From Lytechinus pictus (Eukaryota): DNA of 64,000 nucleotides. A program made the translations under genes and the position numbers. The stretch is from assembly GCF_037042905.1 (NCBI RefSeq), contig NC_087250.1:22878001-22942000 (forward strand), written 5' to 3'. Below, one piece after another: positions 1 through 64,000 of this stretch. Each line of letters begins with the position of its first letter. Position 1 is the stretch's first letter. The notes below the pieces were generated by a model. The model was not told where the DNA came from and did not search any database. It was given only the letters and a program-made list of their open reading frames with translations.

Positions 1-635
1 GAAATACATACAATTTTCAACACAGAGTTTGAGAATAAGACCTATTTCCCCTGAGCCACAAAACAGTATATTATGATCTAATAACCGATTTGATTTGGTT
101 TCCACATTCCATTGACAAAAGTATATACAAGTAAATCATTTTTAACAATACACAAAAAACAAGCAAAAGCATAATAACTGACGTAAATAACATAATCATT
201 AACATAATAAATATGAATAATGGTTAACATAATTAACATATTAATTACACTTGAAAGTTATATTTCTTTTACTTTTGAAATATTGAATTAGATTACATGA
301 AATAAAACAATTTTGCACATTGGTGCATAAATCGAAGGTGCAGAATATTTGGGTGCAAAACGTGATAAATTTTAACCTTGGTATAAACACCAGCACCCTT
401 TGTGGCGTTAGGCCCTAACAGTTTCATTTTGCAACACAGAGCTGCCAAAAACGGGTGGATAAAATGTTAATGGTTTCCTCGATATATCATGCTTTGATAA
501 TTCTACCTATTACTCCCATCCCACCCAGCACTACAGGCATAGACCTTCTGTTTTCGAATAGAACAGAGTCTGAAGCAGTGAGACTATAGATTTGTTCATG
601 TACCGTCGTTACTTCTACCGAATTTCAGATACAGA

Positions 636-947
636 GGCCCGTATTCTGAAGTCGGGTTTAACTTAAACTCGGGTTTAAAGTTGTGGTTTTAAGTATGGAC
701 AGCCAATTGTTACATAAATCACTTACAGTAGAGATATGATATTTCACCTCATTTGGATCTCAAATCATTCATAATTGTCAAGGAAGTATAAATAGATGAT
801 TGTCTTCACCATTGATAAATCAGGAAAGAGCACAGTAAACATAAGAAACATACAACTTAATGAAAATTTTGACACTTTTGGCTTCCCATAATTTTAGCAC
901 AGAGTTAGACCATGGTATAAGTTAAACCTGCCTTCAGAATATGGGCC
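636..947. mobile_element. PIF/Harbinger-like MITE
   Basis: TIR GGCCCGTATTCTGAAG...CTTCAGAATATGGGCC, 3-bp TSD AGA; a second family member lies at 15296-17085. Confidence 0.8.
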
Positions 948-1332
948 AGAGAGTTTGGAGTGTGCGTGTAGTCTACACTCTAAACTTGGTATAAGTCGTT
1001 AAAGTGTCAAATTTGAGTCTAAGTGTACTGGCAGACTCATTGGCGGCGGGAGCCAAACAAATTAGGGGGGGGGGGGGTTAGGCCTACCTGAAATTTTGGG
1101 ATGGACACAGATAAAAAAAATTTGACAAGCAAAAAAAGGTTATAAACCTAATTTTTTGAGGGGGGACACCAAAAAAATTTGACAAGCAAAAGAAAAAAAA
1201 GGTTGTCAACAAAAAAATTTAGGGGGACCGTCCCACACCTAAAATTCATCATGAGGGGTCCCCCCCCCCGCTTCCGCCGCCTATGGGCAGACTACACCGC
1301 CCCTCTTGAGATAAAATGACAAAAAAGGATAC

Positions 1333-1583
1333 CCTGAAGTAAACGTTCTTGTTGATAGGATCGCCGAGGTCCATGATGACGTCAATATTCCGATGGTCCA
1401 ATAAAAGTACACCTCCTGGTTTGAGCATCGATTTGAAATTCTCAAGGCAGCGTCGGTAGAGACCGAAGTTTGGTGTCGGATCGGTAAGACAAAGCAGCGA
1501 GTTTCCCATGCAGAGAACGGCATCGAATTCACCATAATCACCAAGGTCCGCCTTCAAGGTCAACCAATTGGCCTTCTCGATAT
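1333..1583 (-). CDS. GNMT: Glycine N-methyltransferase-like, coding exon 3 (gene continues left of window)
   Basis: Translates IEKANWLTL...FDAVLCMGNS...MLKPGGVLLLDHRN...KNVYFR, matching GNMT IEEANWLTL/FDAVICLGNS/PGGLLVIDHRN/KNIYYK. cag acceptor; AGG|GTATCC donor. Confidence 0.9.
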
Positions 1584-1947
1584 CTGTCGAGCAATCAGTG
1601 TAAATTAAATTAATAAAAATGTAACGGAAATAAATAATGTAATTTTTTCACACAGAGTAACAATATCAGGATTTTTTTTCTATACCAGCGGGCCCGATAC
1701 CATTACCCACTGGTGTCGATCCGTGACGTCATACTATTCAAATGGGGGGGGGGGGGGTGAAACAATAGATCACCCCCTTGACCAATAGGTTCACAACACA
1801 AATCGACACCATGCCATCATCCGCTCACTTTTGATACCCAGCATATTTTGAATCAATATATAGATTTGTTGATTCACATTTTGTCTCTTGAAAACAAGAA
1901 GTGCTATTGGCTTACGACACAAACTTAATTCTTTACATTTGGTTCTA

Positions 1948-2192
1948 CACTGCAAAATCGCAGGTGCTAATTTAACACCAGCTTGATATATAATCAGAAA
2001 ACACTGGAGAGGTGTTGAAACAGCACCGGTTTGGTGTTAGGCTAACACCAGACAGGCATTAAAGCAACACCAATTAGTGTTAAAACAATATCGGTTTGAT
2101 TCTAAACTGGTGTTATTTCAACACTTCTATAATGGTGTTTTCCGATATAGATATCCGACTGATGTTAAATTAACACCGACATTTTTGCAGTG
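1948..2192. mobile_element. Non-autonomous DNA transposon (CACTG ends, TA TSD)
   Basis: TA|CACTGCAAAA...TTTTGCAGTG|TA with internal aacacc/ggtgtt subrepeats. Confidence 0.75.
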
Positions 2193-2286
2193 TATCTAGG
2201 GTTTGATAACTTGATATCAAGAAACTGGATTAATGAAAGCGGTTTTCCATATAAGTCGACATACTCTGGCTAAATTAATAGTCCTG

Positions 2287-2455
2287 GGGGCCGTTTCACA
2301 AAGCTGTTCGTAAGTTAAGAGCAACTTTAAGAACGACTGGTGAACCTTTCTTACGCGCTATACCATCGCCAATGAATATATACTTTACCACAAGAAATGA
2401 TCACAAGTCGTTCTTAAAGTCGCTCTTAACTTACGAAGAGCTTTAAGAAACACAC
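2287..2455. mobile_element. Harbinger-like palindromic MITE
   Basis: GGGGCCGTTTCACAAAGCTGTTCGTAAGTTAAGAGC...GCTCTTAACTTACGAA; same family as 6141-6311. Confidence 0.7.
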
Positions 2456-3333
2456 ATTGGGGCCCCTTCTCACAAAGAGTTGTGATTGATCCGATCAACA
2501 TTATGACAATCCTTTATTGTTATTATTTTCAATCGATACACGAAATGTGCACGATGTCCATTGTAAACAATGAGAGAACACACTGAATTGTCAAGAAAAA
2601 ATTGCGAGTATATATATCATACCAGAATTTTTTTTAAACATACATCAGGCCTATTTTAGATCCTGGCATCGCTGTCTTTCCTTTATAATGATATTGACTT
2701 TATTTTACATATTTCACATAATTATGGACATAATACAAAAAAACAATATAACGTCCGAAGAAATAACATCGTATGAAATATAAGACGTGGCAGCATAAAT
2801 TTAAGTTAAATAATACAGCAATTTGAATTCAAACACAATTCAAAATATGGCGAGATATGAGGGAACCAGCATAAAAAAGCATTGCCTGTTAGGTCTGCAG
2901 GACCCCCCCCCCCAAAAAAAAAATGTCTTAATTTGTAGGAGAGAACAATAAATTGAAACTAATACATAAAGAAATGCCAATGTATTATAAGTGTAGAGTG
3001 TACATAAAAAAAGAAGAAAAAAACGTGAGTGCCACTATTTGCAACTATTACTCAGCCAGAGCGCATAAACAATATTTGTAAATATTACGATATAACCTAC
3101 ACAGGAAAATTGTAAGAATTAATCAACGTCAACTTCAATTACATTTGCTGAGGTGTGACAGCTTCTTTTGCTGGAACGTAGAATACAATATCCCATTTTG
3201 TAAATTAAAGTCTTTGTTACATGACTCAGGCGGGAACCAAACCCACGACCCCTCGTTTATGAGACGGATGCTCTAACCACCGATTCACCATGCTAGGTGG
3301 CTCATATGAAATAGAAAATAACATTTTACTGAC

Positions 3334-3461
3334 CCCAGGTTCCATGTTGCTGTTCACTCTCATATGATTTCCTGGCATGCCTTGCCTGGCGTAGCATCGC
3401 CTCAGCGCTGTCTGAGCTGACGACTTGGAAACCGTGCTTCAAAAGAAAAAGAGAATCCCCT
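3334..3461 (-). CDS. GNMT: Glycine N-methyltransferase-like, coding exon 2
   Basis: cag acceptor and gtcagt donor. Phases 2/1 match the flanking exons. Translates GDSLFLLKHGFQVVSSDSAEAMLRQARHARKSYESEQQHGTW (GNMT: [23 protein letters not shown]...). Confidence 0.88.
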
Positions 3462-4249
3462 CTGTACACAGATGGGACAAAAAAATGCAGAAAAAACATT
3501 TATGGAAGACAGTGGGGAGTGTTCGCAACAGCTACCCATACGCTTTCTGGAACGTAGTGAATCTATAAAATTGTCAAAAGCCTTCCATGAAAAAGATTTT
3601 TTTTTTTAAATCGGTGACTCAAAACAGCAGTTTCATCCACATGACTCTGGACAAACGACATATTTGCAATTATTATTCGCCAGCTCCGGATATTATAGGA
3701 CGATCTGCTGCCCCGGGACACCGATTTTCAAGAAAAAGGGTGGTTTGTAAAGATTGGTCAATCGCGGGGTCAAACGTATTCAGGGTTTTTTTCCAAAGCT
3801 TTTTTTTTAAGACTAGCCAAACGTGTTTAGGGTATGTTTTTCCCCCAAGCTTTTTCCCGGGGTCATATTCTGGTGAAAACTTGTTTAGGGGCCAAAATAT
3901 GTAAATAAATCCCGGGAAAAACTTGTTTATAGGGGCAAGTTATTTTGCACACAGAGAAAAAAAATCGTTTAGGGGGAAATAATTTGGTCACGCATGTGTA
4001 CAGCAATACATTTGAATGCCCCCAACCCCGGCTGATTTAATGCATAATATATTCATTTGCTGCAACTTATTTATTTTGTTACAAGGGAGACATATCATAC
4101 AAGTCATTCATGAAAATATCAAATAATTATGATTTCATGCAAAAACATAGGAAAAAGAAAAGCGATATCACCTAAGAAATATTCAGGATCCTCTTTAAAG
4201 GCTCTGTATTTTAAAATGTGATTTGTTATTGATAGTTTGATACTACTAC

Positions 4250-4504
4250 TAGTAGTAATAATAATGCAACATTTATATAGCGCTTAATACAAAATGTTTC
4301 TAAGCGCTGCATACTATTAGCCCGGCTTATAGCACGGCTAGGCTAATCGGCGCTCGAGCATTCAAGGAATATTCATTCCTACCGGGCACCCATTTACTTC
4401 ACCTGGGTGAAGAGTGGCAAATGACGCGAGGGCTTTGGTGGGATTTGAACCCCGGACCTTGTGGTTGAAGTCAGGAGACTTATCCTCTGAGCCACAAAAC
4501 CTCT
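4250..4504 (-). mobile_element. tRNA-derived SINE
   Basis: The minus-strand head has A-box-like TGGCTCAGAGG and B-box GGTTCAAATCC; (ATT)n-type tail. Confidence 0.6.
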
Positions 4505-4540
4505 AATAGGCCTATATTATATATAAAAAGTTTCACTCAC

Positions 4541-4701
4541 CCTGTTCCACACGCTACGTCCAGCACCCGACTACAGTTACGAGATCGAAGATGATGAAGT
4601 AGCCATTGCTTGAATCCATTCGATCTCTCAGTCAACACTCCCAATCTCAGAACAACCTTCTCATCGTCACAAGAGTTGATAACTTTGATCGATTGAGACA
4701 T
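4541..4701 (-). CDS. GNMT: Glycine N-methyltransferase-like, coding exon 1
   Basis: Manual translation MSQSIKVINSCDDEKVVLRLGVLTERSNGFKQWLLHHLRSRNCSRVLDVACGTG. It has SAM motif I (VLDVACGTG) and the GNMT-like R..FK.WL. It ends at a GG|GTGAGT donor (phase 2). The ATG at 4701 is the presumed start. Confidence 0.85.
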
Positions 4702-4774
4702 GATCGTTCAGTGACAGTGTTAGTGATGGTGTATAATATAGTGACTTATTTTTACCTTTTTTTTAAAGAACTTG

Positions 4775-4945
4775 TAAGCAAGTAACCGGAGAACTGACGG
4801 CTTAAGGTCCTTTCCGAGGGACCTGGTAATGAGGAATTAAATGCCTTACCATCAAAGGGCACTTTATTGCAGCAATTGGGAATCGAGCCCGGGTCACTGA
4901 ATACGAAACCCTTGATTGATCTACCGACTGAGCTATCGCATCTCC
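4775..4945 (-). mobile_element. tRNA-derived SINE (second family; related copy at ~20255-20453)
   Basis: Head TAGCTCAGTCGGTAGA...GGCTCGATTCCC. The body gagaactgacggcttaaggtcc is shared with ~20300. Confidence 0.6.
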
Positions 4946-6140
4946 TAAACTGTAATTACAAGGTCTGCTCCTAAGAAATCATGCCAAGTTATGTTCATCA
5001 CAAGAAGGCATTAATTTATTATGTTTCAAGAGGCCTGCGTCGAAGTCACAAGACATTTGTGATGATGTAACAGTAAACGTAATTCTACAGTCGCCCATGG
5101 GTCCCTGTTATGAAGACTTACGAATATCGAAATATCTCAGACAAAGGCATGTTCCAATACCGAGCCTTAATTGAAATTCCGGACATATTCTTCAGTAAGT
5201 CTAATTCACAAACATTTCCTTTTATGCCTTGTCAGCCAATAACGTTCCAACGTTGGGCAATTAGGGAATGTTATAAAGGATGAAAATAGGCATTCATTCG
5301 AAATTGGTTCTAGTAAATTGTTCAGACCGTCCCTTTCGTCCAAACTGGTCAAACGTACCTCCAGAAACACACACCCACATGTTAGTTTCCCCAGTAAATG
5401 GTAGTTATTTATTCTTATTATGTAATCAATGTGTACTTGCTGACGAGGTAGCTAGACTGCATCATCATGCATGTGAGAAAAGAGCCTTTATTGAACATTA
5501 AATAATTCAAACAAAAGTCAAGTTTTATAGGCCAAGTATCATTTCGGTTGCATGGCATTTGCTAATGGAATAGGTAACTTCAAACCTACACCCTTAACCT
5601 AACTCATAAAACCCCCTTTTGCAACCCGCGGACGTAAAATAAGTTAAGCCAGGAGTCAAGTCACCGTCGTTTCAAAGAGAGGTAACCTCCTCGGGAGGGA
5701 AGGGGGGGCAAACTTGAAATTTACGCTCACTCAACATCAGACGACGGCCGGACTGGCATACCAAAGGGGGGGGGGGGGGCTCAGGGACATCGACCCATAA
5801 AACTTCAATGACCAATAATAAGGGAAACAAGAAAGGAGCAAAGGATATGGATACGATATGTTATATTGTAAATAATGACCAATTACAAGAAAATATCTCA
5901 ATATATAGATTTTCCTTTTAAAATGTTTAATTTTTTTCCTCACTCGCTTCGATTTTCCGAGACTTTTTGCGCGTGCATCATGTTTTGCACCACTGGACAA
6001 TGAGGGTTAATCGCTCAACATCTATCATCAGCTATATCGTGCTCGGAATCATGGGGACCCCTATTACCACGTACAGGAGTAGGATCACAACTGAGTCGCA
6101 ATTCATGGTACGTACAATATCAGCGTCGCTAATAGACCAG

Positions 6141-6311
6141 GGGGCCGTTTCATAAAGCTGTTCGTAAGTTAAGAGCGACTTTAAGAACGACTGGTGATCC
6201 TTTATTGTGGCAAATGGTATATTCATTAGCGATGGTTACGCGCGTAAGAAAGGATCACCAGTCGTTCTTAAAGTCGCTCTTAACTTACGAACAGCTTTAT
6301 GAAACACCCGC
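6141..6311. mobile_element. Harbinger-like palindromic MITE nested in an older TIR element (~6132-6687, homologous to 26461-26910 reversed)
   Basis: CAG TSD (6138-40/6312-14) and long inverted arms. The flanks continue as the reverse complement of 26461-26910. Confidence 0.78.
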
Positions 6312-7413
6312 CAGGTCGGAGTTACCTAATGGGCAATTTTGGTCAAATGACCTTTCATTTCTTTCATTATATGATAGGCAGATTTCAAAGCATTCCTTAC
6401 ATAGAAGGGTGCAGAAATTGCACTGACCAGGTGACTAAAATAACACACTATGAACACTCTATGAAGGCATTTGTTGCATTTCTGCTATGAATGCATTAGC
6501 ATGTTGCTATAATGTACTTAGCCAACTGTGAAATACCAGTCGCTAATAATGGACGCATATAACCCAAATTCAAAAGAATAATCAAGACATCAAAGTTGGT
6601 GCTTATCTCATTAAATATTCAACCGCCATGTCACTTTAGTACATTAAACTTCTGAGCATGCGTAGAATGGAACTCCGAACTTGCTTATCATGATCGGGTA
6701 CGGGTCGATAATGACACCGCGGGGAAAGGGCCGTTAAATTCACTAGTGTCTGCATAAAGTGTGTAATGATTATAAGGATATCGTATTTACAATTGAGAAG
6801 AGGATCGATCACCCTTCAAATTATTGATTTTAATAAAATATAATGATATAACATAATGGGATCAGTGACGTAATGAGCCAAACTTTTTGAGGGGCCAGAC
6901 ACGGGGTATGGGGCATATCTATTTAAAACATTGCGAGCGGACGAGCAAAAATTTTAAACCTTTTTAATACCAAAAAAAAATTGTGATAGATTTTGACATG
7001 ATATCCAGAGAAAGATATCATATCTCATCCCTTTTCCTTTCCTTATTTATTATATTATTATTATTTTTTTTTTGGGGGGGGGCGGGGCATGGACCCCAAA
7101 CGCCTCCCCCAAACTGTTCGCAGTGCGTCGGAATAATGCATTCGCATTCTGAAGGCATTTTCCAGTTAGCGAGTTCTAATTCTCCAAAAGATGTTATCAA
7201 TAGACTATTTGCCAACAACTTTCAAACAACGGTCTGAATACTACAATGTCTATAAGCCACAAAATAAATATACCGATCAAATATTTGCTTTTCTCGATCT
7301 TTTTATTGGTCCTGTCAAAGTAGTATCTGAATGAGCTAGATATCTTTAGGGGGTCAGAGATCTCCTTTTCACAGTTTTCCTTTTCCGATCCTCACAGATA
7401 ACACAATTAACTT

Positions 7414-7830
7414 GGTTTATTTTCGATTAGTCCAATGTCAATTCGTCCAATTACCAACTCGTCTACTATCATTTGGTCTACCATCAGTTCGTCCACTATC
7501 CACATAATCTACTAGTTGCCATTTCGGCCACTCACCGTTTTGTTTAATAACCAGTTGTTCCAATAGCCATTTAGTCCATACATTTTGGTCGAATTGGACT
7601 ATGTGTTAATTGGGCGAACTGAATGAAAATAAAATAGATAATAGACCAACTAACTTTGAGACGAAATGGTCATAGACGAAATGCATATTAGACGAAGTGA
7701 TGATTGGACGAAATGGTTATTGGACCAAATGGTTGTTAGACAAAATGTAGATGGACGGAATGTCATTAGACTAAATGAAGGTAGACCATGTAGTGAGTGG
7801 TCAAATTTGTAGGACGAATCGGCAATTTAA
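7414..7830. repeat. Foldback-type repeat made of ~15-bp subunits (ttcgtcta/ttggtcta vs tagacgaa/tagaccaa)
   Basis: The left half and right half carry complementary short subrepeats. Confidence 0.6.
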
Positions 7831-7849
7831 CATAACCTTCTTATGTTTA

Positions 7850-8845
7850 GACATACACCCCCCTGACCAAAAACCTCCCTTTCTTCTCATCCTTTACACA
7901 CCCTCAAAAAGTCAGCACTCGGCCCTCCATCCATTCACATCGCTCTTCCATCCATTCACTCATCGCAGACACACACCCCTATCCAGACCCTCAGTGATGA
8001 ACACACACACACACACACATACACTCTCAACACAGACAGATAAACACACCCTCCCAGTTAGGTCCTCACAGATGAACACACACACATACACTCTCAACAC
8101 AGACAGATCAACACACCCTCCCTGTTAGGTCCTCACAGATGAACACACACACATACACTCCCATCAGAGATACACAACCACCCCCATCCTATACCCTCAA
8201 ATCTGAACACATACTCTTGTCAGACTTACACATACATATGCATTCAGGCCCCCAAAAAAAACACCAACGCACACTCTCATCATAGAGACACAAAAATACA
8301 CACCCTCGCCCTTCCAATCAGGCCCACACAGTTGAACCAACCACATACTCTCTCAGTACAGTCACCCAAACACACACATCCCACTCAGCATAAAAAAAAA
8401 CCTATGCATAGTCTTATCACAGACTTACAAACACACACACACTCACTCCCACACTGGCCCTCACAAAGGAACACACCCACAGACATACAAACACACACAC
8501 ACCCTCCTGGGGAAGCCCTTACAGATGAACACACACACAATTCTCATCATTTGCCCAACACACACTCCCATTCATGCTTCATGCCTTTACAGACGAGTGC
8601 ACCCACACACACTCTGATCAGCGACACACATACATATAAACCCTTGCACTCAGGCCCTCACAGATGGACAAACCAATGTACACTCATCATAAACATACAA
8701 ACACACCCACCCTCACCTGAATACTCAGGCCCTCATGGAAAGTCACACACACCCACCATCATTGCACACTCCTCCCTCTCCTACACACACACACACACTT
8801 AGAATCACATTCATACACACATCCATTCATCTCTACACACAAATA
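7850..8845. repeat. CA-rich degenerate minisatellite (aggccctcacagatgaacacacac units)
   Basis: Recurring motif plus (CA)n runs; the ORFs here are H/T-rich low-complexity artefacts. Confidence 0.8.
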
Positions 8846-9318
8846 CATACCCTGTATTACTTTCAATGACAAACACCACAAAACTATATGTGAATTAATC
8901 TTTAAATAAAATATTCTATTTTACAGAATTCTTATGAATATCACATAATGAAGAGATCCATTGCATAAAATTCAACATTATTTCAACATTGAAACGATCA
9001 CATGCACTGCTCTTAGTATACTTAAATACCGGTAGGCAAATATCAGCAGCTGATATTCAACCAGAACAGAAACACATTAATGTTTTTTTAAATCACAATC
9101 CATCTTTCAAATATCAATTTTCTTCAAAAGAATTTTATTATCTATTAAAAGGGGGTGTAGCATGAAAATATTTGCAATAAATTGCAAATTTCTCTTGCAA
9201 TTTACATTTGATATATCTGATTAACTTGTGTCAAATCAAGCAAATCAGCAATCGGGTATAAATTACAATTAAATGTAAGACATATAATTGCAATTCATCG
9301 AAATTTTCTTGCAATGTT

Positions 9319-9719
9319 CAATTCGGTGGATTCACAATACAGTGCGCCACCTATTGGTTGCAGTGGATAGGTAAGTTTGTTATGCCTCATGGGTAAAAGT
9401 CAACATCTGCTGTGCGCAATAGTGCATGAATGAGATTATGCTGCACTGGCCAGAGCAGCTCGGTTAGCTGGCATAAAATTATGCGGCTTACCAGGGTCCA
9501 GGAGGTGCGTGAGAAACTTGCTGCATATTTGTGAAATTTAGACCGTTTTCAGTGAATTCTCTCTCCGCTTTTGCCATATGGTTTTCATTCTTTAATCAGT
9601 CAAATTACAGTACACTAGCACTGCGCTCTGTCTGCGCACAACGCCGACCCGGAAGTTAGAAATTGGCCTGTCCGCTGCAACCGATAGATGGTGCACAGTT
9701 TTGTGAATCCACAGAATTG
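9319..9719. mobile_element. MITE with ~50-bp imperfect TIRs
   Basis: CAATTCGGTGGATTCACAATACAGTGCGCCACCTATTGGTTGCAG vs CTGCAACCGATAGATGGTGCACAGTTTTGTGAATCCACAGAATTG; TSD not clear. Confidence 0.68.
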
Positions 9720-9999
9720 CATTACTTAAAAACCTTCACTGACAAGTTTCTTTGATTTCTCGGCATCTATTAAACCCAGGGCGGACATTCCTCTTCAATA
9801 TCAATGTTAAATTTTAAAAAGCGCATTAACATATTACTCAATTATGCTACAGGCTTAACCTATATCCTAACAATAATGACATTAATAACAATAATAAAAC
9901 GTTTAGTTCATAAAGCACCTTTTTGCAAGAGACAATGCACATGGGATAACAAACAAAAAGTCAGAAAAACTGAAAGTGGTCTGAAAAATTAATTGAATA

Positions 10000-10328
10000 T
10001 AATAATAATGATAATAATAAAAGCCAATTTTTATATAGCGCTTTTCCCAAAACTGGTCATTGGATTTATTTCAATCCCGCATGAAAAGTGCACGATTTCC
10101 ACTCCCTGGGAAGCATTCCTTGCATTCATCGTAGCCTCATTATGGCGCTGGCAAATTCAAACATACAATATCTTTCGCATCCTACCCGATACCCATTTAG
10201 CACCTGGGTCGAGAGTGGCAAAGTGTGTATTTACACCTTGCCAAAGGACGCTAGACCATGATGGGATTCGAACACACGACCCTCTGTTTACAAGGCGAGA
10301 GTCAGAACCACTACACCACGGCTCTTCC
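10000..10328 (-). mobile_element. tRNA-derived SINE
   Basis: A box TGGTGTAGTGG and B box GTTCGAATCC on the - strand, with an (ATT)n tail. The head is shared with 17650-17825. Confidence 0.72.
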
Positions 10329-10774
10329 ACATATGACAAACTAACACAAGATTGAAAAAGTAAAATCAGAATACATAGGTTTTTAGACACTTCTTGATTG
10401 AGGTAAACGTCCGGGAATCCTTAGGAATAGTGTAGAAGTTAGAGAGCTCCATGATTTGTGAGCTGCAGTTGAAAAGACCCAATGATATATTTTTTTCTAG
10501 CAGTCTGAGGGATGACAAAGTGGAAGCGCTCCAACTTTTATCATTTAAAATCAATAAAAATCGTCCTAATTGTAATAAATAGGATAATGCCTGTCACATC
10601 AGTGAAACCGACCTCTGACCAAAGCCACATTATTTCCCATCACATGAAAGACATGGCTTGGAATTTTTAGGGGATCAAGGTTTTCCAAATTTCTTCAATG
10701 CTCTCCCTTCACTCAATCTCACTTTGACGTGATGAAACCTGTCTACCTCTATGGGCTGATCAAGTTGAATGAAT

Positions 10775-10855
10775 TTAATAGTCCTGAGAAGCTTGCCGGT
10801 GTACAAGGTCAGCATACATTCCTTTCTTCTTCATTAGTTCAGTATGACTGCCAAT
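10775..10855 (-). CDS. ABCB8: ABCB8 last coding exon
   Basis: ttttag|IGSHTELMKKKGMYADLVHRQASQDY*, a typical ABCB C-terminal G.H.EL....G.Y..LV motif. Confidence 0.88.
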   Translation of the reverse strand: MGSHTELMKKKGMYADLVHRQASQDY

Positions 10856-11238
10856 CTAAAAGGAATAATAAAAAGGAAAATTTCACTCAGTACAGAATGA
10901 TTTCCAATCTAAAAGGAATAATAAAAAGGGAAATTTCACTCAGTACAGAATGATTTCCAATCTAAAACGAATAATTAAAAGGGAAATTTCACTCAGTACA
11001 GAATGATTTCCAATCTAAAACGAATAATTAAAAGGGAAATTTCACTCAGTACAGAATGATTTCCAATCTAAAACGAATAATTAAAAGGGAAATTTCACTC
11101 AGTACAGAATGATTTCCAATCAAATAAATAATAAAAAGGGAAATTTCACTCAGTACAGAATGATTTCCAATCTAAAAGGAATAATAAAAAGAGAAATTTC
11201 ACTTAGTACGGAATGATTTCCAATCTAAAAGGAATAAT
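10851..11238. repeat. 53-bp minisatellite (7 units + partial) overlapping the last ABCB8 acceptor
   Basis: ccaatc recurs at 10851, 10904, 10957, 11010, 11063, 11116, 11167, 11220. Confidence 0.95.
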
Positions 11239-11309
11239 TCATTTTCAGTTCAGTTTGTCAATACGAACAATAGGGTTCCAACCCTAAAAAGACTGGACCA
11301 TTTTTTTTA

Positions 11310-12172
11310 AACACGTGGAACGCCTCTTGCAGTCTCGCCTGCATTACGCAATTCGATATAGCAGCAGTCCTGCCTTTGAAAACAGCTAATGAATAATTAT
11401 TCACAGAAAAAAACACCAATATGATAATAAGATATTATGTCCATTGACCCAAAATGACCTTTGACCATGTGACCTAAGACATGCGCAAAACAATCATTCA
11501 TACTTGATTACCCTTATGTCGATGTTTCATGAGCTAAATCCTTAAACTTTCTAAGTTATGATGCCAATTCAAAGCATACTCCCAACACGGCCAGAGTTCA
11601 TTGACCTATAAATGACCTTTGATCTTGGCCATGTTTCTTAAAAACGTGCACAGGGTATTCAGGGATACATTGCTCTTATTTCCAAGTTTCATGAATTAGA
11701 TCCATAAACTTTTAAAGTTATGATGACAATTCCTCAAATAACCCCAACTTGGCCAACGTTTGTTGACCCTAAGTGACCTTTGACCTTAATCATGTGACCT
11801 GAAACTCAGGCAGGATCTTCGGTGATACACTATTACCCTTATGTCTAAGTTTTATGAACTAGGTCCATATAATTTCGAAGTTATGACAACATTTTAAAAA
11901 CTTAACCTTGGTTAAGATTTTGATATTGATTCCCCCAACATGGTCTAAGCTCATTGACCCTAAATGACCTTGGTCATGTGACCTTAATCTCAGGCAGAAT
12001 TTTTAGTAATACTTGATTACCCTTATGACTAAGTTTCATGAACTAGGTCCATATACTTTCTAAGTTATGATGACATTTCAAAAACTTAACCTTGGTTAAG
12101 ATTTCAATGTTAACGACGCCGTCGTCGGAAAAGCGGCGCCTATAGTCTCGCTCTGCTATGCAGGCGAGACAA
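11310..12172 (+). mobile_element. Helentron/HINE-like non-autonomous element with internal tandem repeats
   Basis: Subterminal inverted repeat gtctcgcctgca (5') / tgcaggcgagac (3'), a 3' hairpin gtctcgc...gcgagac, and internal ~125-bp 'tgacctttgacc' repeats. Confidence 0.62.
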
Positions 12173-12403
12173 AAACCATATTGCCAAAACAGTGTCTCTT
12201 GAAAAAAAAAATGAAATAAGTTTCAATGAGAAGAAAGCAAAGATATAACTATGTATTTTTTTTTACAGTTGAGTTAGATTGTCCTTTCCTTGTGCATACT
12301 TCCCAACTGAGTGGATTTTCAGGTTAATCTACTCGGTTGGGAAGTATGCACAAGGAAAGGACAATCTACCACAACTACCCAAAAAAAAAAAAAAAAAAAT
12401 TAC

Positions 12404-12492
12404 CTCTTGAATTTTGCCATCTGCAAGTACAGCTATAACATCTGCGTTCTGTATTGTACTAAGCCGATGAGCAATGATTAGCACTGTACGAC
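12404..12492 (-). CDS. ABCB8: ABCB8 exon (H-loop)
   Basis: [30 protein letters not shown]; cag/gtaat boundaries; phase 1/0. Confidence 0.93.
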
Positions 12493-13185
12493 CTGTATAT
12501 CAAAGAATAGACAATTCACTTTTATTTCATCATTGAGTTTTGAAAAAGGAAAGTTGTCATAAAACGTTTGAAATAAAAATCATGAAACTTCAATATGAAA
12601 ATATGATAAAATTATGCACTGAAAACTAAATCTCAATATTTGGATATGCAAAGCACCCTGTTGAAATCTTTTTTGTTTTGTAAGAACAAAAGTTTTTGGA
12701 TATATTCCTGACAAGAAAGGGAGAGACAAACAGAGAACTGAGAGAATGACAGAAGGACAGAGAACGAGAGAGAAATAGACAGCTTACCTTTAGATTGTTT
12801 ATTAGAAGTATCTAACTTTGTAATTGGAACAACAACGAGACCTTCAACTCTGGACTAAAGACCCATCAACTTTGTGAATTTTCCACCAACTCTGTGAATA
12901 ATGTGTGAAATATTGGGAAGCCGGCGCCATTTAATGTTTTTTTTTAAAGATAAATGGCACTGTACAAATGCTGTTTATTCATCACCATCATGGGATCCTG
13001 TAAGAGTCTCTCAGCTTCTACAGAAGAGACAAATAAAGAGAAGCAGAGAGAGACAGAGGAGAGAGATGAAGATAACAATCTTACCTCTAGATACTCTATT
13101 AAATAGAATCCTGTACAAGTCTCTCAGCTTCCGCATCAAGAGAGACAAAGACAGAGAAGAAGAGAGGGAGAGATAACCATCTTAC

Positions 13186-13307
13186 CTCTTGATACTTTAT
13201 TAATAGTGTCCTGCACAAGTCTCTCAGCTTCTGCATCGAGTGCACTTGTTGCTTCATCAAGAATTAATATTGAAGGCCTCTTGATTAATGCCCTTGCAAT
13301 CGCTATC
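13186..13307 (-). CDS. ABCB8: ABCB8 exon (Walker B / D-loop)
   Basis: [40 protein letters not shown]; cag/gtaaga boundaries; phase 2/1. Confidence 0.93.
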
Positions 13308-13344
13308 CTGCAAGACAGAAAACAAAATTAATGGAAGAATGTAC

Positions 13345-13740
13345 ATGTATGCCAATTAAAATAGTTGCAGTAAAAAATGATTTCATAAGAAAGAATTAAA
13401 GCCACTATACCATCATGGATTTCATCTGATACAGTTCAATACATAAACTGAAGTTTGTGAAATTATAAATCTAAGCTGAAAAACATTACACTGTAGATCG
13501 CAAACACAGATAAGGACCTGTGGGACAGCATGTTATTATGGCACGGAAAAAGATTCAACATTCTGCTTGAATCCCATGCTTATATTGCTAATTTCTCAGC
13601 AATTACACATTTCCTTCCAGAATTCTTACTTATTTTAGGAACATACTTTTATTTATGGAAACAGACACTTGGTAGGTCATTTTATTTGATTTCTGTACAA
13701 ACTCATTTTGAAGTCGTTACCACGACTGGCGTTTATCTTT
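13345..13740. mobile_element. Kolobok-like non-autonomous element, degenerate (family of 52798 and 62698)
   Basis: Colinear similarity to 52798-53192 (gttgcagtaaa..., ttctcagcaattacaca..., actggc.ttta.ctt). Confidence 0.6.
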
Positions 13741-13968
13741 CACCAATTGCTAGCAAACCTTGGGTCTTTTGCAGAAAGAGTTGTGTTTGATCACATATCA
13801 CACTATCAGTTGCAAGACCAAAACATGCGCTTCAGGGGGGTGTTTCACAAAGAATAAGTATGACTTAGAGTCGCACTTAAATGCCTCATTGCGTGCGGTA
13901 TAGAAGGCATGACCGCGTTGGTCAGATCATGCAAAGAGTACGCGCACACCTGCGTCTTTATTCATGTA

Positions 13969-14735
13969 CAGTCCGACCTCTCTTATCCGGCCTCCCCTTA
14001 TCCGGATCTCTCTATTATCCGGACGCACACTTGCCGAGATTTTTTTTTTTTTTCAATTCAAACTAGTACGTGAGGAAATGAGATTTTAATCTAAACTCAA
14101 TCCTATGCGCAAACTCACTTTGATTACATATATTTTCCAATAGAGTCTACCTGCAACAACATTATTTTTCATGAAAATATCTCACCCAAATCACCGAAAG
14201 AACTTAGGCAGGATAATTTTCCAGTAAATCAGGGTGCAGCGCAAACATTTCATCACGTTGTCTTTTTGTTTCCCGGGAAAAACAACACATGTCTCGCTAG
14301 CGCTAACGCTAGGCCTCAATACGGACAGCGCCATCTATCATGTTTGAGCCTACAGTCAGTATAACAATGGCTGACATTGCGAACCTGCAATACCCGCCGC
14401 GATGATCTCATTGTAAAACTTAGTTTCATCGAGTCATTCTCTTTCTTACGAGGTATGCTCGATGTATACCTTCATCATTTTAGCAGGTAAATTATCCAAC
14501 AGTTTTGGCAAACAATCGATTTCATTTCCGTAAAAATACTGCCTATAATTTTCACTAAAACTGCAGTGAATACCGTCTGTACGCCCACTACATTACTATA
14601 GATAACGTGTATGTAGTACCGCCGTTGGGGAAGCAGCAGCTGCGTGTGTTTAATATTGGGTCTCCCAGATCCGGATAAATCCCTTATCCGGATTGGTGCT
14701 GGTCCCAACGTGTCCGGATAAGAGAGGTCTGACTG
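13969..14735. mobile_element. pogo/Tigger-like MITE nested within a Harbinger-like MITE (~13836-15115)
   Basis: TA|CAGTCCGACCTCTCTTATCCGG...CCGGATAAGAGAGGTCTGACTG|TA. The host ends are GGGGTGTTTCACAAAG / CTTTGTGAAACACCCC. Confidence 0.85.
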
Positions 14736-15351
14736 TATTCAGCTCTGTGTATAATTATGATGGTTAATGTTACTGTTGTGGCGACACATTCCGGTACTCT
14801 GTTCTATTTGTGAATAATTTTCTATAAATCATTCTTATGTTTTATTCTTGGTTTCCCTTCTCAAGCCTTTTGATGCTTTTTGGGACACCTTTTTCTTTCA
14901 TTATTATTTTTTTTATCTCATCTTAATGTTTCATGATTATATTTGTATATTTATGTTCAGATGTATGGTATTTGAATGTTTTATATGTATATATCATTGA
15001 AAGAAATATATGAGAGTATTTTACCTCTCCCTCAACTCAACTCAACTAAACTCAAAGATTGCGTCGGTATTTAAAGGTAACCTAAGTCATATTTAAACCT
15101 TTGTGAAACACCCCCCCCTGATTGCCTTAAATTAAAGTTGTGCTTCATTTATTCATAAATGGCTTTTAGACCGAATGATTAGTAGATGAACAAGGATTAG
15201 ACTATGTGGTTGAGACCAAACTGAAAGTAGACAAATCAGACGTAGACCAATTGTGAAGCACTGTAGCCCAGTGGATTATTAGTCTTTGAGACAGAGGCCC
15301 ATATTCTGAAGTCGGGCTTAATTTAAACTCTCGTTTAAAGTTGTGGTTTAA

Positions 15352-15956
15352 AGGTCAAGTCCTCCCCAGTAAAATATTGATTTGAATAAATAGAGAAAAA
15401 TCAAACTAGCAATAACACTGGAAATTTCATCAAAATCGGTTGTAAAACAAGAAAGTTATGGCATTTTAAAGTTTCGCTTATTTTTCACAAAACAGTGATA
15501 TGCACAACTCTGTGACATGCAAATGAGTCAGTCGATGATGTCCATCACTCACTATCTCTTTTGTTTTTTATTGTTTGAATTATAGAATATTTCATTTTTT
15601 CCAGATTTGACCAGAGGGACTGACTTGACTGAATCATATATAGTATTAAACATTGCTAACTCCACATATTCAGGGAGGAATTAATCACTGTTTCACTTGA
15701 CAATGAGGAGAAAATTAGGATATTTCATATTTCATATAATAAAATACAAAAGAAATAGTGAGTGGATGACGTAATCAGTCTCCTCATTTGCATACCAACC
15801 AGGATGTGCATATAACTGTTTTGTGAAATTAAGCGAAACTTTAAAATGTCATAACTTTCTTATTTTACATCCGATTTTGATGGAATTTCCAGTGTTATGC
15901 TTGTTGGATTTTTTCTTTTTATTCAAATCAATTTTTTGTTGGGGTGGACTTGTCCT
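15352..15956. mobile_element. Kolobok-like non-autonomous element
   Basis: TTAA|AGGTCAAGTCCTCCCCA...TGGGGTGGACTTGTCCT|TTAA. Confidence 0.85.
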
Positions 15957-16193
15957 TTAATTATGGTGAGCCAATAGTTTCATAAATCTCTAACAGTAGG
16001 CCTATAATTTTCAATGTTTCAATATACTTTTCTCTCAAATCATTCTTAACTGTTTTGGAAGGATAAATGATATAGCTGTCTTCACCATTCATGAGTTAGG
16101 AAAGAGCACAATAAACATAAGAAACACAGAATGTAAGGGAAAATTTGATATTCATGGGCCTCTGGGTTTAACTTAGACCATGGTCTAAGTTAA

Positions 16194-17059
16194 AGATCCA
16201 GACCGGACCCGAAAATGAAATTGATAAATTATATACCAATCGAAAGCTTATAAGCTACTAAATACACCAAGGTATGCTTTATGCATTTTCACCGCTTCCC
16301 AGCTGAGTATTTTGCTTAAGAATATTCCAAGTATCGGGTTTCGAACCCCGCTTAGAAAATAGGCTTTATTGTGCTTTTCACCTGCCTCGAGACCGTGACG
16401 TCACGTTGTGTAAGAAGCGTCGTGATTCCATAGGTTTGTACACAGAAAAACTGGGTGATTTTTTTGCTTTCCAGATAACGCATTTCATTCTCTTCACTTC
16501 TATCACAGAGGGATATCACATATATTTTTACCCACAAGCTTGAATTTATGAAATCTGCAGTTTTGAACTAGTTTTTGCCATATTTTATTTCCTGCTTATT
16601 TGGCGCAGAGATCAATTCTATCTGCATTTAGATTATGTATAACAACTTTTCCTGACATAGCAATTTAGGCCCAATAAGAGCCAAACAAAGAAATCACAAA
16701 AAAGGTAGTGAATAGTTGTAGGTTTACAACAATTTGAACAGTGAATAATTTTGAGTGCCATTTTCATCTGAAAACGAAAAAAAAAATGGATTCATAACAT
16801 GGAAATGGAAGAAAATACCCAATGCTTTTGTACACAAACCTATGGAATCACAACCCTCCTGACACAACGTGACGTCATCATTTCCAGGCGACGTGGGGGT
16901 GCTCAATCGAAGCGTACTTTGGAGGAGCAGTTTCTTTGATTTTTGTTTAATATTTTTAACTATTGGAAGGAGATATATGTAATATTTTTGGTATATTCGT
17001 ATTGTATGAATCATTACCTTTATTTTGATATATGATTGTTTTTACACCGGTCAGGGTCT
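16194..17059. mobile_element. Kolobok-like non-autonomous element
   Basis: TTAA|AGATCCAGACCGG...CCGGTCAGGGTCT|TTAA. Confidence 0.8.
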
Positions 17060-17501
17060 TTAAGCCTGACTTCAGAATACGGGCCAAATGGTCGTGGGTT
17101 TGAATTCCAGCCATGGTGTAATTCCCTTCAGCAAGAAATTGATCAATATTGTGCTGCACTTAACCCAGGTGAGGTAAATGACTACCAGCCGGACATAATT
17201 CCTAAAAAAGCTGTGAGCATCTGGAGACGAGCAGGGTTGCCAATGGAATAACTATGTCGTTAGTTGAGAGTGAAACTCCCATAAAAATAGGCAAATAATA
17301 TAACTTGGGGGTCAAAATGAGTGAGATCAATAGAAATGCATGCAAATGAAAAAAAAAATTAAAGTGAGGAAGGACCAAAATGGGCGAGTCTCACTCTCAT
17401 TGAGTGAGAGTTAGCAGCCCTGGACTAGTTTAGCTGAGATGATACATGAATGCATTGAGCACCTAACAAGGTAGATATGTGCACTTTATAAATCCCCTAC
17501 A

Positions 17502-17645
17502 TATTATCATTATAATCATTATTATCATTATTATAATTATTATAATAATCATTATCAGTATTACTACCACTATTAGTAGTACTATTATTATAATTATTGG
17601 TATTATCATTATCATTATTACTTTTATTATTGTTATTATTATTAA
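17502..17645. repeat. (ATT/ATC)n microsatellite
   Basis: Directly visible; produces a poly-Ile pseudo-ORF. Confidence 0.9.
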
Positions 17646-17649
17646 TGCT

Positions 17650-17825
17650 ATCGTGGTCTAGTGGTTCTGACTCTCGCCTTTCAAAGAGAGGGTCGTGGGT
17701 TTAAATCCCAGCCACAGTGTGTTTTCCTTCAGCAAGAAATTTATCCACACTGTGCTGCACTCGATCCAGATGAGGTAAATGGGTACCGGCAGGAAGAAAT
17801 TCCTCAAAAAGCTGTGCGCACCAGA
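17650..17825 (+). mobile_element. tRNA-derived SINE fragment
   Basis: cgtggtctagtggttctgactctcgcc...gggtttaaatccc; same head as the 10000-10328 copy. Confidence 0.68.
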
Positions 17826-17894
17826 TTATTACTATTATAATTATGAGCATTATTATAATTATTATAATTCATAAATTATTACTACTACACTAAC

Positions 17895-18010
17895 CTTTGT
17901 TTCTGACCGCCTGATATAGTAGCTCCTCTCTCCCCTAGGACTGTGTCATATCCGTTTGGAAAGTCTTGGATGAAATCATGAGCATTGGCTAACTTAGCAG
18001 CTTCTTCTAC
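17895..18010 (-). CDS. ABCB8: ABCB8 exon (ABC signature)
   Basis: [38 protein letters not shown](R); cag/gttagt boundaries; phase 0/2. Confidence 0.93.
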
Positions 18011-18798
18011 CTGAATAATACACAAGATAAATGACAGAAAACAAAAGTGATTTGCCTGAAGAAATTATTTCCCCAAAATAATCAACCTTTTTTTGTACGC
18101 CCTACCTTAAGTTTACTCTCATTTTATGCTACTTCATAAATTGCTCAAACCTTGATAATTTAAAAACATAATTCCTCCCTGAACATGTGCAATTGCCATT
18201 GTTGTAATCAATTTTGATTTGATGAAGCATTTCCTCAGTGTCAAATCTGCTAAAATTGAAATATCATATTATTCATAACAAAATGGCAAAGAAATAGTTA
18301 TTGTGTGACATCATTAACCCTATGATTAATAAATCATTGTGGTGTGCTTATAGCTGTTTTTGTGAAAAATAAACATAATTTACAAAAGTTACAACTATCT
18401 TATTTTAAATCTGATTTTGTTTTGGGTTTTCTCTTTATGTTGGTGTGGACTTCCTCTTTAACTATGAAAACTGAATTATCTGAATGCAGAACCAAAATGT
18501 GTCAAATATCGAGCATGCTTTAAAACAGACAACCATTTACATATTTATTACTAAAGTTCGAACCTGTAATTTTTTTTCCCTTTCCTTTTTTCTCTTATTT
18601 GCTATGATGCATCTTGTGCGTGTAATTAATATGGAAATTGAAACATATAAAATCATATGTATTATTATCATGATTATTTATTATCAAATTATTATCATTA
18701 TTGTTATTATTATTACTATTATGAGACAAAATTTTAGAAATGTATTTTTTCAATATATAAGAGCAAGAGTGTCGCTAGGGCAAGCACATGATACGCCC

Positions 18799-21584
18799 TG
18801 TTACAACCGATAATGTCGCAGCAACGCATAATGTCGCAGATTGCGACATTAGGCCAAGAGCGTCCGACGCATAATGTCGCAGTCAACGCATAATGTCGTA
18901 GTTTTTCTAACGCATAACTTCACATGTCGCAATGCATAATGTCGCAGCAAAGTGTTAACGCATAATGTCACATGTCGCAACGCATAATGTCGCAGCGGTA
19001 TTTTCTTCAGGACTCGAGCTACAGATAAGATATAAAATATGCTTTCACTAAGTATTTTGAGACACGAGAAAGAGAATTTGGAAATCAGGATTACTCTTCG
19101 TATGGATATTTATAGGTTTATTGCCATTTCGTCTACTGCCTTTTCCCCACTATCGCATGGTCTGATATCATTTCGTCTACCATTAGTTAGTCAACAACTA
19201 TCAACATAGTCCAATAACAATTTCGTCTAATTACCATCTCGTCTAATAGCCAGTTGGTCTAATAGCCGTTTTGTTTATTATCATTTAGTCTAATTGTATT
19301 TTTTTTCAATTGGTCCAATATCTACTTTGTCTACTCTCATTTTGCCCATGTCCCATTTGGTCTAACTTCAGTTGGTTCGCTATCACTTTGTCTAAACCCA
19401 TTTCGGCTAACAATCATTTGGATTTTCTTCAGGACTCGAGTTACATAACTACACAATCGATGGCAGCGCGAGCCGAAAAAATAGATTTCGGATCTAAGAA
19501 CAGGACACTCTTTTAATGTTTTGTAAATCGTAAAATGGATGGGTAACTAGGTATCTTCCTACATTAATGTTAATAATGCGAGCAGAAGTTTTTTGATATT
19601 TTAATCTGAAACTGGATAATTCAAGCACGTTATAAATATATAGAACAAGCTGCATATCTCAATAAACTTGGGTGCTGAGTGCGCGTTTTTTTTAGATTTA
19701 GACCTAGAATTTAGGCATTTTTTATACATGTTTTAATCATTTCATTTTATTTCCGTTCACAATGTTTTATATAATGAACATATCATAAAAATAAAGAATA
19801 TAACAAAACATAACATCTTATAAAACATAATAAGGCCTATACATTTGATAAACACAATTAATAACATTATGCTGCCTTAAATGATTTTTTTTTTGTATTT
19901 TAGAGTAAAACGGAGGGGCTGCCGAAAATAAGCAATGCTTGTATGTGAGGCCAGCCCCAAAACTTAGTTTCATTACTTAATTTTACACAAATGCATAAAT
20001 AAAACTTCGTAATAGTAAAAACAATAATAGAAATAATTATCGATGTACACTTTGCAAAGCAAATCAGAACTGAAAAAGCATAAAAATATAAAGCGAGAGC
20101 GAAGCGCGAGCTAAAAATACTTCATATTCCAGTCCGAAAAGGGGTAAATTTAAGCACTTTTTCAAGCACTATGCATGGAAATTCTGAAGTGGATGTGGAT
20201 GCGAGCGCGAAGCGTGAGCGAAAATTTTAGCCTATATAGTACATGGTGATTTTTTTTTACCTGGTTGCTGAGAAAGCATGAATGCTTGTAAGCAAGCAAC
20301 CAGAGAACTGACTGCTTAAGGTCCTCTCCAAGGGACCTGGTAGGCATAATGACTATTATGCCTTACCAAGGGACACTAATGCACCAATTAGGAATCAAAT
20401 GCATGTCACCGGAATCAGAAACCCCCGTTTTACCGACTAAGCTATCGCGCCTCATTTGAGACATGAAAGATTTTTTTTTTTTTCCAAGTCTTCACCTCAC
20501 CCGATTTTATTCACTTTTCTGTCTCCTCTTAATTTTCCTCATTTTCCCTCCTATCTTTCTCCGTTTCTTCTCTTTTCTTTTGTTCCCCTTCCTTTTTTAT
20601 GCGGGGGGGGGGGGGGGGGGGGCGGGGGGAGCCGGGCCTTTCCCTGGATCCGCCTATGCCCTGTCGGCGGATGGTAAAGGCGTTTTTTTGCGCTCGCGAG
20701 CTGATCTGAACCACAAAGCAGGAGTAGTACTGCAACAAGTCGGCAATGATACATAGAGTCACCGTAGAGGTCTAGTGCCAGTAGACCATTATGGTTATAA
20801 GATGAAATGAATATGCCTATTGGACGAAATGATGATTGGACGAGATGGTGATTGGACCCATGGCAACGATACCAAATGATTGTTAGCCGAAATGGGTTTA
20901 GACAAAGTGATAGCGAACCAACTGAAGTCAGACCAAATGGAACATGGACGAAATGAGAGTAGACCAAGTGGTTATTAGACCAATTGGCTATTAGACCAAA
21001 AGGTAATAGACGTGGTGATTTTGGACAAAGTGGATATTGGACCAATTGAAAAAAAAATACAATTAGACTAAATGATAATAAACAAAACGGCTATTAGACC
21101 AACTGGCTATTAGACGAGATGGCAATTAGACGAAATTGTTATTGGACTATGTTGATAGTTGTTGACTGACTAATGGTAGACGTAATGATATCAGACCATG
21201 CGATAGTGGGGTAAAAGGCAGTAGACGAAATGGCAATAAACCGATAAATATCCATACAATGAGTAATCCTGATTTCCAAATCACTTAATTCTCTTTCTCG
21301 TGTCTCAAAATACTTAGTGAAAGCATATTTTATATCTTATCTGTAGCTCGAGTCCTGAAGAAAATACCGCTGCGACATTATGCTTTGCGACATGTGACAT
21401 TATGCGTTGACACTTTGCTGCGACATTATGCGTTGCGATATGTGACGTTATGCGTTAGGAAAACTACGACATTATGCGTTGACTGCGACATTATGCGTCG
21501 GACGCTCTTGGCATAATGTCGCAATATGAGACATTATGCGTTGCTGCGACATTATGCGTTGGTGCGACATTATCGGTTGTAACA
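18799..21584. mobile_element. Long-TIR (foldback) non-autonomous transposon, TGT...ACA ends, 5-bp TSD (Ginger-like)
   Basis: CGCCC|TGTTACAACCGATAATGTCGCA...TGCGACATTATCGGTTGTAACA|CGCCC; inverted arms ~18799-19421 and ~20872-21584. Confidence 0.85.
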
Positions 21585-22172
21585 CGCCCGCCTGTAACGC
21601 AGAAAATGGAGTTATTGGTCAAGCAAGAAAAGTGAAAGGTGGCAACTTGACCTTAGACCCTTAAATCAATAGGCTTCCTGGGATCCATGCTAGTATCATA
21701 CAAACCAAATTATATGAGCCTTGGTTAATAAAAGTTATTGCATTTATTGCATTTACAAGGATTTTAAAAGGGTAAGATGAAAACCTGTCACTGTGACCTT
21801 GACCTGTGACCTTTAGACCTCAAAATCAATAGGCTTCCTGGGATCCATGCTAGTATCATACACACCACATTATATAAGCCTTGGTTGAGTCAAACTGAAG
21901 TAATCGTGTTAACAAGGAAAAGTTAACGGACGGAAAGACAGATGGACATCGAGCGTGATACCATAATACGTCGCGTCTAAAGACTAGAGAATGACATAAC
22001 TTCATGCATTCTACGCTTATGATGGGAAGACAGAATGGTTTGACCGAAATGAATGCGAAACATGATCAACACAATTTTTCATCATTCTTCATCCTACTTT
22101 GATCGAAATTCAATTACAGTTTTTAGTTTTATTGATGTAATCTAAAATAAACTTGGGCTGGACCTCATTTAC

Positions 22173-22244
22173 CTCTGTGTCTGTAGCTTGTGGATCCCCA
22201 TACCTGATGTTTTCTCTGATAGATGTAGCAAAGAGTGTGGGTTC
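22173..22244 (-). CDS. ABCB8: ABCB8 exon (post Q-loop)
   Basis: [24 protein letters not shown]; 72 nt with canonical cag/gtaaa boundaries. Confidence 0.92.
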
Positions 22245-22548
22245 CTGTGAGATGCGTAATAAGGAGAATAGATTAGTGTACTAAACAACTCAGGGTCCCG
22301 TCTTACAAAGACTTGCCATGGATCCGATCAACCACTACATTTTATCAACAGATCTTGACTTCAACTTCAGCTGAGAACAAAGAAATTTTAACCGGTAACC
22401 CCCCCCCCCCCAAAAAAAAAAAAATGATTCTAAATTATACGCAGTCTAAACCTTTTCTTCCTATTACCAGATCTGGAATATATTACAGAATTTTCTTTGA
22501 AATTTTGGTGGTCAAGCTCCTCAAGATCTTGCTTAATTGATTCTTCAA

Positions 22549-23128
22549 AGGACAAGTCCACCAAAACAAAAAGTTGATTTGAATAAAAAGAGGAATTATA
22601 TCCAACAAGCATAACACTGAATATTTCAACAAAATCGGATCTAAAATAAGAAAGTTATGGCATTTCAAAATTTTGCTTAATTTCACAAAACATTTATATG
22701 CACATCCTGGTTGGTATGCAAATGAGGAGACTGATGACATCATCCACTTTTTATTTCTTTTGTATTTTATCATATGAAATATTCTCACTTTTTCCTTATT
22801 GCCAATTGAAACAACACTTAATTCCTCCTGAACATGTGGAATTAGCATTGTTTAATTCTATATGGTTCAGTCAAGTTGGTCCTTATTGTTAAATCTTTAA
22901 AAAATGAAATAATTATATAATTAAAACAATTAAAAAAAAAAAATAGTGAGCGAGGGACATCATCGTCCGTCTCATTTGCATGTCACTGTTTTGTGAAAAA
23001 TATGCAAAACTTTAAAATGTCATATCTTTCCTATTTTACATCCGATTCAGATGAAATTTTCAGCATTATGCTAGTTTGATTTTTCTCTATTTATTTAAAT
23101 CAACATTGTTCTGGGGTGAACTTGACCT
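22549..23128. mobile_element. Kolobok-like element, same family as 15352-15956, inverted
   Basis: AGGACAAGTCCACC...GGGGTGAACTTGACCT; degenerate TTAA flanks. Confidence 0.75.
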
Positions 23129-23583
23129 TTCATATACACCTGTAGGCAGGGGCGGATCCAGGATTTCCCAAAGGGGGGGGGGGGGAATTTTTAGGAGGAA
23201 AATTTTGACAAGCCCCCCAAAACAGGAACCGAACCACAAATTAAGGATATTTCGTACCAGAACAAATTAGACAAGCAAAAAAAAAAAAGAAGGTTTTTAA
23301 CCACAAATCAAGGATATTTCGTACCAGAAAAAATAAAGGTCTTCAATTTCAAAAGGGGGGAATCTCTCTTTTTTAATGTCTTAAATTTTTGTCATAAAAC
23401 GTGTTTGGTCAGTCTTTGGTCCATCCTCTTTGTGAGATTCATTATTTGATCTAATTTCTGTACAAAAAAAACAAGACTATTTTGCAGGGTACATTTCTTT
23501 TCTCCAAGTTGCTTAGAGGCAATTTACAATTTTACATTATATGAATTAATCATCAATTTATCATTATTTCTATTAGTATACCT

Positions 23584-24130
23584 GGGGCCCGTTGCATAAA
23601 ACTTTTTACCTGAGAAAACTCAGGTTGTTTTTACCAGAGTTTTTGCCCTGTGTTAAAGTCAATGGCAGAAATCAGACTAACCTTAGTTTTCAGTTTTTAC
23701 CAGAGTTTTCTCAGGTAAAAAGTTTTATGCAACAGGCCCCCGGTGGGTGTTTTATAGAGCTGAGGGGTGTTTCACAAAAATTTAAGTATGACTTAAATCG
23801 CACTTAAATGCCGACGCGTATCTGAAATGCAACGCGCAATCTAATTGATCAATACGCAATAGTGCGCGTCCTCTTTGCATGATCTGACCAATGTGGTCAT
23901 GGCTTTTATACCGCGCACAACTAGGCATTTAGGTGCGACTCTCAGTCATACTTAAATCTTTGTGAAACACCCCCTGTTCGTAGAGTTATGCACAACTTTA
24001 CCTATGACTGGAACATGATCTTAGGTGCTAAGTCAGCTACATAGGATATATCGTGTGGCACAAGAAAGGGTCACCAATCGTGCATAAAGTCTTGCGTAAC
24101 CTTACAAACAGCTTTATGAAACCCCCACCA
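23584..24130. mobile_element. Cluster of three adjacent or nested Harbinger-like palindromic MITEs
   Basis: GGGGCCCGTTGCATAAAAC...GTTTTATGCAACAGGCCCC; GGGGTGTTTCACAAA...TTTGTGAAACACCCC nested at ctg inside GGTGGGTGTTTTATAGAGCTG...CAGCTTTATGAAACCCCCACC. Confidence 0.72.
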
Positions 24131-24309
24131 GGGCAGAATTTCGTCTTAAGACGAAGGGTTCGGATTAGGGTTGCAATAGGGTTTTATGTTTGGTTTAAGA
24201 TAGGGTATAGTGTTAAATCCAGGGTTGAAGTTGGTCATTCGATTAGTGTGTGAATTTGAGAGCAGAGCAATTGTCGCCAGAGGAAATGTCATGGAAGCAT
24301 TATACCCAC

Positions 24310-24516
24310 TTGGTTGATGTATCCTATCGTTCTTCCTCGTAGCCAGCTGGCATCCAGGTCAGGAACCTCTATCCCATCAATCCTTATACTTCCTGCAGTG
24401 ACATCATAAAACCTCTCCATCAGCGCCGTGACCGTTGACTTGCCGGCCCCTGAGGGACCACAGATGGCGATTACCTTTCCTCTGGGGCAGCTCAGCGTGA
24501 AGTCTTTGAGTACTAC
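24310..24516 (-). CDS. ABCB8: Mitochondrial ABC transporter ABCB8, NBD exon (Walker A)
   Basis: VVLKDFTLSCPRGKVIAICGPSGAGKST...LDASWLRGRTIGYINQ. Walker A is GPSGAGKST. VLKDFTL and SWLRGxxIG.I.Q are ABCB8-like. 207 nt, cag/gt, phase 0/0. Confidence 0.92.
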
Positions 24517-24744
24517 CTGATGGCAGAAACACAAGAAATTTATGAATCGACTCGTCATCAATGAGAAACAATAGTCTATGTCAGGGGAGGATTTTCATCA
24601 GTATTTTTTATGAATAAGTTGCCAGATCTGATAACCATTCCTGGTTTTGATTGGCTGAGAAGCACTGTTACTATGGTAACTGGTAGATAAAACAGGACTT
24701 GTCGGATAAAACGTCCTTTCATGGAATGTTTCTTGGAGGTTGAA

Positions 24745-26130
24745 CACGTACGTGAATCCCTCCAACTCAGTGTAAAAAGTGGGCGGAGCTAAATCGGATT
24801 TTTCGCGCCTAGCAACCCTGTTAGCAACGCCTGTTGCTCAATCGTTTTGCTCAATCGTTTTGCTCAATCTCCATAATGTCTGCGATATTAAAATCCTACA
24901 AACCAATGGAATCGTTAAAATTTAGTAAGGCTATGAATGTTTATCATTTACACTGACTATCGGTGTACAAACTCATACCAAATTTAAAGGTAAGTGTCGG
25001 TTATATTACGAATTATCAGACATTTTGATGAGTGATTATGTGAGATACTGATGACATTGGGCAAACTAAACACCATATTTCCCAAACCTTGATAATGTTG
25101 TATTAATTTTTAACTATACAGTCAATGTTACACATTCTTGACATCAGTTTGACTTTTTGTAATTAAGGAAAGAAATAATGATTACCGAAAAATGAAATAA
25201 TCTTTGTGTCAGGTATATTCCAAGCATTTTTAGATATCGGTAAACTATTATTAAATTTCATAGATTGAGTATCAAAATTAAACATTAAATTTTGCACAGT
25301 GGCCATCGCGAGGGGAAAAGGTACGTGGAATATACGGGGGAATATAACACCCGACTCCAGTATCGGACTGGATAATCTGAACGGACAGCCAGGGCGATCA
25401 GCCCTGTCTGCACACGCTAAAATTTATCATTCTGCGGCTCGGGTGCTAAGAATGAACTTGATTTTTTTCTTCATTACGAAACTCATCGTGAAAAATGTTA
25501 TCCAACATTGATTTTACACTCGTAAGATTTAATGTTATGTATCATTTACACAACATTATGGGATGATAACCCTTCTTCGGGAGAACAATGGTATAGTAGT
25601 TCGAATCTAACGATTTTCTTTTAGAAATATAACAAAAAATAACCTGATTTTTAAGGCCTGACATTTTCTTATAAATGATGGAGAAAATAGTCTACCAACG
25701 TTATCAGTTTGGGAAAATTCTAGTATATGTAATAAGATATTTTTTAAAACAATAAAAAATTATGAAGATAGTGAAAATAAGGATTTTGAAATGCTATATA
25801 AAATTTACGCTATATTTTCATAAATTTTGGCATATTGTATCACTCATCAAAATGACTGGTAATTCGCCTTCTTACCCACACTTTCTTGTAAATTCGATAT
25901 AGGTTGATACACCGATATTCAATGTAAATGATAAACATTCATAGCCTTATTAAATTTTAACGGTTCCATTAGTTTTTAGGATTTTAATATCGCAGACATT
26001 TTGGAGAGTGAGCAAGACAATGCTCGTAAGCGTCGCTAACAAGATTGCTAGGCGACCTACCGTGAGAGGGCTTTTATAATGGCGGGCTCCGCTGAGTGGA
26101 TACATAGCCTATAGGCGGTTCACGTACGTG
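24745..26130. mobile_element. Non-autonomous DNA transposon with CACGTACGTGAA termini and ~250-bp subterminal inverted repeats
   Basis: 12-bp TIR; 24805-25060 is the imperfect reverse complement of 25840-26055. Confidence 0.78.
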
Positions 26131-26460
26131 TAAACACTACTGAATACAGAATGTTCAACCTGTGAGAACCTTCGGTCCTCTGGTCACTTAAAAAAAAGTT
26201 TAGAAAAACCATTACCCTCGCCAGGAAGCCATAGTTGGATAACCCTTTCTTTTACAGGACCCTGAAGAAGTAATCGTCCTATCTCAGAATTACATTAATT
26301 TCCCTACCCAAAATAATGCCCCAAATATTGTATTTTCATGATAGGATTACACCCTCTCAAAATCACTACACCCAAGAATAATACCCGCATGGAATTCACT
26401 GCCTCCCAATGTAAAATCTTCACCTGCCAGTAAGACCTTATCAGCCACCTATATTTTCAT

Positions 26461-26910
26461 AAGCCAGTTCGTAGTTCCACTCTGCGCATGATCAGAAGAT
26501 TCTGCGCATGATCAGAGGAAGGTCATTTGTACTAAAGTGACATGGTGGTTTAAAATTTAATGAGATAAGCGCCAAATTCGATGTCTTGATTATTCATATA
26601 TTCTTTTGAATTGTGTTTTTCATTCACATCCACAAAAAAATGCATCCACGAATAACTGGTATATTTCACAGTTTGCCAAGTACATTGTAAAACATCCTCT
26701 AGTATACATTAAAACTAGAAATGCAACAAATAACTTCATAGAGTGTTCATTGATGTGCTATTCTAGTCACCTGGTCTATTCAATTTCTTCATCCCGCTAT
26801 GTAAGGCATGCATACGTAATATCTTGCTTTGAAATCTACCTATCTTAATGAAAGAAATGAAAGGTCATTTGACCAAAATTGTCCCAGAAGTAACTACGAA
26901 CTGGTCTATT
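26461..26910. mobile_element. TIR element (ccagttcgtagtt / aactacgaactgg)
   Basis: Terminal inverted repeat; an inverted relative lies at ~6132-6687. Confidence 0.65.
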
Positions 26911-28379
26911 GCAAATGCATGCATGCATGAACGCAATTCCATAAAATGATCAACCTTTTTGTACGTCCCACCTCCATTTTTCTCAAGTTTTACTTCACTT
27001 CATAAACTGACCAAGTCATGATCTTTTGGGATCACTGTGGACTGTCAAAAAAACAAGAAATAAGTGACAGAAAATTTCATGAAGGTCCCACATATAGGGG
27101 GTCAGACGTACATTGAAATTGCCCCAGAGTTAAAAAGTATATCCCATTTTCTCAGTGTTTTTATTTTGGGGAGTTTTATGCCCTTTTTACTGAATGTTCT
27201 AGCATGGCCATGGAAAACAAAACTTTTTACTTTTATTGTGGACGAGCATTGTGACCATCTTGGAGTTTTAATGCCATTACTATCACTCTTTGTAGAAGCC
27301 CCGTATTGAACAGTTATATGAAATCCAGCTTCAGAATGTATATTTTTCTTCAATTCGGACATATTTCTTTAAAAAAATAAATTAATATTCACCTTTTTTG
27401 GAGGGGGTGACATTATTATGACTACAAAATCATAATATCAGAGCGCTTTAGAATCAACCATTATTTGATGCGTCCATCAAATTATGCAACTTTTCAGGAA
27501 TCTTCTTGCATATACAAAATAATTGGTCTCTAAAGACTCCAAGAAAAAGGGAAACCAAACAGATTGCTCGCCTAATTGAATCTGTACATGAGAACAGGCA
27601 TGGAGAAGGGGGGGGGGGGTAGTATGGTAATCCGGCTCCCATCACCCCTTTACTCTGATATCAGAACTAAAATTTGGCAATTTCTATTCTTTCAATGTTT
27701 TTTATCAATGAACGGTAAGACTGCATATAGTAAAACAAAAATGAAAGTATATTTGTTTATATTGAACTGATTGGGCATTAAAAAAGAATAACAGATGTAA
27801 TTAACTTGGCTGAATGTAAGACTTGTTCAGTGTCACCAAACCAACATTCATTCTATATTGCATTGCAATGATGCAGACAGGACATGGCAAGGGGCGTTCC
27901 TCTTTATCATAACATAATTATTTTTCAAAGCTGTTTATTTTTCATATCTGATCATATCAGTTCATGCCATGGTAATTTTATTTTTCTGTGAGCATTACAA
28001 CTTTTGATCTTTCATATCCAATATCATAGCTAATACAAACATTGTAAAACAAAGATAAGTAATTCAAGAGGGTTGGTCATACATACATTATGGAATAGCT
28101 ATCTTGTTGATTTATTGCTATGATGAATTGAATCTAGACCAGGAGCCCAACTAAGATACCTGATGTAGGGGGGGGGGAGGTAGATCAATTACTTAAATCT
28201 CACATCACTTGTTTCTCTCTACTGAGTGACATATTGTATAGAGGTATATAACCTAAGAAAATCCTTACTCTTTCTTCACTTCTTTATTTCATCATCTTAA
28301 TTCCCATTCCTCCTTTCTTTTCCCGATTTTTTTCCCCTACCTTAAATCACAAGAATGAGAACACAAGAATATACAGATA

Positions 28380-28620
28380 GGAGTTGAATGAGATTTGCAA
28401 AACATTCCTTTAGAATGTCATCAGCAATATGCTGATTTGAAACAGCAATGACTTGGCCACCAAATGGAAGAAGGAACATTGGCTGTCCCGAGCACACTTG
28501 GTGACGGACTTTCTTCAAAGACTTAGAGTCGGCCCAATCTGATGGAGGTTAAATTTAGTGGTTGCAAATAAGTACCCAGGTAAGAAGCTTGCTGCCTTAT
28601 GCATTACACAGGAAGAACTA
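28380..28620 (+). mobile_element. RTE-clade LINE 3' remnant, co-duplicated in every array unit (also ~38090, ~45195, ~54920, ~61525)
   Basis: Encodes W.PNGRRNIGCP.HTW...F.KD, the W.P.G.R..GRP..TW motif at the end of RTE ORFs. Confidence 0.65.
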
Positions 28621-29385
28621 AGTGGTATGTAAGAATTTTACAAGGAGTATTTTTTGCGCCCGATACCCGGCCAGTCCCCCCCCCCCCTCTCTCAGTGGCG
28701 CCTTCCCCGGTCCAAAGTATCACTATTAATAAAAGTGTCAGTAGTTTAACTCTTCGCATGCTAAATTAATTTTTATAGATGTTATCCAAGAACTAAATTG
28801 CCTTTTTATTAGCTTATCTAATTTGAAGGCAGGAGAGAAAACTGATTATTACGATTATTGGATTTAATTGTACGAATGTGCAAAATTGTAACATCAGCGC
28901 GCAAAGGGTTAAATGATGTCTGGATATGAATACTATTTGCTCATCAGCACTATATCATAAAAAAACAACCATTAAAATTGCTCTGATCAGATGACAGCTA
29001 TAAAGTGCTGTTAAAATTTTCAGATATAGCCATATTCTGTTACTGACAAATTGTGCTCTGAATCTGACTTTGTAGTGCTTCATTTGAAGTCCAGATTGCT
29101 TTAAAACTCAGATTTCATATGACTGTGAACAGGTAATGTATCTTGTACATGTATAACTTCAAATAATCTTAAAGTAGACATTTGTAATTATAAGGGAATG
29201 GGGGAACTGATTATGAGACGCTGAAACCATGGACCTTTGAAGAGATGGACGTGCATCCATATTATGAATTCACCAACAGATGACTCTTATTGTCATCCGA
29301 ATAACATTCTCTTCATAGTAGTCTTCTTTGGTTCTATGATCGTCACCATGAGAAGGGCCAGAAGCAATACGTGATTTGACATTTA

Positions 29386-30246
29386 GGGGAAGGCGGGGTA
29401 AGTTGAGCATAGGGGCAAGTTGAGCCACCACCCCCAGGCTAATAATGAATGAGTCAGACATTGTGGTGGTGTCATGTATTGATGACCCATTACATAACCC
29501 TTAACCCCACCACATTGTTTTCAACTTTGAAACAAAAAGTACTTTTTTCGAGGGAAAAGTACAAATTTCAGCCAAAAAAGTAAAAAAGGGTGTGAAATAG
29601 ATAAGTGCTTTTTACCCACACACATCTTTAAATATATTATAGAAATAAGAACAATATTGTCAGTCCAGGTATGGATTCTCACTCTTGTCATAGTCTTTTA
29701 CATGATGGATGCATAAGAAATGTGTGGATGTAAAAATATCACAAAAAGTTCGGACGGGGCTAATTTAAGCCAACCAACATGGGGCAAGTTGAGCCAGGAT
29801 GGTAACTCTTATGGTAATATATAATAAAAAATTAAAAAACATAAAAAGCCATTGATATGCAGGCAGAAAGGAGAAAATTCACATGACAGTTCTTTTACTT
29901 TTAGAAGATGTTAGTATTTATAGAGAATTAGCAAGTGAAAAGACTTTAAATGAAAAATTGACATCCTGGTTCTCCTGCATACATTTTGCACATAGTTTTT
30001 GTGGCTCAACTTACCCCACATGGTGGCACAACTTACCCCACAGATGGGGCAAGTTGAGCCATTTGACATCAGTTTTTTCAAAGGTCACAACGATTTTCAG
30101 TGTGGGGATAGAAAGTTTTATATAAGTGAAAAATATTTCCCAAGAATCAAATTTAAAGGCAAGGTACTTATTTCTACAATATTACTAGTCATATCAATTC
30201 TAACATGCAAAATGTAAAAAGTGTCACAACTTACCCCGCCTTCCCC
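29386..30246. mobile_element. Non-autonomous DNA transposon, TA TSD, unit-1 specific
   Basis: Perfect 20-bp TIR GGGGAAGGCGGGGTAAGTTG; empty site gacattTAtattcaac at ~62255 and ~47550. Confidence 0.9.
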
Positions 30247-30648
30247 TATATTCAACAGACTGTTTGTGCAGCATGTAATAAATCCCTGAAATCATGGGAA
30301 ATTGATGTGCAGTTCTTGTTTCCCTTTGGTATTCTTAGTTCTGTGTGTTTATTTGGGAGAAAAGTCAGAATATTTTGATATTGAGGCAATTTTGTGATAG
30401 ATTTGTTTACCATTTGAATTTGAAATTCCATTTTCCCAAGTTTCTCCATAACATTCCAGATATATGTGGCACAATAAGGCATAAATTGTGTAACTTTCAA
30501 AGTTATTAAGGCCCTTACAGCAGAAGTGAGCGGATCGAATGATATCATATTTCTATATCACAAAAATCACTGCTCCAAATATGAAGCATGTTAATTGAAA
30601 GGCATATGGTGAAACATGCATCAGTCAACAAAAATCAAGACCATGCAG

Positions 30649-30777
30649 GGTCCCATAACACAAAGGTTAGCGATTAACGATACGCTTGATTTTCATGATC
30701 GACTGTACATTGTAATCGATGTATTCTATCATAGAAAACTGTTCTACGATCATTGCTAAGCTTTGTGCTACGGGCTC
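30649..30777. mobile_element. Small Harbinger-like MITE, unit-1 specific
   Basis: cag|GGTCCCATAACACAAAG...CTTTGTGCTACGGGCTC|cag; absent from paralogous units (aagaccagggaaa). Confidence 0.7.
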
Positions 30778-31163
30778 CAGGAAAGTGTTCCTTCTTATAA
30801 AAGTGATCAGATACGCCGTGGTAGTCATGGTAATTGCTATTATTATAACACCTGTACATTCTCATTAAGATGCACAAAACCAGGTGACTATCATTGGATC
30901 AAAGAAATACTCGTGTTCATCGTCCATCTCTTAGGTCCATGCTGACACCCAAGGTACATTAGCTAAAGAAGATCTATTTTTCATTATCGGGTTAAGCTTT
31001 TGCATTAATGTTGACATATGAGAAGGTCCATGGGTCAGGTTTTTTCCACCATATAGCTGATTTTGATTCCATTTATTTCTGAAGCTTCTTCCTGCTTCTT
31101 ATCCATCTCACATATACAGGTTACCTCATCATCCTTAGCTAAATAACCAACATACATTACATC

Positions 31164-32828
31164 ATGGCGGCAAGATTTCCTGAAGGAAACCAAGTTCAGC
31201 TCCGACCTCGAAAAGGTCATGACATGAAATGGTCATGTGACAAGCATGGTGAGCCAATCGCATTTTACTGTAAGAAACACGGATTACCCGTATGTGATCG
31301 ATGCGCTATCAAAGAACATTGCCAAAAACCATGTGAGCTAGACGATATCGAGGATGTCATCTTTGAGAGGAGAAAAAAACTGGATGAGAAACGGCCAAAA
31401 ATACAGGAACTTCAGAAACAAATGAAAGCCCTAGATTTGAAAATAAAGACAGCTTTAACTTTTGGGGATACTTATCTACAGACCATAAACAACAACATTC
31501 AAGCATCGTATCACAACAAGATCAAATCTGTTGAGGAAAAGGAGGACAGAATTATTAGGGTGATTAACGAGGAGGCAGATGAGGAAATAAGACTGGTAAA
31601 TGAGAAGAGAGAAAAACGGATCAAGGATTGCAACATTGCGAAAGAAAAGGAGCAAAAACTCATCAAAGATAAAGAAACAAAACTTCTATCAGATGCAAAA
31701 ACAATCAGCGAAATTGTTTCTAAGAAGATCAAAGAGTTAACTAATAAGAGTCAGCATGTCATAAACACTATCAAGAATATTGAATCAACCATCACACGTA
31801 TAAACCAACATGATGAAACATTGGTGAATGAAGCTCCTCAAGTACTTGCATCTATCGATGAAAATTTAAGTTTGAATGTTCATCAAGATGTGAGCGACGG
31901 TCTTGACCGAATAGAGAATGCAATCCAGAGAGTGACATTTGTAGAGGGGGAAGTAGGTGGAAAATACTACTGTAGAATTGATGGGTATATCGGTAAATGG
32001 GAACTTATCAAGTCAATCCGCATTCCATCGGTTATTCATAAGCCATATGCGCATGATCTGGTCAGTGAGGATGAGATATATGTGCTAGAAATAGATGACT
32101 ATGACATGTACACTAACAATTATGTTACAAACATTAACACTCAGCACACAGAGAAAGTCATTGATGAAGGTGAGTGGATTACATCATGTGCGTCCATAGA
32201 CAGTAACGTAATAGTACGTGGTAAGTGGATAAATAGTCGCACTGATATGTTGGATGGATGTATCACTCTCTATGACAGACAATCGAAGATGATTAGACAC
32301 ATCAGCATACCAAGGAATGAAGTTGGTGTTCCTTGTGTTCTTGTTGATGTTGACAGGGATGGGATGATCCTCGCTGCTCAGAACTATCAGTCTAATATCT
32401 ACGTCATCAATCCTGCTAATGATAAGATAGTAAACACTATTACAATGCAGGGTAAGGTGGTGATGGGTGAGATACAAGCCTTGTCATCAGGTGATATCGT
32501 TGTGAGAACAGGTAATGATGAATACACTGTCATCTCACGATCAGGAGAAGAGAAGGCTGTCATACACTGTGATGAGTGGGACTCAACACAGTGTCGCGTT
32601 GAAAAACTGACAGACACACTCTACATCACGTACTGGGATGGAGCGCGCAATACATACACAGTTGATCAGGTGTCACCTGATTGTATCATCCAGGCAAGGA
32701 GGATCGTGGAATACAAGGAATCAGATCGCTCTGACTGGGTTAGCCCTTGTCTTGTTACTACTTCTGGTAACCTCATAGTATGTGATGGATACAAACTTCA
32801 TCTTTACAAGAAGACATTCGTCATGTAA
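31164..32828 (+). CDS. RING-less TRIM-like protein copy 1 (B-box2, coiled coil, NHL-like beta-propeller), 554 aa, single coding exon
   Basis: B-box CDKH-x7-CKKH-x4-CDRC-x4-H. About 200 aa of K/E-rich helical region follows. The C-terminal ~275 aa are beta-strand repeats (VDVDRDGMI, IQALSSGDIVV, CLVT.SGNL). A splice acceptor lies 44 nt upstream of the ATG, with an in-frame TAA in between. Confidence 0.88.
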   Translation: MAARFPEGNQVQLRPRKGHDMKWSCDKHGEPIAFYCKKHGLPVCDRCAIKEHCQKPCELDDIEDVIFERRKKLDEKRPKIQELQKQMKALDLKIKTALTFGDTYLQTINNNIQASYHNKIKSVEEKEDRIIRVINEEADEEIRLVNEKREKRIKDCNIAKEKEQKLIKDKETKLLSDAKTISEIVSKKIKELTNKSQHVINTIKNIESTITRINQHDETLVNEAPQVLASIDENLSLNVHQDVSDGLDRIENAIQRVTFVEGEVGGKYYCRIDGYIGKWELIKSIRIPSVIHKPYAHDLVSEDEIYVLEIDDYDMYTNNYVTNINTQHTEKVIDEGEWITSCASIDSNVIVRGKWINSRTDMLDGCITLYDRQSKMIRHISIPRNEVGVPCVLVDVDRDGMILAAQNYQSNIYVINPANDKIVNTITMQGKVVMGEIQALSSGDIVVRTGNDEYTVISRSGEEKAVIHCDEWDSTQCRVEKLTDTLYITYWDGARNTYTVDQVSPDCIIQARRIVEYKESDRSDWVSPCLVTTSGNLIVCDGYKLHLYKKTFVM

Positions 32829-33130
32829 ATCATCAAGAATATAAACATAGTCTGCAGGCACAGACCCTGATTGAAACTTTGATCAACAAGTGTGTCTCCA
32901 CACAAAGACTAGCACATACAAAACTTCACTTCTGAATGAGAGGCCCTTCAGTATACAAGGTATAACCCTGCACATTCAGAACGTTAACTCGAGTGAAGGG
33001 TTTGCACAGCAATCTAAATGAGTGATAATGTTTTTTTAAGAACATTTCAGAGCAATGTTTTGCTACATTTCCATTTGTGTTCAACTTCAATCTGCCACCC
33101 CTTATACCCATTGGGGCAGTTTCATAATTT

Positions 33131-33515
33131 GTTATAGTAACAATCAATAGTTAAAAGCTACTGAAATAATTTGATTTGATTGGATCATAGTAACCTTTGG
33201 ATAGAAATTTTTATTTTAACAAGTCTTTATGTAACATGACTCGTTATAGTAACAATCAATAGTTAAAAGCTACTGAAATAATTCAATTTGATTGGATCAT
33301 AGTAACCTTTGGATAGGAATTGTTATTATGACAAGTCTTTATGAAACATAACTCATTATAGTAACAACAAATAGCTAAAAAATACTGAAATAATTCAATT
33401 TGATTGGATCATAGTAACCTTTGGATAGAAATCATTATAACGAGTCCTTATAAAACAATATAGTAACAATTAATAGTTAAAAGCTACTGAAATAAATTTG
33501 ATTGGATTGGATCAT
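33131..33515. repeat. ~110-bp tandem repeat 3' of TRIM-like copy 1 (also 41355-41570, 51135-51675, 58215-58435)
   Basis: gttatagtaacaatcaatagttaaaagctactgaaataattcaatttgattggatcatagtaacc units; about 4, 2, 5 and 2 copies in units 1-4. Confidence 0.85.
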
Positions 33516-33519
33516 AAAA

Positions 33520-34265
33520 ACCTGATTCTCCCGAGGGGGGGGGGGGCTCAACAATTTCTGCTGCGCTATATCGGCTGCGCAAAATTTTTTGACCTCGCCG
33601 CTCAATGACTTTTTACTTTCAAGTCTCATGCAAATTTTGAGACCAAATTTGTGATACGCAATACGCAGTTACGACATTACGCAACATTTATATGTAAGTG
33701 CATGTCAGACCCAAAATTGCTCAAAAATGTGATTTCATGTACAAATCCAATGCAAATTGTGTATTTAGCCAAAATTCATAAATGTGTCATTATTTCTACT
33801 TTTACTGATTAAACTTAATTAATTTTGCCTTTTTTATGATCAGAATTAAGTCTGGAACGATTTCCATCGAAAAAACAATAACAAACAAAAAGTAAAAAAA
33901 CAAAGAAATACATAAGAAATTTAAAAAAAACAATAAAATACACAAGAAATCAGTCTTGGTACCATAATTTTTTTCATTCACAATTGTTAGGAATGCTATA
34001 AAGAATATTTTCACCAAAAAATAGCATTCTATGAGCTTTATTTAGTGAATCAGAGCAATAAGTATGATTTCATGAATAAATTAGCATAATTAATTCATAT
34101 AAAATAAAAATATATGAATTCAGTGAAATTTGCCAATGCAACTGCGTAGATTACATCATTCTCTACCATCATGCAAATTTTCGTTGCAATCGCGCAATCC
34201 GCGGCCGAGATCTCAAGGGGGGGGGGCATAATGACAAGAATCAAAATACCCCAGGAGATTTAGGG
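33520..34265. mobile_element. piggyBac-like non-autonomous element, unit-1 specific
   Basis: Right end CCCAGGAGATTTAGGG|TTAA, degenerate left end cctgattctcccgagg; absent from other units. Confidence 0.6.
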
Positions 34266-34779
34266 TTAAAAGAAATTGTTATTATAACAAGTTTGTATGT
34301 AACAGAACCATGGAGACATTCATGTTTGATACAATGGTCATGCCTATGTGTTATTAAATTCAATGATTGTAATGTTGTATTTGAAAGATTATTATTTGTA
34401 AGTTAACAGTCAAATGCTCTTGTGGTCATATTATGCTGTTAATAGTCACAGTCATTCTTTATTATAAAATGACATCAGTTGAAATTTGAATCTTCTTTCT
34501 TTCAAGTCCCCTCTCCATGTTTTAACAATAAAATCATTCATATTTTGACCAATCAAACTTTGACAGAATATGATTTTAAGAAATCATTACGCATTTGACG
34601 GTTAAAGAGTTCAAATTTTCATTTTAACCAAATTTAACTGATATTATCATACCACATCCTTCCAACAGTTTATAATGCCCTAACCAAACAGATAACTCAT
34701 TTTAAGAATTCAAAATTCATACTATTAAATTGAAATACATTTAGCTTCATTTTGTATATAAATCTGTCAACAGGTTCGT

Positions 34780-34812
<33 letters not shown>

Positions 34813-35964
34813 CATCTAAATATTTTTTTGCAAGCATACATGTCATTGCTTACCTTAAAATAATGTTTCAATAATTCATGCTGTTTATTTTCCCCAGTTT
34901 TTTGTTTCATCATATCTTTCACCTCTGTAAGGTAAGACGCTTTCCAAGATTATTTTTATAAAACCAGTTTATATATAGGAAATCCTATGTAAAAAGTGCA
35001 CATTTCTTATATGATATAAAGTGTAGTATTATAGTATACATTATGATATTAGATCAACTATTTGGATTAATACATGTACCATAGAAGTTTAGTAGAAAGT
35101 AGAATTCAAGTCTTACAAATGATGGTATATTCTCTTGTAAAATGTTTTCATTAAATTTAGTATGGGAATTGTAGCACTTGATGTAACTGAAAGAATTGTA
35201 ACATATGAATTAGAGGCTTTTTAGAGCAAACATTTTTGTTTGTAAATCAAGAGGAAAGAAATAGATATCTTCATGTTGGAATAAAATGAAAAAATGGTGA
35301 TTATCTCATTTGGGTTAGTTAATACATGTATGTACGATAGAAGTTTAGTAGAAAGTAGAATTCAAGTCTTACAAATGATGTTATATTCTCTTGTAATATG
35401 TTTTCATTAAATTTAGTATGGGAATTGTAGCATTTGGTGTAACATAGTAAATTGATATGGTTCTTTACACCTTCAGAAGCATGGAAAGAATTTTAAGCTA
35501 TGAATCAGAGCAAATATTTTTGTTTGTAAATCAAGAGGAAAGAAATAGATATCTTTATGCTGGATTAAAACGAAAAAATGGTGATAGCCAAGAAAGACGA
35601 GACTGATTCAATAATGGATTTATAAGACGAGAAAAATAGATGTCATTCAACTACCAGTTGTATGCACATTATGTATCAACATCAATCAATCATTTTGAAT
35701 AAATGTTGTAAATGATCAAAGTCGTTCATTATGGTTGCATGTGAAATTTGTAGGAATTTCAATCAAAAGATCATTATGGTAATAGGGAGAGACAGTTTTT
35801 AATTTCTCTACAAGGAATATTAATCTGATGTATAATCAAGTAATTTTGTCAGCCTAAATGCTATTCAAATGAGAAACCTAAACATATAAAATATATAATT
35901 GTTTCATCTGCAGTTCTTTTGTTGACTCTACAATCTATGAAGGGCTGGTTAAAAATGACAGAAT

Positions 35965-36670
35965 GATGCTGAGAGATAGAAGAGAAGATGAAGAGAGAGG
36001 GAGAGAGAAAGAAAGAGGGAAAAAGAGTGAGAAAGAGTTAGTGATAAATGGATAGAGAAAGACAGGAGGAAGAAAGAGAGCACTTGGGAGAATAAGGATG
36101 ATGAGTGTCTCCACACAAAGACTAGCACATACAAAACTTGCTGTTTCAATTCCAGAGCGAGAGGGCCTTCAGTACACAATGCATGAGAAGGCTGCATACA
36201 CAAAGAGAGAGAGAGAGAGTTTGTGATAAATGGATAGAGAAAGACAGGAGGAAGAAAGAGAGTGGGAGAATAAGGATAATGTTGAGACGAAAAAAGACAA
36301 GATGAAGAGAACAAGAAAGACGGGAAAAGAGATAGAGAAAGGTAGTGATAAATGGATAGAGAAAGACAGGAGGAAGAAAGGAAGAAAGAGAGTGGGAGAA
36401 TAAGGATAATGTTGAGACAAAAAAAGACAGGATGAAGAGAAAAAGAAAGACGGAAAAAGAGATAGAGAAAGGTAGTGATAAAATGGATGGAGAAAGACAG
36501 GAGGAAGAAAGAGTGGGAGAATAAGGATGATGTTGAGAGACAAAAAAAAATAAGATGAAGAGAGAAATGGAGATGGAAAGATAAAGAGTAAAACACGAGA
36601 AGCAAGTGGCATTAAGATATAGAAAAAGCATAAAGATAAGGGGATAAAGAAGTTAGAAAGAAGAGAAGAA
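35965..36670. repeat. GA-rich polypurine tract at unit end (also ~43550-44598, ~53470-53809, ~59795-60366)
   Basis: Degenerate tandem of gataaatggatagagaaagacaggaggaagaaagagagtgggagaataaggat plus (GA)n. Confidence 0.88.
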
Positions 36671-36942
36671 ATTGAACTGATTGTGCACTTAAAATTAATA
36701 TCAACACCTAATTCACTTGACTGAATGTTTCTTTACTTTCCAGCCAACTAAAGCCAACATTGCTTCTATATGTCAGGGGTGTGAGAGTTCAGATTATTAG
36801 CTGATTTCAGAGTTTTTTGTTTTGATTTTCAGCTTAATTTCAGCTTATTTATTGCTCTTCTCTGTGCAAAAGGTATGGGGGCTCTTTCAATTTCAGACTT
36901 TTTCAATACTCAGCTTTTTTCAGATCTTTTTATCTGTGTCCA

Positions 36943-37185
36943 CACTCTAAATTACAGGGATTTAAAATTAGTCCACATGGACTGTAGTTAGGGACCAATC
37001 GAATTCCGGATTTAATTGAATCCTTCAGATTCCTTTTTTAAATCTCGAAAGATTTAAATTTAATTTAAATTTAAATCATTTGAGATTTAAATTTAAGTCT
37101 TTAGGATTAAAACAAAATCCAGAAATCGATTGGTCCCTAACTACAATCCATCTAGACTTATTTTAAATCCCTGTAATTTAGAGTG
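36943..37185. mobile_element. Palindromic MITE with CACTCT...AGAGTG ends
   Basis: TIR CACTCTAAATTACAGGGATTTAAAAT; empty site at ~54078. Confidence 0.82.
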
Positions 37186-37508
37186 CGCACTCACACTTCT
37201 GATATGCAGACAAGACATGCCAGTGGGCGTTCCTCTTTATCATAACATAATTATTTTTCTAGGCTGTTTATTTTGTTCATATCGGATCATATCAGTTCAT
37301 GCCATGGCAAATTCATTTATCTGTGACTATTACAACTTTTGATCTTTCATATCTAATATCATAGATAATACAAACATTGTAAAACAGAGATAAGAAATTC
37401 AAGAGGGGGCCATATATATATACATAAGGGTTAGTCATACATTATGAAATAGCTATCTTGTTGATTTATTACTATCACATAGTGAATCTAGACCAGGGGC
37501 CCAACTAA

Positions 37509-37887
37509 TACCCCTTTCATAAACCCAATTATGCGGCTAATAGCAGCATAATGTGGTCGTAAAATTGGAGGAGGACCAGAGTTATCCGCATTATTTTGAT
37601 GCTGCAATTATCCGACTAATAGCAGCATCGGGACAAGATTTTGAGTTTATGAACGCATTTCCAAATAATGCGGATAATTGCCATGCGGCGGTCACAAGGT
37701 CACCTTTTTCCACACAACCACATTGGAGGGGGCGTGTCCAGTTGTCATGACGATTATCCGACTTTTTCAGGACGGGGGCTCGTAAAAATAATGCGGATAA
37801 TTTTCGTAGTTTGTGAACACAATTTTTATTGAATTATCCGCATTACTATTAGGCGGCTAATTGGAGGATAGGTTTATGAAAGGGGTA
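37509..37887. mobile_element. Harbinger-like MITE, TAA TSD; shared with 54383-54733
   Basis: TAA|TACCCCTTTCATAAACC...GGTTTATGAAAGGGGTA|TAA; empty sites at ~28152, ~45004, ~60773. Confidence 0.88.
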
Positions 37888-39409
37888 TAAGACACCTTGA
37901 TGTGGGGGGGGGGTGGGGCAGATCAATGACTTAAATCTCACATGACTTGTTTCTCTCTACTGAGTGACATAACCTAAGAAAAACATTACTCTTTATTTCA
38001 TCTTCTTAATTCCTCTTCCTACTTTCTTTTCCTGAATTTTTCCCTACCTAAAATCACAAGAATGAGAACGCAAGAATATACAGGTAGAAGTTGAATGAGA
38101 TTTGCAAAACATGTCTGAAGAATGCCATCAGTGTACGTTGATTTGAAACAGCAATGACTCAGCAACCAAATGGAAGAAGGAACATTGGCTGTCCCAAGCA
38201 CACCTGGCAACTTACTTTTTTTCAAACTTAGAGTTTGCCATAAACTTAATACCAATCTGATGGGAGGTTAAATTTAGTGGTTGCAAATAAGTACCAAGGT
38301 GACCCTAGCTTGCTGCCTAATGCACTGCACAGGAAGAACCAAGTGGTGAGAATTTTACAAAGAGTGTTTTTTTCCGCTGATATTCCCCTCTCACCCGCCA
38401 GTGCATGTCGCCTACCCGGGTCCAAAGTACGAAGTATCACTATTCATAACAATAGTTAATTCATGTTCTGATATGAATGACATTTGCTCATTAATAATAC
38501 ATCACATATTTTATTGCTCTGATCAGATAAAGACAGCTATAACTGCTGTTTTCAGATACAGCCATTTTCTGTTACTAACAAATTGTGCTCTGAATCTGCA
38601 GTTTTTCATATGAAGTCAAGGTTGCTTTACAACTCAGATTTCAAATGATTGTGAACAGGTAATGTAACTTGCATTACTTCAAATAATCCATCTTAAAGTA
38701 GTCATTTGTAATTATAAGGGGATGGGGGAAGTGACTACCATATATGCTGAAACCATTGAATAATGAGTTTATTTGTGGAACGGTTGGCATATTTTAATAT
38801 TGAGGCAATTTTGTGATTGATTTGTTTACCATCTGAATTTGAAATTCCATTTTCCCAAGTTTCTCCATAACATTCCTGATATATGTGGCACAATGTAATT
38901 GAGGTCCGAATGTGTACGGGAGTGAGCGGATCAAATGATATCCTATTTCTATATCACAAAAATCACTGCTCCAAATATAAAGCATTTGATTGAAAGGCAT
39001 ATGGTGAAACAGGGAATCAGCCAACTAAAATAAAGACCAGGGGAAAAGTTCCTTCTGTGATCAGAAACACGTTGATGATTATGTTATTGCTATTGTTACA
39101 ACACCGTGTTCTCATTAAGATGCACAAAACCAGGTGACTATCATTGGATCAAAGAAATGCTCGCGTTTATCGTCCATCTCTTAGGTCCATGCTTACACCC
39201 AAGGTACATTAGCTGAAGAACATTAATATTTTTTTTCATTATTGAGTTTAGCTTTTGCATTAATGTTGACATATGAGAAGGTCCAAGTCTACATAATTTA
39301 TTTTCCACCATTGAAACTGATTTTGATTCCATTTATTTTTAAAGCTTCTTCCTGCTTCTTACAGGTTTCCTCTATCAACCAGAGCTTAACAATCTTCAGA
39401 CATTACATC

Positions 39410-41068
39410 ATGGCGGCAAGATTTCCTGAAGGAAACCAAGTTCAGCTCCGACCTCGAAAAGGTCATGACATGAAATGGTCATGTGACAAGCATGGTGAGC
39501 CAATCGCATTTTACTGTAAGAAACACGGACTACCCGTATGTGATCGATGCGCTATCAAAGAACATTGCCAAAAACCATGTGAGCTAGACGATATCGAGGA
39601 TGTCATCTTTGAGAGGAGAAAAAAACTGGATGAGAAACGGCCAAAAATACAGGAACTTCAGAAACAAATGAAAGCCGTAAATTTAAAAATAAAGACAGCT
39701 TTAGCTTTCAGTGATACTAATCTACAGACAATAAACAACAACATTCAAGCATCGTATCACAACGAGATCAAATCTGTTAAGGAAAAGGAGGACAGAATGA
39801 TTAGGGTGATTAACGAGGAGGCAGATGAGGAAATAAGACTCGTTAATGAGAAGAGAGAAAAACGGATCAAGGACTGCCACATCGAGATAGAAAAGGAGCA
39901 AAAAATCATTAAAGACAAAGAAGCAAAACTTCTATCAGATGCAAAAACAATCACCAAAATCGTTTCTAAGAAGATCAAAGATCTAACTATTAAGAGTCAG
40001 CATGTCATAAACACTATTAAGAATATTGAATCCAACATCACACGTATAAACCAACATGATGAAACATTGGTGAATGAAGCTCCTCAAGTACTTGCATCTA
40101 TTGATGAAAATCTAAGTTTGAATGTTCATCAAAATGTGAGCGACTGTCTTGACCGAATAGAGAGTGAAGTTGAGAGAGTGAAGTTTGTAGAGGGGGAAGC
40201 AGGTGGAGAATACTATAGTAGAATTGATGGGTATATCGGTAAATGGGAACTTGCCAGGTCAATCCACATTCCATCGGTTGTTAATAAGCCGTGCGTGTGT
40301 AGTTTGTTCAGTGAGGATGAGATATGTGTGCAAGACAGAGGTAACAATGACATGTATGTTACAAACATTAACACTCAACACACAGAGAAAGTCATTGATG
40401 AAGGTGTGTTGATTACATCATGTGCGCCCATAGACAGTAACGTAATAGTATGTGGTAAGGATAGCGATGATTGCATGGGTGACAGGTTGGATGGATGCAT
40501 CACTCTCTATGACAGACAATGGAAGGTGATTAGAGACATCACCATACCAAGGAATGAAGACGGTTTAAGTGTGTATGTGTATGTTGATGTTGACAGGGAT
40601 GGGATGATCATCGCTGCTCAGGACGATCAGTCTAATATCTACGTTATCAATCCTGCTAATGATAAGATAGTAAACACTATTACGATGCAGGGTAAGGAGG
40701 TGTGGGATGGGATACAAGCCTTGTCATCAGGTGATATCGTTGTGACGACAGATGATAATGAATACACTGTCATCTCACGATCAGGAGAAGAGAAGGCTGT
40801 CATACACTGTGATGAGTGGGGTCTGTCAGAGTGTCGCGTTGACAAACTGACAGACACACTCTACATCGCGTATTGGGATAGAGAGCGTAATACCTACGCA
40901 GTTGATCAGGTGTCACGTGATGGTATCATCCAGGCAAGGAGGATCATGGAATATGTGGAATCAGATCGCCATAGCTTCATTAGCCCTTGTCTTGTTACTC
41001 CTTCTGGTAACCTCGTAGGATGTGATGGAGACAAACTTCATCTTTACAAGAAGACATTCGTCTTGTAA
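39410..41068 (+). CDS. RING-less TRIM-like protein copy 2, 552 aa
   Basis: Paralog of copy 1. Start placed at the shared MAARFPEG ATG. The ORF-track extension from 39242 crosses a polypyrimidine/cag acceptor at 39364. Confidence 0.88.
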   Translation: MAARFPEGNQVQLRPRKGHDMKWSCDKHGEPIAFYCKKHGLPVCDRCAIKEHCQKPCELDDIEDVIFERRKKLDEKRPKIQELQKQMKAVNLKIKTALAFSDTNLQTINNNIQASYHNEIKSVKEKEDRMIRVINEEADEEIRLVNEKREKRIKDCHIEIEKEQKIIKDKEAKLLSDAKTITKIVSKKIKDLTIKSQHVINTIKNIESNITRINQHDETLVNEAPQVLASIDENLSLNVHQNVSDCLDRIESEVERVKFVEGEAGGEYYSRIDGYIGKWELARSIHIPSVVNKPCVCSLFSEDEICVQDRGNNDMYVTNINTQHTEKVIDEGVLITSCAPIDSNVIVCGKDSDDCMGDRLDGCITLYDRQWKVIRDITIPRNEDGLSVYVYVDVDRDGMIIAAQDDQSNIYVINPANDKIVNTITMQGKEVWDGIQALSSGDIVVTTDDNEYTVISRSGEEKAVIHCDEWGLSECRVDKLTDTLYIAYWDRERNTYAVDQVSRDGIIQARRIMEYVESDRHSFISPCLVTPSGNLVGCDGDKLHLYKKTFVL

Positions 41069-41665
41069 ATCATCAAGAATCTCACTCAGCATAGTCTCCA
41101 GGGGCAGACCCTGATTGAAACTTTGATTAACAAGTGTGTCTCCACACAAAGACTAGCATATACAAAACTTCGATGGCCTTGAGGTGGCTGCACATTCAGA
41201 CCATAATCTCGAGTGAAGGGTTTGCACGGCAGACTAATCTAAATGAGTGATAATGTTTTTTTAAGAACATTTCAGAGCAATGTTTTGCTACATTTCCATT
41301 TGTGTTCAACTTCAATCTGCCACCCCTTATACCCATTGGGGCAGTTTCATAACTTGTTATAGTCACAATCCGTAGTTAAAAGCTACTGAAATAATTCAAT
41401 TTGATTGGATCATAGTAACCTTCAGATAGAAATCATTATAACAAGTCCTTATAAAACATAACTTGTTATAGTAACAATCAATAGTTAAAAGCTACTGAAA
41501 TAATTCAATTTGATTGGATCATAGTAACCTTCAGATAGAAATTGTTATTATAACAAGTCTTTATATAACAGGACCATGGAGACATTCATGTTTGATACAA
41601 TGGTCATGCCTATGTGTTATTAAATTCAAAGTAATGTATTTGAACGACGATTATTTTTAAGTTAA

Positions 41666-42249
41666 AGGAGAATGAAACTCTTGGAGCAAGTTAACTTTTG
41701 TGAAAGCAGAAAAATCAAAGAATAAGATCAACAAAAGTTTGAGTAAAATAGGACTAGTAATAGAAGAGTTATGAGCATTTGAATGTCGAGATCACTAATG
41801 CTATGGAGATCCTCCCATTGGCAACGCAACCATGATCTATGATATCACAGATGAACAACTCTCCCCTTTTGGACACTGAAAATATACCCCAAAACATCTC
41901 TTTTTGCTCTTTCTAATCATATGACAAACGATTCATCAATGATATAATGTTGTGAAACCTCTGTACTTGTCCTCTCATAAAGAGAACACCTCACCTTGTG
42001 ATAGACTCTATAAAAGTGAGAATATAAGTGAAATAAGTACTAAAGTAATGAGGGAGTTGTACGTGTGTGACATCACAGATCTTGGTCGCATTGCCAATAG
42101 AAGGATCTACATGGCATTAGTGATCTCAATATTCAAATGCTCATAACTTTCTTATTATTCATTCAATCTTCCTCAAATTTTCAACAATATGTTTCTTTGA
42201 TTTTTCTCTTTGATATGGATTCAGCTGGTTTCAAGGGTTTCATTCTCCT
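41666..42249. mobile_element. Kolobok-like non-autonomous element, unit-2 specific
   Basis: TTAA|AGGAGAATGAAAC...GTTTCATTCTCCT|TTAA; empty agTTAAca at 34401, 51781, 58501. Confidence 0.88.
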
Positions 42250-43786
42250 TTAACAATTCAATGCTTGTGTGTTCATACATGTATTATGCTGGTAAAAGTC
42301 TAGACATTCTTTATTCAAGAATGATATCATTGAAATTTGAATCTTCTTTCTTTCAAGTCCCTTCTCTATGTTTTGACAATAAAATCATTCATATTTTGAC
42401 CAATTAAACTTTGACAGAATATGATTTTAAAAAATCATAAAGAGTTCGAATTTTCATTTTAACCGAATTTAAATGATATTATCATCCCACATTCCTCCGA
42501 AAGTTTACAATGCCCTAACCAAACAGATTACTCATTTCAAGAATTAAAAATTCATACTATTAAATTGAAATATATTTAGCTTTGTTTTGTATATAAATCT
42601 GTCAGTAGGTTCGTCATTGTATATATATATCACATTTAAATATTTTTTTTTTGCAAGCATACATGCATATCCTCATCATTGCTTACCTTAAAATAATGTT
42701 TCAATAATTTATCCTGTTTATTTTCCCAAGCTTTTTGTTTGATCTTATCTTTCACCTCTGTATTAAAGAAGCTTTCCAATCTTATCTTTATAAAACCAAT
42801 TCATATATAGTATATCAAATTTTTGTAAAAAGTGCAAATTTCTTTTATAATATAAAGTGCAGTATACATGTATAATGATATGATATTTAAAGATCATCTA
42901 TTTGGGTTAATACATGTACGATAGAAGTTTAGTAGAAAGTAGAATTGAGTCTTACAAATGATGTTATATTCTTTTGTAACATGTTTTCATTAAATTTAGT
43001 CTAGGAATTGTAGTCCTTGATGTAAGATAATAAAATGATATGGTTGTATTTGATCTTTACACCTTCAGGAGGATTGAAAGAATTGTAACATATGAATCAG
43101 AGCAAACATTGTCGGGTGTAAATCAAGAGGAAAGAAATAGATATCTTTATGCTGGAATAAAATGGTGATAGCCATGAAAGACAAGAAAAATTCAATCATG
43201 TATATAAAATATGCGAAAGATTGGTCAATCAACTACCAGTTGTAAACACATTATTGATCTAAATCTATCAATCATTTTGAATAAATGTTGTAAATGATCA
43301 ATATCATTCATTATGGTTGCATGTGAAATTTGTAGGAATTTCAATCAAAAGATCATTATGGTGATAGGGAGAGACAGTTTTTAAATTCTCTACAAGGAAT
43401 ATCAATCTAATGTATAATCAAGTAATTTTGTCAGCCTAAATGCTATTCAAATGAGAAACCTAAACATATAAAATATATAATTGTTTCATCTGCAGTTCTT
43501 TTGTTGACTCTACAATCTATGAAGGGCTGGTTAAAAATGACAGAATGATGCTGAGAGATAGAAGAGAAGACAAAGAGAGAGGGAGAGAGAAAGAAAGAGG
43601 GAAAAAGAGAGAGAAAGAGTTAGTGATAAATGGATAGAGAAAGACAGGAGGAAGAAAGAGAGCACTTGGGAGAATAAGGATGATGAGTGTCTCCACACAA
43701 AGACTAGCACATACAAAACTTGCTGTTTCAATTCCTGAGCGAGAGGGCCTTCAGTACACAAGGTATGAGAAGGCTGCATACACAAA

Positions 43787-44264
43787 AGGTGGTTTCAGAC
43801 CGCCTCGAAGTTCGCTAGTTCCAGGTATTCTCTGATCGGGAAATTTACCCCGATCAGAAAATACCAGGTATTTTGGCGGTGTGAAAGCAAACTACGCGTA
43901 ATATCCCCGAAAGAAAATACCAGATAAATAGTAGGTACTTGGCAAAATTACGAGAACTTTCGCGGGGATTTTTCCAAGGTCGTGGGTATTTTGGCGGTCT
44001 GAAAGCAAATTACGGGAACTTTTAGCCCAGCGTGTCGTTGGGTGCGGCGCCGTGCATGGGTTGCTGCTGGGCTAGTGATTTTGAATTTCGCGCCTTGCTG
44101 CTTATCAGACCATACTGCGCATGCTCGTAACTTCAGGAACTTATCCCGAAGGGTATGTTTCAGGGCGGTGTGAATGCAGGAATAATTAATGGGTATTTTT
44201 CAGCCTAAAAAAGTTCTCGTAATTTAACGGGGATTCTTGTGATCGAGGCGGTTTGAAACCACCT
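43787..44264. mobile_element. MITE inserted in the GA tract
   Basis: TIR AGGTGGTTTCAGACCGCCTCGA / TCGAGGCGGTTTGAAACCACCT; empty site cacaaagagaga at ~36200 and ~60028. Confidence 0.85.
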
Positions 44265-45336
44265 AGAGAGAGAGAGAGAGAGTTTGTGATAAATGGATAG
44301 AGAAAGACAGGAGGAAGAAAGAGAGTGGGAGAATAAGGATAATGTTGAGACGAAAAAAGACAAGATGAAGAGAAAAAGAAAGACAGAGAAAGAGATAGAG
44401 AAAGGTAGTGATAAATGGATAGAGAAAGACAGGAGGAAGAAAGAGTGGGAGAATAAGGATGATGTTGAGAGACAAAAAAAAAAGATGAAGAGAGATGGAG
44501 AGGGAAAGAGAAAGAGTAAAACACAAGAAGGGGAATTAAGACATAGAAAAAACATAAAGATAAGGGGATAAAGAAGTTAGAGAAAAAGAAGAGAAGAAAT
44601 TGAACTGATTGTACACTAAAAATTACTATCAACGCCTTATTCACTTGACTGAATGTTTGTTTACTTTCAAGCATCACTAAGCCAACATTGATTTTATATG
44701 TAGACAAGACATGCCAGTGGACGTTCCTCTTTATTAATATAACATAATAATTATTTTTCAAGGCTGTTCATTTTTTTCATATCGGATCATATCAGTTCAT
44801 GCCATGGTAATTTCATTTACCTGTGACTATTACAACTTTTGATCTTTCATATCTAATATCATAGATAATACAAACATTGTAAAACAGATATAAGTAATTC
44901 AAGAGGGGACCATATATATACATAAGGGTTTGTCATACATTATGAAATAGCTATCTTGTTGATTTATTACTATCATATAGTGAATCTAGACCAGGGGCCC
45001 AACTAAGATACCTTGATGTGGGGGGGGGGGGGCAGATCAATGACTTAAATCTCACATCACTCTCTACTGAGTGACATAACCTAAGCAAATCATTACTCTT
45101 TCTTTACTTAATCTTTTTTTCATCATCTTAATTCCTCTTCCTCCTTTCTTTTCCTGAATTTTTCCCTACCTAAAATCACAAGAATATACAGATAGAAGTT
45201 GGATGAAATTTGCAAAACATGTCTTAAGAATGCCATCAGTATATGCTCAATTGAAACAGCAATGACTTGGCAACCAAATGGAAGAAGGAACATTGGCTGT
45301 CCCAAGCACACCTGGCGGACTTTCCTGAAAGACATA

Positions 45337-45857
45337 GGCTGCGTTTATCCGACCTCAAGCCAGAATCGTGATTTGAATCATGATTGGAATCATGATTCAA
45401 ATCACAAACATGAATCACAATTACTACAGAATCAGGGTTTAGACGACCTTCGTTCCAACGCTGTTTCTCCTCGGATTCGGACCGATCCAGTGCGCATCAC
45501 AGTGCGCAGTTTGACCCAGGAAGTATAGGTCAACGTTGGACACTTAATTGGAGGTCGGCGACGTACATGTGATGTGACAACGTGGGGCGCGCGCCTTGGC
45601 AAGAACCGGAAATAGCTCGACACAATGACGTCATACAATCATGATTCAAATCACGATATCGTTTATCCGAACATTTTCGTACGTGATTCTGCAGAAACGT
45701 CTTTCCAAACGCCCTTTTTTTCGTAGTTCATGTTTGTGATTCTAATCATGATTATATTCAATTTCGACTAAACGCAATCGTGATTCTGCAGAATCGTGAT
45801 TTGAATCATGATTGGAATCATGATTATAGGGTAAAAAAGTGGCGGATAAACGCACCC
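45337..45857. mobile_element. Harbinger-like MITE inserted in the RTE remnant
   Basis: GGCTGCGTTTATCCG...CGGATAAACGCACCC with (A/T)TA TSD; empty site gacTTAgag at ~61660. Confidence 0.85.
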
Positions 45858-46293
45858 TTAGAGTTGGCCTATAACCTTGATAACAATCTACTTAAATTTA
45901 GTGGTTGCAAAACTCAAAAGTGACGACAGCTTCCTGCCTAATGCACTACACAGGAAGAAGCCTACCCCGGTCTAAAGTATCACTATTCATAACAGTGGTA
46001 TAACTCATGTCCTGATATGAATGATATTTCCTCATCAATATTACATCACATATTAATATTGCTCTGATCAGATAACGACTGCTGTAGATGCTGTTAAAAT
46101 CTTCAGATACAGCCATATTCTGGTACTGACAAATTGTGCTCTAACTCTGCAGTTTTTCATTTGAATTCTAGATTGCTTTACAACTCAGATTTCAAATGAT
46201 TGTGAACAGGTAATTTAACTTCTATAACTTTAAATAATCAATCTTAATAGTAATTTGTAATTATAAGGGGATGGGGGAAATTATTAGGATATA

Positions 46294-47386
46294 CAGTGCA
46301 AGCCAAACAGTGCCTTTAAGAAAAAAGGTAATCTAAATCTAGAGGGCTGATATTCCGATCATATTTAATTTTGTGTAATTATCTTCATGGATATAAATGA
46401 GAAACTCATCAGCTTTCCATTGATACCATATTTGTACCATTTATGCCACGGATGACCGAATCAATCGCTGTTGAAGACAACAGGTCCAGAGACCACTTTT
46501 TCCAAGTTTTGGTAAAGCGGGTAAAATGTGCACTTGATAAAATAATGTTTTCCAAAGTAATTTTTGGAATGAAGTGTTACTTGAGGTATTTTTCTGAAAT
46601 GATGAGTGAAAAATTGATGTCTTATCATGGACCTGGTCTGATTGACCCACACCTTCAATATGTCCTCCTCTCCTTTAAAAACAAAGCCAGAAGCGTGGAA
46701 GAATATCTTGGACAGCTCGTCTCACCAGTGGCAATGCCAGATCATTGTGCAAAACATCCACCTCATATCGAATTCGGCCCTGCAAGTCATCAAAATCTTG
46801 GGGAAGAGTTGCAAAAACCTTATTTTTAATTGTCCCTTAAGGAAATAATCACAGGGCGTGAGGTCAGGCAGTTTTGGTGGCCATTCAATGCCATATGGTT
46901 GAGGGCAACAACTCAATGTCCAAAGAGTTCTCTGTTTCTATCACAAATGATGCTGGAACAATGGGCAGGAGCTCCGTCCTGAATCCACCAAAGATGCCTG
47001 TACACTCCTCACAACTGTCTCTCAAAATGTTGGTCCAATTGTGGTACGATCTCCTCTATAATGGTGTGCAAGTACATTCACTTATTAATGCTCCTTTGGA
47101 AGAAAAAGGGTCCAATCAAAAGATTTTTGCCAGCTCAAGCATCAATGAAAGTATTTACATCAGCATCTGCCTTTTCATCAAGTTTACAAAAACTTGGAAA
47201 AAGTGGTCTCTGCACCTTTTGTCTTCAACCTCAACTAATTTGGTCATGCGTAGCGCAAATGGCACAAATAGGGTATCAATGGAAAGCTGATGAGTTTCTC
47301 TTTCATAATCATGCACAACAATGTCACAAAATTAAATATGCGTTGAATATAAGCCCTTTAGATTACCTTTTTTCTGAAACGCACTG
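46294..47386 (-). mobile_element. Decayed Tc1/mariner element with ~200-bp TIRs and a transposase remnant
   Basis: TA|CAGTG...CACTG|TA with long imperfect TIRs. The - strand peptide WPPKLPDLTPCDYFLKGQLK matches the WPP.SPDL.P.D.F.WG.LK transposase motif. Empty site at ~62094. Confidence 0.88.
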
Positions 47387-48334
47387 TATACTGAAACCAT
47401 AGACCTATGAAGAGATGGACATTCATCGATATTATGAATTCACCAACAGGTGACTGTTATTGTCATCTGAATAACATTCTCTTCATATTAGTCTACTTTG
47501 GTTCTATGATCGTCACCATGAGAAGGGTCAGAAGCAGTTTGTGATTGGATATTTATATTCAACAGATTGTATGCGCAGTAGATAATAAATCCCTTAAATC
47601 ATGATGTGCAGTTCTTGTTTACCTTTGGTCATCTTTGTTCCATGTGTTTATTTGGGGAATAGTCAGAATATTTTGATATTGAGGCAATTTTGGGATTGAT
47701 TTGTTTACCATTTGAATTTGAAATTCCATTTTCCCAAGTTTCTCCATAACATTCCAGATATATGTGGCACAATAAGGCATAAATTGTGTATCTTTCAAGG
47801 TTATTGAGGTCCTTATGCGTAAGCCAAAGTGAGCAGATCGAATGATATCATATATGTATATCACAAAAATCACTGCTCCAGGCATATGGTGAAACTGGGA
47901 CTCAGCCAACAAAAATCAAGACCAGGGAAACCGTTCCTTCTTAAAGTGATCAGAAACGCCTTTGTGATTATGTTATTGCTATCGCTACAACACCTGTATG
48001 TTCTCATTAAGATGCACAAATCCAGGTGACGGTTACTGTCATTGGATCAAAGAAATACTCGCGTTAATCGTCCATCTCTTAGGTCCATGCATGATGAAAC
48101 CCAATGTACATTTGCTGAAGAAGATTTTTTTTTTTATTATTGAGTTTAGCTTTTGCATTAATGTTGACGTATGTGAGAAGGTCCATGGGTAAGGTCTACA
48201 TAACTTTTTTTCCACCATTGAAAACTGATTTTGATTCCATTTATTTTTCAGCTTCTTCCTGCTTCTTATCCATCTCACATTCCTTACAGGTTTCCTCTAT
48301 CATCCAGAGCTAAACAATCTTCAGACATTACATC

Positions 48335-50816
48335 ATGGCGGCAAGATTTCCTGAAGGAAACCAAGTTCAGCTCCGACCTCGAAAAGGTCATGACATGACA
48401 TGGTCATGTGACAAGCATGGTGAGCCAATCGCATTTTACTGTAAGAAACACGGACTACCCGTATGTGATCGTTGCGCTATCAAAGAACATTGCCAAAAAC
48501 CATGTGAGCTAGACGATATCGAGGATGTCATCTTTGAGAGGAGAAAAAAACTGGATGAGAAACGACCAAAAATACAGGAACTTCAGAAAGAAATGAAAGC
48601 CGTAGATTTAAAAATAAAGACAGCTTTAGCTTTCAGTGATACTAATCTACAGACCATAAACAACAACATTCAAGCATCGTATCACAACAAGATCAAATCT
48701 GTTAAGGAAAAGGAGGACAGAATGATTAGGGTGATTAACGAGGAGGCAGATGAGGAAATAAGACTGGTAAATGAGAAGAGAGAAAAACGGATCAAGGATT
48801 GCAACAATGAGAAAGAAAAGGAGCAAAAACTCATCAAAGATAAAGAAACAAAACTTCTATCAGATGCAAAAACAATCAGCGAAATTGTTTCTAAGAAGAT
48901 CAAAGATCTAACTATTAAGAGTCAGCATGTCATAAACACTATTAAGAATATTGAATCCACCATCACACGTATAAACCAACATGATGAAACATTGGTGAAT
49001 GAAGCTCCTCAAGTACTTGCATCTATTGATGAAAATTTAAGTTTGAATGTTCATCAAGATGTCAGCGATTGTCTTGACCGAATAGAGAGTGAAGTTGAGA
49101 GAGTGAAGTTTGTAGAGGGGCAAGTAGGTGGAAAATACTATGATAGAATTGATGGGTATATTGGTAAATGGGAACTTGTCAAGTCAATCCACATTCCATC
49201 GGTAGTTAATGAGCCTTTTGTGTGTGGTCTGGTCAGTGAGGATGAGATATGTGTGCTAGACGATAACAATGCCATGTATGTTACAAACATCAACACTCAA
49301 CACACAGAGAAAGTCATTGATGTGGGTGTGTGGATTACATCATGTGTGCCCATAGACAGTAACGTAATAGTATGTGGTAAGTTGAGATGGGATTGCACCT
49401 GTGACAGGTTGGATGGATTCATCACTCTCTATGACAGACAATGGAAGGTGATTAGAGACATCAACATACCAAGGAATGGAGTTGGTTTTCGTGTGTTTCA
49501 TATCGAAAACTTGTATGCAGTGTACCGGACATGTAAAAACATAGCAGACGACGTTTGCAGACCTCGCGATCATCGTATGACTAGTGGTGCGGAATGTTCC
49601 ATTGCGGCTTTATGGGGGAAATAGCATTACAGAGGGATAAAATGTATACACAGATAATGTTTCAGCGTTGATTCGCAATATTTTGAGTCAATTTTCATAA
49701 ATTATCGTTGTTTGAACATTTAAACATCATTATAAAATGAAAGAAATAAGCAAAACTTAATTTTCAGACTTAGCTATGCAGTGGTAAGCTAGAATGCACC
49801 CCTCGTATACATAATGGACCCGTCACGAGTGTAGGTTTGCTCTTCGGACATCACTATCACAAAGAAAATCTCCTCTGATTTGATGATAAAAGTGCCCTAT
49901 TTCCTTATTAACCAATCTCCATGGTTCTTTCATGAGTATTTGCCTTACAATGTGCCCTTTATTGTAATCTAGGCGGAAATTCATGATACCACCACCTACC
50001 GATGTGACGACGGATATAATCCACCCGGGTACTATAAAAATGTCCCCCAAACCCATTATCCAATACATATTCCTGACTATGGATGGTTTCTAGTGATTTT
50101 AATGTAATAAAGTGCCATATTTCCCACCAATTGAATGTAAAAAAAATTATGGTCATCTGATAGAAGAAGTTGTTACCATTCATTTCAGGGGGGCGGAAAT
50201 TCTATCTGAATCAACGCTTGTCCTTGATACACATTTGTTTGTGAAAAAATGGTATAATGCAAATGAATTCTGCGTGTTATAAGGGTGCGCGCGTGCAGCG
50301 AGGACCTTCTGTCCGCTAGTTTTCCATATGGTGTATGTTGACAGGGATGGGATGATCATTGCTGCTCAGTCCTATCAGTCTAATATTTACGTCATCAATC
50401 CTGCTGATGGTAAGATAGTAAACACTATTACGATGCAGGGTAAGAAGGTGTGGGGTGAGATACAAGCCTTGTCATCGGGTGATATCGTTGTGAAGACAGG
50501 TTATGATAAATACACTGTTATCTCACGATCAGGAGAAGAGAAGGCTGTCATACACTGTGATGAGTGGGGATCGTCATGGTGTCGCGTTGACAAACTGACA
50601 GACACACTCTACATCGCGTACAGGGATAGAACACGTAGTACCTACGCAGTTGATCAGGTGTCACGTGATGGTATCATCCAGGCAAGGAGGATCATGGAAT
50701 ACGTGCAATCAAAGCGCTCTCCAATCACAGGCCCTTGTCTCGTTACTCCTTCTGGTAACCTTGTAGGATGTGATGGAGACAAATTTCATCTTTACAAGAA
50801 GACATTCATCTTGTAA
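48335..50816 (+). pseudogene. RING-less TRIM-like copy 3, interrupted by an ~830-bp insertion (49499-50330); both halves otherwise intact
   Basis: ORF 48335 matches the paralogs up to PRNGVGFRVF, then diverges. ORF 50328-50816 resumes at VYVDRDGMII. Removing the insert restores one frame with no other stop or frameshift. Confidence 0.82.
49499..50330. mobile_element. TIR-bearing insertion disrupting TRIM-like copy 3
   Basis: CATATCGAAAACTTG vs reverse complement of the right end CATATGGAAAACTAG (13/15); absent from paralogs; TSD ambiguous. Confidence 0.85.
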
Positions 50817-52797
50817 ATCATCAAGAATCTCAACATAGTCTACAGGCACAGACCCTGATTGAAACTTTGATCAACAAGTGTGTCTCCACGCAAAGACTAG
50901 CACATACAAAACTTGCTGTTTCAATTCCTGAGCAAGAGGGCCTTCAGTTCACAAGGCATGAGAAGGCTGCACATTCAGACCATTAACTCGAGTGAAAGGT
51001 TTGCACAGCAGACTAATCTCAATGAGTGATAATGTCTTTTTAAAGAATATTTCAGAGCAATGTTTTGCTACATTTTCATTTGTGTTTAACTTCAATCTGC
51101 CACCCTTATACCCATTGGGGCAGTTTCATAATTTGTTATAGTAACAATAGTTAAAAGCTACTGAAATAAATTGATCTGATTGGATCATAGTAAACTCCGG
51201 AACAGAAATTTTTATAATAACAAGTCTTTATGAAACATAACTTGTTATATAGTAACAATCAATAGTTAAAAGCTACTGAAGTAATTCAATTTGATTGGTT
51301 CATAGTAAACTTTGGATAGAAACATTATAACAAGTCCTTATGAAACATAACTCATTATTATAGTAACAATCAATAGTTAAAAGCTACTGAAATAATTCAA
51401 TTTGATTGGATCATAGTAACCTTTGGAACAAAATTTTTTATTATAACAAGTCTTTATGAAACATAACTTGTTATAGTAACAATCAATAGTTAAAAGCTAC
51501 TGAAATAATTCAATTTGATTGGATCACCTTCGGAACAGAAATTTTTATTATAACAAGTCTTTATGAAACATAACTTGTTATAGTAACAATCAATAGTTAA
51601 AAGCTACTGAAATAATTCAATTTGATTGGTTCATAGTAACCTTTGGATAGAAATTGTTATTATAACAAGTCTTTACGTAGCAGTACCATGAAGACATTAA
51701 TGTTTGATACAATGTTCATGCCTATGTGTAATATCAAATTCAATGTAATGTTGTATTTCAAAGATTATTATTCGTAACTAAGTTAACAATTTGATGTTCT
51801 TGTGTGTTCACATTATGCTGTAATTAGACACAGTCATTCTTTATTCAAGAATGACATCATTTAAATTTGAATCTTTCTTTCTTTCAAGTCCCCTCTCCAT
51901 GTTTTAACAATAAAATCATTCATATTTTGACCAATTAAACTGACAGAATATGATTTAAATATTCATTATGCATTTGACGGTTAAATCATTTTTATTTTAA
52001 CAAAATTCAACTGATATTATCATCCCATATCCCTTCGAAAGTTTATAACACACAAACCAAACAGATAATACATTTTAATAATTCAAATTCATACTTTTAA
52101 TTGAAATATATTTAGCTTGGTTTTGTATATCTGTCAATAGGTTCATCATTGTATATATCATATTACAAATTTTTTTGCACACATACATATCCATGTCATT
52201 GCTTACCTTAAAATAATGTTTCAATATTTATACTGTTTATTTTCCCAAGTTTTTTGTTCGATCACACTTTTCACCTCTGTAATAAGTTTTCCAAACTTAT
52301 CTTTATAAAACCAATTCATATAAAGTATATCCATTTGAAAAAAGTGCAAATTTCTTTTATAATATAAATTGCAGTGTACATGTATATATATATATATATA
52401 TATATGATCTTTAAAGATAATCTATTTGGGTTAATACATGTACGATAGAAGTTCAGTAGAAAGTAGAATTCAAGTCTTAAAAATGATGTTGTATTCTCTT
52501 GTAATATATGTTTTCATTAAATTTAGTATGGGAATTGTAGCATTTGGTGTAACATAGTAAAATGATATGGTTCTTTACACTTTCAGGAGGACTGAAAGAA
52601 TTGTAACATATGAATCAGAGCAAATATTTTTGTTTGTTAATCAAGAGGAAAGAAATAGATATCTTTATGCTGGATTAAAACGAAAAAATGGTGATAGCCA
52701 AGAAAGACGAGACTGATTCAATCATGGATTTATAAGACGAGAAAGATTTGTCATTCAACTACCAGTTGTATGCACATTATGTATCAACATATATTAA

Positions 52798-53192
52798 AGA
52801 GAAATTCCAGTATTTGCAGTAAACACTGATTTCATGAGAAAATCTGTAAAACAAGGCTTAATTGTCAGTATATCATCGAGGATCTAGATCTGGTACAGTT
52901 ACATAAACCGAACTTTGTGAAATCATGAAATCTACGCTGAAAAATGTTCACGCTGAAGATCACCAACACAGATAAGCGCACGTGGGGCAGTGTATAATTA
53001 TTGCTTTGAGCGTCGGGCACGACGCCCTACCCGAATCCTGTGCTTATTTGCTGATTTCTCAGCAATTACACAATTTCTTCCAGAATCCTTTGGCACATAT
53101 GTTTTATATATACAAACAGACACTTTGGTGGTCATTTTATTGGATTCTGTACGAACTCATTTCGATATCGTTACCAAAACTGGCATTTACCT
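52798..53192. mobile_element. Kolobok-like non-autonomous element, unit-3 specific
   Basis: TTAA|AGAGAAATTCCAGT...ACTGGCATTTACCT|TTAA; absent at ~35685. Confidence 0.82.
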
Positions 53193-54382
53193 TTAATCAT
53201 TTTGAATAAATGTTGTAAATGATTGAAATCATTCAATATGGTTGTAAGGTGAAAATTGTGGGAATTTCAATCAAAAGATCATTATGGTGATAGGGAGAGA
53301 CAGTTTTTAAATTCTATACTTGCAACGAATATCAATCTGATGTATAATCAAGTAATGTTGTCAGCCTAAATGGTATTAAAATGAGAAAATTAAACATATA
53401 GATATATATAATTGTTTCATCTGCAGTTCTTCTTTTGACTCTACAATCTATGAAGGGCTGGTTAAAAATGAGAGAATGATGCTGAGAGATAGAAGAGAAG
53501 ATGAATAGAGATGGAGAGAGAAAGAGAGAGGGGAAAGAGAGAAAGAGAAAGATAGGGAAAAAGGGAGACATGGAGGGACAGAGAGAGAGATACAGAAAGT
53601 TAGTGATAAATGGATAGAGAGAGACAGGAGGAAGAAAAAAAGAGAGAGAATAAGGATGATGTTTGACAAACGAAAAAAAGACAAGATGAAGAGAAAAAGA
53701 AAGATGGAGAAAGAGATATAGAAAGAGTAAAACACGAAAAGCAAGTGGCATTAAGACATAGAAAAAACATAAAGATAAGGGGATAAAGAAGTTAGAAAAA
53801 AGAGAAGAAATTGAACTGATTGTTCACTTAAAATTAACATCAACACCTAATTCACTTGACTGAATGTTTGTTTACTTTCCAGCCCACTAAGCCAATATTG
53901 CTTCTATATGTCAGGGGTGTGAGAGTTCAGACTATTAGCTGATTTCAGAGTCTTTTTGTTTTGATTTTCAGCTTAATTTCAGCTTATTTATTGCTCTTCT
54001 CTGTGCAAAAGTTATGGGGCTCTTTCAATTTCAGACTTTTTCAATACTCAGCTTTTTTCAGATCTTTTTATCTGTGTCCACTCACACCCCTGATATGTAG
54101 ACAAGACATGCCAGTGGGCGTTCCTCTTTATTATAACATAATTATTATTTTTCAAGGCTGTTCCTCTTTTTATATCAGATATTATCAGTTCATGCCATGG
54201 TAATTTCATTTATCTGTGGGCATTAAAATTTTTGATCTTTCATATCTAATATCATAGATAATACAAACATTGTAAAACAGAGATAATTCATGTATACATA
54301 AGGGTTTGTCATACATTATGAAATAGCTATATTGTTGATTTATTACTATCATATAGTGAATCTAGACCAGGGGCCCAACTAA

Positions 54383-54733
54383 TACCCCTTTCATAAACCC
54401 AATTATGCGGCTAATAGCAGCATAATGTGGTCGTAAAATCAGAGGAGGACCAGAGTTATCCACATTATGAATAATAGCAGCATCGGGACAAGATTTTGAG
54501 TTTATGAACGCATTTCCAAATAATGCGGATAATTGCCATGGTGCGGTCACCCTTTTCCAACACAACCGCATCGGAGGGGGCGTGTCCAGTTGTCATGACC
54601 ATTATCCGCCTTTTTCAGGACGGGCGCTCGTAAAAATAATGCAGATCATTTTCAATTTGTGAAAGCAATTTTTATTGAATTATCCGCATTACTTTTAGGC
54701 GGCTAATTGGAGGATAGGTTTATGAAAGGGGTA
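54383..54733. mobile_element. Harbinger-like MITE at the paralogous site of 37509-37887
   Basis: Same TIR, TAA TSD and flanks. Confidence 0.88.
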
Positions 54734-56238
54734 TAAGATACCTTGATGTGGGGGGGGGGTGGGGCAGATCAATGACTTAAATCTCACATGACTTGTTTCT
54801 CTCTTCTGAGTAACATAACCTAAGAAAACATTACTCTTTATTTCATCTTCTTAATTCCTTTTCCTACTTTCTTTTCCTGAATTTTTCCCTACCTAAAATC
54901 ACAAGAATATACAGATAGAAGTTGAATGAGATTTGCAAAACATGTCTGAAGAATGCCATCAGTGTACGTTGATTTGAAACAGCAATGACTCAGCAACCAA
55001 ATGGAAGAAGGAACATTGGTTGTCCCAAGCACACCTGGCAACTTACTTTTTTTCAAACTTAGAGTTCGCCATAAACTTAATACCAATCTGATGGAGGTTA
55101 AATTTAGTGGTTGCAAATAAGTACCAAGGTGACCCCAGCTTGCTGCCTAATGCACTGCACATGAAGAACCAAGTGGTGAGAATTTTACAAAGAGTGTTTT
55201 TTTCCCCTGATATTCCCCTCTCACCCGCCAGTGCATGTTGCCTACCCGGGTCCAAAGTACGAAGTATCACTATTCATAACAGTAGTTTACCTGATATCCT
55301 GATATGAATGATATTTACTCTTCAACATTATCAAATATTGATATTGCTCTGTATAAGTAATGACAGCTCTAACTGCCGTTTTCAGATTCTGCCATTATCT
55401 GTCACTGACGAATTGTACTCTGAATCTGCAGTTTTTCATTTGAATTCCAGATTCTTTACAACTCAAATTTCAAATGATTGTGTCCAGGTAATGTAACTTC
55501 TATAACTTCAACTAATCTTTCTTAAAGTGGTGATTTGTAATTATAAGGGGATGGGGAAGTGATTACGATGTATGCTGAAACCATGGAATAATGAGTTTAT
55601 TTGTGGAACGGTTGGCATATTTTGAAATTGAGGCAATTTTGTGATTGATTTATTTACCATCTGAATTTGAAATTCCATTCTCCCAAGTTTCTCCATAACA
55701 TTCCAGATATATGTGGCACAATGTTATTGAGGTCCGAATGTGTATGGGAGTGAGCGGATCGAATGATATCCTATTTCTATGTCACAAAAATCACTGCTGC
55801 AAATATTAAGCATGTTGATTGAAAGGCATATGGTGAAACAGGGAATCAGCCAACTAAAATAAAGACCAGGGAAACTGTTCCTTCTGTGATCAGAAACATG
55901 TTGATGATTATGTTATTGCTATTGTTACAACACAGTGTTCTCATTAAGATGCACAAAACCAGGTGACTATCATTGGATCAAAGAAATGCTCGCGTTTATC
56001 ATCCATCTCTTAAGTCCATGCTTACACCCAAGGTACATTAGCTGAAGAACATTAATATTTTTTTTCATTATTGAGTTTAGCTTTTGCATTAATGTTGACA
56101 TATGAGAAGGTCCAAGTCTACATAATTTATTTTCCACCATTGAAACTGATTTTGATTCCATTTATTTTTAAAGCTTCTTCCTGCTTCTTACAGGCTTCCT
56201 CTATCAACCAGAGCTTAACAATCTTCAGACATTACATC

Positions 56239-57906
56239 ATGGCGGCGAGATTTCCTGAAGGAAACCAAGTTCAGCTCCGACCTCGAAAAGGTCATGACAT
56301 GACATGGTCATGTGACAAGCATGGTGAGCCAATCGCATTTTACTGTAAGAAACACGGACTACCCGTATGTGATCGTTGCGCTATCAAAGAACATTGCCAA
56401 AAACCATGTGAGCTAGACGATATTGAGGATGTCATCTTTGAGAGGAGAAAAAAACTGGATGAGAAACGGCCAAAAATACAGGAACTTCAGAAACAAATGA
56501 AAGCCCTAGATTTGAAAATAAAGATGGCTTTAACTTCTGGCGATACCAATCTGCAGACAGTAAACAACAGCATTCAAGCATCGTATCACAACAAGATCAA
56601 ATCTGTTGAAGAAAAGGAGGACAGAATGATCAGGGTGATTAATGAGGAGGCAGATGAGGAAATAAGACTAGTAAATGAGAAGAGAGAAAAACGAATCAAA
56701 GATTGCAACACCGAGAGAGAAAAAAAACGACAAATCATCAAAGACAAAGAAGCAAAACTTCTATCAGATGCAAAGAAAATCACCGAAATCATTTCTAAGA
56801 AGATCAAAGATCTAACTAATAAGAGTCAGCATGTAATAAACACTATCAAGAATATTGAATCAACCATCACACGTATCAACCAACATGATGAAACATTGGT
56901 GAATGAAGCTCCTCAAGTACTTGCATCTATCGATGAAAATTTAAGTTTGAATGTTCATCAAGATGTGAGCGACGGTCTTGACCGAATAGAGAATGCAATC
57001 CAGAGAGTGACATTTGTAGAGGGGGAAGTAGGTGGAAAATACTACTGTAGAATTGATGGGTATATCGGTAAATGGGAACTTGTCAAGTCAATCCACATTC
57101 CATCGGTTGTTCATAAGCCGTATGTGTGTGGTTTAGTCAGTGATGATGAGATATGCGTACAAGACAGATATAACAATGACATGTACATGTATGTTACAAA
57201 CATCAACACTCAACACACAGAGAAAGTCATTAGAGGTGTGTGGATTATATCATGTGCGCCCATAGACAGTAACGTAATAGTATGTGGTAAGAGGAGAGAT
57301 CATTTCACGGGTGACAGGTTGGATGGATGCATCACTCTCTATGACAGACAATGGAAGGTGATTAGAGACATCAGCATACCAAGGAATGGAGACTCCAGAT
57401 ATTGTAGTGTGTATGTTGATGTCGACAGCAATGGGATGATCATTGCTGGTCAGTACTATCAGTCTAATATCTACCTCATCAATCCTGCTGATGATAAGAT
57501 AGTAAACACTATTACAATGCAGGGTAAGAAGGTGCGTGGTGAGATACAAGCCTTGTCATCAGATGATATCGTTGTGAAGACAGGTTATTATGAATACACT
57601 GTCATCTCACGATCAGGAGAAGAGAAGGCTGTCATACACTGTGTTAAAAGGGGTAGATCGCAGTGTCGCGTTGACAAACTGACAGACACACTCTACATCG
57701 CGTACTGGGATAGAGTGCGTATGACCTACGCAGTTGATCAGGTGTCACGTGATGGTATCATCCAGGCAAGGAGGATTGTGGAATACGTGAAATCAGATCG
57801 CCCTCACTACAGCAGCCCTTGTCTTGTTACTCCTTCTGGTAACCTTGTAGTACATGTATGTGATGGAGACAAATTTCTTCTTTACAAGAAGACAATCCTC
57901 TTGTAA
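56239..57906 (+). CDS. RING-less TRIM-like protein copy 4, 555 aa
   Basis: Paralog with an intact ORF from the shared MAARFPEG ATG; acceptor at 56193. Confidence 0.88.
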   Translation: MAARFPEGNQVQLRPRKGHDMTWSCDKHGEPIAFYCKKHGLPVCDRCAIKEHCQKPCELDDIEDVIFERRKKLDEKRPKIQELQKQMKALDLKIKMALTSGDTNLQTVNNSIQASYHNKIKSVEEKEDRMIRVINEEADEEIRLVNEKREKRIKDCNTEREKKRQIIKDKEAKLLSDAKKITEIISKKIKDLTNKSQHVINTIKNIESTITRINQHDETLVNEAPQVLASIDENLSLNVHQDVSDGLDRIENAIQRVTFVEGEVGGKYYCRIDGYIGKWELVKSIHIPSVVHKPYVCGLVSDDEICVQDRYNNDMYMYVTNINTQHTEKVIRGVWIISCAPIDSNVIVCGKRRDHFTGDRLDGCITLYDRQWKVIRDISIPRNGDSRYCSVYVDVDSNGMIIAGQYYQSNIYLINPADDKIVNTITMQGKKVRGEIQALSSDDIVVKTGYYEYTVISRSGEEKAVIHCVKRGRSQCRVDKLTDTLYIAYWDRVRMTYAVDQVSRDGIIQARRIVEYVKSDRPHYSSPCLVTPSGNLVVHVCDGDKFLLYKKTILL

Positions 57907-60840
57907 ATCATCAAGAATCTAAACGTAGTCTACAGACCCTGATTGAAACTTTGATCAACAAGTTTGCCTCCACACAAAGAATATCACATGTATACAAATC
58001 TTGCTGTTTCAATTCCTGAGCGAGAGCGCCTTCAGTACACAAGGTATAACCCTGCACATTCAGACCGTTAACTCGAGTGAAGGGTTTGCACAGCAATCTA
58101 AATGAGTGATAATGTTTTTTTAAGAACATTTCAGAGCAATGTTTTGCTACATTTCCATTTGTGTTTAACTTCAATCTGCCACCCCTTATACCCATTGGGG
58201 CAGTTTCATAATTTGTTATAGTAACAATCAATAGCTAAAAAATACTGAAATAATTCAATTTGATTGGATCATAGTAACCTTTGGATAGAAATTTTTATTT
58301 TAACAAGTCTTTATGAAACATGACTCGTTATAGTAACAATCAATAACTAAAAAATACTGAAATAATTCAATTTGATTGGATCATAAAAACCTTTGGATAG
58401 AAATTGGTATTATATTATAACAAGTCTTTACATAACAGGACCATGGACTATGTGTTATTATATTCAATGTAATGTTGTATTTAAAAGATTATTATTTGTA
58501 AGTTAACAGTCCAATGCTCTTGTGGTCATATTATGCTGTTAATAGTCACAGTCATTCTTTATTATAAAATGACATCAGTTGAACTTTGAATCTTCTTTCT
58601 TTCAAGTCCCCTCTCCATGTTTTGACGATAAAATCATTCATATTTTGACCAATTAAACTTTGACAGAATATGATATTAAAAATCATAAAGAGTTCGAATT
58701 TTCATTTTAACTGAATTTAAATGATATTATCATCCCACATTCCTCCGAAAGTTTACAATGCCCTAACCAAACAGATTACTCATTTCAAGAATTAAAAATT
58801 CATACTATTAAATTGAAATATATTTAGCTTTGTTTTGTATATAAATCTGTCAGTAGGTTCGTCATTGTATATATATATATCACATTTTAAATATTTTTTT
58901 TTGCACGCATACATGCATATCCTCGTCATTGCTTACCTTAAAATAATGTTTCAATAATTTATCCTGTTTATTTTCCCAAGCTTTTTGTTTGATCATATCT
59001 TTCACCTCTGTATTAAAGAAGCTTTCCAATCTTATCTTTATAAAACCAATTCATATATAGTATATCCAATTTTGTAAAAAGTGCAAATTTCTTTTATTAT
59101 ATAAAGTGCAGTATACATGTATAATGATATGATATTTAAAGATCATCTATTTGGGTTAATACATGTACGATAAAAGTTTAGTAGAAATTAGAATTTGAGT
59201 CTTACAAATGATGTTATATTCTTTTGTAACATGTTTTCATTAAATTTAGTCTAGGAATTTTAGACCTTGATGTAAGATAGTAAAATGATATGGTTGTATT
59301 TGATCTTTACACCTTCAGGAGGATTGACAGAATTGTAACATATGAATCAGAGCAAACATTGTTTAGTGTAAATCAAGAGGAAAGAAATAGATATCTTTAT
59401 ACTGGAATAAAATGGTGATAGCCAAGAAAGACAAGAAAGATTCAATCATGTATATAAAATATGCGAAAGATTGGTCAATCAACTACCAGTTGTAAACACA
59501 TTACTGATCTAAATCTATCAATCATTTTGAATAAATGTTGTAAATGATCAAAATCGTTCATTATGGTTGCATGTGAAATTTGTAGGAATTTCAATCAAAA
59601 GATCATTATGGTGATAGGGAGAGACAGTTTTTAAATTCTCTACAAGGAATATTAATCTGATCTATAATCAAGTAATTTTGTCAGCCTAAGTGCTATTCAA
59701 ATGAGAAACCTAAACATATAAAATATATAATTGTTTCATCTGCAGTTCTTTTGTTGACTCTACAATCTATGAAGGGCTGGTTAAAAATGACAGAATGATG
59801 CTGAGAGATAGAAGAGAAGATGAAGAGAGAGGGAGAGAGAAAGAAAGAGGGGAAAAGAGAGAGAAAGAGTTAGTGATAAATGGATAGAGAAAGACAGAAG
59901 GAAATAGAGTGAGAGAATAAGGATGATGAGTGTCTCCGCACAAAGACAAGCACACTTACAAAACTTGCTGTTTCAATTCCTGAGCGAGAGGGCCTTCAGT
60001 ACACAAGGTATGAGAAGGCTGCACACACAAAGAGAGAGAGAGAGAGAGTTTGTGATAAATGGATAGAGAAAGACGGGAGGAAGAAAGAGAGTGGGAGAAT
60101 AAGGATAATGTTGAGACAAAAAAAGACAGGATGAAGAGAAAAAGAAAGACAGAGAAAGAGATAGAGAAAGGTAGTGATAAAATGGATGGAGAAAGACAGG
60201 AGGAAGAAAGAGTGGGAGAATAAGGATGATGTTGAGAGAAAAAAAAAATAAGATGAAGAGAGATGGAGAGGGAAAGAGAAAGAGTAAAACTCAAGAAGGG
60301 GAATTAAGACATAGAAAAAACATAAAGATAAGGGGATAAAGAAGTTAGAGAAAAAGAAGAGAAGAAATTGAACTGATTGTACACTAAAAATTAATATCAA
60401 CGCCTTATTCACTTGACTGAATGTTTGTTTACTTTCAAGCATCACTAAGCCAACATTGATTCTATATGTAGACAAGACATGCCAGTGGGCGTTCCTCTTT
60501 ATTAATATAACATAATAATTATTTTTCAAGGCTGTTCATTTTTTTTCATATCGGATCATATCAGTTCATGCCATGGTAATTTCATTTACCTGTGACTATT
60601 ACAACTTTTGATCTTTCATATCTAACATCATAGATAATACAAACATTGTAAAACAGAGATAAGTAATTCAAGAGGGGACCATATATATACATAAGGGTTG
60701 GTCATACATTATGAAATAGCTATCTTGTTGATTTATTACTATCATATAGTGAATCTAGACCAGGGGCCCAACTAAGACACCTTGATGTGGGGGGGGGGGG
60801 GTCAGATCAATGACTTAAATCTCACATCACTCTCTACTGA

Positions 60841-61393
60841 TACCCTTTTTACACAGGATTTTCTTAGCCCCGGACTATCGCTAACCCCGTACTATCCTTA
60901 ACCCCGTACTATTTTTTTTCCTTTTTACACATGCCAAATTGTTATTGCTAACCCCGGATAAGGAATGCTTGCTTTTCACACACGAAACTCGCTAACCCCG
61001 GACTAGTGGTTTTTGTTGATCATTCGTAGTACAAGTACTTCACTCGTACCTTTTTACACACGCTACAATTTCCTTAACCCCGTACTATAGGTGGGGCCAA
61101 ATTGCCATTTAGCCCCACCTATAGTACGGGGTTAAGCTTAGCCCACTTTCGTTTTACACTAGCGATCTTAACCCCGTACTATCGCTCTTAGCACCGCAAT
61201 TGCTGGGATAACCCTGCTTTTTTGCAGGGCCAAATAATCCCGTACTAAAGGTGGGGTTAGCCCACTTTGCAAAAATGCTGTGTAAAAAGAAAGTGGGCTA
61301 AGCTTAACCCCGTACTATAGGTGGGGCTAAATGGCAATTTAGCCCCACCTATAGTACGGGGTTAAGGAAATTTTAGCGTGTGTAAAAAGGGTA
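60841..61393. mobile_element. Harbinger-like MITE rich in aaccccgtactat palindromic subrepeats
   Basis: TGA|TACCCTTTTTACACA...TGTGTAAAAAGGGTA|TCA; empty site ctacTGAgtgac at ~45068. Confidence 0.85.
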
Positions 61394-62697
61394 TCAGTGA
61401 CATAACCTAAGCAAATCATTACTCTTTCTTTACTTAATCTTTATTTCATCTTCTTAATTCCTCTTCCTCCTTTCTTTTCCTGAATTTTTCCCTACCTAAA
61501 ATCACAAGAATATACAGATAGAAGTTGGATGAGATTTGCAAAACATGTCTTAAGAATGCCATCAGTATATGCTCAATTGAAACAGCAATGATTTGGCAAC
61601 CAAATGGAAGAAGGAACATTGGCTGTCCCAAGCACACCTGGCGGACTTTCCTGAAAGACTTAGAGTTGGCCTATAACCTTGATAACAGTCTACTTAAATT
61701 TAGTGGTTGCAAAACTCAAAAGTGACGACAGCTTCCTGCCTAATGAACTACACAGGAAGAAGCCTCCCCCGGTCTAAAGTATCACTATTCATAACAGTGG
61801 TATAACTCATGTCCTGATATGAATGATATTTGCTCATCAATATTACATCACATATTAATATTGCTCTGATCAGATAACAACTGCTGCAGATGCTGTTAAA
61901 ATATTCAGATACAGCCATATTCTGGTACTGACAAATTGTGCTCTAACTCTGCAGTTTTTCATTTGAAGTCCAGATTGCTTTACAACTCAGATTTCAAATG
62001 ATTGTGAACAGGTAATGTAACTTGCATAACTTCAACTAATCTATCTTAAAGAAATAATCTGTAATTATAAGGGGATGGGGGAAATGATTACGATATGCTG
62101 AAACCATGGACCTATGAAGAGATGGACATTCATCAATATTATGAATTCTTCAACAGGTGACTGTTATTGTCATCTGAATAACATTCTCTTCATATTAGTC
62201 TACTTTGGTTCTATGATCGTCACCGTGAGAAGGGCCGGAAGCAATTCGTGATTGGACATTTATATTCAACAGATTGTATGCGCAGTAGATAACAAATCCC
62301 TGAAATCATGGAAAATTGATGTGCAGTTCTTGTTTACCTTAATTTGGCAATCTTAGTTCCATGTGTTTTATGTGGGGAATTGTCTGCATATTTTGATATA
62401 TTGGCAATTTTGTGATTGTTTAAGACTTTTCCCAAGTTTCTCCACTATAATATTCCAGATATACATGTACATGTACGTGGCACATAACTTGTATAGATCT
62501 TATATCTCTCAATGTCATTGAGGTCCTTATGTGTATGCGGAAGTGAGCGGATTAAATGATATCATATTCTATATCACAGAAATCATCTGCTTCCCAAGTT
62601 TGCTGCTCCAAATATGAAGCATGTTGATTAAAAGGCATATGGCGTAACTGGGAATCACCCAACAAAAATCAAGACCAGGGAAACCGTTCCTTCCTAA

Positions 62698-63092
62698 AGC
62701 TAAATGACAATAGTTGCAGTAAAATACTGATTTCGTGAGAAAGTCTGTAAAACCAAGGTTAAGTATTACTATATCATCGTGGATCTAGATCTGGTATAGT
62801 TACACAAACTGAACTTTGTGAAATCATAATATCTAAGCTAAAAAACGATCACACTGAAGATCGCCAACACAGATAGGCACACGTGGGACAGTGTATTATT
62901 ATTGCTGGAATAAAGACCCGACGGAAGTGACAGAATCCGCGCTTATTTTGCTTATTTCTCAGCAATTACACAATTTCTTCCAGAATCCTTTGGCACATAT
63001 TTTTTATTCATACAAACATACACTTTAGTGATCATTATATTAAATTCTGTAAAAAGTCATTTTGAGATCGTCCCCACAACTGGAATTTACCT
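62698..63092. mobile_element. Kolobok-like element (family of 52798)
   Basis: AGCTAAATGACAAT...ACTGGAATTTACCT|TTAA; empty ttcTTAAagtgatcag at ~47940. Confidence 0.78.
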
Positions 63093-63096
63093 TTAA

Positions 63097-63508
63097 AGGC
63101 GACCGCACACCTTACGATTGGTCTGCGACCCGATTTCAGAATAAATTGTAGTAGAATTTGATGCTAACATTGAGACTTGGAATATCCTACTGTGTAATGT
63201 TCTAAATCATCGTAAGAATACCTATATTCAAGTCTGTAACTATACTATCATCCTTCTTAGAATAAAAGCGAATTTAGTATCTAGTCGTAATGACGTCATA
63301 GCAGTCGTACGATTGGCTACGATTTGAAACAAATTTGGCCTTTACTCCGAAATAAAGGCTTACAATATATCAAAATGGTTATATTAGCATTCTTTTAATT
63401 AACTTAAACATCAAATAAAATGATATGTTCCATTCACATTTTCAGAAAATGAGCAAAATGCGATTTGTTCCAAAATCGGATCGCGAACAGTCGTAAGGTG
63501 TTAAGCCT
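63097..63508. mobile_element. Second TIR element abutting the previous one at the same TTAA site
   Basis: AGGC...ACACCTTACGA / TCGTAAGGTGT...GCCT inverted ends. Confidence 0.7.
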
Positions 63509-63896
63509 TAAATTGATCAGAAACGCCTTGATGATTATGTTATTGCTATTGCTACAACACCTGTATGTTCTCATTAAGATGCACATAACCAGGTGACGGT
63601 GACTATCATTGGATCAAAGAAATGCTCACGTTTATTGTCCATCTCTTAGGTCCATGCATGATGAAACCCAATGTACATTTGCTGAAGAAGATTTTTTTTT
63701 ATTATTGAGTTTAGCTTTTGCATTAATGTTGACATATGAGAAGGTCCATGGGTAAGGTCTACATAACTTTTTTTCCACCATATAGCTGATTTTAATCCCA
63801 TTTATTTTTTAAGCTTCTTCCTGCTTCTTATCCATCTCACATTCCTTACAGGTTTCCTCTATCATCCAGAGCTAAACAATCTTCAGACATTACATC

Positions 63897-64000
63897 ATGG
63901 CGGCAAGATTTCCTGAAGGAAACCAAGTTCAGCTCCGACCTCGAAAAGGTCATGACATGACATGGTCATGTGACAAGCATGGTGAGCCAATCGCATTTTA
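63897..64000 (+). CDS. RING-less TRIM-like protein copy 5 (5' end, cut by window edge)
   Basis: MAARFPEGNQVQLRPRKGHDMTWSCDKHGEPIAF..., with a leader matching that of copy 3. Confidence 0.85.
   Translation, partial: MAARFPEGNQVQLRPRKGHDMTWSCDKHGEPIAF

What the first reader, a model, noticed from the sequence alone, without database searches (positions are those of the whole stretch)
31164..64000. Tandem array of RING-less B-box/coiled-coil/beta-propeller genes with an invariant N-terminus and hypervariable propeller loops: candidate diversified cytosolic receptor family
Seen: residues 1-89 differ at only 2 positions across the four complete copies (K/T22, Q/E86). The propeller alternates near-identical scaffold with short, highly variable patches (copies 1/2/3/4): GK-WINSRT/DSDDCMG/LRWDCTC/RRDHFTG; PRN-EVGVPC/EDGLSVY/GVGFRV/GDSRYCS; Q-NY/DD/SY/YY; GK-VVMGE/EVWDG/KVWGE/KVRGE; RTGNDE/TTDDNE/KTGYDK/KTGYYE; HC-DEWDSTQ/DEWGLSE/DEWGSSW/VKRGRSQ; R-SDWVS/HSFIS/SPITG/PHYSS. 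Several patches have in-frame indels. They recur about twice per ~40-aa blade and are rich in Y, W, R, D and S. Known: NHL-type propellers bind ligands on the top face, and TRIM5 PRYSPRY variable loops evolve under viral pressure. Inference: all patches map to one face and form a paratope-like surface under diversifying selection. No signal peptide or TM segment is visible, so this would be an intracellular pathogen- or nucleic-acid-recognition repertoire.
Basis: partly seen in the sequence, partly recalled or inferred. Interest (0 to 1): 0.9.

Follow-up and report, generated by a model that had tools for sequence, protein, structure and literature searches.

The report
Sea urchin hypervariable-propeller TRIM-like array
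A sea urchin (Lytechinus pictus) chromosome carries a tandem array of intronless genes for RING-less TRIM-like proteins whose propeller has one face evolving under strong diversifying selection, which is the pattern of a recognition-receptor repertoire, but no transcription was detected and no ligand is known.

Summary
The window has four same-strand copies, spaced 7.9-8.9 kb apart, of a ~553-aa single-exon gene. Three are intact. Copy 3 is split by a young 832-bp transposon. A fifth copy starts at 63897, and the array runs to at least seven copies. The genome is Lytechinus pictus, with at least 79 family matches.

The protein has a TRIM-type B-box, a predicted antiparallel coiled-coil dimer, and a six-bladed propeller closest to TRIM-NHL domains (Z 20-22.5). 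None of 85 members has a Pfam RING or NHL hit.

The variable patches fall in the B-C and D-A loops, which form the top, ligand-binding face.
- **Top loops:** pairwise dN/dS is 2.1-2.3.
- **Other parts:** strands 0.85, bottom loops 0.7, B-box and coiled coil 0.2-0.4.
- **Site model, propeller:** 17% of sites have omega about 6 (2dlnL 408).
- **Site model, N-terminal half:** no signal.

All 20 intact paralogs have different top faces. Their net charge runs from -14 to +6, which argues against a generic RNA-binding role. Recombination and gene conversion are pervasive.

Three same-species RNA-seq runs gave zero depth on copy 1 and on the N-terminal stretch that the close paralogs nearly share. 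Expression, ligand and immune role are therefore untested. The scan noted a similar array elsewhere in this genome (s1-294496).

The parts
31164..32828 (+). Copy 1: intact single-exon CDS of 554 aa. It is the most divergent copy and is not present in the protein database.
31230..31334 (+). Copy 1 B-box (residues 23-57). The eight putative zinc ligands C25, H28, C36, H39, C44, C47, H52 and C57 are invariant in 85 family members.
   Evidence: Pfam zf-B_box; invariant columns; TRIM25/TRIM5/TRIM3 profile hits
31347..31928 (+). Copy 1 helical coiled-coil region (residues 62-255). It is predicted to form an antiparallel homodimer with its dyad near residue 142.
31992..32819 (+). Copy 1 six-bladed NHL-like beta-propeller (residues 277-552). 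The hypervariable top loops are residues 287-293, 311-315, 334-338, 356-366, 381-390, 407-410, 428-436, 451-452, 469-472, 493-496, 518-528 and 541-543.
39410..41068 (+). Copy 2: intact CDS of 552 aa, with an acidic top face (net charge -14).
48335..49498 (+). Copy 3, 5' part of the CDS (codons 1-388), ending in the D-A loop between blades 2 and 3.
49499..50330 (.). 832-bp non-autonomous element with 13-bp terminal inverted repeats that interrupts copy 3. The genome holds at least 40 copies at 98-99% identity.
50331..50816 (+). Copy 3, 3' part of the CDS. It is in the same frame as the 5' part once the element is set aside.
56239..57906 (+). Copy 4: intact CDS of 555 aa, with a basic and aromatic top face (net charge +6).
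63897..64000 (+). First 104 nt of copy 5. The rest lies outside the window (locus L005).
30359..31163 (+). About 0.8 kb upstream block conserved between the units (84-99% identity). It is the presumed promoter/5' UTR; its function was not tested.

Best explanation
The region is part of a tandem array of intronless genes in Lytechinus pictus. At least 7 copies lie here and at least 79 family matches genome-wide. They encode a sea-urchin-specific, RING-less offshoot of the TRIM-NHL architecture.

Shown or modelled:
- The protein has a B-box2-type zinc finger and a long coiled coil that is predicted to pair as an antiparallel dimer.
- The C-terminal domain is a six-bladed, NHL-type propeller.
- The B-box, the coiled coil, the propeller strands and the bottom loops are conserved by purifying selection.
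- The twelve loops that make up the top face (the face NHL domains use to bind ligands) are driven apart by positive selection and small indels. Every paralog therefore presents a different surface.
- New copies arise by unit duplication. They are reshuffled by recombination and gene conversion, and are lost, for example by transposon insertion (copy 3).

Inferred, not shown:
- The family is a germline-encoded repertoire of cytosolic recognition modules for fast-evolving protein ligands, most plausibly from pathogens or selfish elements.
- It would work like TRIM5alpha/finTRIM B30.2 loops or the WD40 sensors of fungal NLRs.
- Output would go through the invariant N-terminal B-box/coiled-coil scaffold, by assembly or by recruiting a partner, because the protein has no RING of its own.
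For: - **Array and copy number:**
- **Species and lineage-specific clades:** all Lytechinus copies form one clade (support 100) apart from S. purpuratus.
- **Domains:** the B-box is found in 85/85 members, with 0 RING and 0 Pfam NHL hits. The B-box plus coiled coil matches TRIM25 (E 8e-6), TRIM5 and TRIM3 in a profile search.
- **Models:** pLDDT 84 for the whole protein and 87 for the propeller.
- **Closest folds:** Mei-P26 NHL Z 22.5 (rmsd 3.6, 255 aligned), Brat 21.7, TRIM2 21.3, Lin41 20.8, NHL-2 20.2, TRIM71 20.0. Foldseek TM-scores are 0.66-0.68 for NHL against 0.5-0.59 for WD40.
- **Dimer of residues 1-260:** score 0.63 against a best control of 0.00. The mark was reached by 21 of 30 proteins solved as pairs of one chain and 0 of 23 solved as single chains. 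The runs agree in at least 98% of contacts and the partner pLDDT is 84. The pairing is antiparallel (142 with 142, 164 with 123, 200 with 87).
- **Site models:** propeller M2a against M1a gives 2dlnL 408, with 16.7% of sites at omega 6.2. The N-terminal half gives 2dlnL 0 and omega 0.34.
- **Allowing synonymous-rate variation:** 32 positive sites, 21 of them in top loops, 8 of the 10 strand sites nearer the top, and 1 in bottom loops.
- **Tree-free dN/dS on structure-defined regions:** top loops 2.27 over 120 pairs, 2.12 (95% 1.56-3.14) over 8 disjoint pairs, and 1.73 (1.13-3.06) for the window's own three intact copies. Strands give 0.85, bottom loops 0.73, coiled coil 0.38, B-box 0.18.
- **Diversity of the face:** all 20 top faces are distinct. 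Amino-acid identity is 0.61 in top loops against 0.85 in the rest of the propeller.
- **No signal peptide or TM segment:**
- **Recombination:** the N- and C-half trees conflict with 97-100% support. PHI gives p<0.001. The flanks of copies 2 and 4 are 95-100% identical, but their gene bodies are ~90% identical.
Against: - **No transcription detected.** Depth was zero over the copy 1 CDS in three RNA-seq runs of the same species, and no RNA run was listed as holding copy 1 or copy 4. Copy 1 is also absent from the protein database.
- **No recognisable signalling or effector domain.** There is no RING, so an output mechanism is conjecture.
- **Weak sequence-level NHL homology.** It is only sub-threshold (E 0.04-0.3).
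- **Face assignment is indirect.** I derived it from strand topology, not from coordinates.
- **Caveats on the selection tests.** Recombination inflates site-model likelihood-ratio tests. When distant pairs are included, top-loop dN/dS falls to 1.28 (1.03-1.65).
- **The dimer prediction may be recalled** from solved TRIM coiled coils.
- **No ligand, tissue or induction data exist.**
Confidence: 0.55

Rival explanations
1. The proteins are RNA-binding regulators like classical TRIM-NHL proteins (Brat, LIN-41, Mei-P26, NHL-2). On this reading the diversified top face reads different RNA motifs, for example transposon or viral RNAs, and the proteins act on RNA fate rather than on proteins.
For: The closest folds are all RNA-binding TRIM-NHL domains. 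Those domains bind RNA on the top face (PMC4015489, PMC5908797, PMC9634614). Arginine is enriched 1.95x at the selected sites.
Against: The top-loop net charge ranges from -14 to +6, and 14 of 20 paralogs are net negative. That does not fit the electropositive RNA-binding face of Brat, LIN-41 and TRIM71. W, F and Y enrichment fits protein or small-ligand contacts equally well. No Pfam NHL signature is detected.
Confidence: 0.15
2. The diversifying selection comes from a conflict that is not pathogen-driven. Candidates are reproductive proteins, meiotic-drive or toxin-antidote-like selfish systems, and recognition between individuals.
For: The genes evolve fast, are lineage-specific and sit in tandem arrays. 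They are silent in the three RNA samples examined, which fits germline- or stage-restricted expression. No immune signalling domain is present.
Against: The architecture is cytosolic, with no signal peptide or TM segment, so direct gamete-surface recognition is unlikely. The nearest functional analogues with this evolutionary pattern in the TRIM family are antiviral (PMC2657112). No linked partner gene is visible in the 8-kb units.
Confidence: 0.15
3. The array is evolutionary debris. On this reading the copies are unexpressed and decaying, and the apparent omega above 1 is produced by gene conversion, misaligned indel-rich loops and relaxed constraint.
For: No RNA depth was found. One copy is broken by a transposon, and several family members in the genome carry stops or truncations. 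Recombination is pervasive.
Against: 20 of the 30 best loci have full-length open frames. Purifying selection is strong in the same genes: B-box dN/dS is 0.18, coiled coil 0.38, and 179 of 261 N-terminal codons are under purifying selection. Relaxed constraint gives omega near 1, not 2-6. dN exceeds dS in 119 of 120 pairs on loops defined by structure rather than by variability. The same positions vary in three species.
Confidence: 0.07

Closest known systems
TRIM-NHL proteins (class VII TRIMs: Brat, Mei-P26, LIN-41/TRIM71, TRIM2, TRIM3, NHL-2)
   Same: Both have the domain order B-box, coiled coil, six-bladed propeller. The N-terminal module matches TRIM profiles. The propeller's best structural matches are these NHL domains (Z 20-22.5). 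The N- and C-terminal strands share the sixth blade, as described for TRIM2/3/71 (PMC9634614).
   Different: This family has no RING and no filamin domain, and no Pfam NHL repeat is detectable in 85 members. The classical proteins are single-copy, conserved developmental regulators. This family is intronless, arrayed in dozens of copies, and has a hypervariable top face of variable charge.
TRIM5alpha and teleost finTRIMs (B30.2/PRYSPRY-based antiviral TRIMs)
   Same: Both are lineage-specific tandem expansions with a nearly invariant N-terminal module. In both, positive selection is concentrated in the loops of the C-terminal recognition domain. finTRIM has 15.6% of sites with omega above 1 under M2a (PMC2657112), against 16.7% here.
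   Different: The recognition domain here is a propeller rather than a B30.2 beta-sandwich. The RING E3 module is absent. No virus induction, restriction activity or even expression has been shown.
Fungal NWD/HNWD (HET-E/HET-D) NLR-like proteins with hypervariable WD40 propellers
   Same: Both have a beta-propeller in which a few positions per blade, on the interaction surface, are under diversifying selection and are reshuffled by recombination among paralogs (PMC1805685, PMC2873952).
   Different: The fungal proteins have seven-bladed WD40 propellers built from highly similar repeats that exchange within a gene, joined to a NACHT NTPase and an effector domain. Here the propeller is a six-bladed NHL type with dissimilar blades, and it is joined to a B-box and coiled coil.
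Coral tachylectin-2-like propeller lectin under positive selection
   Same: It is an invertebrate beta-propeller recognition protein with high amino-acid diversity and positive selection (PMC2880987).
   Different: It is a five-bladed secreted lectin encoded by a single polymorphic locus. It is not an arrayed family of cytosolic B-box proteins.

Membership tests
TRIM / RBCC family | N-terminal RING finger | tested here: not met
   The protein starts 22 residues before the B-box. 0 of 85 members have a RING hit. The upstream in-frame extension in copies 2 and 4 is not Cys/His-rich.
TRIM / RBCC family | B-box zinc finger | tested here: met
   PF00643 hits 85/85 members. Eight Cys/His ligands are invariant. 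The profile matches B-boxes of TRIM25, TRIM5, TRIM3 and others.
TRIM / RBCC family | Coiled coil that forms an antiparallel dimer | tested here: inconclusive
   Long helices span residues 62-136 and 145-213. The predicted homodimer scores 0.63 against a best control of 0.00. The mark was reached by 21 of 30 solved one-chain pairs and 0 of 23 single chains. The contacts are antiparallel. This is a prediction and may be recalled from solved TRIM dimers.
NHL repeat propeller (Pfam PF01436; TRIM-NHL C-terminal domain) | NHL repeat sequence signature | tested here: not met
   No PF01436 hit at E<=0.01 in 85 members or at E<=1 in the window copies. Only sub-threshold profile hits to the TRIM3 and TRIM2 NHL domains were found (E 0.042-0.28).
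NHL repeat propeller (Pfam PF01436; TRIM-NHL C-terminal domain) | Six four-stranded blades, with the N- and C-terminal strands in the sixth blade | tested here: met
   This comes from the strand map of the models. Strand 277-286 closes blade 6 together with 529-552. It matches the description in PMC9634614.
NHL repeat propeller (Pfam PF01436; TRIM-NHL C-terminal domain) | Closest structural neighbours are NHL domains | tested here: met
   VIA-align ranks 1-4, 6 and 7 are TRIM-NHL domains (Z 20.0-22.5), but other six-bladed propellers follow within 1-3 Z units. Foldseek TM-scores are 0.66-0.68.
NHL repeat propeller (Pfam PF01436; TRIM-NHL C-terminal domain) | Electropositive top face that binds RNA | tested here: not met
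   Top-loop net charge is -14 to +6 and negative in most paralogs. RNA binding itself cannot be tested with these tools.
Diversified innate recognition families (TRIM5/finTRIM-like) | Lineage-specific multigene expansion | tested here: met
   There are at least 79 matches in the genome. The Lytechinus and Strongylocentrotus copies fall in separate clades.
Diversified innate recognition families (TRIM5/finTRIM-like) | Positive selection focused on the ligand-binding surface | tested here: met
Diversified innate recognition families (TRIM5/finTRIM-like) | Expressed in immune cells or induced by infection | tested here: inconclusive
   Depth was zero on copy 1 in three RNA-seq runs of unknown tissue, with ~6% of each run sampled. 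No RNA holder was listed.
Diversified innate recognition families (TRIM5/finTRIM-like) | Binds a pathogen-derived ligand and restricts infection | not testable with these tools
   This needs experiments.

The most novel reading that the evidence does not exclude
Echinoids carry a previously undescribed germline repertoire of intracellular receptors. These would be RING-less TRIM-like dimers whose NHL-type propeller top face acts as a paratope-like surface. The surface would be diversified by positive selection and shuffled among arrayed paralogs by gene conversion. The family would then be a third structural solution for intracellular non-self recognition, beside B30.2-based TRIMs and the LRR or WD40 sensors of NLRs, and would add to the known TLR, NLR and SRCR expansions of sea urchins.
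Probability: 0.3. Interest if true: 0.8.

Novelty: new variant of a known kind. Interest (0 to 1): 0.62.

Why it matters
Sea urchins are a reference case for greatly expanded innate receptor families, but the well-known expansions are of TLR, NLR and SRCR genes.

A large, arrayed, intronless B-box/coiled-coil/propeller family with a selectively diversified binding face would add a new class of candidate intracellular sensors. It would also show that the NHL propeller, known as a conserved RNA-binding module of developmental regulators, can be re-used as a hypervariable recognition surface.

The family gives a tractable system of many paralogs on one scaffold with twelve defined loops. It could be used to ask how propeller surfaces encode specificity and how gene conversion and selection together build repertoires. 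I found nothing describing this family in the searchable literature. One recent paper notes only that ~140 genes are annotated as TRIM in S. purpuratus and that some are induced in coelomocytes (PMC13043383).

Tried and rejected
- **RNA evidence.** Two run searches listed no RNA holder. Run X1 is labelled 'RNA?' but covers coding and intergenic DNA alike at ~20-30x, so it is probably DNA.
- **Logan contig for P0101.** It is 2004 nt. I could not classify it as RNA or DNA, so I did not use it.
- **Literature.** Searches for gene identifiers of S. purpuratus relatives, in full texts and in the supplements of PMC13043383, found nothing.
- **Pfam on the propeller.** It gave only chance-level hits (Glyco_hydro_125, DUF5074, Beta-prop_ACSF4), which I rejected.
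- **WD40 as closest fold.** Foldseek ranks WD40 first by E-value. I rejected this because TM-scores and Z-scores favour six-bladed NHL domains and the strand count gives six blades.
- **Copy 3 insertion as an intron.** I rejected this because it is a high-copy terminal-inverted-repeat element.
- **PHI test within the propeller alone.** It was not significant (p=0.13), because incompatibility is near saturation at all distances (0.39 against 0.40). It neither shows nor excludes short-tract exchange there.
- **First 31 kb of the window.** It holds no long ORF and gave no context.
- **PAML and HyPhy.** They were not available, so I wrote my own GY94-type M0/M1a/M2a and FUBAR-like grid code with fixed, scaled nucleotide-tree branch lengths.

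Full report
**What is in the sequence**

The window is G000:C6:22878001-22942000. The genome is Lytechinus pictus: many paralogs are identical to proteins named for that species.

Four direct repeats of a ~1.66-kb open frame lie on the + strand at 31164, 39410, 48335 and 56239, spaced 8246, 8925 and 7904 bp apart. A fifth copy begins at 63897. Further copies follow outside the window, giving at least 7 in this array.

The genome gives at least 79 matches. They include a large second cluster at C6:27.0-27.95 Mb, smaller ones on C16, C8 and C9, and a distant (~33% identical) subfamily on C13 and at C6:1.2-1.8 Mb. Almost all match as one uninterrupted frame, so the genes are intronless in the coding part.

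**Check of the observation**

An alignment of the window's copies confirms that residues 1-89 differ only at K/T22 and Q/E86. The propeller region alternates near-identical stretches with short patches that differ in nearly every residue and carry in-frame indels.

Copy 3 is not complete. An 832-bp element (49499-50330) with 13-bp terminal inverted repeats sits in codon 388/389. It has at least 40 copies at 98-99% identity across the genome. The two coding parts are in the same frame once the element is set aside. The gene was therefore probably intact until a recent insertion.

**Architecture**

- **Pfam.** It detects only a B-box. The hit is found in 85/85 family members, and none has a RING or NHL hit.
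- **Zinc ligands.** Eight Cys/His residues are invariant.
- **TRIM relationship.** A family profile matches the B-box plus coiled coil of TRIM25 (E 8e-6), TRIM5 and TRIM3. The propeller gives only sub-threshold hits, but all of them are to NHL domains of TRIM3 and TRIM2.
- **Whole-protein model.** AlphaFold2 with an 85-sequence alignment gives pLDDT 84. It shows the B-box, helices 62-136, 145-213 and 217-255, then a beta domain.
- **Propeller model.** A separate model of the beta domain has pLDDT 87 and pTM 0.85.
- **Closest solved folds.** These are Mei-P26 (Z 22.5, rmsd 3.6, 255 aligned), Brat (21.7), TRIM2 (21.3), Lin41 (20.8), NHL-2 (20.2) and TRIM71 (20.0). Other six-bladed propellers and WD40 follow at Z 18-20. 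Foldseek TM-scores agree: 0.66-0.68 for NHL against 0.5-0.59 for WD40.
- **AlphaFold DB clusters.** Whole-length matches are found to B-box proteins of bivalves, amphioxus, corals and brachiopods annotated as TRIM2-, TRIM71- or nhl-1-like.
- **Dimer.** Residues 1-260 are predicted to form an antiparallel homodimer. The score is 0.63 against a best control of 0.00. The mark was reached by 21 of 30 proteins solved as one-chain pairs and 0 of 23 solved as single chains. The runs agree in at least 98% of contacts and the partner pLDDT is 84. This could be recalled from solved TRIM coiled coils.
- **Localisation signals.** There is no signal peptide or TM segment. The maximum 19-residue hydropathy is 1.25 and the N-terminus is hydrophilic.

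**Blade map and the face question**

I read the strands of the models against the repeated sequence pattern (A strand, conserved xDG or SGD turn, B strand, variable turn, C strand, conserved turn, D strand, variable loop). This gives six blades: 294-333, 339-380, 391-427, 437-468, 473-517, and 529-552 closed by strand 277-286.

This matches the published NHL topology, in which both termini belong to the sixth blade (PMC9634614). That paper places the C-terminus of TRIM2 on the bottom surface and ligand binding at the top opening.

In our protein the last strand runs from the B-C turn (541-543) to the C-terminus. The B-C loops, and by alternation the D-A loops, therefore lie on the top face. 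This is an inference from topology. I had no access to model coordinates.

**Selection**

I took 20 intact paralogs from the genome, built a codon alignment, and split it at residue 257 with separate trees.

- **Site models.** My own GY94-type models gave omega 0.34 for the N-terminal half, with M2a no better than M1a. For the propeller, M0 omega was 0.99, and M2a put 16.7% of sites at omega 6.2 (2dlnL 408).
- **FUBAR-like grid allowing synonymous-rate variation.** The propeller part has 32 positive sites. 21 of them fall in the 92 top-loop columns, 10 in the 165 strand columns (8 of those nearer the top), and 1 in the 50 bottom-loop columns (Fisher p=3e-6). In the N-terminal half, 179 of 261 codons are under purifying selection.
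- **Tree-free tests.** Recombination invalidates a single tree, so I also used Nei-Gojobori estimates on regions defined by the structure, not by variability. The results are in the table below.

| Region | 120 pairs of 16 close paralogs | 8 disjoint pairs |
|---|---|---|
| Top loops | 2.27 (dN>dS in 119/120) | 2.12 (95% 1.56-3.14) |
| Strands | 0.85 | 0.89 |
| Bottom loops | 0.73 | 0.71 |
| Coiled coil | 0.38 | 0.36 (with B-box) |
| B-box | 0.18 | (pooled with coiled coil) |

The window's own three intact copies give a top-loop dN/dS of 1.73 (1.13-3.06). With two distant pairs added it is 1.28 (1.03-1.65).

The same positions are the unresolved ones in the consensus of 85 proteins from three species.

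**Nature of the variable surface**

- All 20 paralogs have a different top face. Amino-acid identity is 0.61 in top loops against 0.85 in the rest of the propeller.
- The selected sites are enriched in W, F, R, Y and H, not in S or D.
- Top-loop net charge runs from -14 (copy 2) to +6 (copy 4), while the bottom loops stay at -2 to -6. This confirms the scan's separate note on opposite charge in copies 2 and 4. It also argues against a common nucleic-acid ligand.

**How the array evolves**

- **Mosaic divergence.** The flanks of copies 2 and 4 are 95-100% identical over several kb. From about +55 to at least +2184 (the CDS plus ~0.5 kb of 3' flank) they are only ~90% identical, at synonymous sites too. 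Gene bodies have therefore been exchanged after a two-gene unit duplication.
- **Conflicting trees.** L009 pairs with L013 in the N half (100%) but with L017 in the C half (97%). L016, a member of this array, carries an N-terminal half of a different subclade.
- **PHI test.** It is significant for the whole gene and for the N half (p<0.001). Within the propeller, incompatibility is near saturation (0.39) and independent of distance (p=0.13).
- **Across species.** All Lytechinus copies form one clade apart from S. purpuratus (support 100). Within the array's clade, the L. variegatus copies group apart from those of L. pictus. I used all 85 rows of A2 plus the 20 genomic paralogs. A2 itself left out fragments and fusion models.

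This is birth-and-death evolution with concerted evolution of the scaffold.

**Expression**

No RNA run was listed as holding copy 1 or copy 4. I laid three ribo-depleted RNA-seq runs of the same species label on 29600-35599, reading ~6% of each (8-9 million records). Depth was zero across the copy 1 CDS. That includes the first ~650 nt, which are at least 95% identical to the neighbouring copies and would have collected their reads.

The depth in the flanks comes from dispersed repeats. The tissue or stage is unknown to me. Copy 1 is also absent from the protein database, while copies 2 and 4 and two later copies are present. Expression is therefore an open question, and it is the main weakness of any functional claim.

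**Interpretation**

The structural and evolutionary description is well supported: a RING-less TRIM-NHL-like dimer with one face under diversifying selection, encoded by a recombining tandem array.

The claim that the family is a repertoire of cytosolic recognition modules for fast-evolving ligands rests on analogy. The analogues are TRIM5alpha and finTRIM (PMC2657112), the WD40 sensors of fungal NLRs (PMC1805685, PMC2873952) and other selected propeller lectins (PMC2880987). I put this reading at about one half, and an immune role specifically at about one third.

The rivals are RNA recognition, non-immune conflicts and decaying genes. They are listed with their evidence in the rival explanations.

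I found no description of this family in the literature I could search. The nearest is a remark that S. purpuratus has ~140 genes annotated as TRIM, some of them induced in coelomocytes (PMC13043383). The scan's first stage noted a similar array on another piece of this genome (s1-294496). That note has not been followed up.

Noticed in passing
window 49499-50330: A young non-autonomous DNA element of 832 bp with 13-bp imperfect terminal inverted repeats. The genome holds at least 40 copies at 98-99% identity (161 first-look candidates), so the family was probably active recently.
   Followed up: partly
window 35949-36631, 44186-44761, 53332-53751, 59956-60529: Each repeat unit carries a 0.4-0.7 kb purine/pyrimidine-rich low-complexity tract. 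It shows up as long S/L/F-rich ORFs on the minus strand and as a GC-skew peak. It matches the scan's note on polypurine tracts near duplication breakpoints. I did not test the breakpoint claim.
   Followed up: no
window 36900-39400 and 53700-56200 (upstream of copies 2 and 4); 42700-45100 and 59500-61900 (downstream): The flanks of copies 2 and 4 are 95-100% identical, while their gene bodies plus ~0.5 kb of 3' flank are only ~90% identical, at synonymous sites too. This is a mosaic that a simple duplication does not explain. Gene-body exchange with other paralogs is the likely cause.
   Followed up: partly
window 31164-32828: Copy 1 has an intact frame, but it is absent from the 5.8-billion-protein collection, whereas copies 2 and 4 and two later copies are present. 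It is also the most divergent copy. It may be unannotated or silent.
   Followed up: partly
proteins P0002, P0007, P0008, P0009 (L. pictus, another annotation): These L. pictus proteins belong to the array's clade but are only 86-91% identical to any copy in this assembly. That suggests large haplotype or copy-content differences between individuals.
   Followed up: no
window 29800-30400, 30600-30800, 32800-33000, 33600-34400: RNA-seq reads pile up on short stretches flanking copy 1. However, 82-87% of the laid reads run on into unlike sequence, so these are transcribed dispersed repeats rather than transcripts of this locus.
   Followed up: partly
G000:C13:6.27-6.74 Mb and G000:C6:1.24-1.78 Mb: A distant subfamily (~32-36% identical, ~605 aa, same single-frame layout) forms its own large tandem clusters. 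Its sequences form a separate clade containing both L. pictus and L. variegatus proteins.
   Followed up: no
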